In this document: positions 1 to 64,000 of the stretch, one piece after another
How positions within the stretch are numbered: the stretch's first letter is position 1
How the letters are laid out: every line of letters begins with the position of its first letter
Origin: an uncultured Arenicella sp.
GTDB lineage: Bacteria; Pseudomonadota; Gammaproteobacteria; Arenicellales; Arenicellaceae
Direction of reading: 5' to 3'
Assembly: GCA_943846765.1 (NCBI GenBank)
Contig: OX044369.1
Coordinates: 1,832,715-1,896,714 of the forward strand
DNA: 64,000 nt
The notes under the pieces: model-generated
The model's database searches: none
The model's input: the letters and a program-made list of their open reading frames with translations, nothing else
Told to the model about the DNA's origin: nothing
Position numbers and translations under genes: made by a program

Positions 1-1
1 G

Positions 2-763
2 TGGTTGGCACTCGGACTGATTCTGGTATTACCGCTTTTACTGAGCTACTTACTACAGAGCCATAAAGCGGCTAAAAAGCGCGCAGCCGATGGCCATGCC
101 AAACAGAGTAGCAATGCTGATCATGTTGTAGAGAACGCGTACTTAGAAGGGCCTCAATGGTCTCGCGCTCAGGTGGTTAAAGATCCATTCTTTTACGCCA
201 TATTGCCGGGACTGACTTGCCAGTCTTTACTGTATACCGGCTACATGTTCCATCAAGTTCACTTAGTGGAATCAAAAGGGTGGTCTCTGGCTGTTTGGGC
301 GGGGCTTTATCTGGTGTTTTCGCTTACTACTTTGTCGATGTCGTTTGTTCTGGGTGCGCTAGTTGATCGGTTCGGCGCCTTGCGAGTGATCCCGTGGATC
401 AATGTGCCAATGATGTTTGGTTTATTGGTTTTGGCCAGTTCTTCTTCAATACTGACGGCAGTCGTGTTTATGGTATGTATGGCTCTGTCCACAGCAGGAC
501 AAGCGTCAAGTGGAGGGCCTTTTTATTCAGAACGCTACGGTAATAAAAACTTAGGCGCGATAAAATCCTTAGGCAGTTTCTATATGGTTTTGATGACCGC
601 TGTTTCACCCATAATTTTGGGTTACTTTATAGACCAAAGCGTGTCCATGAATGTACTTGCTTTGGGAGGCGTTGTTTATGCCTTGATAGTGTCGGTCGTT
701 GCTGGCTTTGCTTGTAAAGCCGCCTTGTTGTCTCCAAAGCCAAAACCTAACGTTCCGGTGTAG
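2..763 (+). CDS. MFS-type transporter, C-terminal part (5' end outside window)
   Basis: The frame is open from the window edge. The translation is a run of hydrophobic helices (GLYLVFSLTTLSMSFVLGALVDRFG...) typical of the second half of a major-facilitator permease. Confidence 0.6.
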   Translation, partial: WLALGLILVLPLLLSYLLQSHKAAKKRAADGHAKQSSNADHVVENAYLEGPQWSRAQVVKDPFFYAILPGLTCQSLLYTGYMFHQVHLVESKGWSLAVWAGLYLVFSLTTLSMSFVLGALVDRFGALRVIPWINVPMMFGLLVLASSSSILTAVVFMVCMALSTAGQASSGGPFYSERYGNKNLGAIKSLGSFYMVLMTAVSPIILGYFIDQSVSMNVLALGGVVYALIVSVVAGFACKAALLSPKPKPNVPV

Positions 764-814
764 CTTAAAATCTTAGCTTAAAGCCAAATGCCTAAAACCT
801 AAGGGAAATCCTCC

Positions 815-3667
815 TTAGAATAAGCCTTCTGTCTCGTCTTCTGTCTCAACTATTTTTTCTTCAGGCTCAACTCGCTCAAGCTCTTCGTTAGTCGGAGCAA
901 AGGGGTCTTGGTTGCCGCCTTCTTCTCCGGGTTCTCGCAGCGAGTCTGGCGTAAGGTCGGGGTTGTAAGGGAGTAAATCATCATACTCATAAAGCCCGTT
1001 AAGCTTATCCAAGGCTTGCTGTGCCTTTAAGCGATTAGCCACCACCAACTCAGGACGCAGAGGTTCCAAGGCGAAATATTCTTCAACGGCTTCTGGGTCT
1101 TCTTCAACTGTGCGAGCGCCGGTTTCTCGGTTAACGAATCCTCGCTCGATGTATTCAGGAACTGTTTCGGAGTCTACTTCTACGTCTTTTACGCCTTCTC
1201 GCATGTAGTCGATCCATACAGGTAGTGCTGTTCTACTTCCTGCTTCGCCTTTGCCCATCGTGCTGGGTTCGTCGAATCCAATCCAAACGGTGGTCGCCAC
1301 TTTTGAATTAAACCCAGTGAACCAGGCGTCAATGTAGTCGTTAGTCGTGCCCGTCTTACCGGCTAAATCAGTACGTTCAAGCGCTAATGCTTTGCGAGCC
1401 GTTCCGCGCCGCACAACATCCTTCATCATGCTTACCGTAAGAAAGTTGTTGGCTCGGCTCATCACGCGAGGAGCTTCGTATACCAGAGGTGCTTGAAACT
1501 CCTGCTCTGGGGTAGGTGTGTTCTCTACTTCATCGATTGTTTGCGTTTCTGTACCTAGACTATCCTCTAGTTCCGCTTGCACGCCAAGCAACCCGGTCAT
1601 TTCTTCCGTAAGATCCGGAAAAGGCAAATATTGGTCATAGCATTCATCGCAAAACTGCGGTTTGGGTGCTGTGAATATCACATTGCCGTCTCGGTCTTCG
1701 ATTCGCTCAATGAAGTAAGGCTCGACTCTATAGCCTCCATTTGCAAGCACGCCATAGGCCGACAGCAGCTCAAGCGGTGTTACGCCCCCTGATCCGAGCG
1801 CCATAGTTAAAGACGCGCTGAAGCGGTTCATGTCAATGCCAAAGCGATCAATGTATTCGCGTGCGAATGGAATACCTATCGAACGTAAAAGTCGTATAGA
1901 CACAAGGTTCATAGACTGGCCAAGTGCTTCGCGCATTCTGGTAGGGCCAAAGAATTTTCCGGAGTAGTTTTCAGGGCGCCATACCGTACCGTGCGCTGGG
2001 TCGGTCATAACAATGGGGGCGCCGCTGATCAGTGATGCTGGAGTAAAACCTTTGTCTAAAGACGCAGAATATATAAATGGCTTAATGTTTGAGCCAGGTT
2101 GCCGTATAGACTGCACCGCTCGGTTGTATTTATTTAAGAAGAAATCATAGCCGCCAGCTAATGACAATATAGCGCCTGATGCGGGGTCAATTGAAATAAG
2201 AGCTCCACTAACGGCGGGCAATTGAGATAGTTTGAAGCGTTGCGACTCAAATTCTAAGCTTAATGTCGCGCTCTCATCGCCCACCAATTCGGTTCTTTTG
2301 GCTATTAGAGTTTTTCGTTCTTCGTCGTTTAATGCTCGAGGCATAACGTAAACGATATCACCGGGTGTTAGCACTGATTTTACGTCGGTGATCCAATCGC
2401 CAATAATTTCAGCGGTTTTATGTCTGCGCGCCCAGCGCATGTCATCGAGCGCTAAGGACTTGAGTCCGGTGTCTTTTACAAAAATCTGTGCCGATTTGCT
2501 GTCAACACTTAGTACCAGAGCCGGAGATTGTTCGACGCTTCTGGGTATGTCGGCCAAAGCTTGTTCGTAAGCGTCTGCTGGTGCGCTCAAATCTACAGCG
2601 AGTTGGTCTAGACTAACTCTGGCGACGGGCCCCCTAAATCCATGACGGCGGTCATACTCCTCTAAGCCTTTACGCAAGGCAACTTGTGCCTGTTTTTGTA
2701 GTGGTGATTTGACCGTTGTATAGACATTGAGACCGGACCAATAGGCATCTTCGCCGTACTCTTCGATCAACTTAGCGCGTACCATTTCGCCAATATGTGG
2801 TGCAGAGATATCGATGGTTTTAGAGTGTTTACGGGCAGTGACGGGTTGAGCCACGGCTTGAGAGTACACCTCGTCGCTTATTTTGCCGATATCTTGCATC
2901 CGTCCTAAAACGTAGTTGCGTCGTTGCGTTGCGCGTACGGGATTGCGTAAAGGGTTATAGCTGGATGGCGCTTTTGGCAGCCCGGCTAGCATCGCGTGTT
3001 CCGCAACGCTAAGCTCGCTTAACGGTTTGTTGTAATAAACTTCGGCTGCCGCACCAAAGCCGTAAGAGCGATGACCCAAAAAGATTTTATTTAGATACAG
3101 AGACAGAATTTCATCTTTACTCAATATCTGCTCTAGCTTTAAGGCGAGCAAAATTTCTTTAATCTTACGTGTGTAAGTTTTTTCGGGGCTTAGGTAAAAA
3201 TTTCGAGCAACTTGCATGGTGATGGTGCTGGCGCCTTGGCTTGAGCCACCGGCTTCTAGGTTTGCAAGGGTCGCGCGTATAAGTCCAAAAAAATCAATTC
3301 CGCCGTGCGAATAAAACCTGTCGTCTTCGCTCGCTAGTACAGCGTCTATAAGGGTTTGAGGAATTTCCGCCATTTTAAGAGGCTGTCGACGCTCGTCACC
3401 AAATTCGGAAATAAGGAGATTGTCAGCCGAATAGACTCTTAATGGAACTTTAAGCTCAATGCCACGGATTGAGTTGGCATTAGGCAGCTGATTATCAAGT
3501 TGTACGACCAAAAAGCCGACAATGATCCAGCCGATCATGAAGAACGTTGCACCCCAAAGGGCGATAGGGATTAGGAAGCGATATTTAGACAAAACATTGG
3601 ATTTGATGCGCAAATTAGACGACCATGATATATGAATTGAAAAGAATCCTGAATAAAATTGTGGCAT
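815..3667 (-). CDS. mrcA: Penicillin-binding protein 1A (bifunctional glycosyltransferase/transpeptidase)
   Basis: GT51 motifs are present (EDDRFYSHGGID, RKIKE). Transpeptidase motifs SNIK (SxxK) and KTGTTND are present. An N-terminal TM anchor precedes QLPN. The gene is divergent from pilM as in Pseudomonas ponA. I place the start at Met134 of the 1083-aa ORF (ATG 3667..3665), because the longer ORF would run through the pilM start. There is a long acidic C-terminal tail. Confidence 0.9.
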   Translation of the reverse strand: MPQFYSGFFSIHISWSSNLRIKSNVLSKYRFLIPIALWGATFFMIGWIIVGFLVVQLDNQLPNANSIRGIELKVPLRVYSADNLLISEFGDERRQPLKMAEIPQTLIDAVLASEDDRFYSHGGIDFFGLIRATLANLEAGGSSQGASTITMQVARNFYLSPEKTYTRKIKEILLALKLEQILSKDEILSLYLNKIFLGHRSYGFGAAAEVYYNKPLSELSVAEHAMLAGLPKAPSSYNPLRNPVRATQRRNYVLGRMQDIGKISDEVYSQAVAQPVTARKHSKTIDISAPHIGEMVRAKLIEEYGEDAYWSGLNVYTTVKSPLQKQAQVALRKGLEEYDRRHGFRGPVARVSLDQLAVDLSAPADAYEQALADIPRSVEQSPALVLSVDSKSAQIFVKDTGLKSLALDDMRWARRHKTAEIIGDWITDVKSVLTPGDIVYVMPRALNDEERKTLIAKRTELVGDESATLSLEFESQRFKLSQLPAVSGALISIDPASGAILSLAGGYDFFLNKYNRAVQSIRQPGSNIKPFIYSASLDKGFTPASLISGAPIVMTDPAHGTVWRPENYSGKFFGPTRMREALGQSMNLVSIRLLRSIGIPFAREYIDRFGIDMNRFSASLTMALGSGGVTPLELLSAYGVLANGGYRVEPYFIERIEDRDGNVIFTAPKPQFCDECYDQYLPFPDLTEEMTGLLGVQAELEDSLGTETQTIDEVENTPTPEQEFQAPLVYEAPRVMSRANNFLTVSMMKDVVRRGTARKALALERTDLAGKTGTTNDYIDAWFTGFNSKVATTVWIGFDEPSTMGKGEAGSRTALPVWIDYMREGVKDVEVDSETVPEYIERGFVNRETGARTVEEDPEAVEEYFALEPLRPELVVANRLKAQQALDKLNGLYEYDDLLPYNPDLTPDSLREPGEEGGNQDPFAPTNEELERVEPEEKIVETEDETEGLF

Positions 3668-3743
3668 TATTGCTGCGCATTGCTTAGTATTTAAGTAATG
3701 CGTAATAAAAGCGTTGTAAATAGCTGTTTTTAAAGGAGGTTTC

Positions 3744-4793
3744 TTGAAGTTTTTTAGCCCAAACGTCTCGTCGGTTATCGGTTTAGATATCGGTACCCAC
3801 TCTATAAAACTTGTTGAATTGGGTGGCAGTATTGCCAGCCCCAAGATCAATGCGTGGGGGGTTGCTAAAACTCCGCAAAATACCTTTGCCGAAAACGCTA
3901 TTACTAATGTCGACCAATTAGCCGAAGCTGTCCGCGGCTTAATTACCCAGTCTGGCGCAACCAGTAAAATTGCGGCTGTCGCCATTTCGTCGTCGCACGC
4001 TATTACCAAAGTAATTGGCATGCCAGTTGAAATAGGCGAGCTTGAGCTAGAAGAGCAAGTAAACATCGAAGCGTTGCACTTCGTTCCTTACCCGATTGAT
4101 GAAGTAAATATCGACTTCGAAGTAATTGGGCGTGCAGCTAATAACGAACAAGAGAATGATGTGCTTTTAGTCGCCTGCCGACGCGCAATTGTTGACGAAT
4201 ACATAGATCTTATCGAAGCATCTGATTTACAGCTTAAATATGTCGATATCGATACGTACGCTCTAGAGCGAGTTTGTCGTGGTCAAAAGCGTTTAGTCGG
4301 TGAGTCTGACGATCCACTTGCTTTATTTGATATTGGCACGAATACCAGCCACTTGATTTTGTTAGACAAACAACGTGTCATTTATTCGCGACACCAAAAT
4401 TTTGGTGGTGTTCAGCTTATTAAGCAGATCCGTAAAGAGTATGGGGTTAGTGCCGAAGAAGCTGAAGGCATCCTTAATTCTGCACAATTGCCAGGTGATT
4501 TCATTGCTTCTGTTCAAGAGCCGTTTGCCGAGCAGTTGCAACAAGAGATTAATCGCGCATTACAGTTTTTCTATTCATCTAGCCCACATTCAAGTATTGA
4601 TAGTTTGGTGTTGTCTGGTGGTTGCGCTTCTCTTGAGGGTCTAGCTGGCGATTTGGAGATGAAGTTACGTACAAAAGTAAGTGTTCTTAATCCATTTTCT
4701 AGTGCGCGCGTTATGTCGAATAGATCGACTGTGGCAAGGTATTCTGCCTCAATGTCTACGGCCTATGGTCTTGCGCTTAGGGGGTTAAGCTAA
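3744..4793 (+). CDS. pilM: Type IV pilus assembly protein PilM (actin-like ATPase fold)
   Basis: VIGLDIGTHSIKLVEL N-terminal phosphate-1 motif. It is the first gene of the pilMNOPQ order, with an apparent TTG start. Confidence 0.9.
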   Translation: MKFFSPNVSSVIGLDIGTHSIKLVELGGSIASPKINAWGVAKTPQNTFAENAITNVDQLAEAVRGLITQSGATSKIAAVAISSSHAITKVIGMPVEIGELELEEQVNIEALHFVPYPIDEVNIDFEVIGRAANNEQENDVLLVACRRAIVDEYIDLIEASDLQLKYVDIDTYALERVCRGQKRLVGESDDPLALFDIGTNTSHLILLDKQRVIYSRHQNFGGVQLIKQIRKEYGVSAEEAEGILNSAQLPGDFIASVQEPFAEQLQQEINRALQFFYSSSPHSSIDSLVLSGGCASLEGLAGDLEMKLRTKVSVLNPFSSARVMSNRSTVARYSASMSTAYGLALRGLS

Positions 4794-5368
4794 TGGCTAA
4801 CATTAATTTATTACCCTGGCGTGAAGAGCAGCGAAGAGAACGCAATAGAGCAACTCTAATGACTTGTATTGCCATATGGGTGGGCGCTGCATTTTTAGTG
4901 TTTGTTGGCAACATGGTTATGAATAGCCGTATTGAATACCAACAGAGTCGCAACAATTTTTTGACGTCAGAAATTAGTAGCTTGGCGGTTGTGATTCAAG
5001 AGATCGAAGACTTAAAGGACAAACGCGATGCATTAATTGAGCGAATGGATGTTATTCAAACGTTGCAAGAGAACCGAGCGCAAATTGTGCATGTTTTTGA
5101 CGACCTAGCGAGCAAGCTACCTAAAGGCGTTTATTACGAAAGTATTGACAAAAATGACGACCGTTTACATATTGATGGCAAGGCGCAATCAAATGGCCGA
5201 GTGTCCGCGTTAATGCGAAATCTTGATGCATCAGATTGGTTTAGTAACCCTGATTTAAAAGTGGTTGATCTGGCAGATCAAAACGGATCATCGGTGTCCG
5301 AGTTTGATGTGGAAGTTAAAGAATCTAGATCGGGCGGGGGAGACGACGGAGTCGAAACTATAGAGTGA
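4793..5368 (+). CDS. pilN: Type IV pilus assembly protein PilN
   Basis: The NLLPWREEQR signature is followed by a single TM helix. The ATG overlaps the pilM stop (TAATG). Confidence 0.9.
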   Translation: MANINLLPWREEQRRERNRATLMTCIAIWVGAAFLVFVGNMVMNSRIEYQQSRNNFLTSEISSLAVVIQEIEDLKDKRDALIERMDVIQTLQENRAQIVHVFDDLASKLPKGVYYESIDKNDDRLHIDGKAQSNGRVSALMRNLDASDWFSNPDLKVVDLADQNGSSVSEFDVEVKESRSGGGDDGVETIE

Positions 5369-5436
5369 GCGTTTAACGTTACCTATCGGAAAGAATGGCC
5401 GGGTGTTTAGAAACAAAGTATTAAAGAATCAGTCTC

Positions 5437-6060
5437 GTGAGTAAAAATATGACTTTAATTGAAGAACTCAGTAATTTAGACATAAACGACATCGGCTCTT
5501 GGAGTCGACGCGTTAAGCTGGTTGTAGCTTTGCTGGTGTCTGTCGTTATTTTATTTGCAGGCTATTACTTTGTAGTCAAAGATAAATTCGCCGAGTTAGA
5601 AACGGTTCATAGAGAAGAGCAAACGCTTAAGAATCAGTTTTTGGAAAAGAAAGCTCTTGCTATAAATCTTGATGCCTACAAAGCGCAAATGGTGCAGGCC
5701 GAACAAACCTTTGGTTTATTGCTTAAACAATTACCAAATGAGAGCGAGGTTCCTGATCTGTTGGTTGATATGACTCAAGTAGGTTTATCTAGAGGTCTAC
5801 AGTTTGAACAATTTAGATTGGGTGAAACGTTTGCAAAAGACTTTTATGCCGAAAAACTGGTCAATATTCGAGCAAGCGGTAGTTATCATCAGATAGCAGG
5901 TTTTGTGAGCGACATTGCCGCTTTGCCCAGAATTATCAATGTGACAAGCTTCAGGCTGAACCGAACGGAAGGTGATGGCAATGTCCTGACGCTTGAGGCA
6001 GTGACTAAAACGTATCACTATTTAGACGAAGGCTATGTGGCAGATGAACAACCTCAATAA
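5437..6060 (+). CDS. pilO: Type IV pilus assembly protein PilO
   Basis: LDINDIGSWSRRVK followed by a TM helix and a coiled coil, in the pilO position. GTG 5437 or ATG 5449 could be the start. Confidence 0.85.
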   Translation: MSKNMTLIEELSNLDINDIGSWSRRVKLVVALLVSVVILFAGYYFVVKDKFAELETVHREEQTLKNQFLEKKALAINLDAYKAQMVQAEQTFGLLLKQLPNESEVPDLLVDMTQVGLSRGLQFEQFRLGETFAKDFYAEKLVNIRASGSYHQIAGFVSDIAALPRIINVTSFRLNRTEGDGNVLTLEAVTKTYHYLDEGYVADEQPQ

Positions 6061-6586
6061 ACCATTTCAAGCTTTGGCTGTGCTCGGACTGACGTTGGCG
6101 TTGACCGCCTGCGGCGACTCCAGAATGAGTGACTTACGTGAGTTTGTTGACACAGCCTATGCTGACCGCAAGCCAGAGATTGAGCCCTTGCCGGAAATGA
6201 GACCATTCAAAGCGTATGAGTATTCGGCATATGATCTCGACGACCCTTTTGATATTGGCAACGTATTTGTCGGTCGTGATGGTGGCGGTGCAGACACTAC
6301 AGGCTTGCGACCTGATGAAACCAGAGCGCGCGAGCCTCTTGAGTTTTTTCCGCTAGACGCTCTGAAAATGATGGGTACGCTAGAACGCGACAATAAGCCT
6401 TGGGTGATTTTGCAGACCTCTCAGGGCACTGCCCATTATCTAGCTATTGGTAATTACATGGGGCAAAACGAAGGCCAAATAAAAGTAATTGATGTTGCCC
6501 AGCAGGCGATTGTGTTGACCGAAACCTTTTTAAATACAAGCGGTCAGTGGGAAACAAGAGACGTTGAACTAACGATTGAAGAATAG
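6035..6586 (+). CDS. pilP: Type IV pilus assembly lipoprotein PilP
   Basis: Lipobox LALTAC, the expected size and position, and overlap with the pilO end. Confidence 0.85.
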   Translation: MWQMNNLNKPFQALAVLGLTLALTACGDSRMSDLREFVDTAYADRKPEIEPLPEMRPFKAYEYSAYDLDDPFDIGNVFVGRDGGGADTTGLRPDETRAREPLEFFPLDALKMMGTLERDNKPWVILQTSQGTAHYLAIGNYMGQNEGQIKVIDVAQQAIVLTETFLNTSGQWETRDVELTIEE

Positions 6587-6608
6587 GACTGAGTCCGGAA
6601 GAAACCTT

Positions 6609-8942
6609 ATGTTGAATGAAAAAGTAAACATACAGATAGGCGAATGGTCATCTGCCCATGACGGCAGACTGAACAGAGCTAAAGTGGGGATCGTGTTTGC
6701 TGTGTTGATGATGTTCGTGGGCGTTTTCGTTAGCAGTCAGCTGGTTAACGCGCAAGATAAGACAGTATTAAAAGATATCGTTTACAGCAGTCTCTCCGGA
6801 GAGAATGTACAAATAAATTTTGTTACAGATGGTACTTTGAGTGAGCCCGGTAGTTTCGTTACAGACGAGCCGGCTCGTATCGCCCTGGACTTTTTTGGCG
6901 TGAGCTCAGAAGTAGAGACACGCAAGCTTGATATCCAGACAGGGAAAGTTGAAAGTATTACAACTGTAGAGGCCGGTGACAGAACGCGCGTTGTAATTAA
7001 CCTTTATGACACCGCGCGTTACGAATTGCTGCCCGCCTCCAATGGGTATTCGATTACTGTTTTCAATAGTGAAATTGATAGTACTGCAGTCGTTAAGCCA
7101 AAGCCGTTTACTGCACGGCCTGAAGTGGCGACTAAAGAAGCCATTCAAAATATTGATTTTAGACGGTCTGAAGCGGGTGGTGGTAAGTTAGTTGTTGATC
7201 TAAACGACCCAGGTGTAACGATCGATACGCGTGAGAGTGATGGCGAAATTGTCGTAGACTTGCTCGGCGTTAAATTGCCCAGCACTTTAGAGCGCCGGCT
7301 TGATGTCGTGGATTTTGCGACACCGGTACAGACCGTTGATGCGTTTCAGAATGGCGACAACGTGCGCTTGGTAATCGTGCCTCAAGGCAGATACCAGCAC
7401 CTCGCGTTTCAAACAGGCAACCGCTTCAACTTAATCGTTGATCCGATTGTTGAAACCGATGCTGATCGCAATCGCAAAGCACAAGAGGATTTGGGTTTCT
7501 CAGGTGAACGTTTATCGATTAACTTGCAGAAAATTGATGTTCGTAGTGCTTTAGCGGTTATTGCGGATTTTACTGGGATTAATTTTGTGACCAGTGATTC
7601 GGTGCAAGGAGAAATATCGGTCAACCTCAAGGATGTGCCTTGGGATCAGGCATTGGATGTGATCATGCGCAGCAAGGGTTTGTCTAAGCGTCAAACAGGT
7701 AACGTTATTTGGGTTGCGCCCACTACGGAAATTCAAGAATTCGAAGAAGAGGAGTTAAAAGCCAATGCTATTGCGGCCGAATTTGCGCCACTAGTTTCTG
7801 AGATGATTACCGTGAGTTACGCAAAAGCTGAAGTGCTTGCCGAAGTGATTAAGAGCGTCGGTGCTGGCGGCGCTGCGAATAATGGCGGTGGAGCTGATTC
7901 AAATCGCCAGTTTATAGGTGGTGGAGACGGTGGTATTGCCAATGGAATGGGTTTTGGTGGCGGTGGTTTGACATCAGGTGGTAACTCACTGCTTACACCG
8001 CGCGGTAGCGTTACCGCCGATGTGCGGACTAATACACTGCTTATCCAAGATGTTGCTGAAAAAATTAAAGAAATTCGCATTTTAGTGGGTAAACTAGACA
8101 AGCCTGTTCGTCAGGTACTAATTGAAACACGTATTGTTGAGGCCACAGACACGTTTAGCCGCGAACTCGGCGCACGACTCGGTTTTCAAAGGATCACAGA
8201 CAATGCTCGCTTTCCTGGCAGCAATGGTAGCGATATTGGAGGCTTTGTTGGAAGCGGAACAACGGAAGGTTTGGGCGTTATTCAAAATTCGCGAATCGAT
8301 GATGAGCCAGGTTTACTGTTTGATAGTTCACGTGGTGCGCCAGGCGGGCTGGCCGTTGACCTTGGCGCTAACGGAATCTCAGGACAGCAAGCCGCGTCGT
8401 ATGCCTTTGACGTATTTAAAGCTGGTGTGGGCTACGCACATTTAATTACGCTGGAACTATCTGCGTTGCAGGCCGATGGTCGCGGTAAGGTTGTTGCTTC
8501 GCCGCGGTTGATCACGGCAAACCAAAAAGAAGCGTCAATTCGCCAAGGCGAAGAACGCGTTTTCGAACTCGAGGGTTCTGAGGTGGCTGGAATCGAGACC
8601 AAGGAAGCTGTTTTGAAATTAGTAGTTACGCCGCAAATCACGCCAGATGATCGTGTGATTATGGATGTTCAAGTGAATCAGGATACGTTTATTCCTGGCA
8701 CGGCAGGGAATTTAAGTATTAAAGAAGTTAAGACTCAGGTTCTTGCAGATAATGGCGAAACGATAATCATTGGTGGTATCTATCAGGAAGAGAATCAATA
8801 TTCTGAAACAAAGGTGCCCTTCTTAGGTGATATACCGATTATAGGAAACCTCTTTAAGAAAAAGTCAAAGAGAGATAACCGCATTGAGCTTCTGATTTTC
8901 TTAACACCTAAGATCATTAGCCCTAAGTTAGATTTAGGTTAA
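6609..8942 (+). CDS. pilQ: Type IV pilus secretin PilQ
   Basis: Signal peptide (VFVSSQLVNAQ), two AMIN-like N-terminal repeats, and a secretin C-terminus (RLITANQKEA..., VPFLGDIPIIGNLFK). ATG 6609 is preferred over TTG 6576. Confidence 0.9.
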   Translation: MLNEKVNIQIGEWSSAHDGRLNRAKVGIVFAVLMMFVGVFVSSQLVNAQDKTVLKDIVYSSLSGENVQINFVTDGTLSEPGSFVTDEPARIALDFFGVSSEVETRKLDIQTGKVESITTVEAGDRTRVVINLYDTARYELLPASNGYSITVFNSEIDSTAVVKPKPFTARPEVATKEAIQNIDFRRSEAGGGKLVVDLNDPGVTIDTRESDGEIVVDLLGVKLPSTLERRLDVVDFATPVQTVDAFQNGDNVRLVIVPQGRYQHLAFQTGNRFNLIVDPIVETDADRNRKAQEDLGFSGERLSINLQKIDVRSALAVIADFTGINFVTSDSVQGEISVNLKDVPWDQALDVIMRSKGLSKRQTGNVIWVAPTTEIQEFEEEELKANAIAAEFAPLVSEMITVSYAKAEVLAEVIKSVGAGGAANNGGGADSNRQFIGGGDGGIANGMGFGGGGLTSGGNSLLTPRGSVTADVRTNTLLIQDVAEKIKEIRILVGKLDKPVRQVLIETRIVEATDTFSRELGARLGFQRITDNARFPGSNGSDIGGFVGSGTTEGLGVIQNSRIDDEPGLLFDSSRGAPGGLAVDLGANGISGQQAASYAFDVFKAGVGYAHLITLELSALQADGRGKVVASPRLITANQKEASIRQGEERVFELEGSEVAGIETKEAVLKLVVTPQITPDDRVIMDVQVNQDTFIPGTAGNLSIKEVKTQVLADNGETIIIGGIYQEENQYSETKVPFLGDIPIIGNLFKKKSKRDNRIELLIFLTPKIISPKLDLG

Positions 8943-9118
8943 ACTGCATACCAAAATAGGGGTGCTTTAATCTAAATAGCCCCTATCTGGTACTTAATTG
9001 GGATAGTTACAAAACTGGATAGATGCTAAAACACTTGATTTTGACGCATTAAGCAGTACATTCCTCGGTAGAGCGCTGTAGATGGATAGGCGGCGCGTCC
9101 CTCACATACAAAGAGAAT

Positions 9119-9625
9119 ATGCAGAATATTATTTTGATAGGCCCTATGGGGTCAGGCAAGACTACGGTTGGTCGTCAGCTAGCGAAGCGAACTCGGATGG
9201 AGTTTGTTGACTCTGATCATATGATCGAAGATCGATGCGGAGTTTCAATATCAACCATATTTGATATAGAAGGTGAGGACGGATTCCGAAAGCGCGAAAC
9301 CAAGATGCTGACAGAGCTTTGTCAAATGAACGGTATTGTATTGGCAACGGGTGGTGGTGCAATTACAACGGAAGGAAATCGTATTCTTTTGCGTAAGAGT
9401 GGATACGTGGTTTACTTGAAAACCTCTATAAATACTCAGATTGCGAGAACTCAAAAAAACCAAAACCGACCTCTATTAGAAAACGTGGATCCAGAGGTAA
9501 AACTCCAAGAACTCATGGATGAGCGCGGCAATTTATACGAACAAGAAGCAGATTTGATAGTGACCTCTGGGGAGCGAATTGTTTCGAAAGTGGTTGAAGA
9601 AATAATGTCCCACCTAGACAACTAG
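9119..9625 (+). CDS. aroK: Shikimate kinase
   Basis: LIGPMGSGKTTVGRQLA Walker A, 168 aa, and the position after pilQ. Confidence 0.9.
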   Translation: MQNIILIGPMGSGKTTVGRQLAKRTRMEFVDSDHMIEDRCGVSISTIFDIEGEDGFRKRETKMLTELCQMNGIVLATGGGAITTEGNRILLRKSGYVVYLKTSINTQIARTQKNQNRPLLENVDPEVKLQELMDERGNLYEQEADLIVTSGERIVSKVVEEIMSHLDN

Positions 9626-9997
9626 TGATCGGTATAGCTTAACTTTGGTATAACGTATAAGCGCAGGCCTCGTTGAAGCCTTATAGATTCAGTAGATATA
9701 CCGTATAGATTTTGACCTCATTTTCGCTGAAGTGGCTTAAAACATACCACTTACTTCTGTTTTCCCGATTTGCGGCCGTCATTGCCTAATGACTCCAGAG
9801 CCGTAAACGCCTATAATCCACGGCCTACTTTCGGTATTTACTGAAATCGGATTTACTCTGAGCCAGTGATGCTAACGCCCGACAAAGATGCTCGGGCGGC
9901 CAAGATTCGCCGTCAGCGGGAATGTACAAGGATGTTTGTGCTGCGTGATGAACTTCATCGTGCTCTTCGATCAATTTAATCTGAATGGGTCTCAAGC

Positions 9998-15902
<5,905 letters not shown>

Positions 15903-15930
15903 CGAAGCGACTGACGAGAGCTCCCTTTTA

Positions 15931-17004
15931 ATGCATACAAAAAATGATCTTTATCTGCGCGCATTGCGTGGAGAACGAGTAGAACGAACTCCAATTTGGG
16001 TAATGCGCCAAGCAGGCCGTTATCTGCCAGACTATCGAGCGACTCGTGCGCGCGCGGGCGATTTTCTTACCTTGTGTAAAACTCCAGAAATGGCGTGTGA
16101 GGTAACTCTTCAGCCGATCGACCACTTTGGATTGGACGCCGCTATCCTGTTTTCTGACATTCTGACTATTCCTGATGCTATGGGCTTAGAGCTGGTTTTA
16201 GAGGAAGGGGTAGGCCCGGTTTTTCAAAAACCATTAATGGGCGCAGCTGACATAAACGAACTGGCCGTACCTGACATGCATGCGGACCTTGGCTACGTTA
16301 TGGATGCAGTCGCGCTGATCCGTCGTGAGCTCAATGATCGAGTGCCCCTGATAGGTTTTACAGGTAGTCCGTGGACGCTCGCAAGCTACATGGTAGAAGG
16401 TAAAGGCAGTAAGGATTTTGCTAAAGTAAAAGGCTTAATGTTTGGTGAGCCTGAGTTGATGCATACTCTATTGAATGTTGTTACTGACGCGGTAATAGAG
16501 TATCTAAGGGCTCAAGTTCGCGCAGGTGTTCAGTCTCTAATGGTTTTTGATACTTGGGGAGGCATGCTATCTACCGCCGCGTTTAAAACATTTTCGTTGG
16601 CCTACATGCAACGCATAGTTACGGCTATTAAGTCTGACTCAGACTGTAAGGACGTACCGATCGTGCTGTTTACCAAAGGCGGTGGGCAGTGGTTAGAGAT
16701 GCTTGCGGATACCGGTTGTGATGGTCTTGGTTTGGATTGGACTATAGATATTGCTCAGGCAAAACAGCGAGTCGGTGACAGAGTGATTCTGCAAGGCAAT
16801 ATGGATCCAGTGGTTATGAGTACTACTGGTGCTGCAGTTGAATCACAAGCACGAGCCGTTCTAGATGGTTATGGACAGGTTGGTGCGCAAGACCGTGGAC
16901 ACATTTTTAATCTTGGGCACGGGATTCAACCGACAGCCAAACCAGATAACATGCGAGTGTTAGTGGAAACAGTTAAATCGTACAGCCCTTCATTTCATTC
17001 ATAG
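15931..17004 (+). CDS. hemE: Uroporphyrinogen decarboxylase
   Basis: The PIWVMRQAGRYLPDYR signature and 357 aa. Confidence 0.95.
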   Translation: MHTKNDLYLRALRGERVERTPIWVMRQAGRYLPDYRATRARAGDFLTLCKTPEMACEVTLQPIDHFGLDAAILFSDILTIPDAMGLELVLEEGVGPVFQKPLMGAADINELAVPDMHADLGYVMDAVALIRRELNDRVPLIGFTGSPWTLASYMVEGKGSKDFAKVKGLMFGEPELMHTLLNVVTDAVIEYLRAQVRAGVQSLMVFDTWGGMLSTAAFKTFSLAYMQRIVTAIKSDSDCKDVPIVLFTKGGGQWLEMLADTGCDGLGLDWTIDIAQAKQRVGDRVILQGNMDPVVMSTTGAAVESQARAVLDGYGQVGAQDRGHIFNLGHGIQPTAKPDNMRVLVETVKSYSPSFHS

Positions 17005-17161
17005 GGTTTTAGCCGGGATACAGTTGAGTTTGTTCTTGGCGGAGTGCGCTTTGGCCCCTATATTCGGACTCGATGGGTAGAGTCAAATGACCGTTAGTCG
17101 TGCTTAGTGCGGCGAAATGCCCCAAAAGCTTGAATTTGATGCCCTCCTAGGGTTAGTGTAG

Positions 17162-17641
17162 TTGCCGATGATAAATTTCAGTCAGATAGAAGCCGACATT
17201 TTTTTAGGTTCGGCGCCGCTCAACGGCGTAGATGTGGCTCGTCTTAAACAGATGAAAATCACATCGGTGGTGTCGTTACAGAGCGATGACGATTTGAAAA
17301 CACACCGAATCGACTGGAAGAAGTTACAGGCCGCATACAAATACAACGGCATAGTGGCGCAACGTTTTCCGATTACTGATTTTGATGAGCATGATTTAGG
17401 CGAGAGACTCCCAACGGCGGTATTGGGCTTGCATACGCTACTTACAGAAGGACACCGAATCTATGCGCATTGCAATGCGGGGGTGTGTCGAGCGCCCGCC
17501 ACAGTCCTTACGTATTTGTGTCATTACCGAGGAATGGATATTGATAAAGGTTTGGCCTATATTCGTCGTGCGCGACCACAAGTAAATCCATACCGTTCAG
17601 CCGTAGAAAAAGCACTTAAAGAACTAAAAGACGAATTCTAG
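17162..17641 (+). CDS. Dual-specificity (Cys-based) protein phosphatase family protein
   Basis: HCNAGVCRAP equals the CX5R P-loop with the preceding His, in a size (159 aa) typical of a DSP catalytic domain. Start is TTG 17162 or ATG 17168. Confidence 0.7.
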   Translation: MPMINFSQIEADIFLGSAPLNGVDVARLKQMKITSVVSLQSDDDLKTHRIDWKKLQAAYKYNGIVAQRFPITDFDEHDLGERLPTAVLGLHTLLTEGHRIYAHCNAGVCRAPATVLTYLCHYRGMDIDKGLAYIRRARPQVNPYRSAVEKALKELKDEF

Positions 17642-17713
17642 ATATCTTGTTTAGGTATCGATGTGGGTAATGTCGGGGTAGGTATTGGTGCGGTCAATAC
17701 AGTCGCGAGACTA

Positions 17714-18352
17714 TTAGTCGACCAATTTTTCTGCACGCAAGAAGTCGAGCACTAAGTCCCGAACTTCTGGCTGAGCAGCCGCAGTTGGGTGAAGTCCATC
17801 AGCTTGAATGTAGTTATCTTTCAGAAAAAACTCTTCTCGATAAAAATCAAATAGCGGTACTTCGAATTCTGCAGCTAGGTCCTTATATACAGCTCTAAAC
17901 GAATCGATGTAACGCGGTCCATACGTAGGTGGCACCGAAATTCCGATTAATACGAGGTCGATATCACGGTTGCGTATCTGCGTGATCATCCCACGCAAAT
18001 TTTCTTTGAGCAGGTCAACAGACCCTCCGCGCAAACCATCATTGGCGCCTAGCTCTAGCAACACTAAGTCGGGCTCTAATTCATCCAGGGTTACTTCAAT
18101 TCGTGCAAGGCCACCACTGCTGGTTTCCCCAGAAATGCTCGCATTAATCAAAGTATGGTCTGTGCCAAGCTCAGCTTGAAGTAACTCTACCCAGCCATCC
18201 TTAGGGTTGATACCGTAACCTGCGCTTAGACTGTCGCCATATACTAATAGGCTCTTGCTATGAGTAAGTTGAGCTGCGCACAGGCAAGCGAGTATGACCG
18301 CCGCTGTGCGGACAAATGAAAAAGTAATGCGGCGATAAATCCAGAACTGCAT
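17714..18352 (-). CDS. tesA: SGNH/GDSL arylesterase / acyl-CoA thioesterase I-like
   Basis: Signal peptide, then the LVYGDSLSAGYG block I. The GANDGLRG block and DGLHP block V are also present. Confidence 0.8.
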   Translation of the reverse strand: MQFWIYRRITFSFVRTAAVILACLCAAQLTHSKSLLVYGDSLSAGYGINPKDGWVELLQAELGTDHTLINASISGETSSGGLARIEVTLDELEPDLVLLELGANDGLRGGSVDLLKENLRGMITQIRNRDIDLVLIGISVPPTYGPRYIDSFRAVYKDLAAEFEVPLFDFYREEFFLKDNYIQADGLHPTAAAQPEVRDLVLDFLRAEKLVD

Positions 18353-18463
18353 GAATAGATATTAAACGGTTACGACGGGCATCTATTTTATCGGAGGTTT
18401 TGAAGAGCAATGTGACGGCAGCTCGGCTTATGCTGTAATTAACGCCGCAACATAGGCTGCAAC

Positions 18464-19450
18464 TCATGCTGCAACAAGCGCTACCAAAATTTGTCTTGGC
18501 CGGTCGCCGCTAAAAGGTCTGCGACCATGCATGGTTAGCTTGTTGTCAATTAAAGCCACGTCGCCGTCTTGCCATGGAACATCAAACGTAAAGTCGTGGC
18601 TTAATTTTACAATAAGCTCCAGGCCTGAGGCCGGGATATGTGATCCATCGCCAAATGTGAGTGCGCTTGAAGGGTCTTCTTTTACCCCTTTCCAGCCCAG
18701 ATAAGCGGCAACTAATTGATTGTATAAAACCTTGGCGCCATTATCGAGCACTCGTACAGCAGGCAGTATTGGCGTAGTTGCTTTAAGACTGCCATCGTCT
18801 TGCCATTCCCAGGTGTAACCTAGCTTTTTTAGTTTTGCTTCGCCCTCTTCTTTGCTGTCAACACTTAGGGTGTTTTTCCAGCTACGTCCTTGCCCGCTAT
18901 CATGGTCATTTGCGGCTGGCATATGGGTAGTGTACTTAACGCCTTTGCTTGCAAGCTCTTGAGCTAGTTCAGGCTCGGCTTTCTCAAGCGCAGTGTAGAG
19001 CTGATCTGATCGGCAGATAGGTGACGCGCCACCTTTCTCAGCTGCGCTTTTACAAAAGAAGAAGAGCTTGTCAGGTGAGATCGGCGTTTGTGCCATCTCG
19101 TGATGCAAGAATATCTCAACGTCTTTGGGCGCCTCATTGGCCGTGAAAACTCTTTCTGTAAAGTTAATTCGAACGGCGTTAGAAAGTGACTCTTGATACG
19201 TAAAGCTTGGGTAATCAAATGCGCCTGAAAAGGTATCAAAGGTTTCGGCACTATCAACAGGAAACCCTCTAAACAAAATTGTTCCCGAGCTAGCGAGATC
19301 ATTTTCTATTTGGCTTTTGTTTTTTTTAATCCACTCGCAAGCTTGTTCTAGGCTTTCTAGAGACGCGGGTGCTTTGACCACAATTGGGAACGGCCCGTCA
19401 GCAAATTCGAGTTGGTGGTCTACAGCAACTGTTGGTAGAGAAAGTGTCAT
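18464..19450 (-). CDS. Fe(II)/2-oxoglutarate dioxygenase, TauD/TfdA-clavaminate-synthase-like
   Basis: ILFRGFP N-terminal block, a HHE (HxE) facial triad candidate, and a distal LTMHGRRPF (His + Arg). 328 aa. Confidence 0.65.
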   Translation of the reverse strand: MTLSLPTVAVDHQLEFADGPFPIVVKAPASLESLEQACEWIKKNKSQIENDLASSGTILFRGFPVDSAETFDTFSGAFDYPSFTYQESLSNAVRINFTERVFTANEAPKDVEIFLHHEMAQTPISPDKLFFFCKSAAEKGGASPICRSDQLYTALEKAEPELAQELASKGVKYTTHMPAANDHDSGQGRSWKNTLSVDSKEEGEAKLKKLGYTWEWQDDGSLKATTPILPAVRVLDNGAKVLYNQLVAAYLGWKGVKEDPSSALTFGDGSHIPASGLELIVKLSHDFTFDVPWQDGDVALIDNKLTMHGRRPFSGDRPRQILVALVAA

Positions 19451-19480
19451 AGCGAATCCTTGTTTTAGGCAAGAAGAGGT

Positions 19481-20452
19481 TTAATCGTAGATTGGAAAAA
19501 AGGTATTGAACGCGGCTTCGCAAAACTCACCGGGATCGTTAAATCTACGATCCGCGTTGAGTGCTGATATGTCGAGCATTTCTTGTTTGCTGAGTTCAAA
19601 ATCGAAGATGTCTTGGTTTTCAAGCATCCGTTCAGGCCTACTAGTCTTAGGAATGATAGCGGTTCCACGCTGAACTCCCCATCTAAGTACTACCTGAGCG
19701 GGTGTTTTACCATGTCTTTTTGCGGCATTTTGAACAACCGACTTGTCTAACACCGATTCTGTTTTCTCGGCCATATCTAACTCAACGTATGAAAGAGCGC
19801 CGAGCGGAGAAAAGGCAGTGATTTCGATACTGTGCTCATGGCATAAACGCAGGAGCTTATCTTGAGTTAGGTACGGGTGAGACTCGACCTGAAGCATCGC
19901 CGGTTTAATTTTTGCGTAATTGAGCAGGTCTTGCATAAGCCCGGTATTGTAGTTACACACACCAATATGTTTACTCTTCTGCGTCTCTACTAATGCTTCC
20001 ATAGCTCTCCAAGTATCCATTAGCGGTACGGGTGCTCTGCGCATTCCCTGTTCAGGTTTGCTAGGGTCGAACAACCACTCTGCAGGATAACGAGTTTCAA
20101 AAGGCACATACTCCAGCGCAATCGGAAAGTGTACGAGATACAAGTCTATGTAGTCCAGTTGTAAGTCACTAAGCGTTTTATCTAATGCTAATTCAACGTG
20201 TTCAGGTGCGTGATACGTGTTCCAAAGCTTAGAAGTAACCCATAGGTCTGACCGTGAGCAGAGCCCGTCTGCTATGGCTTTCTTAATACCTTCACCCACT
20301 TCTTTTTCGTTACCGTAATCGCTCGCACTGTCTAAGTGTCGGTAGCCTGCGGCTATCGCTGCGTACACTGCGTCGGCACAGTCTTGGGGGGCTATCTTCC
20401 ATAAGCCAAAACCGACGAGCGGCATATTAATTGTATTGTGAGTCTTTTGCAT
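19481..20452 (-). CDS. Aldo/keto reductase, very similar in motif order to fungal D-xylose reductases (AKR2-like)
   Basis: PLVGFGLWKI, LDSASDYGNE (Asp/Tyr), SKLWNT (Lys), YLVHFP (His), LQVESHPYL, IIPKTSRPERMLEN. From memory it is collinear with yeast XYL1. Confidence 0.8.
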   Translation of the reverse strand: MQKTHNTINMPLVGFGLWKIAPQDCADAVYAAIAAGYRHLDSASDYGNEKEVGEGIKKAIADGLCSRSDLWVTSKLWNTYHAPEHVELALDKTLSDLQLDYIDLYLVHFPIALEYVPFETRYPAEWLFDPSKPEQGMRRAPVPLMDTWRAMEALVETQKSKHIGVCNYNTGLMQDLLNYAKIKPAMLQVESHPYLTQDKLLRLCHEHSIEITAFSPLGALSYVELDMAEKTESVLDKSVVQNAAKRHGKTPAQVVLRWGVQRGTAIIPKTSRPERMLENQDIFDFELSKQEMLDISALNADRRFNDPGEFCEAAFNTFFPIYD

Positions 20453-20492
20453 AGTGAGAAAAGGGCTGTCTATTGAGCGAATTTGCGTTATT

Positions 20493-20508
20493 GTATCTTA
20501 TATAAGAC
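20493..20508. promoter_or_regulatory. Operator-like palindrome GTATCTTATATAAGAC (core TCTTATATAAGA) in the AKR/GntR divergent promoter
   Basis: A perfect 12-bp palindrome. The identical 16-mer (reverse complement) recurs at 25486..25501. Confidence 0.55.
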
Positions 20509-20625
20509 CTGCATGATAATATAAAAATCAACGTGATGTTGCTAGAGTGTTGACTGAATTGTTTGCATAACTCAGTCTATGAGGTTATCCAACTTAATGC
20601 TGTCTAATCAAAGACTACGAATTCT

Positions 20626-21339
20626 ATGAGTACCAGTTTCCAGCCACTATATAAACAGGTCTACGATGTACTAACCCAGAGATTGCAAGAGGGTTACTGG
20701 AAGCCTGGAGATCTTTTACCCAGCGAATTTGCTCTTGCTGATGAATTGGGGGTTAGCCAGGGGACCGTACGTAAAGCGTTAAACCAATTGGTGACCGAAT
20801 ATTTATTAGACAGACAACAAGGCAAGGGTACCTTTGTTGCGGAGCACACCCAAGAAAGTTCATTGTTTCGTTTCTTTCGCTGGCGTGAGCCTGGAGGCGA
20901 AAAACTTATTCCAGAAACCACGGTCATCAGCCAGTCTCGAAAGTCAGCCAATGTTGATCAACAGCAAAAGCTCGGGCTGCCGGCCGGTGCTGAGATTAAT
21001 GAGTTAGTGAGAGTTAGGTCATTGCTAGACCAGATCACTTTATTAGAATTTGTGGTTCAGCCTCTATCGGTATTTCCTGACATTGATCTGGTTAAGGAAT
21101 TACCTAATTCGCTCTATACCTTGTATCAAGAACGCTACGGAATTTCGATCATTAGCGCTCGTGATGAGCTCCGCGCAGAAGCATTGCCAAAGAAATTTGC
21201 TAAGCATTTAAATCTACCGCCTCAACATCCTGTATTGGTCGTAGAGCGTCTTAGCATCAATATTGATGGCAGAGCGGTTGAATACAGTACGGCTTATTGC
21301 AGTACTGAATCATTTTCATACGTCGTTAATTTGAAGTAA
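20626..21339 (+). CDS. GntR-family (HutC/UTRA-like) transcriptional regulator
   Basis: An N-terminal winged HTH (LPSEFALADELGVSQGTVRKAL) and a C-terminal UTRA-like domain. 237 aa. Confidence 0.85.
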   Translation: MSTSFQPLYKQVYDVLTQRLQEGYWKPGDLLPSEFALADELGVSQGTVRKALNQLVTEYLLDRQQGKGTFVAEHTQESSLFRFFRWREPGGEKLIPETTVISQSRKSANVDQQQKLGLPAGAEINELVRVRSLLDQITLLEFVVQPLSVFPDIDLVKELPNSLYTLYQERYGISIISARDELRAEALPKKFAKHLNLPPQHPVLVVERLSINIDGRAVEYSTAYCSTESFSYVVNLK

Positions 21340-21399
21340 GTGAGTTCTTTGTCTTATTCCATCTACGGCTTTAGCCACCTCTAGTTTTATAGTCTTCTT

Positions 21400-23556
21400 A
21401 TGAGTAATTTAACCCGTGATTATTTAACGAGCGATTACATGCGCTCTCCAGACTGGAATACAGTACAACCGTTGAACCTTCGCGACGAACTTGTGTTGCA
21501 AGACGATAATTCGGTGCGGTTAAACACCGGTGATGAAATTTTGGAACTTAGATTTTTGGAGATCGAAGGCAACGTTGCTCTACGACTATCTTCTGTTCCT
21601 CATCAACGAGTTGAATATGGAATGCTCGTTCTTGATGCCCCAATCCTAAAACCAGAAATCGTAACCAGCGATCAAGGAGTTGAGCTTTGTGTGCGGGACT
21701 GCACGGTTCGTTTAGGCTTTAATCCCTTCACCATAGAGGTTGAGCGATCGGGAGAGGCTCATGCCCTCAAGTCGCCCACAGACAGCCATTTTGAGCGAGT
21801 TCATCGTTTGCCGCCATTGTCTAAAACGGATGAGGGTTGGTTGTTAAGCCTGAACCTAAGCTCAAACCAAAGCGTTTTTGGTCTAGGTGAAAAGTGGGGC
21901 AAGCTGGATAAGCGTGGCCAAATAATACGTTCTTACAACCATGACGCACTCGGTGTAAATGCTGAGGTGTCGTATAAGAACACGCCCTTTTGTTGGACTC
22001 ATGAAGGCTGGGGGGTCTTTGTTCATACGCCTGCGCCGGTTACCCATGCGGTAGGCTACGCTCCGTGGTCCCAACGCAGCTATGTGTTGTTGGTCGAGGA
22101 TGACTGCCTAGATGTATTTTTCTTCCTGACTAATGCGAGCTCCGAAAAACACAATGCTGGCGCGGACATTTTGAGTCAATATACAGCGCTTACCGGTCGA
22201 GCACCTGTTCCACCGTTGTGGAGCACAGGCGTCATTCTTTCTAAGGCCTACTATAAGACTAGCGAAGAAATTTTAGAGGTGGCGCATGAGGTACGTGAGC
22301 GGCACATGCCGTGCGACGTTATTACTTTTGACGGTCGCGCCTGGCAAGACACTCAAACACGATTTGCGTTTGAATGGGATGCAGCACGATACCCAGACCC
22401 TAAGGCGGTTATAGATGAACTCAAGGCGCTTAATTTTAAGATTTGTGTTTGGGAATACCCACTAGTTTCTACTCAGCACCCTTGGTTCAAAGAGTTTGCC
22501 AGTAAGAGGTGGTTGTTAACCGATCGGCGCACTGGTGATGCTTATGAATACGAATGGGATCAGCAGGCTTTTGGCAGTGTACTAACACCACTTCCCAATT
22601 CAGGCATTGTTGATTTTACTCACCCCGACGCCTACATCTTCTGGCGCGATGCGCACAAGCCATTGTTTGAAATGGGTGTTGACATGATTAAGGCCGATTT
22701 TGGCGAACAGCTAGAAGACGATAATATGCTGGCGTCCAATGGTGAGTCTGGCAGAGCACTGCACAACGTGTATGCGCATTTATATAATCGTTGCGTCTAC
22801 GAGGCCGCCGAGCTCTATTCACCGTCTGGGCCATTTCTATTCTCGCGCGCGAGTTGGATCGGGTGCCAGCGTTTTAACAGTCAATGGGGTGGCGACCCCC
22901 AGGCTGACTGGGAAGGCATGATTTCAAACATTCGTGGCGGTTTGTCTTGGGGAATGAGTGGCGCGCCCTTTTATGCCACGGATGTTGGCGGCTTTTATAA
23001 GGATCGTCGCGACGACACGCTCTACGTTAGATGGGCACAGGTAGGTATTTTCTCCGCCCACTTTAGATTGCACGGCATAGGCGCAAGAGAGCCGTGGTCG
23101 TATTCAGAGGCTGCCGATGCAGCTGTGAGTAGGGCATTACGCCTACGTTATCGCCTTCAAGCATATCTCTACAAATCAATGACTCAGGCGAGTAAAACCG
23201 GGTTGCCGGTTCAGCGCAGTATGGCTCTCGCACTACCAGCTGAAAAACAGGCATGGGCGTTTGAGAATCAGTTTATGTGCGGTGACGACTTATTGGTGGT
23301 TCCGTGCTTTGATCCTGATGGTTGGGTTGAGCTTTATTTGCCTGATGGTCATTGGTATCCGTTTGAGCCTGATGTTGACCACAGTCACGATGTCTTGCTA
23401 GGTCAGAAGGTCTATAGACGCCAGCTTGCGCTGGACGAGATCGCCGTTTTTGCACGATCTGGAACCAGAATTGAACTGAGTCCTGACCGAGAGTTTACGG
23501 GTGACGAACAGCAACCCGCCGTGGAGAAAACCTGGATTGCGACGTCTAAGAACTAA
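21400..23556 (+). CDS. Glycoside hydrolase family 31 (alpha-xylosidase/alpha-glucosidase-like)
   Basis: GVDMIKADFGE (nucleophile Asp), QWGGDPQADW (acid/base Asp), and DVITFDGRAWQD...FEWD plus CVWEYP blocks collinear with YicI-type enzymes. Confidence 0.8.
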   Translation: MSNLTRDYLTSDYMRSPDWNTVQPLNLRDELVLQDDNSVRLNTGDEILELRFLEIEGNVALRLSSVPHQRVEYGMLVLDAPILKPEIVTSDQGVELCVRDCTVRLGFNPFTIEVERSGEAHALKSPTDSHFERVHRLPPLSKTDEGWLLSLNLSSNQSVFGLGEKWGKLDKRGQIIRSYNHDALGVNAEVSYKNTPFCWTHEGWGVFVHTPAPVTHAVGYAPWSQRSYVLLVEDDCLDVFFFLTNASSEKHNAGADILSQYTALTGRAPVPPLWSTGVILSKAYYKTSEEILEVAHEVRERHMPCDVITFDGRAWQDTQTRFAFEWDAARYPDPKAVIDELKALNFKICVWEYPLVSTQHPWFKEFASKRWLLTDRRTGDAYEYEWDQQAFGSVLTPLPNSGIVDFTHPDAYIFWRDAHKPLFEMGVDMIKADFGEQLEDDNMLASNGESGRALHNVYAHLYNRCVYEAAELYSPSGPFLFSRASWIGCQRFNSQWGGDPQADWEGMISNIRGGLSWGMSGAPFYATDVGGFYKDRRDDTLYVRWAQVGIFSAHFRLHGIGAREPWSYSEAADAAVSRALRLRYRLQAYLYKSMTQASKTGLPVQRSMALALPAEKQAWAFENQFMCGDDLLVVPCFDPDGWVELYLPDGHWYPFEPDVDHSHDVLLGQKVYRRQLALDEIAVFARSGTRIELSPDREFTGDEQQPAVEKTWIATSKN

Positions 23557-23573
23557 GTATCTTATTAAGTATC
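23557..23573. promoter_or_regulatory. Degenerate copy of the island operator (GTATCTTAT-TAAGTATC) upstream of the symporter gene
   Basis: It matches the 16-mer at 20493 except for a 1-nt deletion and the 3' end. AAGTATC recurs at ~23589. Confidence 0.3.
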
Positions 23574-23720
23574 AAAATAGCGATCAAAGTAAGTATCAAA
23601 ACTGGTTGTTAACTAATAGTTGCCAACAATAGAGCCACAAAAAAAAATTATAAGAATCGCACCAATGTGCGACAGATAAAAAGAGCAGCTATAGCTCAAA
23701 AATTTAAAAGAGGGAGATGT

Positions 23721-25433
23721 ATGGAGTCTGATCAAATATTTTTTACGTTGTTATCTTGCGTGTTTTTCATGGGATTAGTGGGGTGGATCTCATATCAAAA
23801 AACTAAAGGTAGTGTTGACGACAAAGACGGCTACTTTTTAGCAGGCCGAGGATTAACTGGCATATTTATTGCAGGCTCTATGCTATTGACCAATCTATCG
23901 GCAGAGCAGCTGATAGGCCTAAACGGGTCGGCATACGGCTACAACATGAGCGCAATGGCCTGGGAAGTGACAGCCGGATTTGCCACAATTGTTATGGCGA
24001 TTTTGTTTTTACCTCGATATCTCGCTGGCGCTTTTACGACGTTACCGGGATTTTTAAAAAACCGCTTTGACGACGACGTAAGGCGACTCACCGTTATTCT
24101 ATTTATGGTCGGCTACGGTTTAGTAACCATACCCTCAATACTCTATTCTGGCTCCGTTGCTGTCTTGAGGCTATTTGATGTTCCGAGTTTACTCAATATT
24201 AACTACGAGCCAGCACTGTACCTAACGGTATTGGCAGTGGGCAGTATCGGTTCGATTTATGCCGTTTTTGGTGGTCTAAAAGCAGTGGTTGTGTCGGATA
24301 CCATTAACGGTATTGGATTGCTGATTATAGGCTTGTTAGTGCCGACTCTCGGATTGATCGTGTTGGGCGACGGCAGCTTTGTTGAAGGTTTGACCATAGT
24401 TGCTACGACCGAAACGCATAAACTGAATGCGGTAGGATCAGCAACTGATCCAGTGCCTTTTGGTACCATTTTTACGGGCATGATCTTCGCTAATCTATTT
24501 TATTGGGGTACTAACCAATATGTGATTCAACGAACACTAGGGGCGGCGAGTTTAGCCGAAGGTCAGAAGGGGGTTTTACTCTCTGGCTATTTCAAGCTGC
24601 TCGTCCCTTTTATGATGATGATTCCTGGGATCATCGCTTTCCATTTATATTCAAACTCAGGTCAAGAATTACTCTCCATCGATTTAGCTTATCCGCAGCT
24701 GGTTAAGGACGTGCTTCCACTCTATTTGTCGGGTTTCTTTCTAGCCGTATTGCTTGGCGCGGTCTTTAGCTCGTTCAACTCCCTGCTAAATAGCGCGGCC
24801 ACCTTGTTCGTGCTCGATGTCTATCAGCCACTAGTAAAGAGCGAGCTTTCCGACGCACAGCTAATTAAAGTGGCAAAGATTGCAAGCGTGGTCATTGCAT
24901 TGTTTTCTTTTATGGTCGCACCACTATTACAGTACGCACCAGAAGGTCTATGGCAGATCATTAGAATTTTTACGGGCTTTTACAACATTCCAGTCATCGC
25001 AGTTGTATTGGTCGGTCTGTTTACGCAAAGAGTGCCTGCCCTCGGTGCCAAGATCGCCATTATCTTCCACGTATTCGCTTACGCGCTACTTAAGTTTGTG
25101 CTGGATGTCGAGCTAAACTTCATTCACATTTACGCTGTTTTATTCTTTATCGAAGTAGGAATAATGCTGTTGGTCGGACATTTTCGACCAACCACCACAG
25201 ACTGGACTTACGACAACGAGGCTAAAGTAAGTCTCGTGCCTTGGCGCTACGCTTACCCTGCTAGCTTTGTGCTGCTGGCAGGCATAGCACTAAGTTACGT
25301 GCTGTTCTCGCCTGTTGGGCTGGTTGATGGCCTTAGCGATTCGTTTTGGTATTACGTGGGAGCGATTATTCTTACAACGGTTGTTGCGTGTCGCTTGGCG
25401 TTGAAGCGTTACGACAGTCAACGTAACGTTTGA
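23721..25433 (+). CDS. Sodium:solute symporter (SSS/SGLT family)
   Basis: About 13-14 TM helices and SSS blocks (GRGLTGIFIAGSMLLTNLSAEQLIGLNG, TNQYVIQR). ATG 23721 follows AGGGAG. The GTG 23667 extension is unlikely. Confidence 0.8.
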   Translation: MESDQIFFTLLSCVFFMGLVGWISYQKTKGSVDDKDGYFLAGRGLTGIFIAGSMLLTNLSAEQLIGLNGSAYGYNMSAMAWEVTAGFATIVMAILFLPRYLAGAFTTLPGFLKNRFDDDVRRLTVILFMVGYGLVTIPSILYSGSVAVLRLFDVPSLLNINYEPALYLTVLAVGSIGSIYAVFGGLKAVVVSDTINGIGLLIIGLLVPTLGLIVLGDGSFVEGLTIVATTETHKLNAVGSATDPVPFGTIFTGMIFANLFYWGTNQYVIQRTLGAASLAEGQKGVLLSGYFKLLVPFMMMIPGIIAFHLYSNSGQELLSIDLAYPQLVKDVLPLYLSGFFLAVLLGAVFSSFNSLLNSAATLFVLDVYQPLVKSELSDAQLIKVAKIASVVIALFSFMVAPLLQYAPEGLWQIIRIFTGFYNIPVIAVVLVGLFTQRVPALGAKIAIIFHVFAYALLKFVLDVELNFIHIYAVLFFIEVGIMLLVGHFRPTTTDWTYDNEAKVSLVPWRYAYPASFVLLAGIALSYVLFSPVGLVDGLSDSFWYYVGAIILTTVVACRLALKRYDSQRNV

Positions 25434-25485
25434 TCACCTAAAATTTAATGCGATTTACTCTTCTAGATCTTTGTCTAGATTATAT

Positions 25486-25501
25486 GTCTTATATAAGATA
25501 C
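25486..25501. promoter_or_regulatory. Operator-like palindrome GTCTTATATAAGATAC upstream of the TonB-dependent receptor gene
   Basis: It is the exact reverse complement of 20493..20508. The adjacent TCTAGATCTTTGTCTAGA (25462..25479) is a second repeat-rich element. Confidence 0.55.
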
Positions 25502-25619
25502 TATAACCGTACAAGATGGCTAATCGAAGCTCGTCTTATTACCCGCTAGAACCAAGCAGAATAGTAAATTCGGCACGATTTAGCGGAGACTTATCAATAG
25601 AATTTATGGAGGAGGAGTG

Positions 25620-27995
25620 ATGAAAGCACCCACAAACGCAGTATCTGTAGCACCTAATCAAACTAGGCGCGCCGCACTAAATTGGCGCACAGCTTATAAA
25701 ACAGTAGTTCTCGTAGCGGGTTTAACAATGAGTGCCGCGCCCGCAATTCAGGCACAAGAAAGTACCGGTTTCCTAGAAGAGATAATTGTTACGGCACAAA
25801 AACGCGCGCAAAGTGTGCAAGACGTGCCTTTGGCGGTAACTGTTCTAGACAGTGCTAGAATTGAATCTGCACATGCGAATGGCTTTGAAGACCTACAACA
25901 GCTGATTCCGTCAGTGTCGTTTCGTAAGGGTAATACCAATCGGAACTCTTCGGCCGTTGTCCGTGGTATAGGTACTATCTCGTTTTCGATTGCCGCCGAA
26001 CCTAGTGTCTCAACAGTAGTCGATGGTGTGGTGCTTGGTCGTTCAGGACAAGCCTTTACTGATCTGTATGATCTTGAACGTCTTGAAGTCTTACGCGGTC
26101 CTCAAGGAACATTGTTTGGTAAGAACGCTTCTGCTGGTGTCATAAATATGACGACCAAGCGACCTACTGAAGAATTGTCTGGTAGTGTTGATTTGTCCTT
26201 TTTCGAAGATAATGAAACTCGTCTTAAAGCCAGCGTGTCGGGTGCTTTGTCAGACAATGTTCGTGCTAGCTTAACGGCGTTTAGTGGCGACTTTGATGGC
26301 TACATTACTAACACGTTCAACGGCGAAACTGTTAACGGTTACGACCGAGAAGGTTTTCGTGGCATGTTGGAGTGGGATGTTAACGACAACGTCAATGTGC
26401 TCGTGATTGCTGAAGACTACACGGCAAACGACAATTGCTGTGCCGACCTAGAACTGCTTCCGAGTGGTCGTAACCCTGCGTCACCGGCCCAGCCAAACAG
26501 TAATGGTATTGTGGGCGGCGTAGCAGACATAGATCTCGATCAGCGGTTTGTTGATCACGATTTAACAACTCGCACAATGGATGATCATCAAGCGATTTCA
26601 ATTCAAGTTGAAGCTCAGGTTGGCGACTACACGTTAACGTCTATCACTGCGACACGTGAGTGGGACAATACGGAAGTGCGAGAGGGTGACTTTACCTCTA
26701 ACGCGGGTGACTTTGCTTTGCCTGTAGATTTCTCATCTACATTCTTCCAGTTGCATGATGTTGGTATTCAAACATGGGAGCAATTCTCTCAAGAGTTGCG
26801 CATCGCTTCACCAGACGAGGGCGCTTTGACTTGGCAAGCGGGATTGTTCTACTGGAATATCGAGTCAGACCGTAGCTTCCGCCGTGATGCCAGTTGTCAG
26901 GTGCACCCTAACAATGCCGCTACGTTAGCCGCCAACCCTGGTCTTACTTGTTTGGCGAACGATATTGTGGCGGCAACGGCTGTTATGGATACCGAGTTCG
27001 ACAATATTGCCGTATTTGGTCAAGGCGAAGTTGATATTACAGACAATGTGAAAATGATTTTTGGCGCTCGCTATACTGAAGATGAAGTGTCATTTACACA
27101 TCGTCGTACTAACAATGATGCGTTTGGTCGACGTGGTGTTGGAGTAAGAAGCGCAATGCTCAATACCAACTTTGCTAATGAAACTGATGCTACCAATGCA
27201 TCCGGTAAGATCGGGTTGCAGTGGGAAGTTAATGACAAAGGCATGATGTACACGTCATACACCGAAGGCTATAAAGGCCCTGCGTTTAACGTGTTTTACA
27301 ACATGAGCAACAATGACACGGCTCCCATAGCAGAAGAAACGTCTAACGCTTTTGAGATCGGTTATAAGTTTACGGGCGACAACTTGTTTGCCAATGTTGC
27401 TATCTTCAAAACTGATATCGAAAACTTTCAAGCCAATAATTTCGATAGTTCAGGTGGCACAACTATTACGCGTTTAACGAATGCCGGTGATGTTTCAACT
27501 CAAGGTATTGAAGTTGATTTTACTTGGCAGCCGTCTGAAAACTTAAGTTTTACTGGTGGCTTTGCAAGTATAGATGCTGAAATTGATCGTTTTAATTGCC
27601 CAGTAGGAGTGGCTCCAGGTTCATGTACTAGTCGAAGTGGCTTAGATGTACCGTTCTCTCCAGATCTTAAGTATTCAGTTGCAGCAAACTATGTGTTGCC
27701 GCTAAATAATATGGATGTGATTTTTAACGGGTCATTTGTACATACCGATGAGCAGGTATCTGATTTACCAAGCAATAGCGGTGCAGAAAATCCTGCCGCG
27801 TTATTGCCGGAATACGATATCTTTAATGCGAGTGTCGCATTCTCTTTCTCAGAAGATAAATACCGTGTGACATTGATTGGTAAGAACCTAGGTGACGAGA
27901 GTTATGTTACTACTTACAGTGGTGATGGATTCCGTTACCAAATACCAAGAGATGCACAGCGTTACTTTGGAGTGAGTTTGAGAGCTAACTTCTAA
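25620..27995 (+). CDS. TonB-dependent outer-membrane receptor
   Basis: Signal peptide, plug domain (EEIIVTAQKR...LEVLRGPQGTLFGKNASAGVIN), a long beta-barrel, and a C-terminal ...SLRANF. GGAGGAGG precedes ATG 25620. Confidence 0.9.
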   Translation: MKAPTNAVSVAPNQTRRAALNWRTAYKTVVLVAGLTMSAAPAIQAQESTGFLEEIIVTAQKRAQSVQDVPLAVTVLDSARIESAHANGFEDLQQLIPSVSFRKGNTNRNSSAVVRGIGTISFSIAAEPSVSTVVDGVVLGRSGQAFTDLYDLERLEVLRGPQGTLFGKNASAGVINMTTKRPTEELSGSVDLSFFEDNETRLKASVSGALSDNVRASLTAFSGDFDGYITNTFNGETVNGYDREGFRGMLEWDVNDNVNVLVIAEDYTANDNCCADLELLPSGRNPASPAQPNSNGIVGGVADIDLDQRFVDHDLTTRTMDDHQAISIQVEAQVGDYTLTSITATREWDNTEVREGDFTSNAGDFALPVDFSSTFFQLHDVGIQTWEQFSQELRIASPDEGALTWQAGLFYWNIESDRSFRRDASCQVHPNNAATLAANPGLTCLANDIVAATAVMDTEFDNIAVFGQGEVDITDNVKMIFGARYTEDEVSFTHRRTNNDAFGRRGVGVRSAMLNTNFANETDATNASGKIGLQWEVNDKGMMYTSYTEGYKGPAFNVFYNMSNNDTAPIAEETSNAFEIGYKFTGDNLFANVAIFKTDIENFQANNFDSSGGTTITRLTNAGDVSTQGIEVDFTWQPSENLSFTGGFASIDAEIDRFNCPVGVAPGSCTSRSGLDVPFSPDLKYSVAANYVLPLNNMDVIFNGSFVHTDEQVSDLPSNSGAENPAALLPEYDIFNASVAFSFSEDKYRVTLIGKNLGDESYVTTYSGDGFRYQIPRDAQRYFGVSLRANF

Positions 27996-28030
27996 ATCGC
28001 TTTCTAGACTTAGATAGAGTTTCAAGATTA

Positions 28031-28056
28031 AGAGCTGCTTTTGCAGCTCTTTTTTT
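28031..28056 (+). terminator. Rho-independent terminator after the receptor gene
   Basis: AGAGCTGC-TTTT-GCAGCTCT stem-loop followed by TTTTTT. Confidence 0.8.
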
Positions 28057-28267
28057 GTGCATGTGAATAAAATTCAATGCCATAGCCTCAGATGAGCAAG
28101 TGTTAATCATTCGCAATAATCGTAACTCAGTGACGTTCTGTGCACTAAATATTCGTATGATGTGGCGCTTAAAGCACTAAATCCTGAGCTGAGCCTTAAA
28201 GCCGCTAACGGTTGCATGGCTTGTTCGATTGAAATCCATATTTAAGTACGCACAAGAGTTAGACATT

Positions 28268-28990
28268 ATGTCCCAAGTAAACGTTGAGTCGCGGCCCGCA
28301 ACCGCGCCTGCCGCAGTTCAAACTGAACCTGTCTTGCAGGTCAAAAACGTCAGTAAAATTGTACCGACTGGTGATATTCAACTGACCATTTTAGATAACG
28401 TCAGCCTGGAAATTAACCAGGGTCAGAGCATCGCTATAATCGGTCCAAGCGGAGCAGGTAAATCAACTTTACTAGGTCTGATGGCGGGCTTGGATACACC
28501 GACCTCAGGCTCTATTAGTTTGGGGTCGCATGAGATCACAGCTATGGACGAAGAAGGTCGCGCGCGCGTTCGAGCAGAGTTAGTTGGATTTGTCTTCCAA
28601 ACGTTTCAATTGCTCAGCAGTTTAACGGCATTAGAGAATGTTGCTTTACCGTTAGAGTTATCGGGTCACAAAGGCGCGGCTGCAAAAGCTAAAGAATATC
28701 TTGAGCAGGTTGGTCTAGGTGCTCGCCTGAGCCACTATCCAAAGCAGCTTTCTGGTGGTGAACAACAAAGGGTTGCCATAGCACGCGCTTTTGCTTGCGA
28801 GCCCAAGATATTGTTTGCCGATGAACCTACTGGAAATCTCGATCAAACTACGGGCGGTGCCGTTAGTGATTTACTGTTTGACCTTAATGACAAGAACGGC
28901 ACTACCCTAATCCTTGTTACTCACGAACAACGTCTAGCGGAACGTTGTTCGCGCATCGTAACGATTGATGACGGCCGTATAGTGGATTGA
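28268..28990 (+). CDS. ybbA: ABC transporter ATP-binding protein (YbbA/LolD-like)
   Basis: GPSGAGKST Walker [15 protein letters not shown] signature, [12 protein letters not shown]alker B. ATG 28268 is preferred. Confidence 0.85.
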
Positions 28991-28994
28991 GCCA

Positions 28995-31556
28995 ATGTTG
29001 CTAGATATAAAATTACTATGGCGTGATTGGCGTGGTGGACAGTTAGGGCTAATTGTTTGGTCACTGGTATTAGCGGTTGCAGTCGTTACTGCAGTGAGCC
29101 TGCTGGCCGATCGTGTTGAACGAGGTTTGAACGAACAAATCAGTGCGTTTCTTGCGGCGGATATGGCGGTAAGAAGTGGCATTGAGATAGCGCCGTTGTA
29201 CAAAAGCCAAGCGGATGACGCTGGATTACAAACAGCCAATACGGCTACGTTTGTGTCGATGCTGTTCTCTAGCAACCCCGACAGTGAAGCCAACCATCTT
29301 GCCGCTATTAAAGCGGTAGAGTCAACCTACCCCTTGCGCGGGGAGCTTGAATTGGTTGATTCATTTGAAGACACAACAATAGAGCTTTCTCAAAGCGGAC
29401 CTCCCGTTGGAGAGGTTTGGGTTGAGCCACGACTCTTAACCATTTTAGATATTAAAGTCGGCGATACCTTAGAAGTCGGCTATGCGGAATTTACGATCAG
29501 CAAACTTATTGCCAATGAGCCAGATCGAGGTGGTGGGTTCTCGTCTGCAGCCGCTCGCGTAATGATGAATTATGCCGACCTGGCTAAGACTGAGTTGATT
29601 CGCCCCGGTAGTCGCGTGAACTATCGTCTGCTATTGGCTGGCGATACGGCGGCCGTTGATCAATACAAAACTTGGTTTGCTGAACTTGATTCGGGCGATA
29701 GCCAACTGCAATCGCATGTCAGATTACAAACGGCTGAAGAGGAAGAGGAGCAACTAGGTTCGGCGTTACAGCGAGGTCGATCTTTTCTTCTGCTGAGCGG
29801 AACCATCGGTGTATTGCTAGCCGGTTTAGCAATGGCTTTGGCGAGTCATCGATACGCCAATAGATTGATTGATCAAGTCGCGCTAATGAAGGCGTGGGGT
29901 CAGTCGGCGAGACGCATTCGTCAGAGTCAATTTGTACGCTTGAGTGTGCTTACGCTAATTGCAACAACGCTCGGCCTCTTCTTTGGCTGGTTAGCTCATT
30001 GGTTTTTGCTTGAGGTCGCTAAAGAGTTCTTTGGTGCCGACTTGCCCTTACCGAGTATGCGACCGTGGTTAGTTTCCGGGGCTACTGGAATAGTGTGTGT
30101 ATTAGGCTTTGCGCTTCCCGCGTTATGGCATCTACCGGCCATAGAACCTTTGCGTGTATTGCGGCGTGACTTACCCGATTCGCTAATGAGTCAGGGTATG
30201 CGTTTGTCCATCGGAGTGGTCGCACTGTTATTACTTACCTTTTGGTACAGCGGAAGTTTGTTAATCGCTGCGCTGTTTCTTGGGTGTCTGTTTGCATTGT
30301 TCGCTGTGAGCGGCCTGTTTGCTCTACAGTTTTTGCGTTTAGTTCAAACTATGGGCAATTGGCGCGGGAGTTATGTGAGGCTTGGGCTAGCTAACCTTTG
30401 GCGTCGTCGTGGTCAGACCATGGTCCAGCTCATCGGTTTTTCTACCACTCTATTATTGCTATTAGTCGTAACAGGTCTACGCACAAGCTTGATCTCTGAA
30501 TGGCAAGCACAGCTGCCAGAAGACACACCGACCCATTTCGTTTTTAATGTGGCGGACCAAGATCTAGAGCAAGTTAAAAGCACTCTTGATGAGAATGGCG
30601 TGTTGCACAACACATGGTATCCGATGGTGCGGGGTCGCATCGTTGGCATCAATGGCGAAGCCTTAACGCGTGAGCGCTTGGCGCAAAGCGATGGTCTAGC
30701 GCGTGAGATAAATTTTACGCAAACGGCAGAGTTGCCTGTTGAGAATGTACTTACAGCTGGAACGTGGTGGGGCGAGGACTTTGACCCTGCTATCTCGCAG
30801 ATATCTATGGAGCAAGATGTTGCCCAAGAAATTGGCGTTGGCTTAGGTGACAACTTGCAGATCAGCGTTGGCGGAATCGAATTTAGTGCGCAGTTGACCA
30901 GCATCAGAACGGTCAACTGGCAATCTATGACGCCTAACTTCTATCTTATATTCACACCAGGAAGCTTAGATAAATTCTCGCCTAATTGGTTGAGTGGGGT
31001 GTTGGATCCAGTCGTTAAAGCGCAAGAGTCTCAGGCACCTAATGACTCTACCACCGTGGTACAGAAAGAAGCGGCTTTTGTTACGTCCATGGTCAAACAG
31101 TTTCCGACCGCTGTTGTTTTGCAGCTCGGCGATATCATTGAACGTATTCGCTCGGTGATTGATAAGGTTACTCGCGGATTAGAAATGATTCTACTCTTAG
31201 TGTTGGCGTGCGGTGCGCTGGTTTTGTTTGCCGCAATTGCCGTTTCGTTTGACGAACGATTGCGTGAAAACGCAATATTGAGAACACTGGGTAGCTCGCA
31301 AAAATTGGTGTTTGGCGCACTGGCTGTTGAGTTTGCAACCTTGGGTCTTATTGCCGGGTTGATCGCCAGCGTGGGCGCTGAAATTGTTTTGTACTTTATG
31401 CAAACCAGAGTATTTGAAATGGAGCCAGGATTGCATCCTTCTTTATGGCTGTTGGGTATGGGCAGTGGCGTATTACTCATCGGTGCATTAGGGCTGTTAC
31501 GTAGCCGCCCGATAATATCGGTGCCGCCATTGCAGTCATTACGACAACTTAACTAG
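28995..31556 (+). CDS. ybbP: FtsX-family ABC permease with two FtsX domains (YbbP-like)
   Basis: 853 aa with two 4-TM FtsX modules separated by large exported domains, immediately after the ATPase gene. Confidence 0.8.
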   Translation: MLLDIKLLWRDWRGGQLGLIVWSLVLAVAVVTAVSLLADRVERGLNEQISAFLAADMAVRSGIEIAPLYKSQADDAGLQTANTATFVSMLFSSNPDSEANHLAAIKAVESTYPLRGELELVDSFEDTTIELSQSGPPVGEVWVEPRLLTILDIKVGDTLEVGYAEFTISKLIANEPDRGGGFSSAAARVMMNYADLAKTELIRPGSRVNYRLLLAGDTAAVDQYKTWFAELDSGDSQLQSHVRLQTAEEEEEQLGSALQRGRSFLLLSGTIGVLLAGLAMALASHRYANRLIDQVALMKAWGQSARRIRQSQFVRLSVLTLIATTLGLFFGWLAHWFLLEVAKEFFGADLPLPSMRPWLVSGATGIVCVLGFALPALWHLPAIEPLRVLRRDLPDSLMSQGMRLSIGVVALLLLTFWYSGSLLIAALFLGCLFALFAVSGLFALQFLRLVQTMGNWRGSYVRLGLANLWRRRGQTMVQLIGFSTTLLLLLVVTGLRTSLISEWQAQLPEDTPTHFVFNVADQDLEQVKSTLDENGVLHNTWYPMVRGRIVGINGEALTRERLAQSDGLAREINFTQTAELPVENVLTAGTWWGEDFDPAISQISMEQDVAQEIGVGLGDNLQISVGGIEFSAQLTSIRTVNWQSMTPNFYLIFTPGSLDKFSPNWLSGVLDPVVKAQESQAPNDSTTVVQKEAAFVTSMVKQFPTAVVLQLGDIIERIRSVIDKVTRGLEMILLLVLACGALVLFAAIAVSFDERLRENAILRTLGSSQKLVFGALAVEFATLGLIAGLIASVGAEIVLYFMQTRVFEMEPGLHPSLWLLGMGSGVLLIGALGLLRSRPIISVPPLQSLRQLN

Positions 31557-31606
31557 ATATGCGCGTGTCGCAATAGTCGAATCGGTTTAACTGGTATAAT
31601 CAGGGT

Positions 31607-32233
31607 ATGAATACAATCAGTCACAATTCCACATTTGTTCTATCGCTCGCATTATTGTTTATTGCTGTATCAGGCGCTGTAAACGCGCAAGGTATGGTGA
31701 TCATGGGCGACAGTAGTGCGGCTCAAGATTGCCATAGAGCGGCGGATACAGCGGCTGTCACGCGCATGGTGGGTAATGAAGACATCAAGCAGTGTGATCT
31801 TGCTCTTGAGTACGGAGGCTTAAAGGCAAAAGACAGGATAGCGACCTACGTAAACCGGGGGATTTTGTATTCGGCGAACGAAGACTATAGAAAGGCCGAA
31901 CTGGATTACGAACGCGCCGCCGCGATCCCTGGACACGGCGCTGAGGTATACGCTAACAAAGGTAATTTGTTTTTTGTTAAACGCGATTATCAGAGTGCTC
32001 TAAATAATTACAACAAAGCTATCGAGATGGGAATGTCGCGCGTACAGATCGCGTACGCGAATCGTGGCATGGTTTACGAAGCACAAATGCAGTTAGAACT
32101 AGCACAGGCTGACTTTCAGAAAGCGTTGGAAATTTCGCCTGAGTGGCTCAAGGCCCAACAGCTTTTGGCTCGCGTAGAACGCAAAATCCAAATGCGCGAT
32201 GGCGAGCACAATGGCGAGCACAATGACCTATAA
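31607..32233 (+). CDS. Exported TPR-repeat protein
   Basis: A signal peptide and several 34-aa TPR-like repeats (YVNRGILYSANEDYRKAELDYERA, YANKGNLFFVKRDYQSALNNYNKA...). Confidence 0.65.
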   Translation: MNTISHNSTFVLSLALLFIAVSGAVNAQGMVIMGDSSAAQDCHRAADTAAVTRMVGNEDIKQCDLALEYGGLKAKDRIATYVNRGILYSANEDYRKAELDYERAAAIPGHGAEVYANKGNLFFVKRDYQSALNNYNKAIEMGMSRVQIAYANRGMVYEAQMQLELAQADFQKALEISPEWLKAQQLLARVERKIQMRDGEHNGEHNDL

Positions 32234-32241
32234 GGTGTTGC

Positions 32242-32802
32242 GTGGATAACGCCAAACTCGCGGTTCAAGAATGGCTGAGTGGTGTTGTTATTGGATACAA
32301 TTTTTGTCCCTTCGCGGGTGACGCCTTGGGCAAAGGCAAAGTCCGCTTTGAGGTGTGTAGCGAGACCAGCGAAGAACTGATCCTCAGTGACCTCGAATCA
32401 GAACTCAATATGCTCGCGGCCTCACCCGATATCGAAACATCTCTATTGATTATTGACAGGGCGCTGAACGACTTTGGTCAATACAATCAGTTTCTCGACC
32501 TTGCCGAAGCCTTAGTAGTTGAACTGGGTCATGCGGGTAGATTTCAAATAGCGAGTTTTCATCCGGATTACTGCTTTGCTGATGTTTCGCAATCCGACCC
32601 GTCTAATTATACTAATAGGGCGCCCTACCCAGTACTGCATATTCTGCGCGAGAGAAGCGTCGAATGGGCAGTTGAAAACTACACTGATGTAGACCTTATT
32701 CCAGAAAAAAACATTGCGCGCTTGCACGCAACAACAGATGCAGAATTGGAACAGATCATACGCCTGAGTAGCCCTAGCAAAGATTCAAAGGAAAATACGT
32801 AA
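32242..32802 (+). CDS. Conserved hypothetical protein (possibly DUF1415 family)
   Basis: The YNFCPFA N-terminal motif and ~185 aa, recalled as DUF1415-like. GTG start. Confidence 0.4.
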   Translation: MDNAKLAVQEWLSGVVIGYNFCPFAGDALGKGKVRFEVCSETSEELILSDLESELNMLAASPDIETSLLIIDRALNDFGQYNQFLDLAEALVVELGHAGRFQIASFHPDYCFADVSQSDPSNYTNRAPYPVLHILRERSVEWAVENYTDVDLIPEKNIARLHATTDAELEQIIRLSSPSKDSKENT

Positions 32803-34097
32803 TGACTGCAGTTCCGTCTAAGCCAGTATTCGGACTGTGGACGCTGGTTGCACTCGTTGTTGGTAATGCCGTCGGTGCTGGTATTTATACAACCTCTGGA
32901 TTTGCATTGACCGATTTGGGCTCGCGAGAATGGGTGCTGTTAGCCTGGGTCGTAGCTGGCTTAATCGCATTATGCGGCGCGGTGTCTTATAGCATGTTGG
33001 TGCGAGGCATTACTGAATCCGGAGGAGAGTATCTGTATCTCTCTCGGTCGATACACCCCATTGCAGGTTACGTTGCGGGTTGGATTTCGTTACTCGCTGG
33101 ATTTCCTGGAGCCATTGCATTTGCCGCTACGGCGTTTGAATCTTATACGGTTGCGTCTATCCCTTTTCTAGAACAACTTCCTAACGATGTGCTCGCTGTA
33201 ATTGTGACTCTACTGGCAGGGCTAGTGCACATAGTGCGTGTTCGTTCAGGAGCACGCGCACACGAGTGGATTGTTGGCTTTATGCTGCTGGTGTTAGTGG
33301 TGTTAATTGCGTGGTCTGGCTGGCAATTGGTCAGTGTTCCGCGTTTGGCTGATACAACAACGTTAACTACTTTTAGTCTGTTCGCATTCGCCAATAGTTT
33401 GGTGTGGATATCACTCAGTTATTCGGGATTTAACGCAGCGGCCTACGTGGCTGGCGAAGTTGACGATGCCAAACGAATTGTCCCATTGGGGATGATTTAC
33501 GGTACGTTTGCAACGCTCTTACTGTGTGTGCTGGTCAATGCCATTATGCTTTATGCAGCACCCGCCAGCGAGCTGGTCGGCAGGCCCGACATCGCTTTAG
33601 TCGCTGCGCGCTCTTTGTCGGGAGACATTGGCGTTTGGGTAATTCAACTGGTTATTGCTGTATCGCTACTCACGTCGATCACCGCTATGGTACTCGCGGG
33701 CCCGCGGGTCTATGCAAAAATGGCGGAAGACGGCGCACTCCCTCGTTTGTTTAAAGCTAAGGAAGGCGAGCCGCCTCGCGCATCGATTATGTTACAGGTG
33801 GCAACCGCTTTGGTGCTCATTCTTATTGCGGATTTACGCGATCTTTTGTCTTACTTAGGCTTAACTTTATCGCTGTGTTTGGCGTTAGCGGTGACGAGCT
33901 TGTTTGTTAGGCATTTTCGATTAGGTGAACGTCCTGTCTCAAAACTATATCCAATCGCTCCCATTACCTTTGTAGTCTGCACGGTTGGGTTCGCAGGGCT
34001 CTCGGCGATGCATGCACCGCTGCAGTTTGTCGCCGCGATTCCTACTATCTTGGCGGGCGTAGTTGCTTACTACTTGACTCGGCGTCAGCCGAATTAG
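32802..34097 (+). CDS. APC-superfamily amino acid/polyamine permease
   Basis: Twelve predicted TM helices and an N-terminal GNAVGAGIYTTSG block. Confidence 0.75.
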   Translation: MTAVPSKPVFGLWTLVALVVGNAVGAGIYTTSGFALTDLGSREWVLLAWVVAGLIALCGAVSYSMLVRGITESGGEYLYLSRSIHPIAGYVAGWISLLAGFPGAIAFAATAFESYTVASIPFLEQLPNDVLAVIVTLLAGLVHIVRVRSGARAHEWIVGFMLLVLVVLIAWSGWQLVSVPRLADTTTLTTFSLFAFANSLVWISLSYSGFNAAAYVAGEVDDAKRIVPLGMIYGTFATLLLCVLVNAIMLYAAPASELVGRPDIALVAARSLSGDIGVWVIQLVIAVSLLTSITAMVLAGPRVYAKMAEDGALPRLFKAKEGEPPRASIMLQVATALVLILIADLRDLLSYLGLTLSLCLALAVTSLFVRHFRLGERPVSKLYPIAPITFVVCTVGFAGLSAMHAPLQFVAAIPTILAGVVAYYLTRRQPN

Positions 34098-34160
34098 TTT
34101 GAATCTAGACAGAGCGCTTAGTTGTTTTCTTCACATCAATTGTCTTCAAGGCTGTCCAGC

Positions 34161-36344
34161 CTACTCGTTATCTTGCTCTTGAATGAGGGTTAACAGGTGT
34201 GCTGTAGCGCGCGCGTCGTCTAGGGCTCTGTGATGATTCTTAAGGTCTATATCAAAATGCTCCACGAGCTTGCCTAGGCTGTATGACTTCAAACCCGGGA
34301 ACGCCTTACGTGCGTTACGCACTGTACATAGCTTAGGCATGCTAAACGACCGATCAATTGCCAGATACGCGGCCTTGATAAAGCCATAATCAAAGCCAAC
34401 ATTGTGCGCCACAAATACACAGCCCTCTAATTGCTTTTTAAGTTGATCGGCGATTTCAGCAAATATAGGTGCATCTTCGACCATAGCATTGCTAATACCG
34501 GTTAGGTGTGTGATGTGGCGAGGGATCGAGCGGTTTGGTTTGACTAAGGTCGACCATTCGTCGATAACCTTTTTGTCTTTTAATTTAACTACAGCGACTT
34601 CGGTTATAGCATTGCCGTTTTGTCGTCCGCCGGTCGTTTCGATATCGACCACTGCGTAGACTTGGTTGGGGTCGGTGGTCCAATGAACGGGTCGAATTAG
34701 TACAGTGAATCCAGCGCGCTGCAGGCGGTTTATGCTGACCAATTGGTTGGGTCGAATCACATCGCCTGGCGCCTTTACTTCTTCAAATCGCAGCCCGTTC
34801 TCGTCTAACACTAAGATGTCTGGATAACCATCTTTGGTGTTTTTGTAATCTCTTGCCATGCGCATCATTACTTTCGCAAGAGCGTCAGCAGGCGCATGTT
34901 TGAGAACGAGCAACATCGTCGAAAGCACTGTTTCAGACCACCGAAACAGACCGGTGGGATAACCGTGTTTACTCACAGCCATTCGCGTAAAATATTTTCT
35001 GGACCTTAGTGGTTCATCCAATATCTTAAGCTGGTCATTTATAGCCTTTTCAAAGCGGGTGTAAAAGTCACTCCGTTGGAGCACTAAAGGTAGGCGGTCA
35101 AACTCGTTTGCTTGCGCTCCGTCTTGTTCAAACAACAGATCCCAAAAGAGTAAAGCAAAGAAAGCACGCCACACCTTATTTTCTACGAACTCGGCATGTG
35201 CGCCAATGCGTTGATAGTAAGCGATAACGCCTTGTTCGGATGAGTTGAGGTAGAGCTCGTCAACGCCAATAGACTCGGCGGCATTTCTCAGCATGTCGGT
35301 ATAAATGCTGGTGCGCTTGCCGGTAAACTTACGAGCATAAAAATCCGCAATAAATATTTCGCTAGCAGCGCTCATGCCTTGTTCTTGAGCGCGCTCTTGA
35401 AGCAACTCTAACTCCAGCTTTACCTGCTCCGTATCGCCCATTTGGTACTGCAAGCGCAAACGCTTCTCTAAAACATCGGCCTGTTCGCTCAGTTGCCAAA
35501 CATCAATAGCGGCCTGCGGTTGCTCGGCTAACAATTGTTCACCTAATTTTAAAACCAGGCGGTCGCGGCTTGCAGAGCTGAACTTGCGAACTGATTGAAA
35601 ACTAGGCATTGAGTCGCCTTTTAAGAACTTCAATAGCTCTTTGTAGCGAACGCTTCCTTGGCTAATATCTCGTAGGTGCGTATGGCACTCAAATTCATGA
35701 CGCGCTTCGTCTAAAGATATAAATCGTGCGACTTGTTGTGCATCCTTAGCCTTGTTTTTGGTCGAAAGCACACCGAGATCTCGCATACTAAAACGCTGAA
35801 AGCGATTACGTAAATCACCGAAAAACAGAAACAATAAATAATCGACGACGTCTTGTTGTGAACGTTCTACATACTGATCTAAAACGTCGAGCTCTGGCTC
35901 AATATTGTTATTCTCGCTGCGCCACGTTAAACACATGCCGACCAAGGAGGCTTTAGACGTGCTCGCCGGAGCGCGAGCACCTACGCCATCAAGAATACTA
36001 AGGAGCTCTGGCTTGGTTAGCGAATTGAATAAGGAATCATCCGAATTCATAAAGCTGAGGTCGTTGGCTAAGCCAACGTTTTTTAGAGTTTCTAAACACT
36101 CATATGGCTGAGTGATTTCGGCGTACATTAGGCTAGAACGCTTTAAAAATCGTGGTTTGCGAGACCACAAGCGAACGAGTAGGCATTGTTCATCCCGATT
36201 AAGCGCCCGAAACGATCTTATATAGCTTAGTGCCTCACTCGGTAGCAAATGTAGGCAGTGGGCTTCTAAATAGTCAAAAACCTCAAGGCCGTGGTCTAAG
36301 TAGTAATGTGTGGGTAATGTAATAGCAGACATGGGTAAATACAC
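34161..36344 (-). CDS. FAN1-like VRR-NUC nuclease fused to a C-terminal DnaQ-like (DEDDh) 3'-5' exonuclease
   Basis: FAN1 N-terminal block (CLLVRLWSRKPRFLKRSSLMYAEI) and VRR-NUC PD-(D/E)XK (GYPDILVLDENGLRFEEVKAPGD). These are followed by exonuclease motifs VVDIETTG, AHNVGFDYGF and HRALDDARATAHL. Start is GTG 36344 or ATG 36332. Confidence 0.75.
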   Translation of the reverse strand: MYLPMSAITLPTHYYLDHGLEVFDYLEAHCLHLLPSEALSYIRSFRALNRDEQCLLVRLWSRKPRFLKRSSLMYAEITQPYECLETLKNVGLANDLSFMNSDDSLFNSLTKPELLSILDGVGARAPASTSKASLVGMCLTWRSENNNIEPELDVLDQYVERSQQDVVDYLLFLFFGDLRNRFQRFSMRDLGVLSTKNKAKDAQQVARFISLDEARHEFECHTHLRDISQGSVRYKELLKFLKGDSMPSFQSVRKFSSASRDRLVLKLGEQLLAEQPQAAIDVWQLSEQADVLEKRLRLQYQMGDTEQVKLELELLQERAQEQGMSAASEIFIADFYARKFTGKRTSIYTDMLRNAAESIGVDELYLNSSEQGVIAYYQRIGAHAEFVENKVWRAFFALLFWDLLFEQDGAQANEFDRLPLVLQRSDFYTRFEKAINDQLKILDEPLRSRKYFTRMAVSKHGYPTGLFRWSETVLSTMLLVLKHAPADALAKVMMRMARDYKNTKDGYPDILVLDENGLRFEEVKAPGDVIRPNQLVSINRLQRAGFTVLIRPVHWTTDPNQVYAVVDIETTGGRQNGNAITEVAVVKLKDKKVIDEWSTLVKPNRSIPRHITHLTGISNAMVEDAPIFAEIADQLKKQLEGCVFVAHNVGFDYGFIKAAYLAIDRSFSMPKLCTVRNARKAFPGLKSYSLGKLVEHFDIDLKNHHRALDDARATAHLLTLIQEQDNE

Positions 36345-36460
36345 AGCGCTGTAAAAATAAACAGTATACGTTTAAACCCCGAATTTGGGAATTTTAAGTG
36401 TTGCAGGCAAAGGTAAATGTAATGAACAATATGTTTTCTATTGCTGAAGGTCAGTGATGT

Positions 36461-36476
36461 AGGCCAAGGATGGCTT
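36461..36476 (+). promoter_or_regulatory. AGGCCA-AGGA-UGGCUU hairpin (CsrA/RsmA-type GGA-loop site) in the leader of locus A
   Basis: A 6-bp RNA stem (one G.U pair) presents AGGA as the loop. The core CCAAGGATGG is identical to two copies at 56.3-56.4 kb. Confidence 0.45.
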
Positions 36477-36609
36477 TGAAATTAAGTATTCAGTCAGTCA
36501 GCTTTTCTTAAGGGGTGGCAAGCATAGTCCATCACATTTCATCCAACACCATTCATCCAAAACCATTTCACGAGACGACCTAAACCTAACTACGTCTGAG
36601 AGGGATTTC

Positions 36610-37107
36610 ATGCGAGCCACACTTATCATTTTCTGGGCACTAATCATGAGTTCCAACGCTTTACCGCTCCGGGCAGAGTATTTTGTGCCAGCTAAGGCGC
36701 TTGCAAATCAAGCTGAGTATGAAGGCGAGCCTTGCCAAGAAGGTAGCCCATATTACTCCGCTCGTAATATTGGTAAGTGGGCTTACTCCGACCGCCACCA
36801 ATTGGACTTTATGGAACTCGTCAGCGATGTCCCACCTATCCTAAAAGATCTTTATGGTGAGTGTGTCGAACAGTTGGGTGATATTGAATCACTGATTGGA
36901 CTATTGAACGTATCGGTTTACGTCAATGTAGCGTCCTTAAAGGCAATTAAAGAATTAGTGATCCAAAAAATCGTTGAAGGTGTATGCAGCGAAATTGATG
37001 AGTTCGCCTTAGAGGTCTATGCCGAAATAGCAGATGCTCTCCCACTCGGAGAGTATGCCTATAACTTAGACGAACTGTTTGAGATTAAAGTTGAGGTTGG
37101 AAAATGA
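36610..37107 (+). CDS. Small exported protein, unknown function (locus A, gene 1)
   Basis: Signal peptide (IIFWALIMSSNALPLRA), 3 Cys, acidic. Its stop overlaps the next start (ATGA). Confidence 0.6.
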   Translation: MRATLIIFWALIMSSNALPLRAEYFVPAKALANQAEYEGEPCQEGSPYYSARNIGKWAYSDRHQLDFMELVSDVPPILKDLYGECVEQLGDIESLIGLLNVSVYVNVASLKAIKELVIQKIVEGVCSEIDEFALEVYAEIADALPLGEYAYNLDELFEIKVEVGK

Positions 37108-38222
37108 ACGTTTACCTCCCTGCACTACGTATTCGAGTTTGTTGTGGATTAAAGGTGCTGCTGCTATTGGTGATTATGGTAACGCCGACTCAACAAGCTC
37201 TTGCTCAGTGCGATGCGTGTGGTACGGCGTCAGTCGCGGCCGCAGCGGTTACGGTTACGGCGGCAATTGTACAGCTTGAATCCGTGCTCTACTACGAGCT
37301 CTATAATATAGGCAATGCAATAGCGTCATTGATTACGTCTAATGCTACTTTGCTTCAAAGCTTAAAAGTATCAAATGAGAAAGGCTTTGATTTGTTGGTA
37401 ACTGAGGGCCATGTCCGCTTAGCAAAAATGGGTAGTTTAGAAGTGAAACGAGATATCAATATTGCTTTTGGTGCTATCTCCTCCGACCATTGCTACGAAG
37501 TTGAAACTACCATGGGTGCTTCTGGATCTAATACCAATGAGTACCAGCAGGCCTTGTTTTCGGCAAAGTCATTTGGCGTAGAGATTAAAGCCAATACAAA
37601 ATCACCTGCGTTACGTCGTCGAATCATGGAGGAGTATTTTCCTGACGGTGTGGATTTTGGACGCTATTTTTCGTCTAATCAAAGCTTGAACGAAATGGAT
37701 ATGCTGCACGTACCAACGTTGACGCATGTGTTGAGCCAGAGTGTCGTGTTGCCGGTTGCGCCGGTCAAGGGGCTATCCAAGGAGAATGATCGCACCCGAT
37801 ATTATCGCGAACTGAAACGTGAGCGCGACACTCATGGTGCGATTGTGGAAGACGTGCTTGCACGTGCAATTTTGACCAATGCGCCGGTTGTAAATGCCGG
37901 TGAGTACGTACACAAAACGTTAGAAAACGCGGGAATCGATCCGAGTAACTTCGTTCAAGAAGAATTCACAAGCGAAACGGGATTGGTGAAAGCAATAGGC
38001 CATTCGTCATTCGGTAACGTCTCTGCCGTGCGAAACTCAGCGTTGAGTGGCGAAGAACTTATGCGAGTACTGATAAGCGAAGTTGGTAAGACCAACTTTG
38101 TGTTGTCAAAGCAGTATGAGGCGCTCAAAGATATCCGCATGCTACAGAGATTGAGCTTTGGCAAACAGGTTGAAAGTTTTTACGAAACGCGGTTAGAAAA
38201 GGCTTTCCAGCAGCTTAACTAA
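37104..38222 (+). CDS. Exported/periplasmic protein, unknown function (locus A, gene 2; positional IcmX/TraW analogue)
   Basis: An N-terminal hydrophobic signal/anchor (LKVLLLLVIMVTPTQQALA), Cys pairs, and translational coupling to gene 1. It lies directly upstream of the DotA-like gene. Confidence 0.55.
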   Translation: MNVYLPALRIRVCCGLKVLLLLVIMVTPTQQALAQCDACGTASVAAAAVTVTAAIVQLESVLYYELYNIGNAIASLITSNATLLQSLKVSNEKGFDLLVTEGHVRLAKMGSLEVKRDINIAFGAISSDHCYEVETTMGASGSNTNEYQQALFSAKSFGVEIKANTKSPALRRRIMEEYFPDGVDFGRYFSSNQSLNEMDMLHVPTLTHVLSQSVVLPVAPVKGLSKENDRTRYYRELKRERDTHGAIVEDVLARAILTNAPVVNAGEYVHKTLENAGIDPSNFVQEEFTSETGLVKAIGHSSFGNVSAVRNSALSGEELMRVLISEVGKTNFVLSKQYEALKDIRMLQRLSFGKQVESFYETRLEKAFQQLN

Positions 38223-38303
38223 TTACATCAATCCAGTGTGTTCATTCGCGTGCAAGAAATCAAAAAATAGCGAAATGACTAATCAGGTGAACAGGGGAAT
38301 TGC

Positions 38304-40388
38304 ATGGAAGCAATGTTGGCAGAACTATTCGGTGTGGGCTGGGTAAACCTGCTCAGTAATGGCGTAGACGATAATAGCTTTGGTTCAGTCCTTGGGCTGT
38401 TGTTTGGCTTGTTTAATGCGGCCGTTGCTCTCGTTACCGTAGGCGTTTTGTTTATGGTTGCAGTGACCGCCATTGCTGATACAGCACAGTCTGGCCAAGT
38501 AATGGGCCGCAATAGCTCGCTTTGGGTGCCTGTACGTGCGGTACTCGCGGCCACTCTTTTAGTGCCTGTGGTTAAGGGTTTCTCTCTCCTGCAGGTCCTT
38601 ATTCTTTCGTTGGTAGTCAACTTTAGTGTGACGCTAGCCAATACCATGGCAAGCGAAGCGGTCAGTTCGATCGTGCAAAATGGTATAGGGTTTAGTGATC
38701 CCGTTGCCGCACAGGTGCACGGTGTTGCAGAGCAAGTGTTGTTTAGTAGCGTGTGCCAGAACTATTACAATACGATCGAATACGACCCTGGGCAAGGTGC
38801 GGGTGGCCAGATTGTAGAAGCACAGTCAGTAGAAATAGCGAATGGTCTACGCAGAGTCCGTTGGTCATTTAACGGTGATGCATATTCGGGGCAAGGCGAA
38901 GCCGCCTGCGGTGCCTATTTTGTAACCTGTCCAGACCAAGACGCCGACACACTCACTATGTGCGATGAACAACTGGCGTCGTTAAAACAATTGAAATTGG
39001 AGCTAGACCCAATAGCGTTGAGCATAATTGCTAGTCAGTCAGCGAGCAGTATAGAGGTCGCTCGCGCTTCGCTGCGTTATCAAGAGCGGCAAAGCCAAGT
39101 GCTTAAGAAGCGTATGGCGAAAGTGGCGTTCGACCAGCAACACACGGCTGCGCGTAACGAGTTGATTGAGGCAATAGATTCCAAGGGTTTCGCTTTCTTG
39201 GGACAGTGGTACATGACGCTCGCGGCGCTTAATCATAAAAATCAAAGCTATGCGAAAGCGACGTTGGATAGCTTGCCAATTGATCAAAGTAAGGCAATAC
39301 AACACCGTATAGGGGTGTTCGCTTATTTGGAGCGAACACAGTCTATGTTGAGGGTAAAGTCTGAAGCGCTCTCATTGACCGCGGGTCGTCTCAGCGAAGA
39401 CGCTAAACGACAACGAGAGATTGGGGGTGTATTGGGAGGCGAAGGCACTTTGGGTAATTATCTGGCAAGTCATTCAGAGCTTAACTTGGTCGGAGAAGGA
39501 ACAGACGCATCAACGCTATTCAACTTTGATACAGACCCTCTAACGGGTTTGCAGCAGCTTGGTAGCACTATGGTAACGCTGACTACCGCGTTCTGGAGTG
39601 AGTCGCGCATGCAAGGGGCAAAGCTAAAACGCTCTGATCAGGATGAGCAAGTCACCCAGATGATTATGCGTGCATCCAACACGTTGAACTTCAAAAAAGA
39701 TCCGCAACAGAGTTACGAAGGCCAATTAGAAACGTTCGCCAGCTACATTATGATTATTTTGTTTCTCGCCGGTCTAACACTCATGTATTACTTGCCCGCT
39801 GTGCCTTTTATCCTCTGGACCATGGGTGTTGTTGGGTATTTAGTGTTGGTGTTGGAGTCTTTAATAGCCGCCCCGTTATGGGCTGCCTCGCACGCACTGC
39901 CTAAGGGGCAAGGGCTTAGCTCTGACGCTTCTCGGCATGGGTACATTTTGTTGTTGAACCTTGCTATTCGTCCGCCCTTGATGGTGCTTGGTTTGCTGGC
40001 CGGTGGTGCACTAATGGCATTGGCCGCCAAGTTCGCCGTCGCAACGTTTGATATTTACAGTGCATCACTGCTTGAGAGTAGGGTGGAGATCTCTTCGTTG
40101 CTCACGTTTGTTACATTGTTTGTCGTCGAAGTGATTATAGTGATTGGGCTCGTGCACAAATCACTTGCGCTTATTTATGAGGCTAGCGACAAAGCCGTTG
40201 AGTGGGTGACGGGTGCATCACGTACAGGGTCAGATGCAGGTGATGCACAGAGAGCGTCGGGTTCAGCCTCTGGAGCGCAACGATCAGGCGAAGCCGCATT
40301 GGGGAGAGCGAGTTACTCTGCACGAGCTGGCGGAGCAGTTGGTGCCGCAGGCGGTACAGACCCTGCAGCTAACCAGACTCTTCGATAG
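38304..40388 (+). CDS. DotA/TraY-family polytopic membrane protein (type IVB secretion-associated)
   Basis: The N-terminal block GLLFGLFNAAVALVTVGVLFMVAVTAIADTAQSGQVMGRNSSLWVPVRAVLAATLLVP matches the conserved DotA/TraY block as I recall it. The topology is 3-4 N-terminal TMs, a ~330-aa Cys-containing exported domain and 4-5 C-terminal TMs. The tail is Ala/Gly/Ser-rich. Confidence 0.6.
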   Translation: MEAMLAELFGVGWVNLLSNGVDDNSFGSVLGLLFGLFNAAVALVTVGVLFMVAVTAIADTAQSGQVMGRNSSLWVPVRAVLAATLLVPVVKGFSLLQVLILSLVVNFSVTLANTMASEAVSSIVQNGIGFSDPVAAQVHGVAEQVLFSSVCQNYYNTIEYDPGQGAGGQIVEAQSVEIANGLRRVRWSFNGDAYSGQGEAACGAYFVTCPDQDADTLTMCDEQLASLKQLKLELDPIALSIIASQSASSIEVARASLRYQERQSQVLKKRMAKVAFDQQHTAARNELIEAIDSKGFAFLGQWYMTLAALNHKNQSYAKATLDSLPIDQSKAIQHRIGVFAYLERTQSMLRVKSEALSLTAGRLSEDAKRQREIGGVLGGEGTLGNYLASHSELNLVGEGTDASTLFNFDTDPLTGLQQLGSTMVTLTTAFWSESRMQGAKLKRSDQDEQVTQMIMRASNTLNFKKDPQQSYEGQLETFASYIMIILFLAGLTLMYYLPAVPFILWTMGVVGYLVLVLESLIAAPLWAASHALPKGQGLSSDASRHGYILLLNLAIRPPLMVLGLLAGGALMALAAKFAVATFDIYSASLLESRVEISSLLTFVTLFVVEVIIVIGLVHKSLALIYEASDKAVEWVTGASRTGSDAGDAQRASGSASGAQRSGEAALGRASYSARAGGAVGAAGGTDPAANQTLR

Positions 40389-40413
40389 CGTTGTAAGGCC
40401 AACTATTGCCGAA

Positions 40414-40650
40414 TTAGGCCGCATGACGTGGCGAGAGAAAAGCCATCAAGTCGTCATAGCCGCCAATGTGTTGTTCTTCAAAAAAGATTTGCGGAACAGT
40501 AGTGCGACCACTTCGCGCAACCATTTCTTGGCGTTTCTCAAGATCGAACTCCACGTCGATTTCAGTGAACTCAATGTCACGATTTTTAAGCACTTTCTTA
40601 GCCGCGCGGCAATAAGGGCAATAGTCTTTAGTGTAGATAGTATTCTTCAT
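40414..40650 (-). CDS. grxC: Glutaredoxin 3
   Basis: YTKDYCPYCRAAK active site and RSGRTTVPQIFFEEQHIGGYDDL. 78 aa. Confidence 0.9.
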   Translation of the reverse strand: MKNTIYTKDYCPYCRAAKKVLKNRDIEFTEIDVEFDLEKRQEMVARSGRTTVPQIFFEEQHIGGYDDLMAFLSPRHAA

Positions 40651-40785
40651 GTTCAGGTCCTAGTTTTCGTTGGTAATACATTGCTCATACAGTGAGGAGT
40701 GCTGTTTATAAGCTTAGAATTGTCTCGTTGTCGCTGAGAGTCATCAGGCTTTCTGTCATACTAGTGATCTACCTAAGTTTGTACT

Positions 40786-41343
40786 ATGTTCGGAGCACCT
40801 ACCTCTATGACCGATCGTCTATTTCGTACCCCTTTAAAAACACTGACCGTATTGCTAGGTTTATTCGCGCTAGCGGCGTGCTCGTCTATCTCAGTAAAAC
40901 TGCCCAGCATTGGCGCGGATAAGCCTGTTGAAATTGCCGAAGACTTTTTTGAGGTCTATCGAGAGCGTCAAGATTTTGAGGCGTTAATGGGGTTTTACGC
41001 TGAGGAAGCGTAATTAGAAGATCTAATTTACGGACACTTTGCAGAAGATAAAGCGTCTATCAGAGCGTTCTTAAATTGGAACGATAACAAGTTTGAGCTT
41101 CCTAACGGCCCGCCAGCATTAGAAGTTACATCATTGACTGCGCAAAGCTCAAGAGTGGTTGCGCAAGGTTACTTCAAACCATTTAGTTATGACGGAAAGT
41201 CTTTTGGCCCGTGGCGCTTTGTGATTATTTTGGAGTTTAATGACGATGGAAAAATCGTACGCGAAATTGATTGGATTAACTACACGCCGCGCGAAAACTT
41301 TTTAGGTGGTAAAGACATAAATACGTTGGGTCGGGTTAAGTAA
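40786..41343 (+). pseudogene. SnoaL/NTF2-like lipoprotein gene interrupted by one in-frame TAA (41011..41013)
   Basis: ORFs 40786..41013 and 41134..41343 are in the same frame. Codons 41014..41133 contain no stop and read LEDLIYGHFAEDKASIRAFLNWNDNKFELPNGPPALEVTS. Lipobox LFALAAC. Confidence 0.7.
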
Positions 41344-41378
41344 GGCACTCCGTTTTCAGGTCAAACAAAAAGCAATAA

Positions 41379-41405
41379 AAAAGGCTAGCCCATTGCTAGC
41401 CTTTT
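41379..41405. terminator. Bidirectional rho-independent terminator
   Basis: AAAAGGCTAGC-CCATT-GCTAGCCTTTT lies between convergent genes. Confidence 0.8.
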
Positions 41406-41434
41406 AAATGGATAAAGAAGTATGCGGCATTACA

Positions 41435-41929
41435 CTAAGAAAGCAGCATGTGATTAAGGTAGATTGCCGCATCTCGCATATCGAAGAAAAACGAAAATAG
41501 AACAACAAACGTAATCCATCCAGCCCATACCGAGTAAGCACTTAGCGGGCCAAGAAAAGCATGTTCTTTAACTAGCTTATATAGCCCAGGCGACCAAAAC
41601 ACGATATGCACTAGAGCAACTAATCCTGAAAGCGGCAGTAAGTCGAACACCGAGAAGGCGATTTTGCTGAATAGTATTCCTGCTACAAATCCGCCGATTA
41701 ACCAACGTGCTGGAATGTGGTTTTTTAGAAATAAAATGCCGGCTAGAAAGCTCATTGCCATTATGCCAATCCAAACTTGTACCCACTGGGGTGTAGCTTG
41801 CCAGCCTTGTTCGTCAAACACTTGCAAGGCGCCGTGACCGGGAGTGTAAAGCTCGCCCTCCTGTGCGACGCTAACACCGCATAGGCTTAATAAAACAGTT
41901 AGACATAACAGCTTGATAGCAAAGGTCAT
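41435..41929 (-). CDS. Integral membrane protein, unknown function
   Basis: A signal peptide plus about 4 TM helices. 164 aa. Confidence 0.55.
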   Translation of the reverse strand: MTFAIKLLCLTVLLSLCGVSVAQEGELYTPGHGALQVFDEQGWQATPQWVQVWIGIMAMSFLAGILFLKNHIPARWLIGGFVAGILFSKIAFSVFDLLPLSGLVALVHIVFWSPGLYKLVKEHAFLGPLSAYSVWAGWITFVVLFSFFFDMRDAAIYLNHMLLS

Positions 41930-41992
41930 AAATAATCCTCAATAGTGGATTGCAACTTGATGTCTAATCACTTTAGCATGAACGACAAACAC

Positions 41993-42026
41993 AAAAAAAG
42001 CCGCAGACCCTAAGGTGCACGGCTTT
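41993..42026 (-). terminator. Probable rho-independent terminator (minus strand)
   Basis: On the minus strand: AAAGCCG...CGGC stem followed by TTTTTTT, 70 nt after the stop of 42096..42392. Confidence 0.5.
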
Positions 42027-42095
42027 AGTTGACGCTGTAAGCATTCCAATACACTAGGCTGCAAATCCAGCGTAATGGGCCTGTGTCAGAATGAT

Positions 42096-42392
42096 CTAGC
42101 TTTGAGCGTCAGCCTGATCGATAACTAGATCAGATTTAGGAAACTCATTAAATGGGAACGGTCGTTCGTCGGTATTGAACGTCACGTATCGTAATATATC
42201 TTGTATGTATTTAGCGAGCATGTCACCAAATTTCAATAAGTTGTGGTTTGGCTTTCCCGAAAATATAGTGAAAGCACACTGCGCAACGACCACTGCCGCT
42301 ATAACGAGCTGTGTGACGTAAAATACTATCCAAAATAGAACAACAAACAATACACGCATCCAGGCGTTCTTATTCTCATAATTTTGACTCAT
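42096..42392 (-). CDS. Small membrane protein (possibly DUF4389)
   Basis: Two TM helices (VLFVVLFWIVFYVTQLVIAAVVVAQCAF). 98 aa. Confidence 0.5.
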   Translation of the reverse strand: MSQNYENKNAWMRVLFVVLFWIVFYVTQLVIAAVVVAQCAFTIFSGKPNHNLLKFGDMLAKYIQDILRYVTFNTDERPFPFNEFPKSDLVIDQADAQS

Positions 42393-42487
42393 GGTAAATC
42401 CTCTAAAATAGTCTGTTTTAACTTAACTTATGAGGTCTTTTCTTTGATTTCCAAGAGCAATACCAGCAAGGAATTGTGAGGTATAAT

Positions 42488-42506
42488 TTAATTATCATAT
42501 AATTAA
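42488..42506. promoter_or_regulatory. Perfect palindrome TTAATTAT-CAT-ATAATTAA upstream of dgoD
   Basis: 8-bp arms and a 3-bp spacer, 40 nt before the dgoD ATG. It may be an operator, or just AT-rich promoter DNA. Confidence 0.35.
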
Positions 42507-42545
42507 GAATTCCATTGCGACTTTGACGCTTAAAATTACTCAGAT

Positions 42546-43694
42546 ATGAAAATCACTCAAATTAGACTTTACTCCGTTGCACCCCGCTGGTTGTTTCTGG
42601 CTATTGATACTGACGAAGGTATTACTGGCTGGGGAGAGCCTGTTATTGAAGGCAGGGCTGATTCTGTTGAAGCGGCCGTTAAAGAGCTGTCGTCTTATAT
42701 TATTGGTCGTGACCCGAGTCGAATCAACGATATTTGGCAGACCCTTTATCGTGGTGGATTTTATCGAGGTGGGCCCATATTGATGTCGGCGATTGCCGGT
42801 ATCGATCAAGCTTTGTGGGACATCAAGGGCAAAGTAATGGGGCAGCCCGTTTATGAGCTATTAGGTGGTTTAGTGCGCGACAAGATGAAAACCTATTCGT
42901 GGGTGGGTGGTGATGACCCGTCCGAAGAAGTGGAACAGATGCAGCGCCTAATGGAATCCGGATGGGATACGTTTAAGCTTAATGGCTGTGGTCGTCTAAA
43001 GATTGTTGATGGTTATAAGGCCGTTGATCAGGTGGTAGCTCGGATTGACCGCATTCGCGGCGAGTTAGGCGACAGCGTCGATTTTGGTTTAGATTTTCAT
43101 GGTCGCGTCAGTGTGCCTATGGCTAAGGTTTTGTTGCGAGAGCTAGAGCCCTATAGGCCGTTGTTTGTCGAAGAGCCTGTGCTTGCAGAGCAAGCTGAGC
43201 AATATGCCACTTTAAGCCAGTCGACCAGTATAGTGTTGGCCGCGGGCGAGCGAATGTTCAGTCGTTTTGAGTTTAAGCGAGTTTTTGAAGCTGGCGGATT
43301 GGGAATCGTACAGCCTGATCTTTCGCATGCAGGTGGCATTACCGAATGTCTGAAAATTGCGGGTATGGCCGAGGCGTACGATGTTGCCTTAGCACCACAC
43401 TGTCCGTTAGGTCCAGTTGCGCTTGCTGCCTGTCTAGCCGTTGATTTTGTGTCGCACAACGCTGTTCTACAGGAGCAGTCGATGGGGATTCATTACAACA
43501 AAGGCGCCGAACTGTTAGATTATGTTGTGAATAAAGATGACTTCGCTATCGAGAACGGCTATATCAAACCATTGCCCAAACCTGGCTTAGGCGTTGAGAT
43601 TGACGAAGAGTATTTAACTGAAATGGCCAGAAAAGGCAGCGATTGGAAAAATCCTTTATGGCGACATGAAGACGGAAGTATCGCCGAGTGGTGA
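42546..43694 (+). CDS. dgoD: D-galactonate dehydratase
   Basis: Near-collinear with E. coli DgoD as recalled (MKIT...PRW(L/M)FL...TDEG(I/V)(T/V)[11 protein letters not shown]..., [21 protein letters not shown](I/V)AEW). Confidence 0.9.
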
Positions 43695-43858
43695 AGGCGG
43701 CTATCCAAGTCACCAGCAATCCAAGTCAATACAAGTTATTACCCCCAGTTTATGAAGACATAATGTAATGCCTTGCCTGCTAGAATTGCATTTTTTAGTG
43801 TGACCCGCTATTGCAGCTCTATTTGTACTAGAATCCTGATTTTATCCAATATCTTTAC

Positions 43859-45154
43859 TTGTACCGAATCCTAACTATGTTGAGAGCTCTTCTTTTATCA
43901 CTATCCGTGCTTGCTGGGCTGGTGCTTGCTTCACTTTGGCCCAATAGCCTTGTAGCTGAAACCTCGGCGAATCGCTTCAGCGAGTACTACGACCAGATCT
44001 ATCAGGTTCGCGTGTTCAGTCCAGAGGCAGGCAGCAAATCGTCGATCGGTTCAGGTTTTCAGGTTACGGCCGATGGTCTCATCGCAACCAACTACCACGT
44101 CGTCTCTGACTTTGTACAAAGACCCGAAAAACATCAAGTTGAATACCGTTCCCACACTGGTGAAACGGGTTCGTTGGAGTTGTTGGACTTTGATGTCGTG
44201 AATGATCTTGCGCTACTGCGTATTGATCAGCCAGCAGACCGGTTTTTCAGCTTGTCTGGTGATACACGCCAAGAACCCTCTAGCGCACAAAGTAAAGGTG
44301 GATTGGTCTACGCTTTAGGCAATCCTAGAGATTACGGCGTGACTTTAGTCCAGGGTTTTAATAATGGTTTGGTCGCCCACAGCTATAACGATCAACTGTT
44401 ATTCTCCGGCAGCTTAAACCCTGGGATGAGCGGTGGGCCAACGCTCAACGCTAACGCCGAAGTTGTGGGTGTTAATGTAGCAACGGCAGGCAGTCAATTG
44501 AGCTTTTTGATTCCGGCCGACAAGCTTATAAACTTAATCAGCGTGGGTCGAGCGCTCGAACAATCTGATTATCAAGACGAAATTGCGACTCAGATTAAGC
44601 AATGGCAAAGACCTCGGCTCCAATCTCTCATTGATGAACCATGGCCTACAGAAACGTTTGCTGATCGAGAGCTTTTTGGAGAAATCAGAAAGGACTTTCA
44701 ATGCTGGGGTGATACGAATAGCGATAACGTGAATCGGTCGGTTGCTTGGACAAATAGAAATTGCCAAACTGCCAACCAGGTTTTTCTTTCTGGCCGCCTT
44801 AATATAGGTCAATTGTTGTTTTCGTTTAGCGAGCAAGAAAGTATCAAGCTCAATAGATTTCAGTTTGCACAAACCTTGAGTCCAGATATGGGCGCAGACA
44901 ATCAGTCAAACTTTGAAAATTCCACCAGTTTTAAATGTAAGACTGGATTTTTAGACACGCAGCAAAAAGGCCAATATCGCCGCATTAATAGCTGTATTAG
45001 AGCGCATAAGAAACTTCATGGTCTATTCGACAGTCTCTTGTTGGTGGAAGTGAACGAAGGCTTAACCAGCTTTCTGGCACACCTCTCCATAGCTGGTGCT
45101 GAGCCAGACCAGATTAAGGCGTTGAATACTAAGTTTACGGAGCGTGTGCAATGA
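43859..45154 (+). CDS. Exported trypsin-like (S1) serine protease with an unknown Cys-containing C-terminal domain
   Basis: Catalytic triad contexts TNYHVV, NDLALL and NPGMSGGP, plus a signal peptide. ATG 43877 is a likely start. Confidence 0.75.
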   Translation: MYRILTMLRALLLSLSVLAGLVLASLWPNSLVAETSANRFSEYYDQIYQVRVFSPEAGSKSSIGSGFQVTADGLIATNYHVVSDFVQRPEKHQVEYRSHTGETGSLELLDFDVVNDLALLRIDQPADRFFSLSGDTRQEPSSAQSKGGLVYALGNPRDYGVTLVQGFNNGLVAHSYNDQLLFSGSLNPGMSGGPTLNANAEVVGVNVATAGSQLSFLIPADKLINLISVGRALEQSDYQDEIATQIKQWQRPRLQSLIDEPWPTETFADRELFGEIRKDFQCWGDTNSDNVNRSVAWTNRNCQTANQVFLSGRLNIGQLLFSFSEQESIKLNRFQFAQTLSPDMGADNQSNFENSTSFKCKTGFLDTQQKGQYRRINSCIRAHKKLHGLFDSLLLVEVNEGLTSFLAHLSIAGAEPDQIKALNTKFTERVQ

Positions 45155-46122
45155 ACATCGCAATCGTAATTGCTCACAAAGGCGGTCGTCGTATAGAGCG
45201 CTTGACGGTGGGTGAAAGTCCTTTACGGATCGGTCGGGGCTGGGGCAGCGATATCCTGTTGGACGATAAGTTTGTGAATGAAAATCATATTGAGTTATCG
45301 GTAGATGATGGTGAGCTATACGTTCGTGATCTTTCAACCAGAAATGGAACGCTCTTAGATGGAAAACGGATTGATTCTTCACCGCAAAAAGTGCGCTTTG
45401 GTCAAGTGCTTGGCATAGGCGATTCTCAAGTACAGATCCAAAACGTGCAGGCCTCTGTGGCGCCCGCTAGCTTCCGCTCAGCATGGTTTCTCTTGATGGA
45501 GCGGTTTGGTTCGACCAAATCCATATTGTCATTGACCGCTGTAGCTCTTTTCCTCCAAGCCCTTGTTGCATGGATGGGAAGTTCACAGGAGTATGGCTTG
45601 GGTGATGCGCTGGTTGGCGTAGGCACGCTTTTGGTTGCTATTACTATTGCAGCCTTAACATTAGGCTTAGTCAGTAAACTGCTGCGAAACGAGGCGAGCC
45701 TGAAATCACATTGGCTCGTCATCGTTATTGCGTTAATCGCCAACGTCTTGATCGATTTTCTATTGCAAATAGTACGTTTCAATTTGCAGATGCCTGTATT
45801 GAGCGACTCCATTGCTATGCTAGCAATGGGTGCTATAGCCTCTTTGTTTATAGTTGGCTTTTTAAGTTATGCCACTTACTTAAGTCCGTCAAAACGTTGG
45901 CTTTGGTCTGTATCTGTTGTGGGCCTATTCGTTATTTTTAGTTACTCAGAAGACTGGTTGAAGGAGGACCATCAGCGCTGGACTAGTTACAGTTCTTCTG
46001 AGGGCTTAACTCTGCCGCCCGCGCTTCTTTTTCGCTCTACGACCAGTGTTACTGACTACTTTGATGCAAGCGATGAGTTGTTCGGTTTCACGCCAGGTGA
46101 ACTGGCCGATAGTGATAATTAG
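45151..46122 (+). CDS. FHA-domain protein with a C-terminal multi-TM region
   Basis: The FHA core LRIGRGWGSDILLDDKFVNENHIELSVDDGELYVRDLSTRNGTLLDGKRI, then about 5 TM helices. The start overlaps the protease stop (ATGA). Confidence 0.75.
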   Translation: MNIAIVIAHKGGRRIERLTVGESPLRIGRGWGSDILLDDKFVNENHIELSVDDGELYVRDLSTRNGTLLDGKRIDSSPQKVRFGQVLGIGDSQVQIQNVQASVAPASFRSAWFLLMERFGSTKSILSLTAVALFLQALVAWMGSSQEYGLGDALVGVGTLLVAITIAALTLGLVSKLLRNEASLKSHWLVIVIALIANVLIDFLLQIVRFNLQMPVLSDSIAMLAMGAIASLFIVGFLSYATYLSPSKRWLWSVSVVGLFVIFSYSEDWLKEDHQRWTSYSSSEGLTLPPALLFRSTTSVTDYFDASDELFGFTPGELADSDN

Positions 46123-46150
46123 ACAGTAGCCTAACGTTATAACTAGGTCC

Positions 46151-47023
46151 GTGACTAGGCTCTCAATGAGCCTTCACAGAATAAAATTAATGAAATCTCG
46201 CCCAAATAAACCGCCCAAGCACATTAAAGCACCAGGCCGTATTGCGCTAATCAAAGAAGCAAGAACGCTGGTTGATATTGGCAGCGTGGCTGTGTCTTTT
46301 GCTCAACGTGGGCTATTAGGAAAAGCGGCGAGCCAGCGTGGCAAAAACTCTCCACCGATCATTATGTTTCCCGGTTTCGCATCTGACGATCGATATCTTT
46401 GGCCACTGCGACGTTATTTAATGAGTCTAGGCTATCAAGCCGAAGGTTGGGGGCTTGGAACAAACTTGGCAGGCGCAAACCTTCCCCATACGCTCGATGA
46501 CCTTCATCCCCGTTGGGATATTGAGCATACTAGCAAGGAGTTGCGCGAGGACTATCGCGGCGAAGGCGGTGTTCCGTATCTTTGTGACAAAGCAATAGAG
46601 CGAGTACAACAACGTATTGCTGAGTTAGACAGCCCGGTGATATTGCTAGGCTGGAGCTTGGAGGGGTATGTTGCCCGAGAAGTTGCACGTGAGCTAGACA
46701 AGGATGTTAAACAAGTCATTACGTTTGGTTCGCCAGTGATTGGTGGCCCTAAGTATACGTCAGCGGCCCCCATTTTTAAGGCGCGCGGATTTAACCTCGA
46801 CTGGATTGAGAGCGAAATCGAACGCCGCAATACTAAGCCCATCCAGCAGCCGATAACGGCAATTTATAGTAAGTCAGACGGAATAGTCGGATGGCCAGCA
46901 TCGATAGACCATAACAGCCCCAATGTTGAACACATCGAAGTGGATGCAGCGCATTTAGGGATGGGCTTTAACCGTACGGTATGGAAGTTAGTACTCGAAG
47001 CGCTAGACAAGCACGCTGACTAG
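46151..47023 (+). CDS. Alpha/beta-hydrolase (lipase/esterase-like)
   Basis: IIMFPGF oxyanion region and an ILLGWSLEGYVA nucleophile-elbow-like motif (GWSLE instead of GxSxG). The start is uncertain (GTG 46151 or ATG 46166). Confidence 0.55.
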   Translation: MTRLSMSLHRIKLMKSRPNKPPKHIKAPGRIALIKEARTLVDIGSVAVSFAQRGLLGKAASQRGKNSPPIIMFPGFASDDRYLWPLRRYLMSLGYQAEGWGLGTNLAGANLPHTLDDLHPRWDIEHTSKELREDYRGEGGVPYLCDKAIERVQQRIAELDSPVILLGWSLEGYVAREVARELDKDVKQVITFGSPVIGGPKYTSAAPIFKARGFNLDWIESEIERRNTKPIQQPITAIYSKSDGIVGWPASIDHNSPNVEHIEVDAAHLGMGFNRTVWKLVLEALDKHAD

Positions 47024-47233
47024 CTAATGTTTCGCGCTTGAGGCCGAACCCTCGGCCGCCTAGTTAAGTCACAGAGGCGAATAGCCTTATACGCATGAGC
47101 ACAGGTAAGCGCCGGCGCGAATGAGATTCGTCGGAGATCCTTTTGAGGATGGCAATTTGTGCATTAACAAGCCCACCTTCAACTGATAGACTTGCGCGGC
47201 TAAAGTTCTGAGTAATTTCCACTATATCGTCCA

Positions 47234-48592
47234 ATGAGCGCCGTCGCAGAAATCAAACAACTTGTTCGACTAGCCTTGCCTGTTTCTATCGGGCAGTTGG
47301 CGCTTGTTGGTATGACGGCGACTGACGTACTCATTGCTGGTTGGGCGGGCACAGAAGAGCTTGCAGGCATGAATCTAGGTGTAAACACCTGGAATATGAT
47401 CGCCATGTTCTTTATGGGGATAGGTTTAGCAACGCAACCACTGGTGGCACGCCATTTTGGCGCAAAGAGATCAGCGCGTGTTAAGCACCAATTGCATCAA
47501 AGTATTTGGCTTTGTCTGGCTCTTGGTGTGTTGTGCAGTTTGAGTGCTTTGCTTGCCGTAGTGGGCTTAGGCTATATACAGTTTGAGCCTGAGCTGATGA
47601 GTATCGCGCAAAGCTATTTGCTGGTAATTAGCCTCTGTGGCATACCATTTATACTGTTGCCCGCGCTGCGTGGCACGCTAGAGGGCGTTAGCCTTACTCA
47701 GCCCGTGATGCTCGTCAATTTCGGTGCATTCCTGATCAATATCCCACTGGATTATGTGTTGGTTAACGGCCTGTACGGTTTCCCAGAATTAGGTGGCGTT
47801 GGTTGCGCATGGGCGACGGTTGCCGTGGTTTACATGATGGTGTTTGCCAATCTGTATTTCCTCAAGAAACACCCTAAAGTTGCCGAGCAGAATCTTTTGA
47901 GCGACTTTGAGCCCATTGATAAAGCGACAGTTCTAAAAACCTTCAAGCTTGGATTTCCAATTGGCTTGTCGATCATTATTGAGCTCAGCATGTTTGCGGG
48001 GGCAGGGATCATGATTGCCAAGTTAGGCTCAATCGAAACCGCAGCGCACGCGGTTGCCATTACCATCGCTTCCGCAAGTTTTATGTTTTATATGGGGTTA
48101 GGCCAAGGCGTGACTATTCGAGCGTCGCAAATGCTCGGAGCCGATGATCCTGACGCGGCACGCTTCTCTATAAAAGTGGGTACCATATTAAACGTATCGC
48201 TTGCTGCTTTTATCGCACTTATGTTTGTGCTTTTCGCTGAACCATTGATTCGCATGGCGAGCAGTGATGAGTCGGTGATTGAGCTAGCCATAGTACTACT
48301 TCTATTTGGCGCCGCGTTTCAGATTGCTGACTCGTTACAAGTTGCCATTATCTATGCGCTACGCGCGTATAACGACACGGCGTCACCACCGAAGTATCAG
48401 GTGCTGTCATTTTGGGTATTTGGAGTGCCACTCGGAGTAGGGCTGGCTTTCTTCGATTGGTGGCCTGGGCTAGAAGGCGCAAAAGGAATGTGGACTGCAA
48501 TGACCGCGTCCTTGTATCTAGTGTCTCTCCTGCTGTGGTACCGGCTGTGGCAAATGATATCTAACTATCAACATGAGCCAGAAAGTACATAG
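47234..48592 (+). CDS. MATE-family multidrug efflux transporter (NorM-like)
   Basis: 12 TM helices and an N-terminal LALPVSIGQLALVGMTATDVLIAG block. Confidence 0.85.
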   Translation: MSAVAEIKQLVRLALPVSIGQLALVGMTATDVLIAGWAGTEELAGMNLGVNTWNMIAMFFMGIGLATQPLVARHFGAKRSARVKHQLHQSIWLCLALGVLCSLSALLAVVGLGYIQFEPELMSIAQSYLLVISLCGIPFILLPALRGTLEGVSLTQPVMLVNFGAFLINIPLDYVLVNGLYGFPELGGVGCAWATVAVVYMMVFANLYFLKKHPKVAEQNLLSDFEPIDKATVLKTFKLGFPIGLSIIIELSMFAGAGIMIAKLGSIETAAHAVAITIASASFMFYMGLGQGVTIRASQMLGADDPDAARFSIKVGTILNVSLAAFIALMFVLFAEPLIRMASSDESVIELAIVLLLFGAAFQIADSLQVAIIYALRAYNDTASPPKYQVLSFWVFGVPLGVGLAFFDWWPGLEGAKGMWTAMTASLYLVSLLLWYRLWQMISNYQHEPEST

Positions 48593-48690
48593 TTAGCGGT
48601 CAAAATCACTTCGCAGTAGCGCTTTAATACGTTCCTTGAGGACGATATTCACGCAGCCCGTCTTTACCTGAGAGTCTCTCGGACACAAAA

Positions 48691-48718
48691 AAGGAGCGGT
48701 GTTAGCCGCCCCTCTTTT
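48691..48718. terminator. Possible bidirectional terminator between convergent genes
   Basis: An A-run, then GGAGCGG-TGTTAG-CCGCCCC (one mismatch), then CTTTT. Confidence 0.4.
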
Positions 48719-48763
48719 GACACTTTTTTGCAACAAAGTTACAAAAGAGTGTGGCTAAAGCGT

Positions 48764-50719
48764 TTAGGCTTTAGCTTTTACTGCGGCAACCCACTCGTTG
48801 ATTTTATCTTCAACATTGCTCAAAGGCAGTGGACCGTACTTTAATATTTCGTCATGGAAAGCACGGATATCAAACGCATCGCCAAGCTCTGCTTTGGCGT
48901 TTTCACGCAATTCTAAAATCTTCAACATACCGATTTTATAAGCGGTTGCTTGCGATGGCATTACGATATGACGTTCCACCATTTTTACACCGTCAGAGAC
49001 AGCGTTAGGCGTATTGTCGGTGTAGTACTTAATGCCGTCTTCACGCGTCCACTTCTTAGTGTGGATGCCGGTGTCGACTACTAAGCGGCAGGCTCTCCAG
49101 AGTTCCATCGCTAAACGACCAAAGTCTGAATAAGGGTCTGAGTACATACCGATTTCTTTTGGTAAGAATTCAGAGTACAAGCCCCAGCCTTCGATATAAG
49201 CTGTATAGCCGCCAAACTTACGGAACTTAGGAATGTCCTTAAGCTCTTGCTGAATAGCAAGCTGCATGTGGTGACCGGGAATACCTTCGTGGTATGCCAA
49301 AGCTTCCATCTGGTACGTTGGCATGGCGCGCATGTCATACAAGTTAGCGTAGTACAAACCTGGACGAGTACCGTCTTCAGAAGGACGTTGGTAGAAGGCT
49401 TTACCGGCTGATTTTTCTCTAAACGCTTCAACAGCCTTAACATTTAGGTCCGCTTTAGGCTTAGTTAAAAACAATTCGTCTAAACGACCTTTCATCGTAT
49501 CGATAAGAGCGGTTGCTTCAGCTAGATAACGATCTTTGCCTTCTTGGTCGTTGGCAGAGTAAAACTCATCTGAGTCGCGCATGTGCTGCATAAATGCGCT
49601 TAAGTCGCTTTCAAAGCCAACAGTCTCTTTAATCTGACGCATTTCGTCATGAATACGCGCAACTTCGTCCAAACCAATTTGATGAATTTCTTCAGCGGTT
49701 AAGTCCGTTGTTGTTGTGCGCTTAAGAGCGACATCAAAGTATTCTGCGCCGTTTTTCCATTTCCAAACGCCGTCATCGGTAGTCGCTACCGCTTCAAGGT
49801 TGGCTAACTTCGCAATTAATGCTTCATAGGCCGGTTTAACAGAGTCATTCATGGCTGCTGTAGCGTCGGCCAACAATTGATCATGTGTCGCTTGGTCAAT
49901 TTGCGCTTCTTCGCCGTCGTCACCAGCCGCTGCTAGACCGGCTATTTTTGCTTTAAAGTCACTGAAGATTGCACTGTCTTCGCAGTCGTCAAATGGCGCG
50001 CCAGTAATAATGTTTTGGCTGTCGCGAATAACGTGAGGAAAAACAAATTTCGGTGGAATGATACCAATGGCGGTACGCGCATCGATATTCTTAATCAGTT
50101 GGTCAAAGTAAGGCTTTAAACCATTCAATCGAGAAACATAGGCTTGCGCATCGGAAAGCGAGTTAACTCGGTGTTGATTGATGAGCATCGACGGAACAAA
50201 AGAATGCGTTCCGAACATTTGATTTACTGGGTAGTTGTATAAGCGCCAGCGATGATCTTCGATCTGCTCTTCAAGACCTTGTTTAGCGAGTTGGAAGCTT
50301 AGTTTTGTAGGTTCGTCTAGGGCATCAAAATCGAACTCCAAAAGAGAGGCAAGTTCTTGTTTGTTGATCGCTAATGTCTCTTCAGCGAACTCAGGACTAA
50401 TGTCGTCCCATTCGCCCATGCGCTCAGAACGACCTAAGAAAGTGAGTGAACTTGGACTACGAGCAATAGAGTCTTCAAAGGTTTTCTCAAAGAAGGCATT
50501 AACTCGTTCTGATTCTGACATGGATTCGTCGGCAACCGACTCAGCAATTTCGACGTCAGTCGTTTGCGCTGTGCTATCTGTGTCTGCTGGAGGAGTGGTG
50601 TCTGAGCATGCGGCCAAGACTAGCGAAAGGCTAAGAAGAGCTGCAGTAGATACGCCAGCTCTTGAGGTTTTTTGTGGCAGTGCGCTCAAAGAACGCCACG
50701 CCGAGGTAAGGTGGTTCAT
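48764..50719 (-). CDS. DUF885-family exported lipoprotein (metallopeptidase-like)
   Basis: Lipobox LVLAAC and the YHEGIPGHHMQ motif characteristic of DUF885. 651 aa. Confidence 0.65.
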   Translation of the reverse strand: MNHLTSAWRSLSALPQKTSRAGVSTAALLSLSLVLAACSDTTPPADTDSTAQTTDVEIAESVADESMSESERVNAFFEKTFEDSIARSPSSLTFLGRSERMGEWDDISPEFAEETLAINKQELASLLEFDFDALDEPTKLSFQLAKQGLEEQIEDHRWRLYNYPVNQMFGTHSFVPSMLINQHRVNSLSDAQAYVSRLNGLKPYFDQLIKNIDARTAIGIIPPKFVFPHVIRDSQNIITGAPFDDCEDSAIFSDFKAKIAGLAAAGDDGEEAQIDQATHDQLLADATAAMNDSVKPAYEALIAKLANLEAVATTDDGVWKWKNGAEYFDVALKRTTTTDLTAEEIHQIGLDEVARIHDEMRQIKETVGFESDLSAFMQHMRDSDEFYSANDQEGKDRYLAEATALIDTMKGRLDELFLTKPKADLNVKAVEAFREKSAGKAFYQRPSEDGTRPGLYYANLYDMRAMPTYQMEALAYHEGIPGHHMQLAIQQELKDIPKFRKFGGYTAYIEGWGLYSEFLPKEIGMYSDPYSDFGRLAMELWRACRLVVDTGIHTKKWTREDGIKYYTDNTPNAVSDGVKMVERHIVMPSQATAYKIGMLKILELRENAKAELGDAFDIRAFHDEILKYGPLPLSNVEDKINEWVAAVKAKA

Positions 50720-50967
50720 GTGATGCCTCGTTGTTATTTTAAAGGGACTCGTCGAGGCGGCTACACATGGGCGACACTCACTTTCGACAAGGGTTACACT
50801 AGTTTAACAATTTGTGGGCAAATAAAACGTGACCTAAATTCTATGCAATGTTTCTTTTTAGGTTATTTAGTTGCGTCACGCTTGGCCAATTACCAACCAA
50901 GCATGACTTTAACTAAATGCTCGCTGAGCGAACGGCCAATCCGTAAAGAGGATTAAGACAGGCGAGC

Positions 50968-52056
50968 CTAAATCATAGATATGATGATGCCTTCTTTTGG
51001 CGACGCTTTGCCATTCAATACGTCAGCATAAACAGAGTCTAATCCTGCCAGACCGACCACCTTATTAATCTCTAACCACTGCTTGGACTTCGCCGATGCA
51101 CTCACTACGAATTGAGTAGACTTTTCATCGAATTGACGACCGCCCCAGTCCTTTATGCGTTTTACTATGTGCCCAGGGGCGAAAAACTGTTCACTGCGTT
51201 CAGCAATAAAGTCAGGCCCCATGTTGGCATCGTCCCAATGAGTGATGCCGACGTTACTGCAAAATTTCATATTGTCGCCAAGGTGTTTGTGTAAACGCCC
51301 AAGCACTTCTCCATTGGCAGACATATCAACAATAACTGTTGGCTTTGTAGCGTCAATTGTCTCAATGTCTTTGTAGTCAACAACACTTTCGTAAAGTGAA
51401 ATACTCTTTACAAAGTCGATATTACGACTCGATGTTAGACCAATAAGAGTCGGGGATTTATCATTCTCGGCGATAGCATAAGCTGTTCCAATGCTGGTTT
51501 TACTTGAAGCACTAATAATGACGACTTGTTCCGCACCAAACCAATCTCGGTCTTGAAACATATCGTCAATACAAAAAGCCGTTAGGTATAGAGGCGATAG
51601 CAACATACGCTCATTGTCAAAACTAGGGTTGTAACCAGCTTCGTTGGTGACTCGGCGGTAAACGTTATACGCAGGCGGGAGACTTGAGCGATGATCTGTC
51701 GCGTCGATTAGGCTAGTCGCAGAGACTCTTGTCGGCTTGATCGTTAAGCTTGTTGCTGGTGGGAAGTATCCAAAAATTTTCTCGCCTATTGCTATCTCTT
51801 CAGATTTTGACTCAACTACCTCAGCAAAACCCCACACGGGGATAACACCCCATTCAGCATTATCACTGTTCTGTGGCGGGAAGAACTCCCAGTAACGAAT
51901 GCGATCACCGACTACTGCGTAGGTGATGTTGTTAGCGGTAAACGAATAGTTCTGGACAGCGCAGCGCACTTCGCCGTCTTCTAATGGTTTGTCCGTATAG
52001 TCAACGATTTGAGTTTTAGAGAAGTCGCGTTTATGCGTTTGAAATTGTTGTGCCAT
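50968..52056 (-). CDS. Conserved hypothetical protein (possibly DUF2855, MDR-like fold)
   Basis: 362 aa and no TM. The family assignment is from recollection only. It lies 40 nt downstream of the flavoprotein gene, so they are probably one operon. Confidence 0.4.
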   Translation of the reverse strand: MAQQFQTHKRDFSKTQIVDYTDKPLEDGEVRCAVQNYSFTANNITYAVVGDRIRYWEFFPPQNSDNAEWGVIPVWGFAEVVESKSEEIAIGEKIFGYFPPATSLTIKPTRVSATSLIDATDHRSSLPPAYNVYRRVTNEAGYNPSFDNERMLLSPLYLTAFCIDDMFQDRDWFGAEQVVIISASSKTSIGTAYAIAENDKSPTLIGLTSSRNIDFVKSISLYESVVDYKDIETIDATKPTVIVDMSANGEVLGRLHKHLGDNMKFCSNVGITHWDDANMGPDFIAERSEQFFAPGHIVKRIKDWGGRQFDEKSTQFVVSASAKSKQWLEINKVVGLAGLDSVYADVLNGKASPKEGIIISMI

Positions 52057-52096
52057 TCTTGAAGCCCTTTTTTAGTTTGTTCTTAGCGTGATTAGC

Positions 52097-53515
52097 TTAT
52101 TGTACAGCTTTGCGTGTCATAACTTCGCGCATAAGCTTTGGCATATTTTCAGCAGCTGCCGGCACGGCGGCCCTTAAGCGCCCAAGTACAGCCATTTCTT
52201 CTTCCGTTGTTGATTCGTCAGGAATAGTAAGTCCGGTAAAACCGTCGAGTCGATTGCTGATTAACCATTCTCGCAACCCCGCTTCTTGTGACCACTTAAA
52301 TTGATTTTGCATTTGACCTGCATTTGACAACAACCAATCAACATCGTCGTTCGGCAGAGGAACAACCGTGCATAGATCATTCTTCTTGTCTTGGTCATCG
52401 TAATTAGCTTCAACGTGCGCGATAAACGACGCACTGAAGACGGGTTGGATCGTTCTTACTGTTTGAACAGTAATTAGCTTGCCATCAAATACCGGCTTGA
52501 TGTCTTGTACTGGTACCGCACGAGCCGAACAATCAATGTAGAGTGCATCTGCTTTTGCATCAACACTGCCTTGTTCGAGCTCGATGCTGGTTGGGTTTAT
52601 GTGTTTAACACGCCCAAGGCGAACAACATTGGTTACTTTTCGAAGCTCGGTAATCTCATCTTGGCTCACCGTCGCACCGTGATACATTTTTGGCCGTGTA
52701 TCGGGGTAGATACGTAATAGACAGCCAGCATCTTCAAGACGATCAAACAGGTCATCCATTGAATCCGCTTGTCCTATTGCTTCGGCTTGAAGGGCTTGGG
52801 CGCCCATGGTGCTCATAAAAAACTCGCGTGCAGGTTGCGCGTTTTCACGATTCATTAACCACCCATCACGAGGCATGATCCATTTGATTCTATCGGCAGG
52901 AATCTGATTCTCAAGCATCCACAAAACCGCGTCTATGCCTGTTTTACCGCCCCCTACCACCACATATTCGTTACGAGGCTCTTTTAATTGCGGCAGCTCA
53001 TTTAACGGAATTACATCAATACTAGGGTCATTGCTATAGCTGCGCGTATGCGTTGCCGGTACTGATGTTTTAAAGTGTGTTCCATCAACAATCTTCTTAT
53101 TAACGCTCACTTGGTATTCTTGACCAGACAACATCGCCGAAAACTTACCGTCACCTGCGTATTGGCACATAGGGAAGTATTGCACTCGGCCCGATGGTAG
53201 AAAGCGGTGCTGCATTACTTGATTAAAGTAGCTCATCACTTCACCGCCTGTCGCGAGCTCCATTAGGCCCTTGTTCAGGCCAACCTCGTCTTTACGTCCA
53301 CTGCTGAGCTCCGCTGAGCCAACGCCATAAAAAGCAGAAGGCTGGTGTAATGTCACAAAGGGGTATGCGTCATTCCAATGACCACCGGGCTTATGGTGGT
53401 TATCCACAATTAAAATGTTAGCGTCGGATTCGCTTAATAGTACGTCGGCAAACGCCATGCCTACTGCGCCGCAGCCGATAATAAGGTAGTCCGTTTCTAA
53501 TTGAATTGTGCTCAT
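52097..53515 (-). CDS. FAD/NAD(P)-binding oxidoreductase (flavin monooxygenase-like, two dinucleotide folds)
   Basis: DYLIIGCGAVGMA (GxGxxG) followed by PGGHW, and a second fold YVVVGGGKTGIDA. ATG 53515 is preferred over TTG 53527. Confidence 0.7.
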   Translation of the reverse strand: MSTIQLETDYLIIGCGAVGMAFADVLLSESDANILIVDNHHKPGGHWNDAYPFVTLHQPSAFYGVGSAELSSGRKDEVGLNKGLMELATGGEVMSYFNQVMQHRFLPSGRVQYFPMCQYAGDGKFSAMLSGQEYQVSVNKKIVDGTHFKTSVPATHTRSYSNDPSIDVIPLNELPQLKEPRNEYVVVGGGKTGIDAVLWMLENQIPADRIKWIMPRDGWLMNRENAQPAREFFMSTMGAQALQAEAIGQADSMDDLFDRLEDAGCLLRIYPDTRPKMYHGATVSQDEITELRKVTNVVRLGRVKHINPTSIELEQGSVDAKADALYIDCSARAVPVQDIKPVFDGKLITVQTVRTIQPVFSASFIAHVEANYDDQDKKNDLCTVVPLPNDDVDWLLSNAGQMQNQFKWSQEAGLREWLISNRLDGFTGLTIPDESTTEEEMAVLGRLRAAVPAAAENMPKLMREVMTRKAVQ

Positions 53516-53629
53516 GGTGACTCTCAATGTTTAAAAGTTGATGTGTGGTTGTCTTTGTTTGTAGCAGCTTGTGGTGGTCAGCAGCGGCAATCGAATCAAA
53601 GCCTGTCTACGGGTTTATTTATTGCTGGA

Positions 53630-53667
53630 ATATAACGGTGTTATATATTAGAATAACGGTGTTATAT
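53630..53667. promoter_or_regulatory. Two tandem palindromic operators, ATATAAC-GGT-GTTATAT (53630..53646) and GAATAAC-GGT-GTTATAT (53651..53667)
   Basis: 7-bp inverted arms and 21-bp centre-to-centre spacing, in the divergent promoter between the flavoprotein operon and the TetR gene. Confidence 0.6.
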
Positions 53668-53730
53668 TTGTCAAATCAAATTTCGAAATTAGTTATAAAA
53701 TAAATGACCGACGCTACGTAAAAGCCAAAG

Positions 53731-54375
53731 GTGATACAAATGATCGAGCGTAATAGCAAATCAGAACTGGCCCAGAACAATATTCTAAAGGCGGCCTCAG
53801 ACTTGTTTTTGAGTGGTGGTGTTAAGGCGATATCGGCTCGCGCGATTGCACAGAAAGCCGGCGTTTCAACGATGGGCATCTATAGCCACTTCAACGGTAA
53901 GCAAGGTATTTTAGATGCCCTATATATTGAAGGATTTGAATTGGTGTCGCAGGCAATGAATGTCGATGCGGGTCTAACACCGTTGGCAAGCCTGATGCAG
54001 GCCACTGACCAATACCTAAGCCTGGGCGAAAATTATGAAGCGCATTATCGTTTAATTTTCGGTGAGGCAGACAGCGGCTATGAGCCATCGGCCGAGGCCA
54101 AGGCGATTAGGCTTGAATCGTTTGGTAAGTTGGTGGCGGTTACATCAACCTTATTGCCCGCATCTGGGGCAGAGACAGAAGGGAGCAGTGATGAACGTGG
54201 ACGCCAGTTTGCGCTGGAAATATGGGCATTGCTCCACGGTTTTGTGAGCCTTAAACATCACACTCTCGGTGCAATTTCAAACGATGATTCGCCAGCAAAG
54301 CCCTACCATTGGAATTGGAAAGACTCTGCGAGAGCCGCTATACGTCGACTCGCTGCGAGTTACCGTATCGACTAG
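53731..54375 (+). CDS. TetR/AcrR-family transcriptional regulator
   Basis: N-terminal HTH (ILKAASDLFLSGGVKAISARAIAQKAGVSTMGIYSHF). 214 aa. Start is GTG 53731 or ATG 53740. Confidence 0.85.
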   Translation: MIQMIERNSKSELAQNNILKAASDLFLSGGVKAISARAIAQKAGVSTMGIYSHFNGKQGILDALYIEGFELVSQAMNVDAGLTPLASLMQATDQYLSLGENYEAHYRLIFGEADSGYEPSAEAKAIRLESFGKLVAVTSTLLPASGAETEGSSDERGRQFALEIWALLHGFVSLKHHTLGAISNDDSPAKPYHWNWKDSARAAIRRLAASYRID

Positions 54376-54405
54376 TTATTACATCAACTGCTTGCGACTT
54401 TAAAA

Positions 54406-55386
54406 CTAGCTAACTAGCCAAATAACACCGGATATTACACCCCAGACTAGAAGCCCCAACAGGACAAACAGTGTAGTGTTTACCGTGTACTTAAGCGTCT
54501 TATAGGCGACGAGGTTTGTTTCTTTGAGATTTTTAGAACGCTCTAGAGCTGGAACCAGTCCTGCGAAAATGCGATTAAATAGCCCACGTTTATCAGCATC
54601 AGTATTGGGTACGATAAATGCCTTCATTAGAATTTTGTAAGGCCAATTCAGAATACTGCCCAACCATGACATTGGACGCTCTATGTCGCACATCAAGATT
54701 AAACGCGGCTTGTGCGCATCATTATGCGCAAAATGTAGGAACGTTACGTCAAATAATAATGGCTCGCCGTCGCGCCATGAATAAGGCGTGTCGTCTATGC
54801 TGATGTAGCATTTGTCATCGTTAGGGGTATCTAGACCAAGGTGGTACCGCAGGCTGCACGCTACCGGATCTAAATGACGCGTGAGTTGACCACCTGGGGG
54901 TAACACCGAAAACATAGCGCCGTTGACTGAAGGGATTTTGCTTAACAATTCGATTGTTTTTGGGCAAGTGCTTTTAGCTGATTCGTGAGTGTAGCCGTAC
55001 CAGTTAAGGTAAAACTTGGTCCACCCATACTTATAAAAGGTACGAAATCCTACGTCATAATAAGAGGCCGACTTAGGATCGCCAATCGAATCAAAGCCAC
55101 CTTCGGCCATTAACTCTAATGCTTCCTCACGAATCATTTCCCAGTTGTCTTGAAGTTCCTGTAGCTCAGGAAACTCGGTCATATCCATGATCGCAGGCTT
55201 CGCCTTAGATTTGGTAAAGAGATATAACAGGCAATTGAAGGGAGTGAATATTGGCCAACCCTTGCGTAAATATTCTCCAAAGCTGGCATAACGGGCCTGA
55301 CCTCGGTAGGCATAGACATAAGTCAGAGAGGCCACGCAGAAGATCGCGATGAAAAGCATGATGAGAGAAGTCATTTTATTCGACAA
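54406..55386 (-). CDS. Aspartyl/asparaginyl beta-hydroxylase family protein (LpxO-like), membrane anchored
   Basis: N- and C-terminal TM helices and a cupin-like core with LTRHLDP / HFAHND His motifs. Confidence 0.55.
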   Translation of the reverse strand: MSNKMTSLIMLFIAIFCVASLTYVYAYRGQARYASFGEYLRKGWPIFTPFNCLLYLFTKSKAKPAIMDMTEFPELQELQDNWEMIREEALELMAEGGFDSIGDPKSASYYDVGFRTFYKYGWTKFYLNWYGYTHESAKSTCPKTIELLSKIPSVNGAMFSVLPPGGQLTRHLDPVACSLRYHLGLDTPNDDKCYISIDDTPYSWRDGEPLLFDVTFLHFAHNDAHKPRLILMCDIERPMSWLGSILNWPYKILMKAFIVPNTDADKRGLFNRIFAGLVPALERSKNLKETNLVAYKTLKYTVNTTLFVLLGLLVWGVISGVIWLVS

Positions 55387-55505
55387 GTAGGCTGTGCATT
55401 TGACGCGAAATATAGCTTAAACTGGTCCAGTTCCGAAGTAATTGACGGCTAAAACTGTCAGATTCTTATTGATCACCTTTTTATCAACACATTTTGAGAC
55501 TTATT

Positions 55506-56162
55506 ATGTCGCAGAAAAAATTGAATTTTTCCGAGTTAGACAGCACTCAGATGTTGCAAAACTCTAGCGCGTTTTACCATCACATGAAGACGCGTCGAAC
55601 TGTGCGCAATTTTTCAGATCGCGCTGTAGACCCAAAAATCTTGCGTAATGCTATTCGTACAGCAGGTACCGCACCGAGTGGCGCTAATAAGCAGCCCTGG
55701 CATTTCGTTTTGATATCCGATCAAAAGGTAAAGCATGAAATACGCGTAGCGGCAGAGAAAGAAGAACATGAGTTTTATACAAGCCGCGCGCCGAAGGCAT
55801 GGCTTGATGATCTAGAGGTTTTTGACACGGATCAGCACAAACCTTTTCTGGAAACAGCCCCGCATTTAGTCGCTATATTTCTTGAGCGTAATACAGTTGA
55901 TGCTGAGGGAATCAAGCACAAAAACTACTACATGCCCGAGTCCGTGGGTATTGCGACTGGGTTCTTGTTGGCCGCGTTGCATAACGCAGGTTTAGTGACG
56001 CTTACGCATACTCCGAGCCCAATGAAATTTTTGAATCAAATATTAGAAAGGCCAACTAACGAAAAGCCTTACATGCTGATCGTTGTTGGTTATCCAGCTG
56101 ATGGGGCAACGGTACCGGATATTAGCCGTAAAGAGTACGACGAGATAGCAACTGAATTCTAG
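55506..56162 (+). CDS. Nitroreductase-superfamily flavoprotein, iodotyrosine-deiodinase (IYD)-like
   Basis: RRTVRNF, IRTAGTAPSGANKQPWHFV, EKEEHEFY lid-like segment, LLAALHNAGLVTLTHTP, ATVPDISRK. From memory it is collinear with animal IYD. Alternative TTG start at 55494. Confidence 0.65.
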   Translation: MSQKKLNFSELDSTQMLQNSSAFYHHMKTRRTVRNFSDRAVDPKILRNAIRTAGTAPSGANKQPWHFVLISDQKVKHEIRVAAEKEEHEFYTSRAPKAWLDDLEVFDTDQHKPFLETAPHLVAIFLERNTVDAEGIKHKNYYMPESVGIATGFLLAALHNAGLVTLTHTPSPMKFLNQILERPTNEKPYMLIVVGYPADGATVPDISRKEYDEIATEF

Positions 56163-56249
56163 AGGTTGTTGTCTACGGTCTATTTTTTATTAAGGCCAGT
56201 GTTAGTACTAAAGTGTAATTGAAGCTTAGGTGCCAACCCTCTACATTAC

Positions 56250-56568
56250 TCCTAAGCGCACAAGAGCTTTGAAGAGATAGCAAGGACGTTGTTGTCTTTA
56301 TTGTTCAAAGCGTGGTTTTGTGAACACTGCAGCGCCAAGGATGGCGCTAAGCAAAGGACTAAAGGATTAGACCTTAAAGTGTTATGGGTTAGGCAGCAAG
56401 GGCTTAAACAAAGCTAGGTCGGGGAGAGCGCCAAGGATGGTGTTAGGTAAGCAAAGAGTGTTAAAGGATTAACTTTCACTTATCTACCCCGATTGTTTTG
56501 ATCATTAAAGTACTAATGCTCCTAACGTTATTTAGGTACTGCTATTTACGACAATAAAAAGGATTTTT
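56250..56568 (+). promoter_or_regulatory. AAGGA-rich leader RNA of locus B (CsrA/RsmA-type multi-site leader, or a Csr/Rsm-like sRNA)
   Basis: Seven AAGGA motifs fall in ~280 nt (56282, 56337, 56354, 56362, 56433, 56464, 56558). Two sit in GGA-loop hairpins and the last is the SD of the first gene. A possible sigma70 promoter is TTGAAG-17-TACATT at 56219..56247. There is no strong terminator before 56569. Confidence 0.4.
56331..56471 (+). repeat. Two ~40-45-nt direct repeats, each starting with an AGCGCCA-AGGA-UGG(C/U)G(C/U)U hairpin and ending in AAAGGATTA
   Basis: Copy 1 is 56331..56369 and copy 2 is 56427..56471. In copy 2 the stem is kept by two G.U pairs, which works only as plus-strand RNA. 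Confidence 0.7.
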
Positions 56569-57021
56569 ATGTTTATTACGATGATCGGTAAATCATTCTA
56601 TTCGCAAGATAAGTCTCCGGTGGAGGATATTATCTATTCATTACGTTTTGAAATTGATCATGCATCCGTTGAGTCGGGCACCTATGTCTACGGACCTGAA
56701 AATAGTTCAGCGCGCCGACTTGGCAGCAGCGAAGTCGGTTTGACTGCTCTGTATGACCTGCGCGTTCGCATAAAGACACGCAGTGGAGACTACAAAGCTG
56801 TTTGTGTCGATGTCAATTCGGCGATGCAAAAACTACGAAGTACGCCTAACGTCGACGGGTTACTGCTTACGGGAGAGAAGGGCAGTAGCGCGATAGTGGT
56901 TAAGGTTAATTCAAAATCTGTTGAGATCAACTATCACGTTTATAGAGACTACACAGGCCCACAAAACCAGTTTTACTTTAAAACAAAGGTCTTTGCTTTG
57001 TGTGAGTACGCGTTTGCTTAA
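56569..57021 (+). CDS. Small cytoplasmic protein, unknown function (locus B, gene 1)
   Basis: 150 aa, no signal peptide or TM, and an AAAGGA SD 7 nt upstream. Confidence 0.55.
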   Translation: MFITMIGKSFYSQDKSPVEDIIYSLRFEIDHASVESGTYVYGPENSSARRLGSSEVGLTALYDLRVRIKTRSGDYKAVCVDVNSAMQKLRSTPNVDGLLLTGEKGSSAIVVKVNSKSVEINYHVYRDYTGPQNQFYFKTKVFALCEYAFA

Positions 57022-57098
57022 GGTCTCTGTTTTCCAAACTTTCTAATATTTAAAATTTTTAGAAGAGGACATTAAAGGAAGAGTAAACCAAATTACGC

Positions 57099-57130
57099 GG
57101 TCAAGGATGATTGCGATACATCAAGGAGGA
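57099..57130 (+). promoter_or_regulatory. Paired GGA sites before the DUF2235 gene: hairpin GGUCA-AGGA-UGAUU plus SD-overlapping CAAGGAGGA
   Basis: The two sites are ~18 nt apart, and the second ends 8 nt before ATG 57139. This is the classic two-site geometry for CsrA-type translational repression. Confidence 0.35.
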
Positions 57131-57138
57131 TTAGCGCA

Positions 57139-58179
57139 ATGGTGGCTAGAAGATATGTTGGGGCCTTAATTCGATTAGCACAATCAGGAGAGGGGCGGGA
57201 CGCGACTCCTCAAGAACTGGCGCAATACGGGGTTATTGCAGAGCAAATCACAGAGCTTCCCAGCGTTGGTACCTATAACTTAAACGACGACGCTCATCGC
57301 TTAATGCTTATTTCATTTGATGGAACGAGCGGAGATCGTGAAGGCCGAGGCGACACACATACTAACCCTGACATTCTAGAACAACTTGTTCAAGAAAATG
57401 AAAGGGTCAGTGCAATGTACGTTCATGGTGTAGGGACGCGTGCCGCTACGCCAATTCACGGCCTTTTCGAAATGGCAACTGGTTCTGGAACAGAGCAGCG
57501 TGCCGAAATGGCTTATCGAGAGTTTGTGACCGAGGTACAGCAATGGCACGACCAAGACCCTAATATAGAGCCCCATGTTGTTACCACCGGTTTTAGTAGA
57601 GGTGTTGGTTCGCAGCGGCATTTTGCTAATTTGGTCGAGGATCATGGAGTGGCGAATAAAGAATGTACGGGGTTTCTAATAGAGCCGGGACAGGTAAAGC
57701 AGGACCTCATGCTAATGTACGACGGCGTGGTGACGGGGCAAGAGCGAGTGCTTGATCTACCGATTCCACAGAGTGTTGTCTCTAGTGTTCACCTGGTGGC
57801 TGCCCACGAAAAGCGTGCCTTATTTGATTCGGCAAGCATCGTTGATCCACTGTACCCAGATCAAGTCGGTCGGCTTGAGGTTGAAGTGCCTGGCCATCAC
57901 GTAGACTCTGGAGGTGACTACGATTACGGAGGTTTGTCGGCTCGCACCCTAGAACTTGGTGTGTTGGCTTTGCAAAAAAATCATGTCCCGATAGTTGATT
58001 TGCCTGAGCAGTATCAATCCCAAGATGGTCGAGTTGACTTAACGGCAAATAATTCAATTTTGCCTTTCAACTGGGAAAGTTCGAAACGAGAAGTGGATCA
58101 CTACAGCGATGAAACGCTCGGCCCCAAACTAAATGATCACGACGCTCTGGAGCAAGGATGTTCATTAAACCTCAACTAG
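57139..58179 (+). CDS. DUF2235 (Tle1-like) alpha/beta-hydrolase, candidate phospholipase effector
   Basis: The ordered DUF2235 blocks are ISFDGT, YVHGVGT, TGFSRGVG (nucleophile Ser codon 57595..57597), MYDGVVTG, VAAHEKRALFD and VPGHHVDSGGDY. There is no signal peptide. Confidence 0.65.
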   Translation: MVARRYVGALIRLAQSGEGRDATPQELAQYGVIAEQITELPSVGTYNLNDDAHRLMLISFDGTSGDREGRGDTHTNPDILEQLVQENERVSAMYVHGVGTRAATPIHGLFEMATGSGTEQRAEMAYREFVTEVQQWHDQDPNIEPHVVTTGFSRGVGSQRHFANLVEDHGVANKECTGFLIEPGQVKQDLMLMYDGVVTGQERVLDLPIPQSVVSSVHLVAAHEKRALFDSASIVDPLYPDQVGRLEVEVPGHHVDSGGDYDYGGLSARTLELGVLALQKNHVPIVDLPEQYQSQDGRVDLTANNSILPFNWESSKREVDHYSDETLGPKLNDHDALEQGCSLNLN

Positions 58180-59060
58180 GCGCAAATTTCGCGCAGACAG
58201 CACAACCAAGATTATTCGATTCTCTCGCTATTAGGCGCGTTGCCAGTATTCTAATTCTCCTCAGTGTTACCCCCACTTGTCTTGCCTTTGACATAAATAG
58301 TTATGTCCCTAGTGGTGAGCTCGTGGGGTCTTTTTTGGGGCCGAATGGGTGGCGCGGACACATTACCCAGAATGATAAAGGAATCAAAGTTATTTTGTGG
58401 GAAGCGCCAGACGGGCTGGTAGTGATAGGCAAATTGATTGACAAGCGCGGTCGCGACCTAAATAGGCTAGCTCAGGTTAAGCACGACACGAATGCCATCG
58501 TAATTTCGGTTCTTTCTAAAATGAGCGTGTCTAGTGACCTTATCGATGTGGGTGACGATCAGGCTCACAATATTGAGGCCGTAGCGTATGAGGAATTGCT
58601 AAAGCTAGACGAAAAGAATTATACAAGCATCGCACCTTCTCATCTTAATAATGCCTTAAATGATGGTGGAGATATAAAAGAAATGTATGCGTTTTATGAC
58701 TACCAATGTCCATACTGCGCATCCGCTTTAAGACATATTTCTTCTTCAGGCCTCGCCGCAAAGGTGCACTGGTTGCCTGTTGCAATTTTGGGTAATGGTA
58801 GCGCGAACTACGGGGCAGGCGTATTGGATGGCAGCTTGGACATACAGCATATGGGGGGCGCCAGCAGAGTAGGCTACCCCAAGCCAAAAAAGCAAAGCAT
58901 GGATGCTGTAGCGCACAATACCGCGTTACTTAAAGCAATACAGGGACGAGCGTCCACGCCGTTATTTTTATATCGTACGCCAAGCGGAAAAGTCCTCTCT
59001 TTGGCAGGCTTTAGCGAAGCGGCGCCGAGTGCACTTAACGACATGCTTAACACTGATTAG
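58158..59060 (+). CDS. Periplasmic thiol:disulfide interchange protein, DsbG/DsbC (IncI TrbB)-like
   Basis: Signal peptide, an N-terminal dimerisation-like domain, and a thioredoxin fold with the CPYC active site (58707..58718). It overlaps the preceding gene by 22 nt. Confidence 0.65.
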   Translation: MFIKPQLGANFAQTAQPRLFDSLAIRRVASILILLSVTPTCLAFDINSYVPSGELVGSFLGPNGWRGHITQNDKGIKVILWEAPDGLVVIGKLIDKRGRDLNRLAQVKHDTNAIVISVLSKMSVSSDLIDVGDDQAHNIEAVAYEELLKLDEKNYTSIAPSHLNNALNDGGDIKEMYAFYDYQCPYCASALRHISSSGLAAKVHWLPVAILGNGSANYGAGVLDGSLDIQHMGGASRVGYPKPKKQSMDAVAHNTALLKAIQGRASTPLFLYRTPSGKVLSLAGFSEAAPSALNDMLNTD

Positions 59061-59062
59061 CT

Positions 59063-61030
59063 GTGGCGCGACCCAATACTGGCACGCACTACAGCAAACG
59101 CGGTTTAGACAGCGCCGATTTTGCTGACGGACGCACTCTACTCAGAGATACTCGCACCAGAAGTGAGCAACTAAGTTCACTCTTTTCCAGCGGCCCCATA
59201 GCGAGCGGAGTGTTGGCCGTAACGAGTTTGGCTCTTTTATGGTTACCCATAGTCTGGGAGCTGCTTTTTGTGATTCAGCTACTATATAGCGTATGGGTGT
59301 TCCGGCGTTTAGTCGGGCCTAGTAGTCTTCCGAATGTTTTACCCAGGACAGCCAAGCATAAAGTAGACCCACACAACCCATTGCCGGGCGGAGCTCAACT
59401 CGGGCCACCCAGTGGGGATATGTATTTAGGGGTTGAGCGGCAAACAAAAAAGCAAGTTTGGTTCAAGTTTAACGATTGGCTCCGTCACGGGCTAATAACC
59501 GGTACCACTGGGTCGGGTAAAACTGAGTTGCTCATTGCTATCGCCTATAACTTTTTGTGTGCTGGTGGATCGGGATTAATGTTTGCAGACCCAAAAGGAG
59601 ATCCTAAGGCTGCACTTAAGCTTGCTTGGATAGCAAAGCGGTTTGGTCGTGAAGACGACCTGCTTATCTGTAATTACATCTCACCAGAGAATCTCGACGT
59701 CGGTACTCTAGATTACCAAGCGACTAATACCAGTAACCCAACACAAACTGGCAACGCAAAAGAGGTAGCGAATATGCTCACTTCGTTGTTGCCAAAAAAC
59801 GAGGGTGGCAACAATGCTGTTTTCGCTGACAACGCGATCACTCTGGCACAAGTGCTCAGCCGATGCTTGGTTGACCTTCGTGATAAAGATGAGCTGACGC
59901 TTAGTTGGGGGGTGTTTCGAGACCATCTGAACTTACCTGCTTGCATAGAACTTGCGCGCCACACATCTTTAGACATCGAAGCACGCAGAGAGCTGGAACT
60001 TTTTGTTTATGGAATTGCTGGCGTGTCACGCACTAAAGGAGCGCATGATCAGGTGCAAACTGCTTATGATCAGTTCGGGTATTTTGCCAGTTATTGCCAA
60101 CGAGGCTTGGCTACTCTTACGGGTTCGTTCGGCTATATCTATGATTGCAAATATGGCGATTTCTCTTATGACGACGTGGTGAATCGACAACGAATTCTCT
60201 TATCTGTATTACCGAGTTTGCAAAGCACACAAGATGAGATGAGTTTGCTTGGACGAATCGATCTATTTGGAAAAAAACAAGCGCTTGCCGAGGGTTTAGC
60301 TAAGAGGCTAGAAGGCAGTGGCAATCAAGTGCAGCAGAATCAATCTGAGGTTGACGGCGTGCCATCGCTGAACATCATGGATGAGTATAAGTACATCTCA
60401 GTGCCGGGGATGAGCGTTGCTGCAACGCAGGGCAGGAGCCTTGGTTGGGCATCGTTGGTCGGTGTTCAATCTTACGCTGGCTTATGTGTTGATGGCGAAG
60501 CCGAAGCTGATGAATGGTTAGAGAACACGTCGACGAAGCTAATTGGGTCTGCCCAAGGAGACTCGACCTTTGACAAAATTAATTCGATAGTGGGTCAGGA
60601 ATTCGTCGCTCGTTCAGAAGGCCGAACTCAAACAGGTGCTTGGTTCGCGGGAACGGCGGACAAGATGAGCTTGAGTTACGAGAAGCAAGATATTTTGGAT
60701 ATCCGCGATATACGCGCTCAAATCGAAGGCGAATTTACGTTGATCGTACGAGACCGAGAAATTCGAATGCATACACTGTACGTCGACACGACAAGTAAAG
60801 AACAGTCGCATCAGAGTTTATTGATGAACAGTTTTATTGATCTGCCACCACCCAACCCACTAACAGTCGAGGCCGCGGTACTCTATTCGAAACTATTTGA
60901 TGGAACCTTGCTCGAGGGCTTATCAGCATCTACCGATGCAAAGCATCTGCAGTTTGTATCTCGAAGACTCAAAGCCGCGAAGGGTCAAGCCGGTACCATT
61001 TATGCACTATTGTCGCGACCTGGCCAGTAA
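59063..61030 (+). CDS. Type IVB coupling-protein-like ATPase (DotL/IcmO, IncI TrbC family)
   Basis: LLRDTRT N-terminus, two TM helices, Walker A GTTGSGKT (59501..59524), GREDDLL, NRQRILLSVLPSLQSTQDE, Walker B-like LNIMDEYKY, TQGRSLGW. All are collinear with Legionella DotL as I recall it. The GTG start is 2 nt after the previous stop. Confidence 0.7.
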   Translation: MARPNTGTHYSKRGLDSADFADGRTLLRDTRTRSEQLSSLFSSGPIASGVLAVTSLALLWLPIVWELLFVIQLLYSVWVFRRLVGPSSLPNVLPRTAKHKVDPHNPLPGGAQLGPPSGDMYLGVERQTKKQVWFKFNDWLRHGLITGTTGSGKTELLIAIAYNFLCAGGSGLMFADPKGDPKAALKLAWIAKRFGREDDLLICNYISPENLDVGTLDYQATNTSNPTQTGNAKEVANMLTSLLPKNEGGNNAVFADNAITLAQVLSRCLVDLRDKDELTLSWGVFRDHLNLPACIELARHTSLDIEARRELELFVYGIAGVSRTKGAHDQVQTAYDQFGYFASYCQRGLATLTGSFGYIYDCKYGDFSYDDVVNRQRILLSVLPSLQSTQDEMSLLGRIDLFGKKQALAEGLAKRLEGSGNQVQQNQSEVDGVPSLNIMDEYKYISVPGMSVAATQGRSLGWASLVGVQSYAGLCVDGEAEADEWLENTSTKLIGSAQGDSTFDKINSIVGQEFVARSEGRTQTGAWFAGTADKMSLSYEKQDILDIRDIRAQIEGEFTLIVRDREIRMHTLYVDTTSKEQSHQSLLMNSFIDLPPPNPLTVEAAVLYSKLFDGTLLEGLSASTDAKHLQFVSRRLKAAKGQAGTIYALLSRPGQ

Positions 61031-61128
61031 CAGATAAGGTGCCGCTCAATTACGGTGAGTTGTGAGTTGCAGGTGCCGAAAGTCTTAGACTATGGTAAAA
61101 AGGAGTTTGAAAAATTAAGGAGAACTTC

Positions 61129-62469
61129 ATGACTCGTAAAACACCCATTCTATTCGCAGCATTTTTATCGGCGTTAATTTGCCTTTTTGTGGGCACATCG
61201 ACCGCTCATGCCGCCGCTTCCCCTGCCGTAGATAAAGATTATAAAGAGTATCTGGGAGAGCTTTTCACGCACTTTCATTTAAATCCCGAGTTGAGTCTTA
61301 TAGAGAACAAGACGGCCGAACGGATGGCAAAAGAGCTCAGCGCCGCTGGTTTTGAGGTTACTGAGGGCGTTGGTGGTACCGGTTTAGTCGCCATTATGAA
61401 GAATGGCGAAGGCCCATTGATCAGTGTGCGAGCTGATATGGATGGTCTGCCAGTAGAAGAAAAGTCTGGTTTGTCATACGCAAGCCGAGCTAAGCAAATT
61501 AGCCCGATCACTGGCCAAGAGGTTTTTGTAATGCACGCGTGTGGTCACGATGTGCATATCACTAGTTTGGTAGGCACAGCACGCCAGATGCAAGCACGTA
61601 AGGATGAATGGTCAGGCACCCTTATGCTTATTGTTCAACCAGCAGAAGAGCGTGTAATTGGCGCTCGAGCGATGATGGACGATAACTTGTACGAGCGCTT
61701 TGGTACGCCAGATATTGGCCTAGCTTTTCATGTTTCTTCCGGACTTGAAGCGGGTACAGTTAACGTGGTTGATGATAGTCCTTTTGCTGGAGCTGATACA
61801 GTCGACATCGTGATCCATGGTGTTGGTGCTCATGGTGCTAGCCCACACGCGGGCAAAGATCCTATCGTTTTAGGGTCACAGATCGTGATGGCTTTGCAGA
61901 CACTAGTTGCACGCGAATTGTCTCCACGTCAACCTGGGGTAGTTACGGTTGGATCATTCCATTCCGGAACTAAGCACAATATTATTTCTGATCGAGCTGT
62001 TCTGCAATTAACTGTACGAAATACCAACCAAGATACACGCAAGCTTCTTTTAGATGGAATCGAGCGCATCGCGGTTAATATGGGTCGTGTAGCGGGTCTT
62101 CCAGAAGATAAGCTACCAGAGGTTACAGTATCGAATGAAAGCGTGCCTCCAACGGTTAATGATGCAGAATTGGCCCAAGATTTACGTCAGGTGTGGGTTG
62201 ATACCCTTGGCGCAGATCGCGTAACCAGTCAACAAGCCTCAGGAATGGGCGCAGAAGACTACCCATTCTTTACGACTGATCCGTACATTCGAAGTGTTTA
62301 CTTTTCAGTAGGTGGAACATCAGCTGAAGATTTCGAAGCAGCTAAAAATGGCGGTAAGCCCGTAGCGAGCCACCATAGTCCGTTGTTCAAAATTGAGCCT
62401 AAGCCTGCCGTAACGGCTGGTGTTGATGCGACAGTGGCTGCGTTACTACATTTAATGCCAAGTTCATAA
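61129..62469 (+). CDS. Exported M20-family amidohydrolase (hippurate hydrolase/aminoacylase-like)
   Basis: Signal peptide, MHACGHDVH metal site, and the IVQPAEE and HGVGAHGASPH blocks. Confidence 0.8.
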   Translation: MTRKTPILFAAFLSALICLFVGTSTAHAAASPAVDKDYKEYLGELFTHFHLNPELSLIENKTAERMAKELSAAGFEVTEGVGGTGLVAIMKNGEGPLISVRADMDGLPVEEKSGLSYASRAKQISPITGQEVFVMHACGHDVHITSLVGTARQMQARKDEWSGTLMLIVQPAEERVIGARAMMDDNLYERFGTPDIGLAFHVSSGLEAGTVNVVDDSPFAGADTVDIVIHGVGAHGASPHAGKDPIVLGSQIVMALQTLVARELSPRQPGVVTVGSFHSGTKHNIISDRAVLQLTVRNTNQDTRKLLLDGIERIAVNMGRVAGLPEDKLPEVTVSNESVPPTVNDAELAQDLRQVWVDTLGADRVTSQQASGMGAEDYPFFTTDPYIRSVYFSVGGTSAEDFEAAKNGGKPVASHHSPLFKIEPKPAVTAGVDATVAALLHLMPSS

Positions 62470-62507
62470 GCTTGTCAGGTGAGTAGCGTTGCTACAGGCT
62501 TTTCGTA

Positions 62508-62969
62508 GTGGATAGCCTGCATGACATTGAGGTGTTGATCGAATCTGGTCAAGGCCTCATCGTTTTAGAAACCGAGCAGGAAGCACGGTTTATTGAAGGG
62601 TTTCGGCGCATCGCAACGCGTTCTTCAAGAGCCTATTTTCAGTGGACGGTCACACAAGGCCTCGAGCGCTTGAGTGAGGGCTATTCGGCTCTACCGTTGC
62701 TCAAAGATATGAATCAACTATTTGGTCAGATTCTGTCTACACAGCATAAGGGTGTGTATATTCTGACCGACTTTCATCATTACCTAGAAGACCCTACTGT
62801 TATTCGGCATCTTAAGGACATAGGTATTAAGGCACCGCACCAGGCGCTAATTCTTTTGTCTCGAAAGATCAGCTTGCCTGAAGATTTAAAATCACGTGGA
62901 ACGCGTTTTAGTATGCCATTGCCTGCAGCTGATGAGCTACGGCGAATGGTGAATGGTTATTACCGTTAA
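62508..62969 (+). pseudogene. 5' fragment of an AAA+ ATPase gene (N-terminal domain only, no Walker motifs)
   Basis: The N-terminal domain pattern (LIVLETEQEARFIEGFRRIA...YFQWTVTQGLERL) is recalled from ~500-aa AAA proteins. The ORF stops after 153 aa, where it runs into a convergent truncated gene. Confidence 0.5.
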
Positions 62970-63255
62970 TCGTAACCTCAGATTCGATCAATGGTAGCCC
63001 TGAATAGTCAGAGTGAAGAGCGTTAAGTTCGACGTCAGCGTTAAGTTCAATAGTGTCGGCACCATTACCGCTAACACAACCAGGTACGCCAGCATTGTCA
63101 TCCGCGTTTGCCGATACAATTGCGTCAATAAGCTTACAGCCAACATTGTCTACAGTGATGGTCGCTGCATCCACCGGCGCAACGAGCAGCGCGTTACTGA
63201 CGGCTAGAGCCAATGCGCTCAGTTTTAAAGTGTTGCTGGCGTGCTTTTTAGTCAT
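62908..63255 (-). pseudogene. 5' fragment of a large exported CSLREA-like/beta-helix surface protein gene
   Basis: A signal peptide and the N-terminal motif ITVDNVGCKLIDAIVSAN...GADTIEL...TINGNN. After TINGNN the frame reads antisense AAA-gene sequence and stops. Confidence 0.45.
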
Positions 63256-63356
63256 GTTTAATTCAAGTCAAGGGACTAATACTATTGTGTAATTGTTAGA
63301 GTGATAACAGTGTTGTTGATGGGGCTAATCAAATCTCTGCCAATCTATCTACCCGC

Positions 63357-64000
63357 TTACGCGAAATCTTCTTTAAGCTTAAATTTTAGAACTTTACCAG
63401 CTGGATTACGAGGCAGTTCATCAACAATATGTAGGCGCAGAGGTAATTTATACCGTGCCAATTGTGTTTCTGCAAATGCCCTTAATTCCTCTAATTCTAG
63501 CGTTTTGCCTTTATGCAAGGCGGCGACGGCTGTTACGGCTTCGCCCCATTTTTCGTCAGGCATGCCAATAACGGCTACTTCCGCAATCGCCTCGTGCTTG
63601 AATAAAACACTCTCGACTTCAGCAGGGTAAACGTTTTCCCCGCCTGAAATAACCATATCCTTCAATCGGTCACATATAAATACAAAGCCTTCATCATCTT
63701 TATACCCAACGTCACCAGAGTGAAACCAGCCCTCTCTATCAATCGCTTCGGCGGTTGCTTCTGGACGGTTCCAATAACCCTTCATAATGTTTGGGCCTTT
63801 TATGCAGATTTCGCCGCGTACTTCTGCGCCTACTTCCGCATTGTCGTTATCGACAATTCGGACTTCGGTATACATCGGCGCTTGCCCAGCAGAACCAAGT
63901 TTGCTCAAGGCAAATTCAGGCGTTAGAAATGTTGCAAAAGGCGCTGTTTCTGTCAGGCCATAACCTTGGCAAAAGTCTACGCCACGTTCTGCGTAAAGCG
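63357..64000 (-). CDS. AMP-dependent acyl-CoA synthetase/ligase, C-terminal part (5' end outside window)
   Basis: GYGLTETAP (encoded at 63.94-63.97 kb), GEICIKGPNIMKGYWN, WFHSGDVGY, RLKDMVISGGENVYP, PRNPAGKVLK. The frame is open to the window end. Confidence 0.85.
   Translation of the reverse strand, partial: LYAERGVDFCQGYGLTETAPFATFLTPEFALSKLGSAGQAPMYTEVRIVDNDNAEVGAEVRGEICIKGPNIMKGYWNRPEATAEAIDREGWFHSGDVGYKDDEGFVFICDRLKDMVISGGENVYPAEVESVLFKHEAIAEVAVIGMPDEKWGEAVTAVAALHKGKTLELEELRAFAETQLARYKLPLRLHIVDELPRNPAGKVLKFKLKEDFA

Follow-up and report, generated by a model that had tools for sequence, protein, structure and literature searches.

In IncI/MPF_I plasmids, the genes at the end of the transfer region are arranged in the order traU-traW-traX-traY-(excA)-trbA-trbB-trbC. 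Canonical systems encode a DotM/TrbA homologue together with the coupling protein, and CsrA controls Dot/Icm. TraW, TraY and TrbC are equivalent to IcmX, DotA and DotL, and to VirB5, VirB6 and VirD4, respectively (PMC12624023). Most free-living Gammaproteobacteria are reported to lack type IVB secretion systems (T4BSSs; PMC8896642). Predicted effectors of bacteria-killing T4SSs include DUF2235 domains (PMC6536674).

Here, a new, divergent and chromosomally fixed T4BSS is described. Its host is an uncultured marine gammaproteobacterium, present in North Sea metagenomes. The window is the whole 64-kb stretch of DNA that was analysed, and contains two operons, locus A and locus B.

Two operons in the window

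Locus A (36610-40388) and locus B (56569-61030) together contain seven open reading frames. The original prediction described them as split operons with long, intact frames, and this holds: ordinary genes fill the 16 kb between the loci, and all seven frames are intact, here and in three to five sister lineages. As it also claimed, no T4SS core gene, relaxase, integrase, IS or tRNA is found within the 64-kb window. The genes are as follows.

36610..37107, + strand: A1, small exported protein of 165 aa; signal peptide present, three cysteines invariant
37104..38222, + strand: A2, exported protein of 372 aa, candidate TraW/IcmX (VirB5 position)
38304..40388, + strand: DotA/TraY polytopic inner-membrane protein of 694 aa (VirB6 position; TIGR04346)
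56569..57021, + strand: B1, cytoplasmic protein of 150 aa, fast-evolving and lineage-specific
57139..58179, + strand: B2, cytoplasmic alpha/beta hydrolase of the DUF2235/Tle1 family, 346 aa (PF09994)
58158..59060, + strand: B3, periplasmic protein of the thioredoxin fold, DsbG/TrbB-like, at the trbB position; signal peptide and CPYC site present
59063..61030, + strand: B4, type IV coupling protein of the TrbC/IcmO/DotL class (NF041447, PF10412, PF12696)

The predicted DotA/TraY homology is borne out. The 38304-40388 product matches TIGR04346 (DotA_TraY) with 309 bits (cut-off 100) and DotA of PDB 9ngy with an E of 2.5e-24, while its score for the DotA equivalog, 167 bits, is below the cut-off of 500 bits. 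Its layout is DotA-like: N-terminal TM helices, an extended domain (117-474) in which four cysteines are invariant, and a C-terminal hydrophobic bundle. Only seven close homologues were found. The A2 gene is located just upstream of the DotA/TraY gene; traW is somewhat further upstream in MPF_I plasmids. A2 is probably a very divergent TraW/IcmX partner of DotA. It aligns with the C-terminus of TraW with an hhalign E of 0.0045 and a probability of only 7.8%, and three of the 10 members of its family match NCBIfam conj_TraW weakly, with E no better than 1e-3. This family has only 14 representatives in 1.84 billion proteins. A1 has no recognisable family in profile searches. Its orthologues (48-68% identity in L001/L002 and 39% in the plasmid-like relative L017) are always encoded directly upstream of the A2 gene.

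In locus B, the claimed coupling ATPase is confirmed. B4 matches IncI TrbC (NF041447) with an E of 1e-69 and 236 bits, short of the 800 bits required for the equivalog, and both TrwB_AAD_bind (PF10412) and TraG-D_C (PF12696) above their cut-offs. Two TM helices are found in its N-terminal part, and its Walker A motif reads GTTGSGKT. The scores favour IncI TrbC, with no Dot/Icm equivalog match; after the plasmid relatives, the next proteins are Legionella IcmO/DotL, at about 28% identity. The alignment to the 835-aa plasmid homologue stops near residue 650, and B4 thus lacks a C-terminal tail of ~185 aa. No DotM_C/TrbA match is seen in the window or in the other loci seen, and the gene could be elsewhere in the genome; such a partner is found in the comparators L020 and L030. 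No window protein matches the adaptor families IcmS, IcmW and LvgA.

The DUF2235/Tle1-like hydrolase is likewise substantiated. B2 matches PF09994 with 45.9 bits (cut-off 27), and its Ser-Asp-His motifs are intact: GFSRG, the Asp of YDGVV and the His of GxHxDxGG line up with the Tle1 domain of PDB 9j3f. It is among the best-conserved genes of operon B (56-63% identity in relatives). The DsbG/TrbB-like oxidoreductase stands only in part. B3 lies beside the coupling protein gene at the place of trbB beside trbC in IncI-type plasmids, and its CPYC site and signal peptide are kept in three lineages, but its likeness to DsbG is weak (44.6 bits; cut-off 124) and its DSBA Pfam match is below cut-off. 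B1 has no signal peptide, no TM segment and no recognisable family in profile searches, and is 31-33% identical to its orthologue in L007. Its role may be that of an adaptor or chaperone for B2, or of its immunity partner.

Synteny comparison with relatives reveals that both operons are kept at identical chromosomal sites in sister species, with 51-72% amino-acid identity except for B1. The pN of the genes is 0.18-0.37 (0.44 for B1), against a saturated pS of ~0.8. These pN values, except that of B1, are within the range of the flanking housekeeping genes. Catalytic and nucleotide-binding motifs are kept. The claimed descent of both loci from IncI/Dot-Icm stock is supported, with the type IVB, MPF_I lineage as the source.

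The leaders of the two operons contain the following elements.

36461..36476, + strand: leader hairpin aggccaAGGAtggctt, upstream of locus A, which holds one exact GCCAAGGATGG copy
56203..56224, + strand: conserved box AGTACTAAAGTGTAATTGAAG in the locus-B leader, a pattern unique in the window
56331..56348, + strand: leader hairpin agcgccaAGGAtggcgct in the locus-B leader, with a 7-bp stem and an AGGA loop
56427..56444, + strand: second leader hairpin agcgccaAGGAtggtgtt in the locus-B leader
56460-56473 and 56554-56570: additional locus-B AGGA hairpins, the latter over the ribosome-binding site

The two operons were claimed to share a leader hairpin, and they do: GCCAAGGATGG is present in exactly three copies in the window, all on the + strand and all upstream of operons A and B. 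Allowing up to one mismatch, there are four matches, against 0.79 expected. Both leaders show a CsrA-type pattern, GGA in hairpin loops with one over the ribosome-binding site, and the aggccaAGGAtggctt hairpin looks like a candidate CsrA/RsmA site. A weak RsmY-like Rfam match covers 56384-56476 (12.5 bits, E 1.3). The locus-B leaders of relatives also have the AGGA-hairpin pattern, with different sequences; the exact hairpin sequence is not kept in them, and the core locus described below shows no AGGA hairpin in its regulatory region. L007, with two copies, and L010 have boxes akin to AGTACTAAAGTGTAATTGAAG in their locus-B leaders, and the box may be a promoter or operator. Loci A and B plausibly share regulation, which would be CsrA-type translational control.

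A third chromosomal locus with core genes

The nearest relative is a scaffold that resembles a Rep3 conjugative plasmid, and a search with its DotB led to a core locus. It contains genes for TraU/DotO, DotG/TraO, DotH/TraN, DotI/TraM, DotD, DotC/TraI, DotB/TraJ, IcmT/TraK and a DUF6750 protein. Pfam matches to DotH, DotI, DotD, TraI, T2SSE/DotB and IcmT are obtained in L022-L026 and L027, and those for the outer-membrane core (PF16932, PF16816 and PF12293) match genes in L022-L027. Among NCBIfam models, DotG/IcmE (78.8 bits), DotD (32.7 bits) and DotI are matched, and DotN only weakly. The TraU-like ATPase (L022-L025), of the VirB4 class, is 1064 aa long; 632 aa of it align with plasmid TraU at 27% identity (E 9e-59). 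The DUF6750 protein, a weak Pfam match, may be the TraR equivalent (VirB2 position). The flanks are housekeeping genes, encoding an Na/Ala symporter, a CN hydrolase, PhzF and an M28 peptidase. An 84.5-kb contig, which presumably derives from the source of the window itself, also carries the core locus.

Binning, sample co-occurrence and composition link the core to the window, with no single contig spanning both. In the MAG GCA_964351295.1, a DotA gene whose product is 72% identical to that of the window (L013) occurs together with the core locus L027. The samples ERZ23498364 and ERZ27279858 each contain a locus-B orthologue (L010/L011) and a core orthologue (L031/L032). Of all loci compared, L022 is closest to the window in tetranucleotide composition (correlation 0.94). 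The divergences also match: 72% for DotA and 74% for DotB in one sister lineage, and 57% for both the coupling protein and DotB in another. All three loci are 39-57% identical to one shared plasmid clade.

The core locus ends at TraU, and the window carries the remainder of the IncI series, in unchanged order and on the same strand. Taken together, loci A and B make up the traW-traY and trbB-trbC tail of this series. The original prediction regarded them as a core-less set outside any recognisable T4SS. This reading fails on a condition that the prediction itself set, namely that a complete cluster elsewhere in the genome would turn the two loci into ordinary dispersed parts of a T4BSS. Such a core cluster is present in this lineage, at another place on the chromosome; it shares a MAG with a locus-A orthologue and two samples with a locus-B orthologue.

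One machine or separate parts

The three loci show homology to the same systems, synteny, conservation and co-occurrence. They probably represent one complete, very divergent type IVB (MPF_I) machine distributed over at least three chromosomal loci, to which we assign a probability of about 0.8. In this machine, locus A would supply the central stalk or protochannel module, composed of DotA/TraY, the TraW/IcmX-like A2 and the cysteine-rich A1, and locus B the substrate-recruiting coupling ATPase (TrbC/DotL). The third locus would provide the envelope-spanning core and the remaining ATPases. The putative CPYC isomerase B3 could correct disulfides in cysteine-rich periplasmic parts. The lineage-specific pair B1 and B2 shares an operon with the coupling protein, and it can be speculated that the cytoplasmic Tle1-like B2 is a substrate recruited by it, with B1 as the chaperone or antidote of B2. 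The machine would have been domesticated and would no longer be a mobile element.

The main competitor, possible although unlikely, is a machine that is still conjugative and moves the chromosome or co-resident mobilisable elements, with B1 and B2 as accessory genes outside secretion. Its closest relatives are indeed plasmid transfer genes, the coupling protein leans to IncI TrbC, and the putative TraR-like DUF6750 protein is kept in the core locus as in MPF_I plasmids. However, no relaxase, oriT, entry-exclusion or replication gene is seen in or beside the three loci. Each locus has a fixed, conserved place on the chromosome from one species to the next, and the C-terminal tail that the plasmid homologue carries is lost from the coupling protein. 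A stand-alone module, in which DotA, its exported partner and the coupling ATPase export the lipase-like protein without any T4SS core, would fit the content of the 64-kb window and the conservation of two intact loci. It is very unlikely, since the core locus of the same lineage complements the gene set of the window exactly, the DotA-IcmX channel of Legionella requires DotG to assemble, and the outer membrane cannot be crossed without DotC/D/H/G.

Even less probable is that the chromosomal genes are spare or alternative stalk and coupling parts for the T4SS of a co-resident plasmid. DotA genes of the chromosomal type (L013) and of the plasmid type (L015) do occur together in the MAG GCA_964351295.1, and the composition of the plasmid-like scaffold is host-like (GC 45.8%, tetranucleotide r 0.87). 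Yet the plasmid has its own A1, A2, DotA and coupling protein, the chromosome has a core of its own, and mixed complexes are unlikely at 39-57% identity. The least credible explanation is that the loci are decaying, functionless relics of an integrated IncI-like plasmid or ICE. Fragmentation of the ancestral operon order, high divergence and the unseen DotM/TrbA could be read in this way, whereas the intact frames shared with sister lineages (51-72% identity, ~31% for B1), the pN far under the saturated pS and near that of neighbouring housekeeping genes, and the preserved catalytic and nucleotide-binding motifs speak against it. The single machine in at least three pieces is preferred.

Comparison with known systems

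With IncI1 (R64/ColIb-P9) and other MPF_I plasmids (traH-traY and trbA-trbC), the system shares TraY/DotA, TrbC, a putative TrbB-like isomerase and probably TraW, in addition to TraU, TraO, TraN, TraM, TraI, TraJ and TraK at the third locus, in the same relative gene order. It differs in being chromosomal, at three or more sites among housekeeping genes, and its proteins share only 22-32% identity with those catalogued from plasmids. The loci examined show no relaxase, ExcA or TrbA/DotM; B1 and the DUF2235 hydrolase B2 occupy the place of trbA, and the coupling protein is shorter.

Like Dot/Icm of Legionellales, the system is inherited vertically and is spread over several loci of the chromosome. 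Both have DotA paired with IcmX or, here, a probably IcmX-like protein, a DotL-class coupling protein and homologues of DotB/C/D/G/H/I/O and IcmT, and the leaders here look CsrA-controlled. Unlike Dot/Icm, the nearest relatives are plasmid genes, no IcmS/IcmW/LvgA or DotM is seen, the DotN match is weak, the DotL C-terminal tail is absent, and the DUF6750 protein (putatively TraR-like) is retained. The host looks like a free-living heterotroph.

B2 resembles Tle1 of T6SSs and the DUF2235 X-Tfe of type IVA systems in its catalytic domain (GFSRG/Asp/His), its cytoplasmic nature and its position beside a secretion ATPase gene; DUF2235 is listed among X-Tfe domains (PMC6536674). In contrast to these, B2 is a minimal enzyme of 346 aa, without the XVIPCD signal domain of X-Tfe and with no T6SS gene (VgrG, Hcp or PAAR) in the 64-kb window. 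Its neighbour B1 is cytoplasmic and without a signal peptide, not a periplasmic lipoprotein (Tli) immunity factor.

The closest relative of every module is a 63.5-kb Rep3/ParA plasmid-like scaffold from North Sea metagenomes (KRUG19-1 scaffold_322; L004/L017). The identities are 39% for A1, 45% for A2, 42% for DotA, 51% for the coupling protein, 57% for DotB, 54% for TraI and 52% for IcmT. B1, B2 and B3 are not found in the 42 kb of the scaffold seen, while the scaffold has an additional A2 paralogue and a 439-aa gene, and its coupling protein carries the C-terminal tail. A single replicon here unites all modules, and it also has iterons, two Rep3 genes, ParA and a primase. The three chromosomal loci are probably derived from an IncI-like conjugative plasmid lineage, of which this scaffold would be the living representative.

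Genes of the two loci

The chromosomal backbone in the window includes mrcA, pilMNOPQ, aroK, gltBD, hemE and genes for sugar metabolism and transport. The GC content is even at about 47%, and no tRNA gene is present in the 64 kb. Locus A consists of three co-directional genes, and locus B of four.

Genes of loci A and B
A1: 36610–37107, plus strand, 165-aa protein with a signal peptide and three invariant cysteines
A2: 37104–38222, plus strand, 372-aa protein with a signal peptide followed by a conserved C-D-x-C
A3: 38304–40388, plus strand, DotA/TraY-like protein of 694 aa
B1: 56569–57021, plus strand, 150-aa protein without signal peptide or transmembrane (TM) segment
B2: 57139–58179, plus strand, DUF2235/Tle1-like hydrolase of 346 aa
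B3: 58158–59060, plus strand, DsbG/TrbB-like protein of 300 aa
B4: 59063–61030, plus strand, type IV coupling protein (T4CP) of 655 aa

The homologies to DotA/TraY, coupling ATPases and Tle1 that the original prediction had proposed hold. A3 matches the DotA_TraY model TIGR04346 over its full length with 309 bits (cut-off 100), and also the DotA chain of PDB 9ngy. Its N-terminal TM helices, hydrophilic domain (residues 117–474) with four invariant cysteines and C-terminal hydrophobic bundle correspond to the layout described for Legionella DotA. A Foldseek search of the PDB with a DotA-like model (7 sequences, pLDDT 47.8) gave no match below E 0.9. B4 matches IncI TrbC (236 bits), TrwB_AAD_bind and TraG-D_C, and Legionella IcmO/DotL (~28%) is among its closest named relatives outside its own clade. 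B2 scores above the Pfam threshold for the Tle1-like catalytic domain, and its GFSRG, Asp and GxHxDxGG motifs align with a solved Tle1 domain. B3 carries a signal peptide and its CPYC is conserved, but it scores only weakly against DsbG.

A1, A2 and B1 matched no family. Based on its position, its predicted export, a weak match to the TraW C-terminus and weak conj_TraW matches in its relatives, A2 may be read as a very divergent TraW/IcmX. Profile searches of the PDB returned nothing for B1, and nothing or spurious HIV Rev matches for A2. No match to A2 was found by tblastn among 72,556 plasmids, and its single-sequence AlphaFold model (mean pLDDT 33.8) was unusable.

B2 was considered as a replacement of TrbA/DotM and rejected, because it has neither TM segments nor a DotM_C match. 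All B2 orthologues share a conserved G-C-S-L motif a few residues from the C-terminus (58120–58179 in the window). It is not a CaaX box, since the cysteine lies 5–9 residues before the end; it may serve as a signal for lipidation or recognition.

The genes between the two loci are ordinary, as predicted. They encode galactonate dehydratase, a MATE pump, DUF885 and DUF2855 proteins, a TetR regulator, an LpxO-like hydroxylase, a nitroreductase and a trio (43859–47023) of a trypsin-like serine protease, an FHA-domain protein and a PGAP1/thioesterase-like alpha/beta hydrolase. The order of this trio is kept in the locus-A orthologue contig L001, and the FHA-domain protein is also matched by the model of the T3SS YscD cytoplasmic domain. 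A glutaredoxin gene (40414–40650, minus strand) directly follows A3, and the overlapping plus-strand ORF of 160 aa (40213–40695) is probably no gene. Elsewhere in the window, 17162–17641 encodes a 159-aa dual-specificity (eukaryote-like) protein phosphatase weakly matching polymorphic-toxin DSP-PTPase models. It adjoins a GDSL lipase gene (17714–18352, minus strand).

A plasmid relative and a core locus

The next-closest T4CP (P0013, 51%) and DotA (P0128, 42%) share one 63.5-kb scaffold, KRUG19-1 scaffold_322. It carries two Rep3 genes, iteron-like repeats, ParA, a primase, homologues of A1 (39%) and A2 (45%), an A2 paralogue, TraI/DotC, TraJ/DotB and IcmT, and has the appearance of a conjugative plasmid from the same host lineage. 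The iteron-like sequence CTGTGACCTTT is repeated at least eight times at 5005–5600, beside a Rep3 gene. Pfam gave nothing for a 2293-aa ORF and the small ORFs of this scaffold, and no relaxase was found among them. Catalogued plasmids are far more distant (TraY 22–29%, T4CP 27–32%, no match for A2).

The gene order in annotated MPF_I plasmids is traM-N-O-P-Q-(DUF6750)-traU-traW-traX-traY-(excA)-trbA-trbB-trbC. Loci A and B keep this order on a single strand, and thus the two correspond to the tail of that operon. Unlike this tail, they are interrupted by 16 kb and lack trbA. On a Stutzerimonas plasmid, the three genes that follow traY show no resemblance to B3 or B4. B1 and B2 were not found in the 42 kb seen of the plasmid scaffold or in the IncI, ICE and plasmid comparators examined, and by this comparison appear to be lineage-specific.

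The original prediction regarded the gene set as core-less. A search with the plasmid DotB returned the plasmid itself and a tight group at 52–57% identity, which equals the distance of the window genes to the plasmid. The DotB-like protein P0135 from this search is encoded on contigs of 54–85 kb, in a divergent gene cluster.

Genes of the core locus
Arm 1: TraU/DotO-like ATPase (1064 aa); 239-aa protein with a weak DotN match; DUF6750; 181-aa protein; 418-aa protein with a weak TraP match; DotG/TraO; DotH; DotI
Arm 2: DotD; TraI/DotC; DotB; IcmT
Flank: Na/Ala symporter; CN hydrolase; PhzF; M28 peptidase

Judging from the flanking genes, the context of this cluster is chromosomal. The cluster ends at TraU, the point of the canonical order where the gene set of the window starts. 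Several observations link it to loci A and B. An orthologous core cluster (L027) and a locus-A orthologue (L013) are both in MAG GCA_964351295.1. Core clusters L031 and L032, with the same M28/DUF1993 flank, share two samples with the locus-B orthologues L010 and L011. With the window, the core locus has a tetranucleotide correlation of 0.94, exceeding that of every other locus compared, and divergences are congruent across loci A, B and the core. The 84.5-kb core contig L023 comes from a sample with a masked name, and we infer this sample to be the window's own source. Thus the claim of a core-less set fails: the search with the plasmid DotB finds the core in the same lineage, and loci A and B become dispersed parts of a T4BSS, as the prediction itself had foreseen for such a case. 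Its description of the loci as Dot/Icm-IncI derived, split and conserved stands. A 64-kb window cannot prove the absence of the rest of a multi-locus machine.

L023 and another core contig, L022, are 98.97% identical, with 23 gap openings; in L023, TraU, the 418-aa gene and the Na/Ala symporter are all split by them. Indel errors of long-read sequencing seem a likelier cause than genuine gene decay. The housekeeping genes just after IcmT are flanked by a pair of methyltransferase-like paralogues of about 290 aa (12439–13329 and 17117–17986 in L022), and an orthologue also follows IcmT in L027 and L031. In a fourth lineage (L033), TraI-DotB-IcmT is directly preceded by a DotH fragment on the same strand, and the M28 peptidase flank is kept; the core locus has therefore been rearranged again.

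The chromosomal T4BSS evidently arose from a sister conjugative plasmid. MAG GCA_964351295.1 contains both a chromosomal-type DotA gene (L013, 72% to the window) and a plasmid-type one (L015, 39%), so the plasmid and the domesticated chromosomal system may coexist in one host.

Conservation and leader sequences

The loci could be decaying relics, and this was weighed against maintenance by selection. Locus-A orthologues are present in three MAG lineages between the same neighbours as in the window, a VRR-NUC/exonuclease gene and SnoaL/DUF4389 (DotA identity 65–72%). Locus-B orthologues occur in two further lineages, in both between nitroreductase and M20 peptidase genes as in the window (T4CP identity 57–59%). 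The orthologue contigs overlap in gene content, which indicates that the clade inherited the 16-kb spacer from its ancestor. Synonymous sites have reached saturation (pS ~0.8), and pN is 0.18–0.37, inside the range of neighbouring housekeeping genes. B1 alone is fast-evolving (pN 0.44, identity 31–33%). With pN far below the saturated pS and orthologues at conserved sites, the relic reading is very unlikely, and loci A and B are old, fixed and under selection.

A profile scan of genome contigs with the DotA alignment found only four loci, all labelled 'uncultured Gammaproteobacteria', and in metagenomes the B2 alignment retrieved nothing beyond the window's own population. For some of the parts, 1.8 billion representative proteins contain fewer than 15 relatives. 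Several speciation events have left a very divergent T4BSS intact in an uncultured bacterium of North Sea metagenomes.

The sequence GCCAAGGATGG has exactly three copies in the window, all within the leaders of loci A and B, and all three form hairpins whose loop is AGGA. Additional AGGA hairpins are present, one of them over the B1 ribosome-binding site. The SELEX consensus of CsrA/RsmA is RUACARGGAUGU, and we take the leader hairpins to resemble such sites. The locus-B leaders of relatives have different sequences, yet contain several A(A)GGA(U) hairpins. In Rfam, no family reached the gathering score, and an RsmY-like match was weak. The regulatory region of the core locus has no AGGA hairpin. 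In two lineages, a TTTTAAG-NN-TTGC box, without statistical support, is found both at locus A and on the dotD side of the core locus. A candidate shared operator resembling TTTAAGTGTTG shows no enrichment in the window, with 33 matches where 26.5 are expected.

A LexA/SOS-type box, CTGTAAAAATAAACAG (36349–36364), lies between the minus-strand VRR-NUC/FAN1-HTH/DnaQ-like exonuclease gene (34161–36344) and locus A. Similarly placed boxes are seen in the locus-A orthologue contigs L001 and L002. The box probably controls the nuclease gene and not the T4BSS genes.

Proposed function and known systems

A recent review equates VirB5 with TraW and IcmX, VirB6 with TraY and DotA, and VirD4 with TrbC and DotL (PMC12624023). 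In Legionella, a disulfide-rich pentameric channel is built from DotA and IcmX; DotG cages it and is required for its assembly. Based on these equivalences and this channel, locus A could be a stalk or channel module with A2 as the TraW/IcmX equivalent, and locus B a substrate-recruitment module with a TrbB-like isomerase. The isomerase B3 might serve the cysteine-rich A1, A2 and DotA.

Compared with its plasmid homologue, B4 lacks a tail of ~185 aa, and no DotM/TrbA was found in the window or the other loci seen, which suggests that substrate recruitment has changed. DUF2235 is found among predicted effectors of bacteria-killing T4SSs (PMC6536674). Since B2 is also cytoplasmic, motif-intact and among the best-conserved genes of its operon, it is a plausible substrate of the coupling protein. 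It can be speculated, with a probability of about 0.2, that an IncI-like machine was domesticated in a free-living marine gammaproteobacterium, independently of Legionellales, into a chromosomally fixed, CsrA-controlled T4BSS for protein injection, whose coupling protein recruits the B2 lipase, with B1 as chaperone or antidote, in a contact-dependent attack on bacteria or bloom algae. We know of no lipase-delivering, antagonistic T4BSS, and such a role of B2 would be the first. A Tle1-like hydrolase encoded with a coupling ATPase is thus a candidate non-canonical substrate, and the interest of the system would rise if delivery of a protein, particularly a lipase, proved true.

Chromosomal type IVB systems are a textbook feature of intracellular Legionellales. 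T4BSSs are reported to be mostly absent from free-living Gammaproteobacteria (PMC8896642). The system described here appears to be a new and very divergent member of the type IVB/MPF_I class, which an uncultured marine gammaproteobacterium carries at no fewer than three fixed chromosomal loci. It provides a natural case for how a chromosome takes over a conjugation machine.
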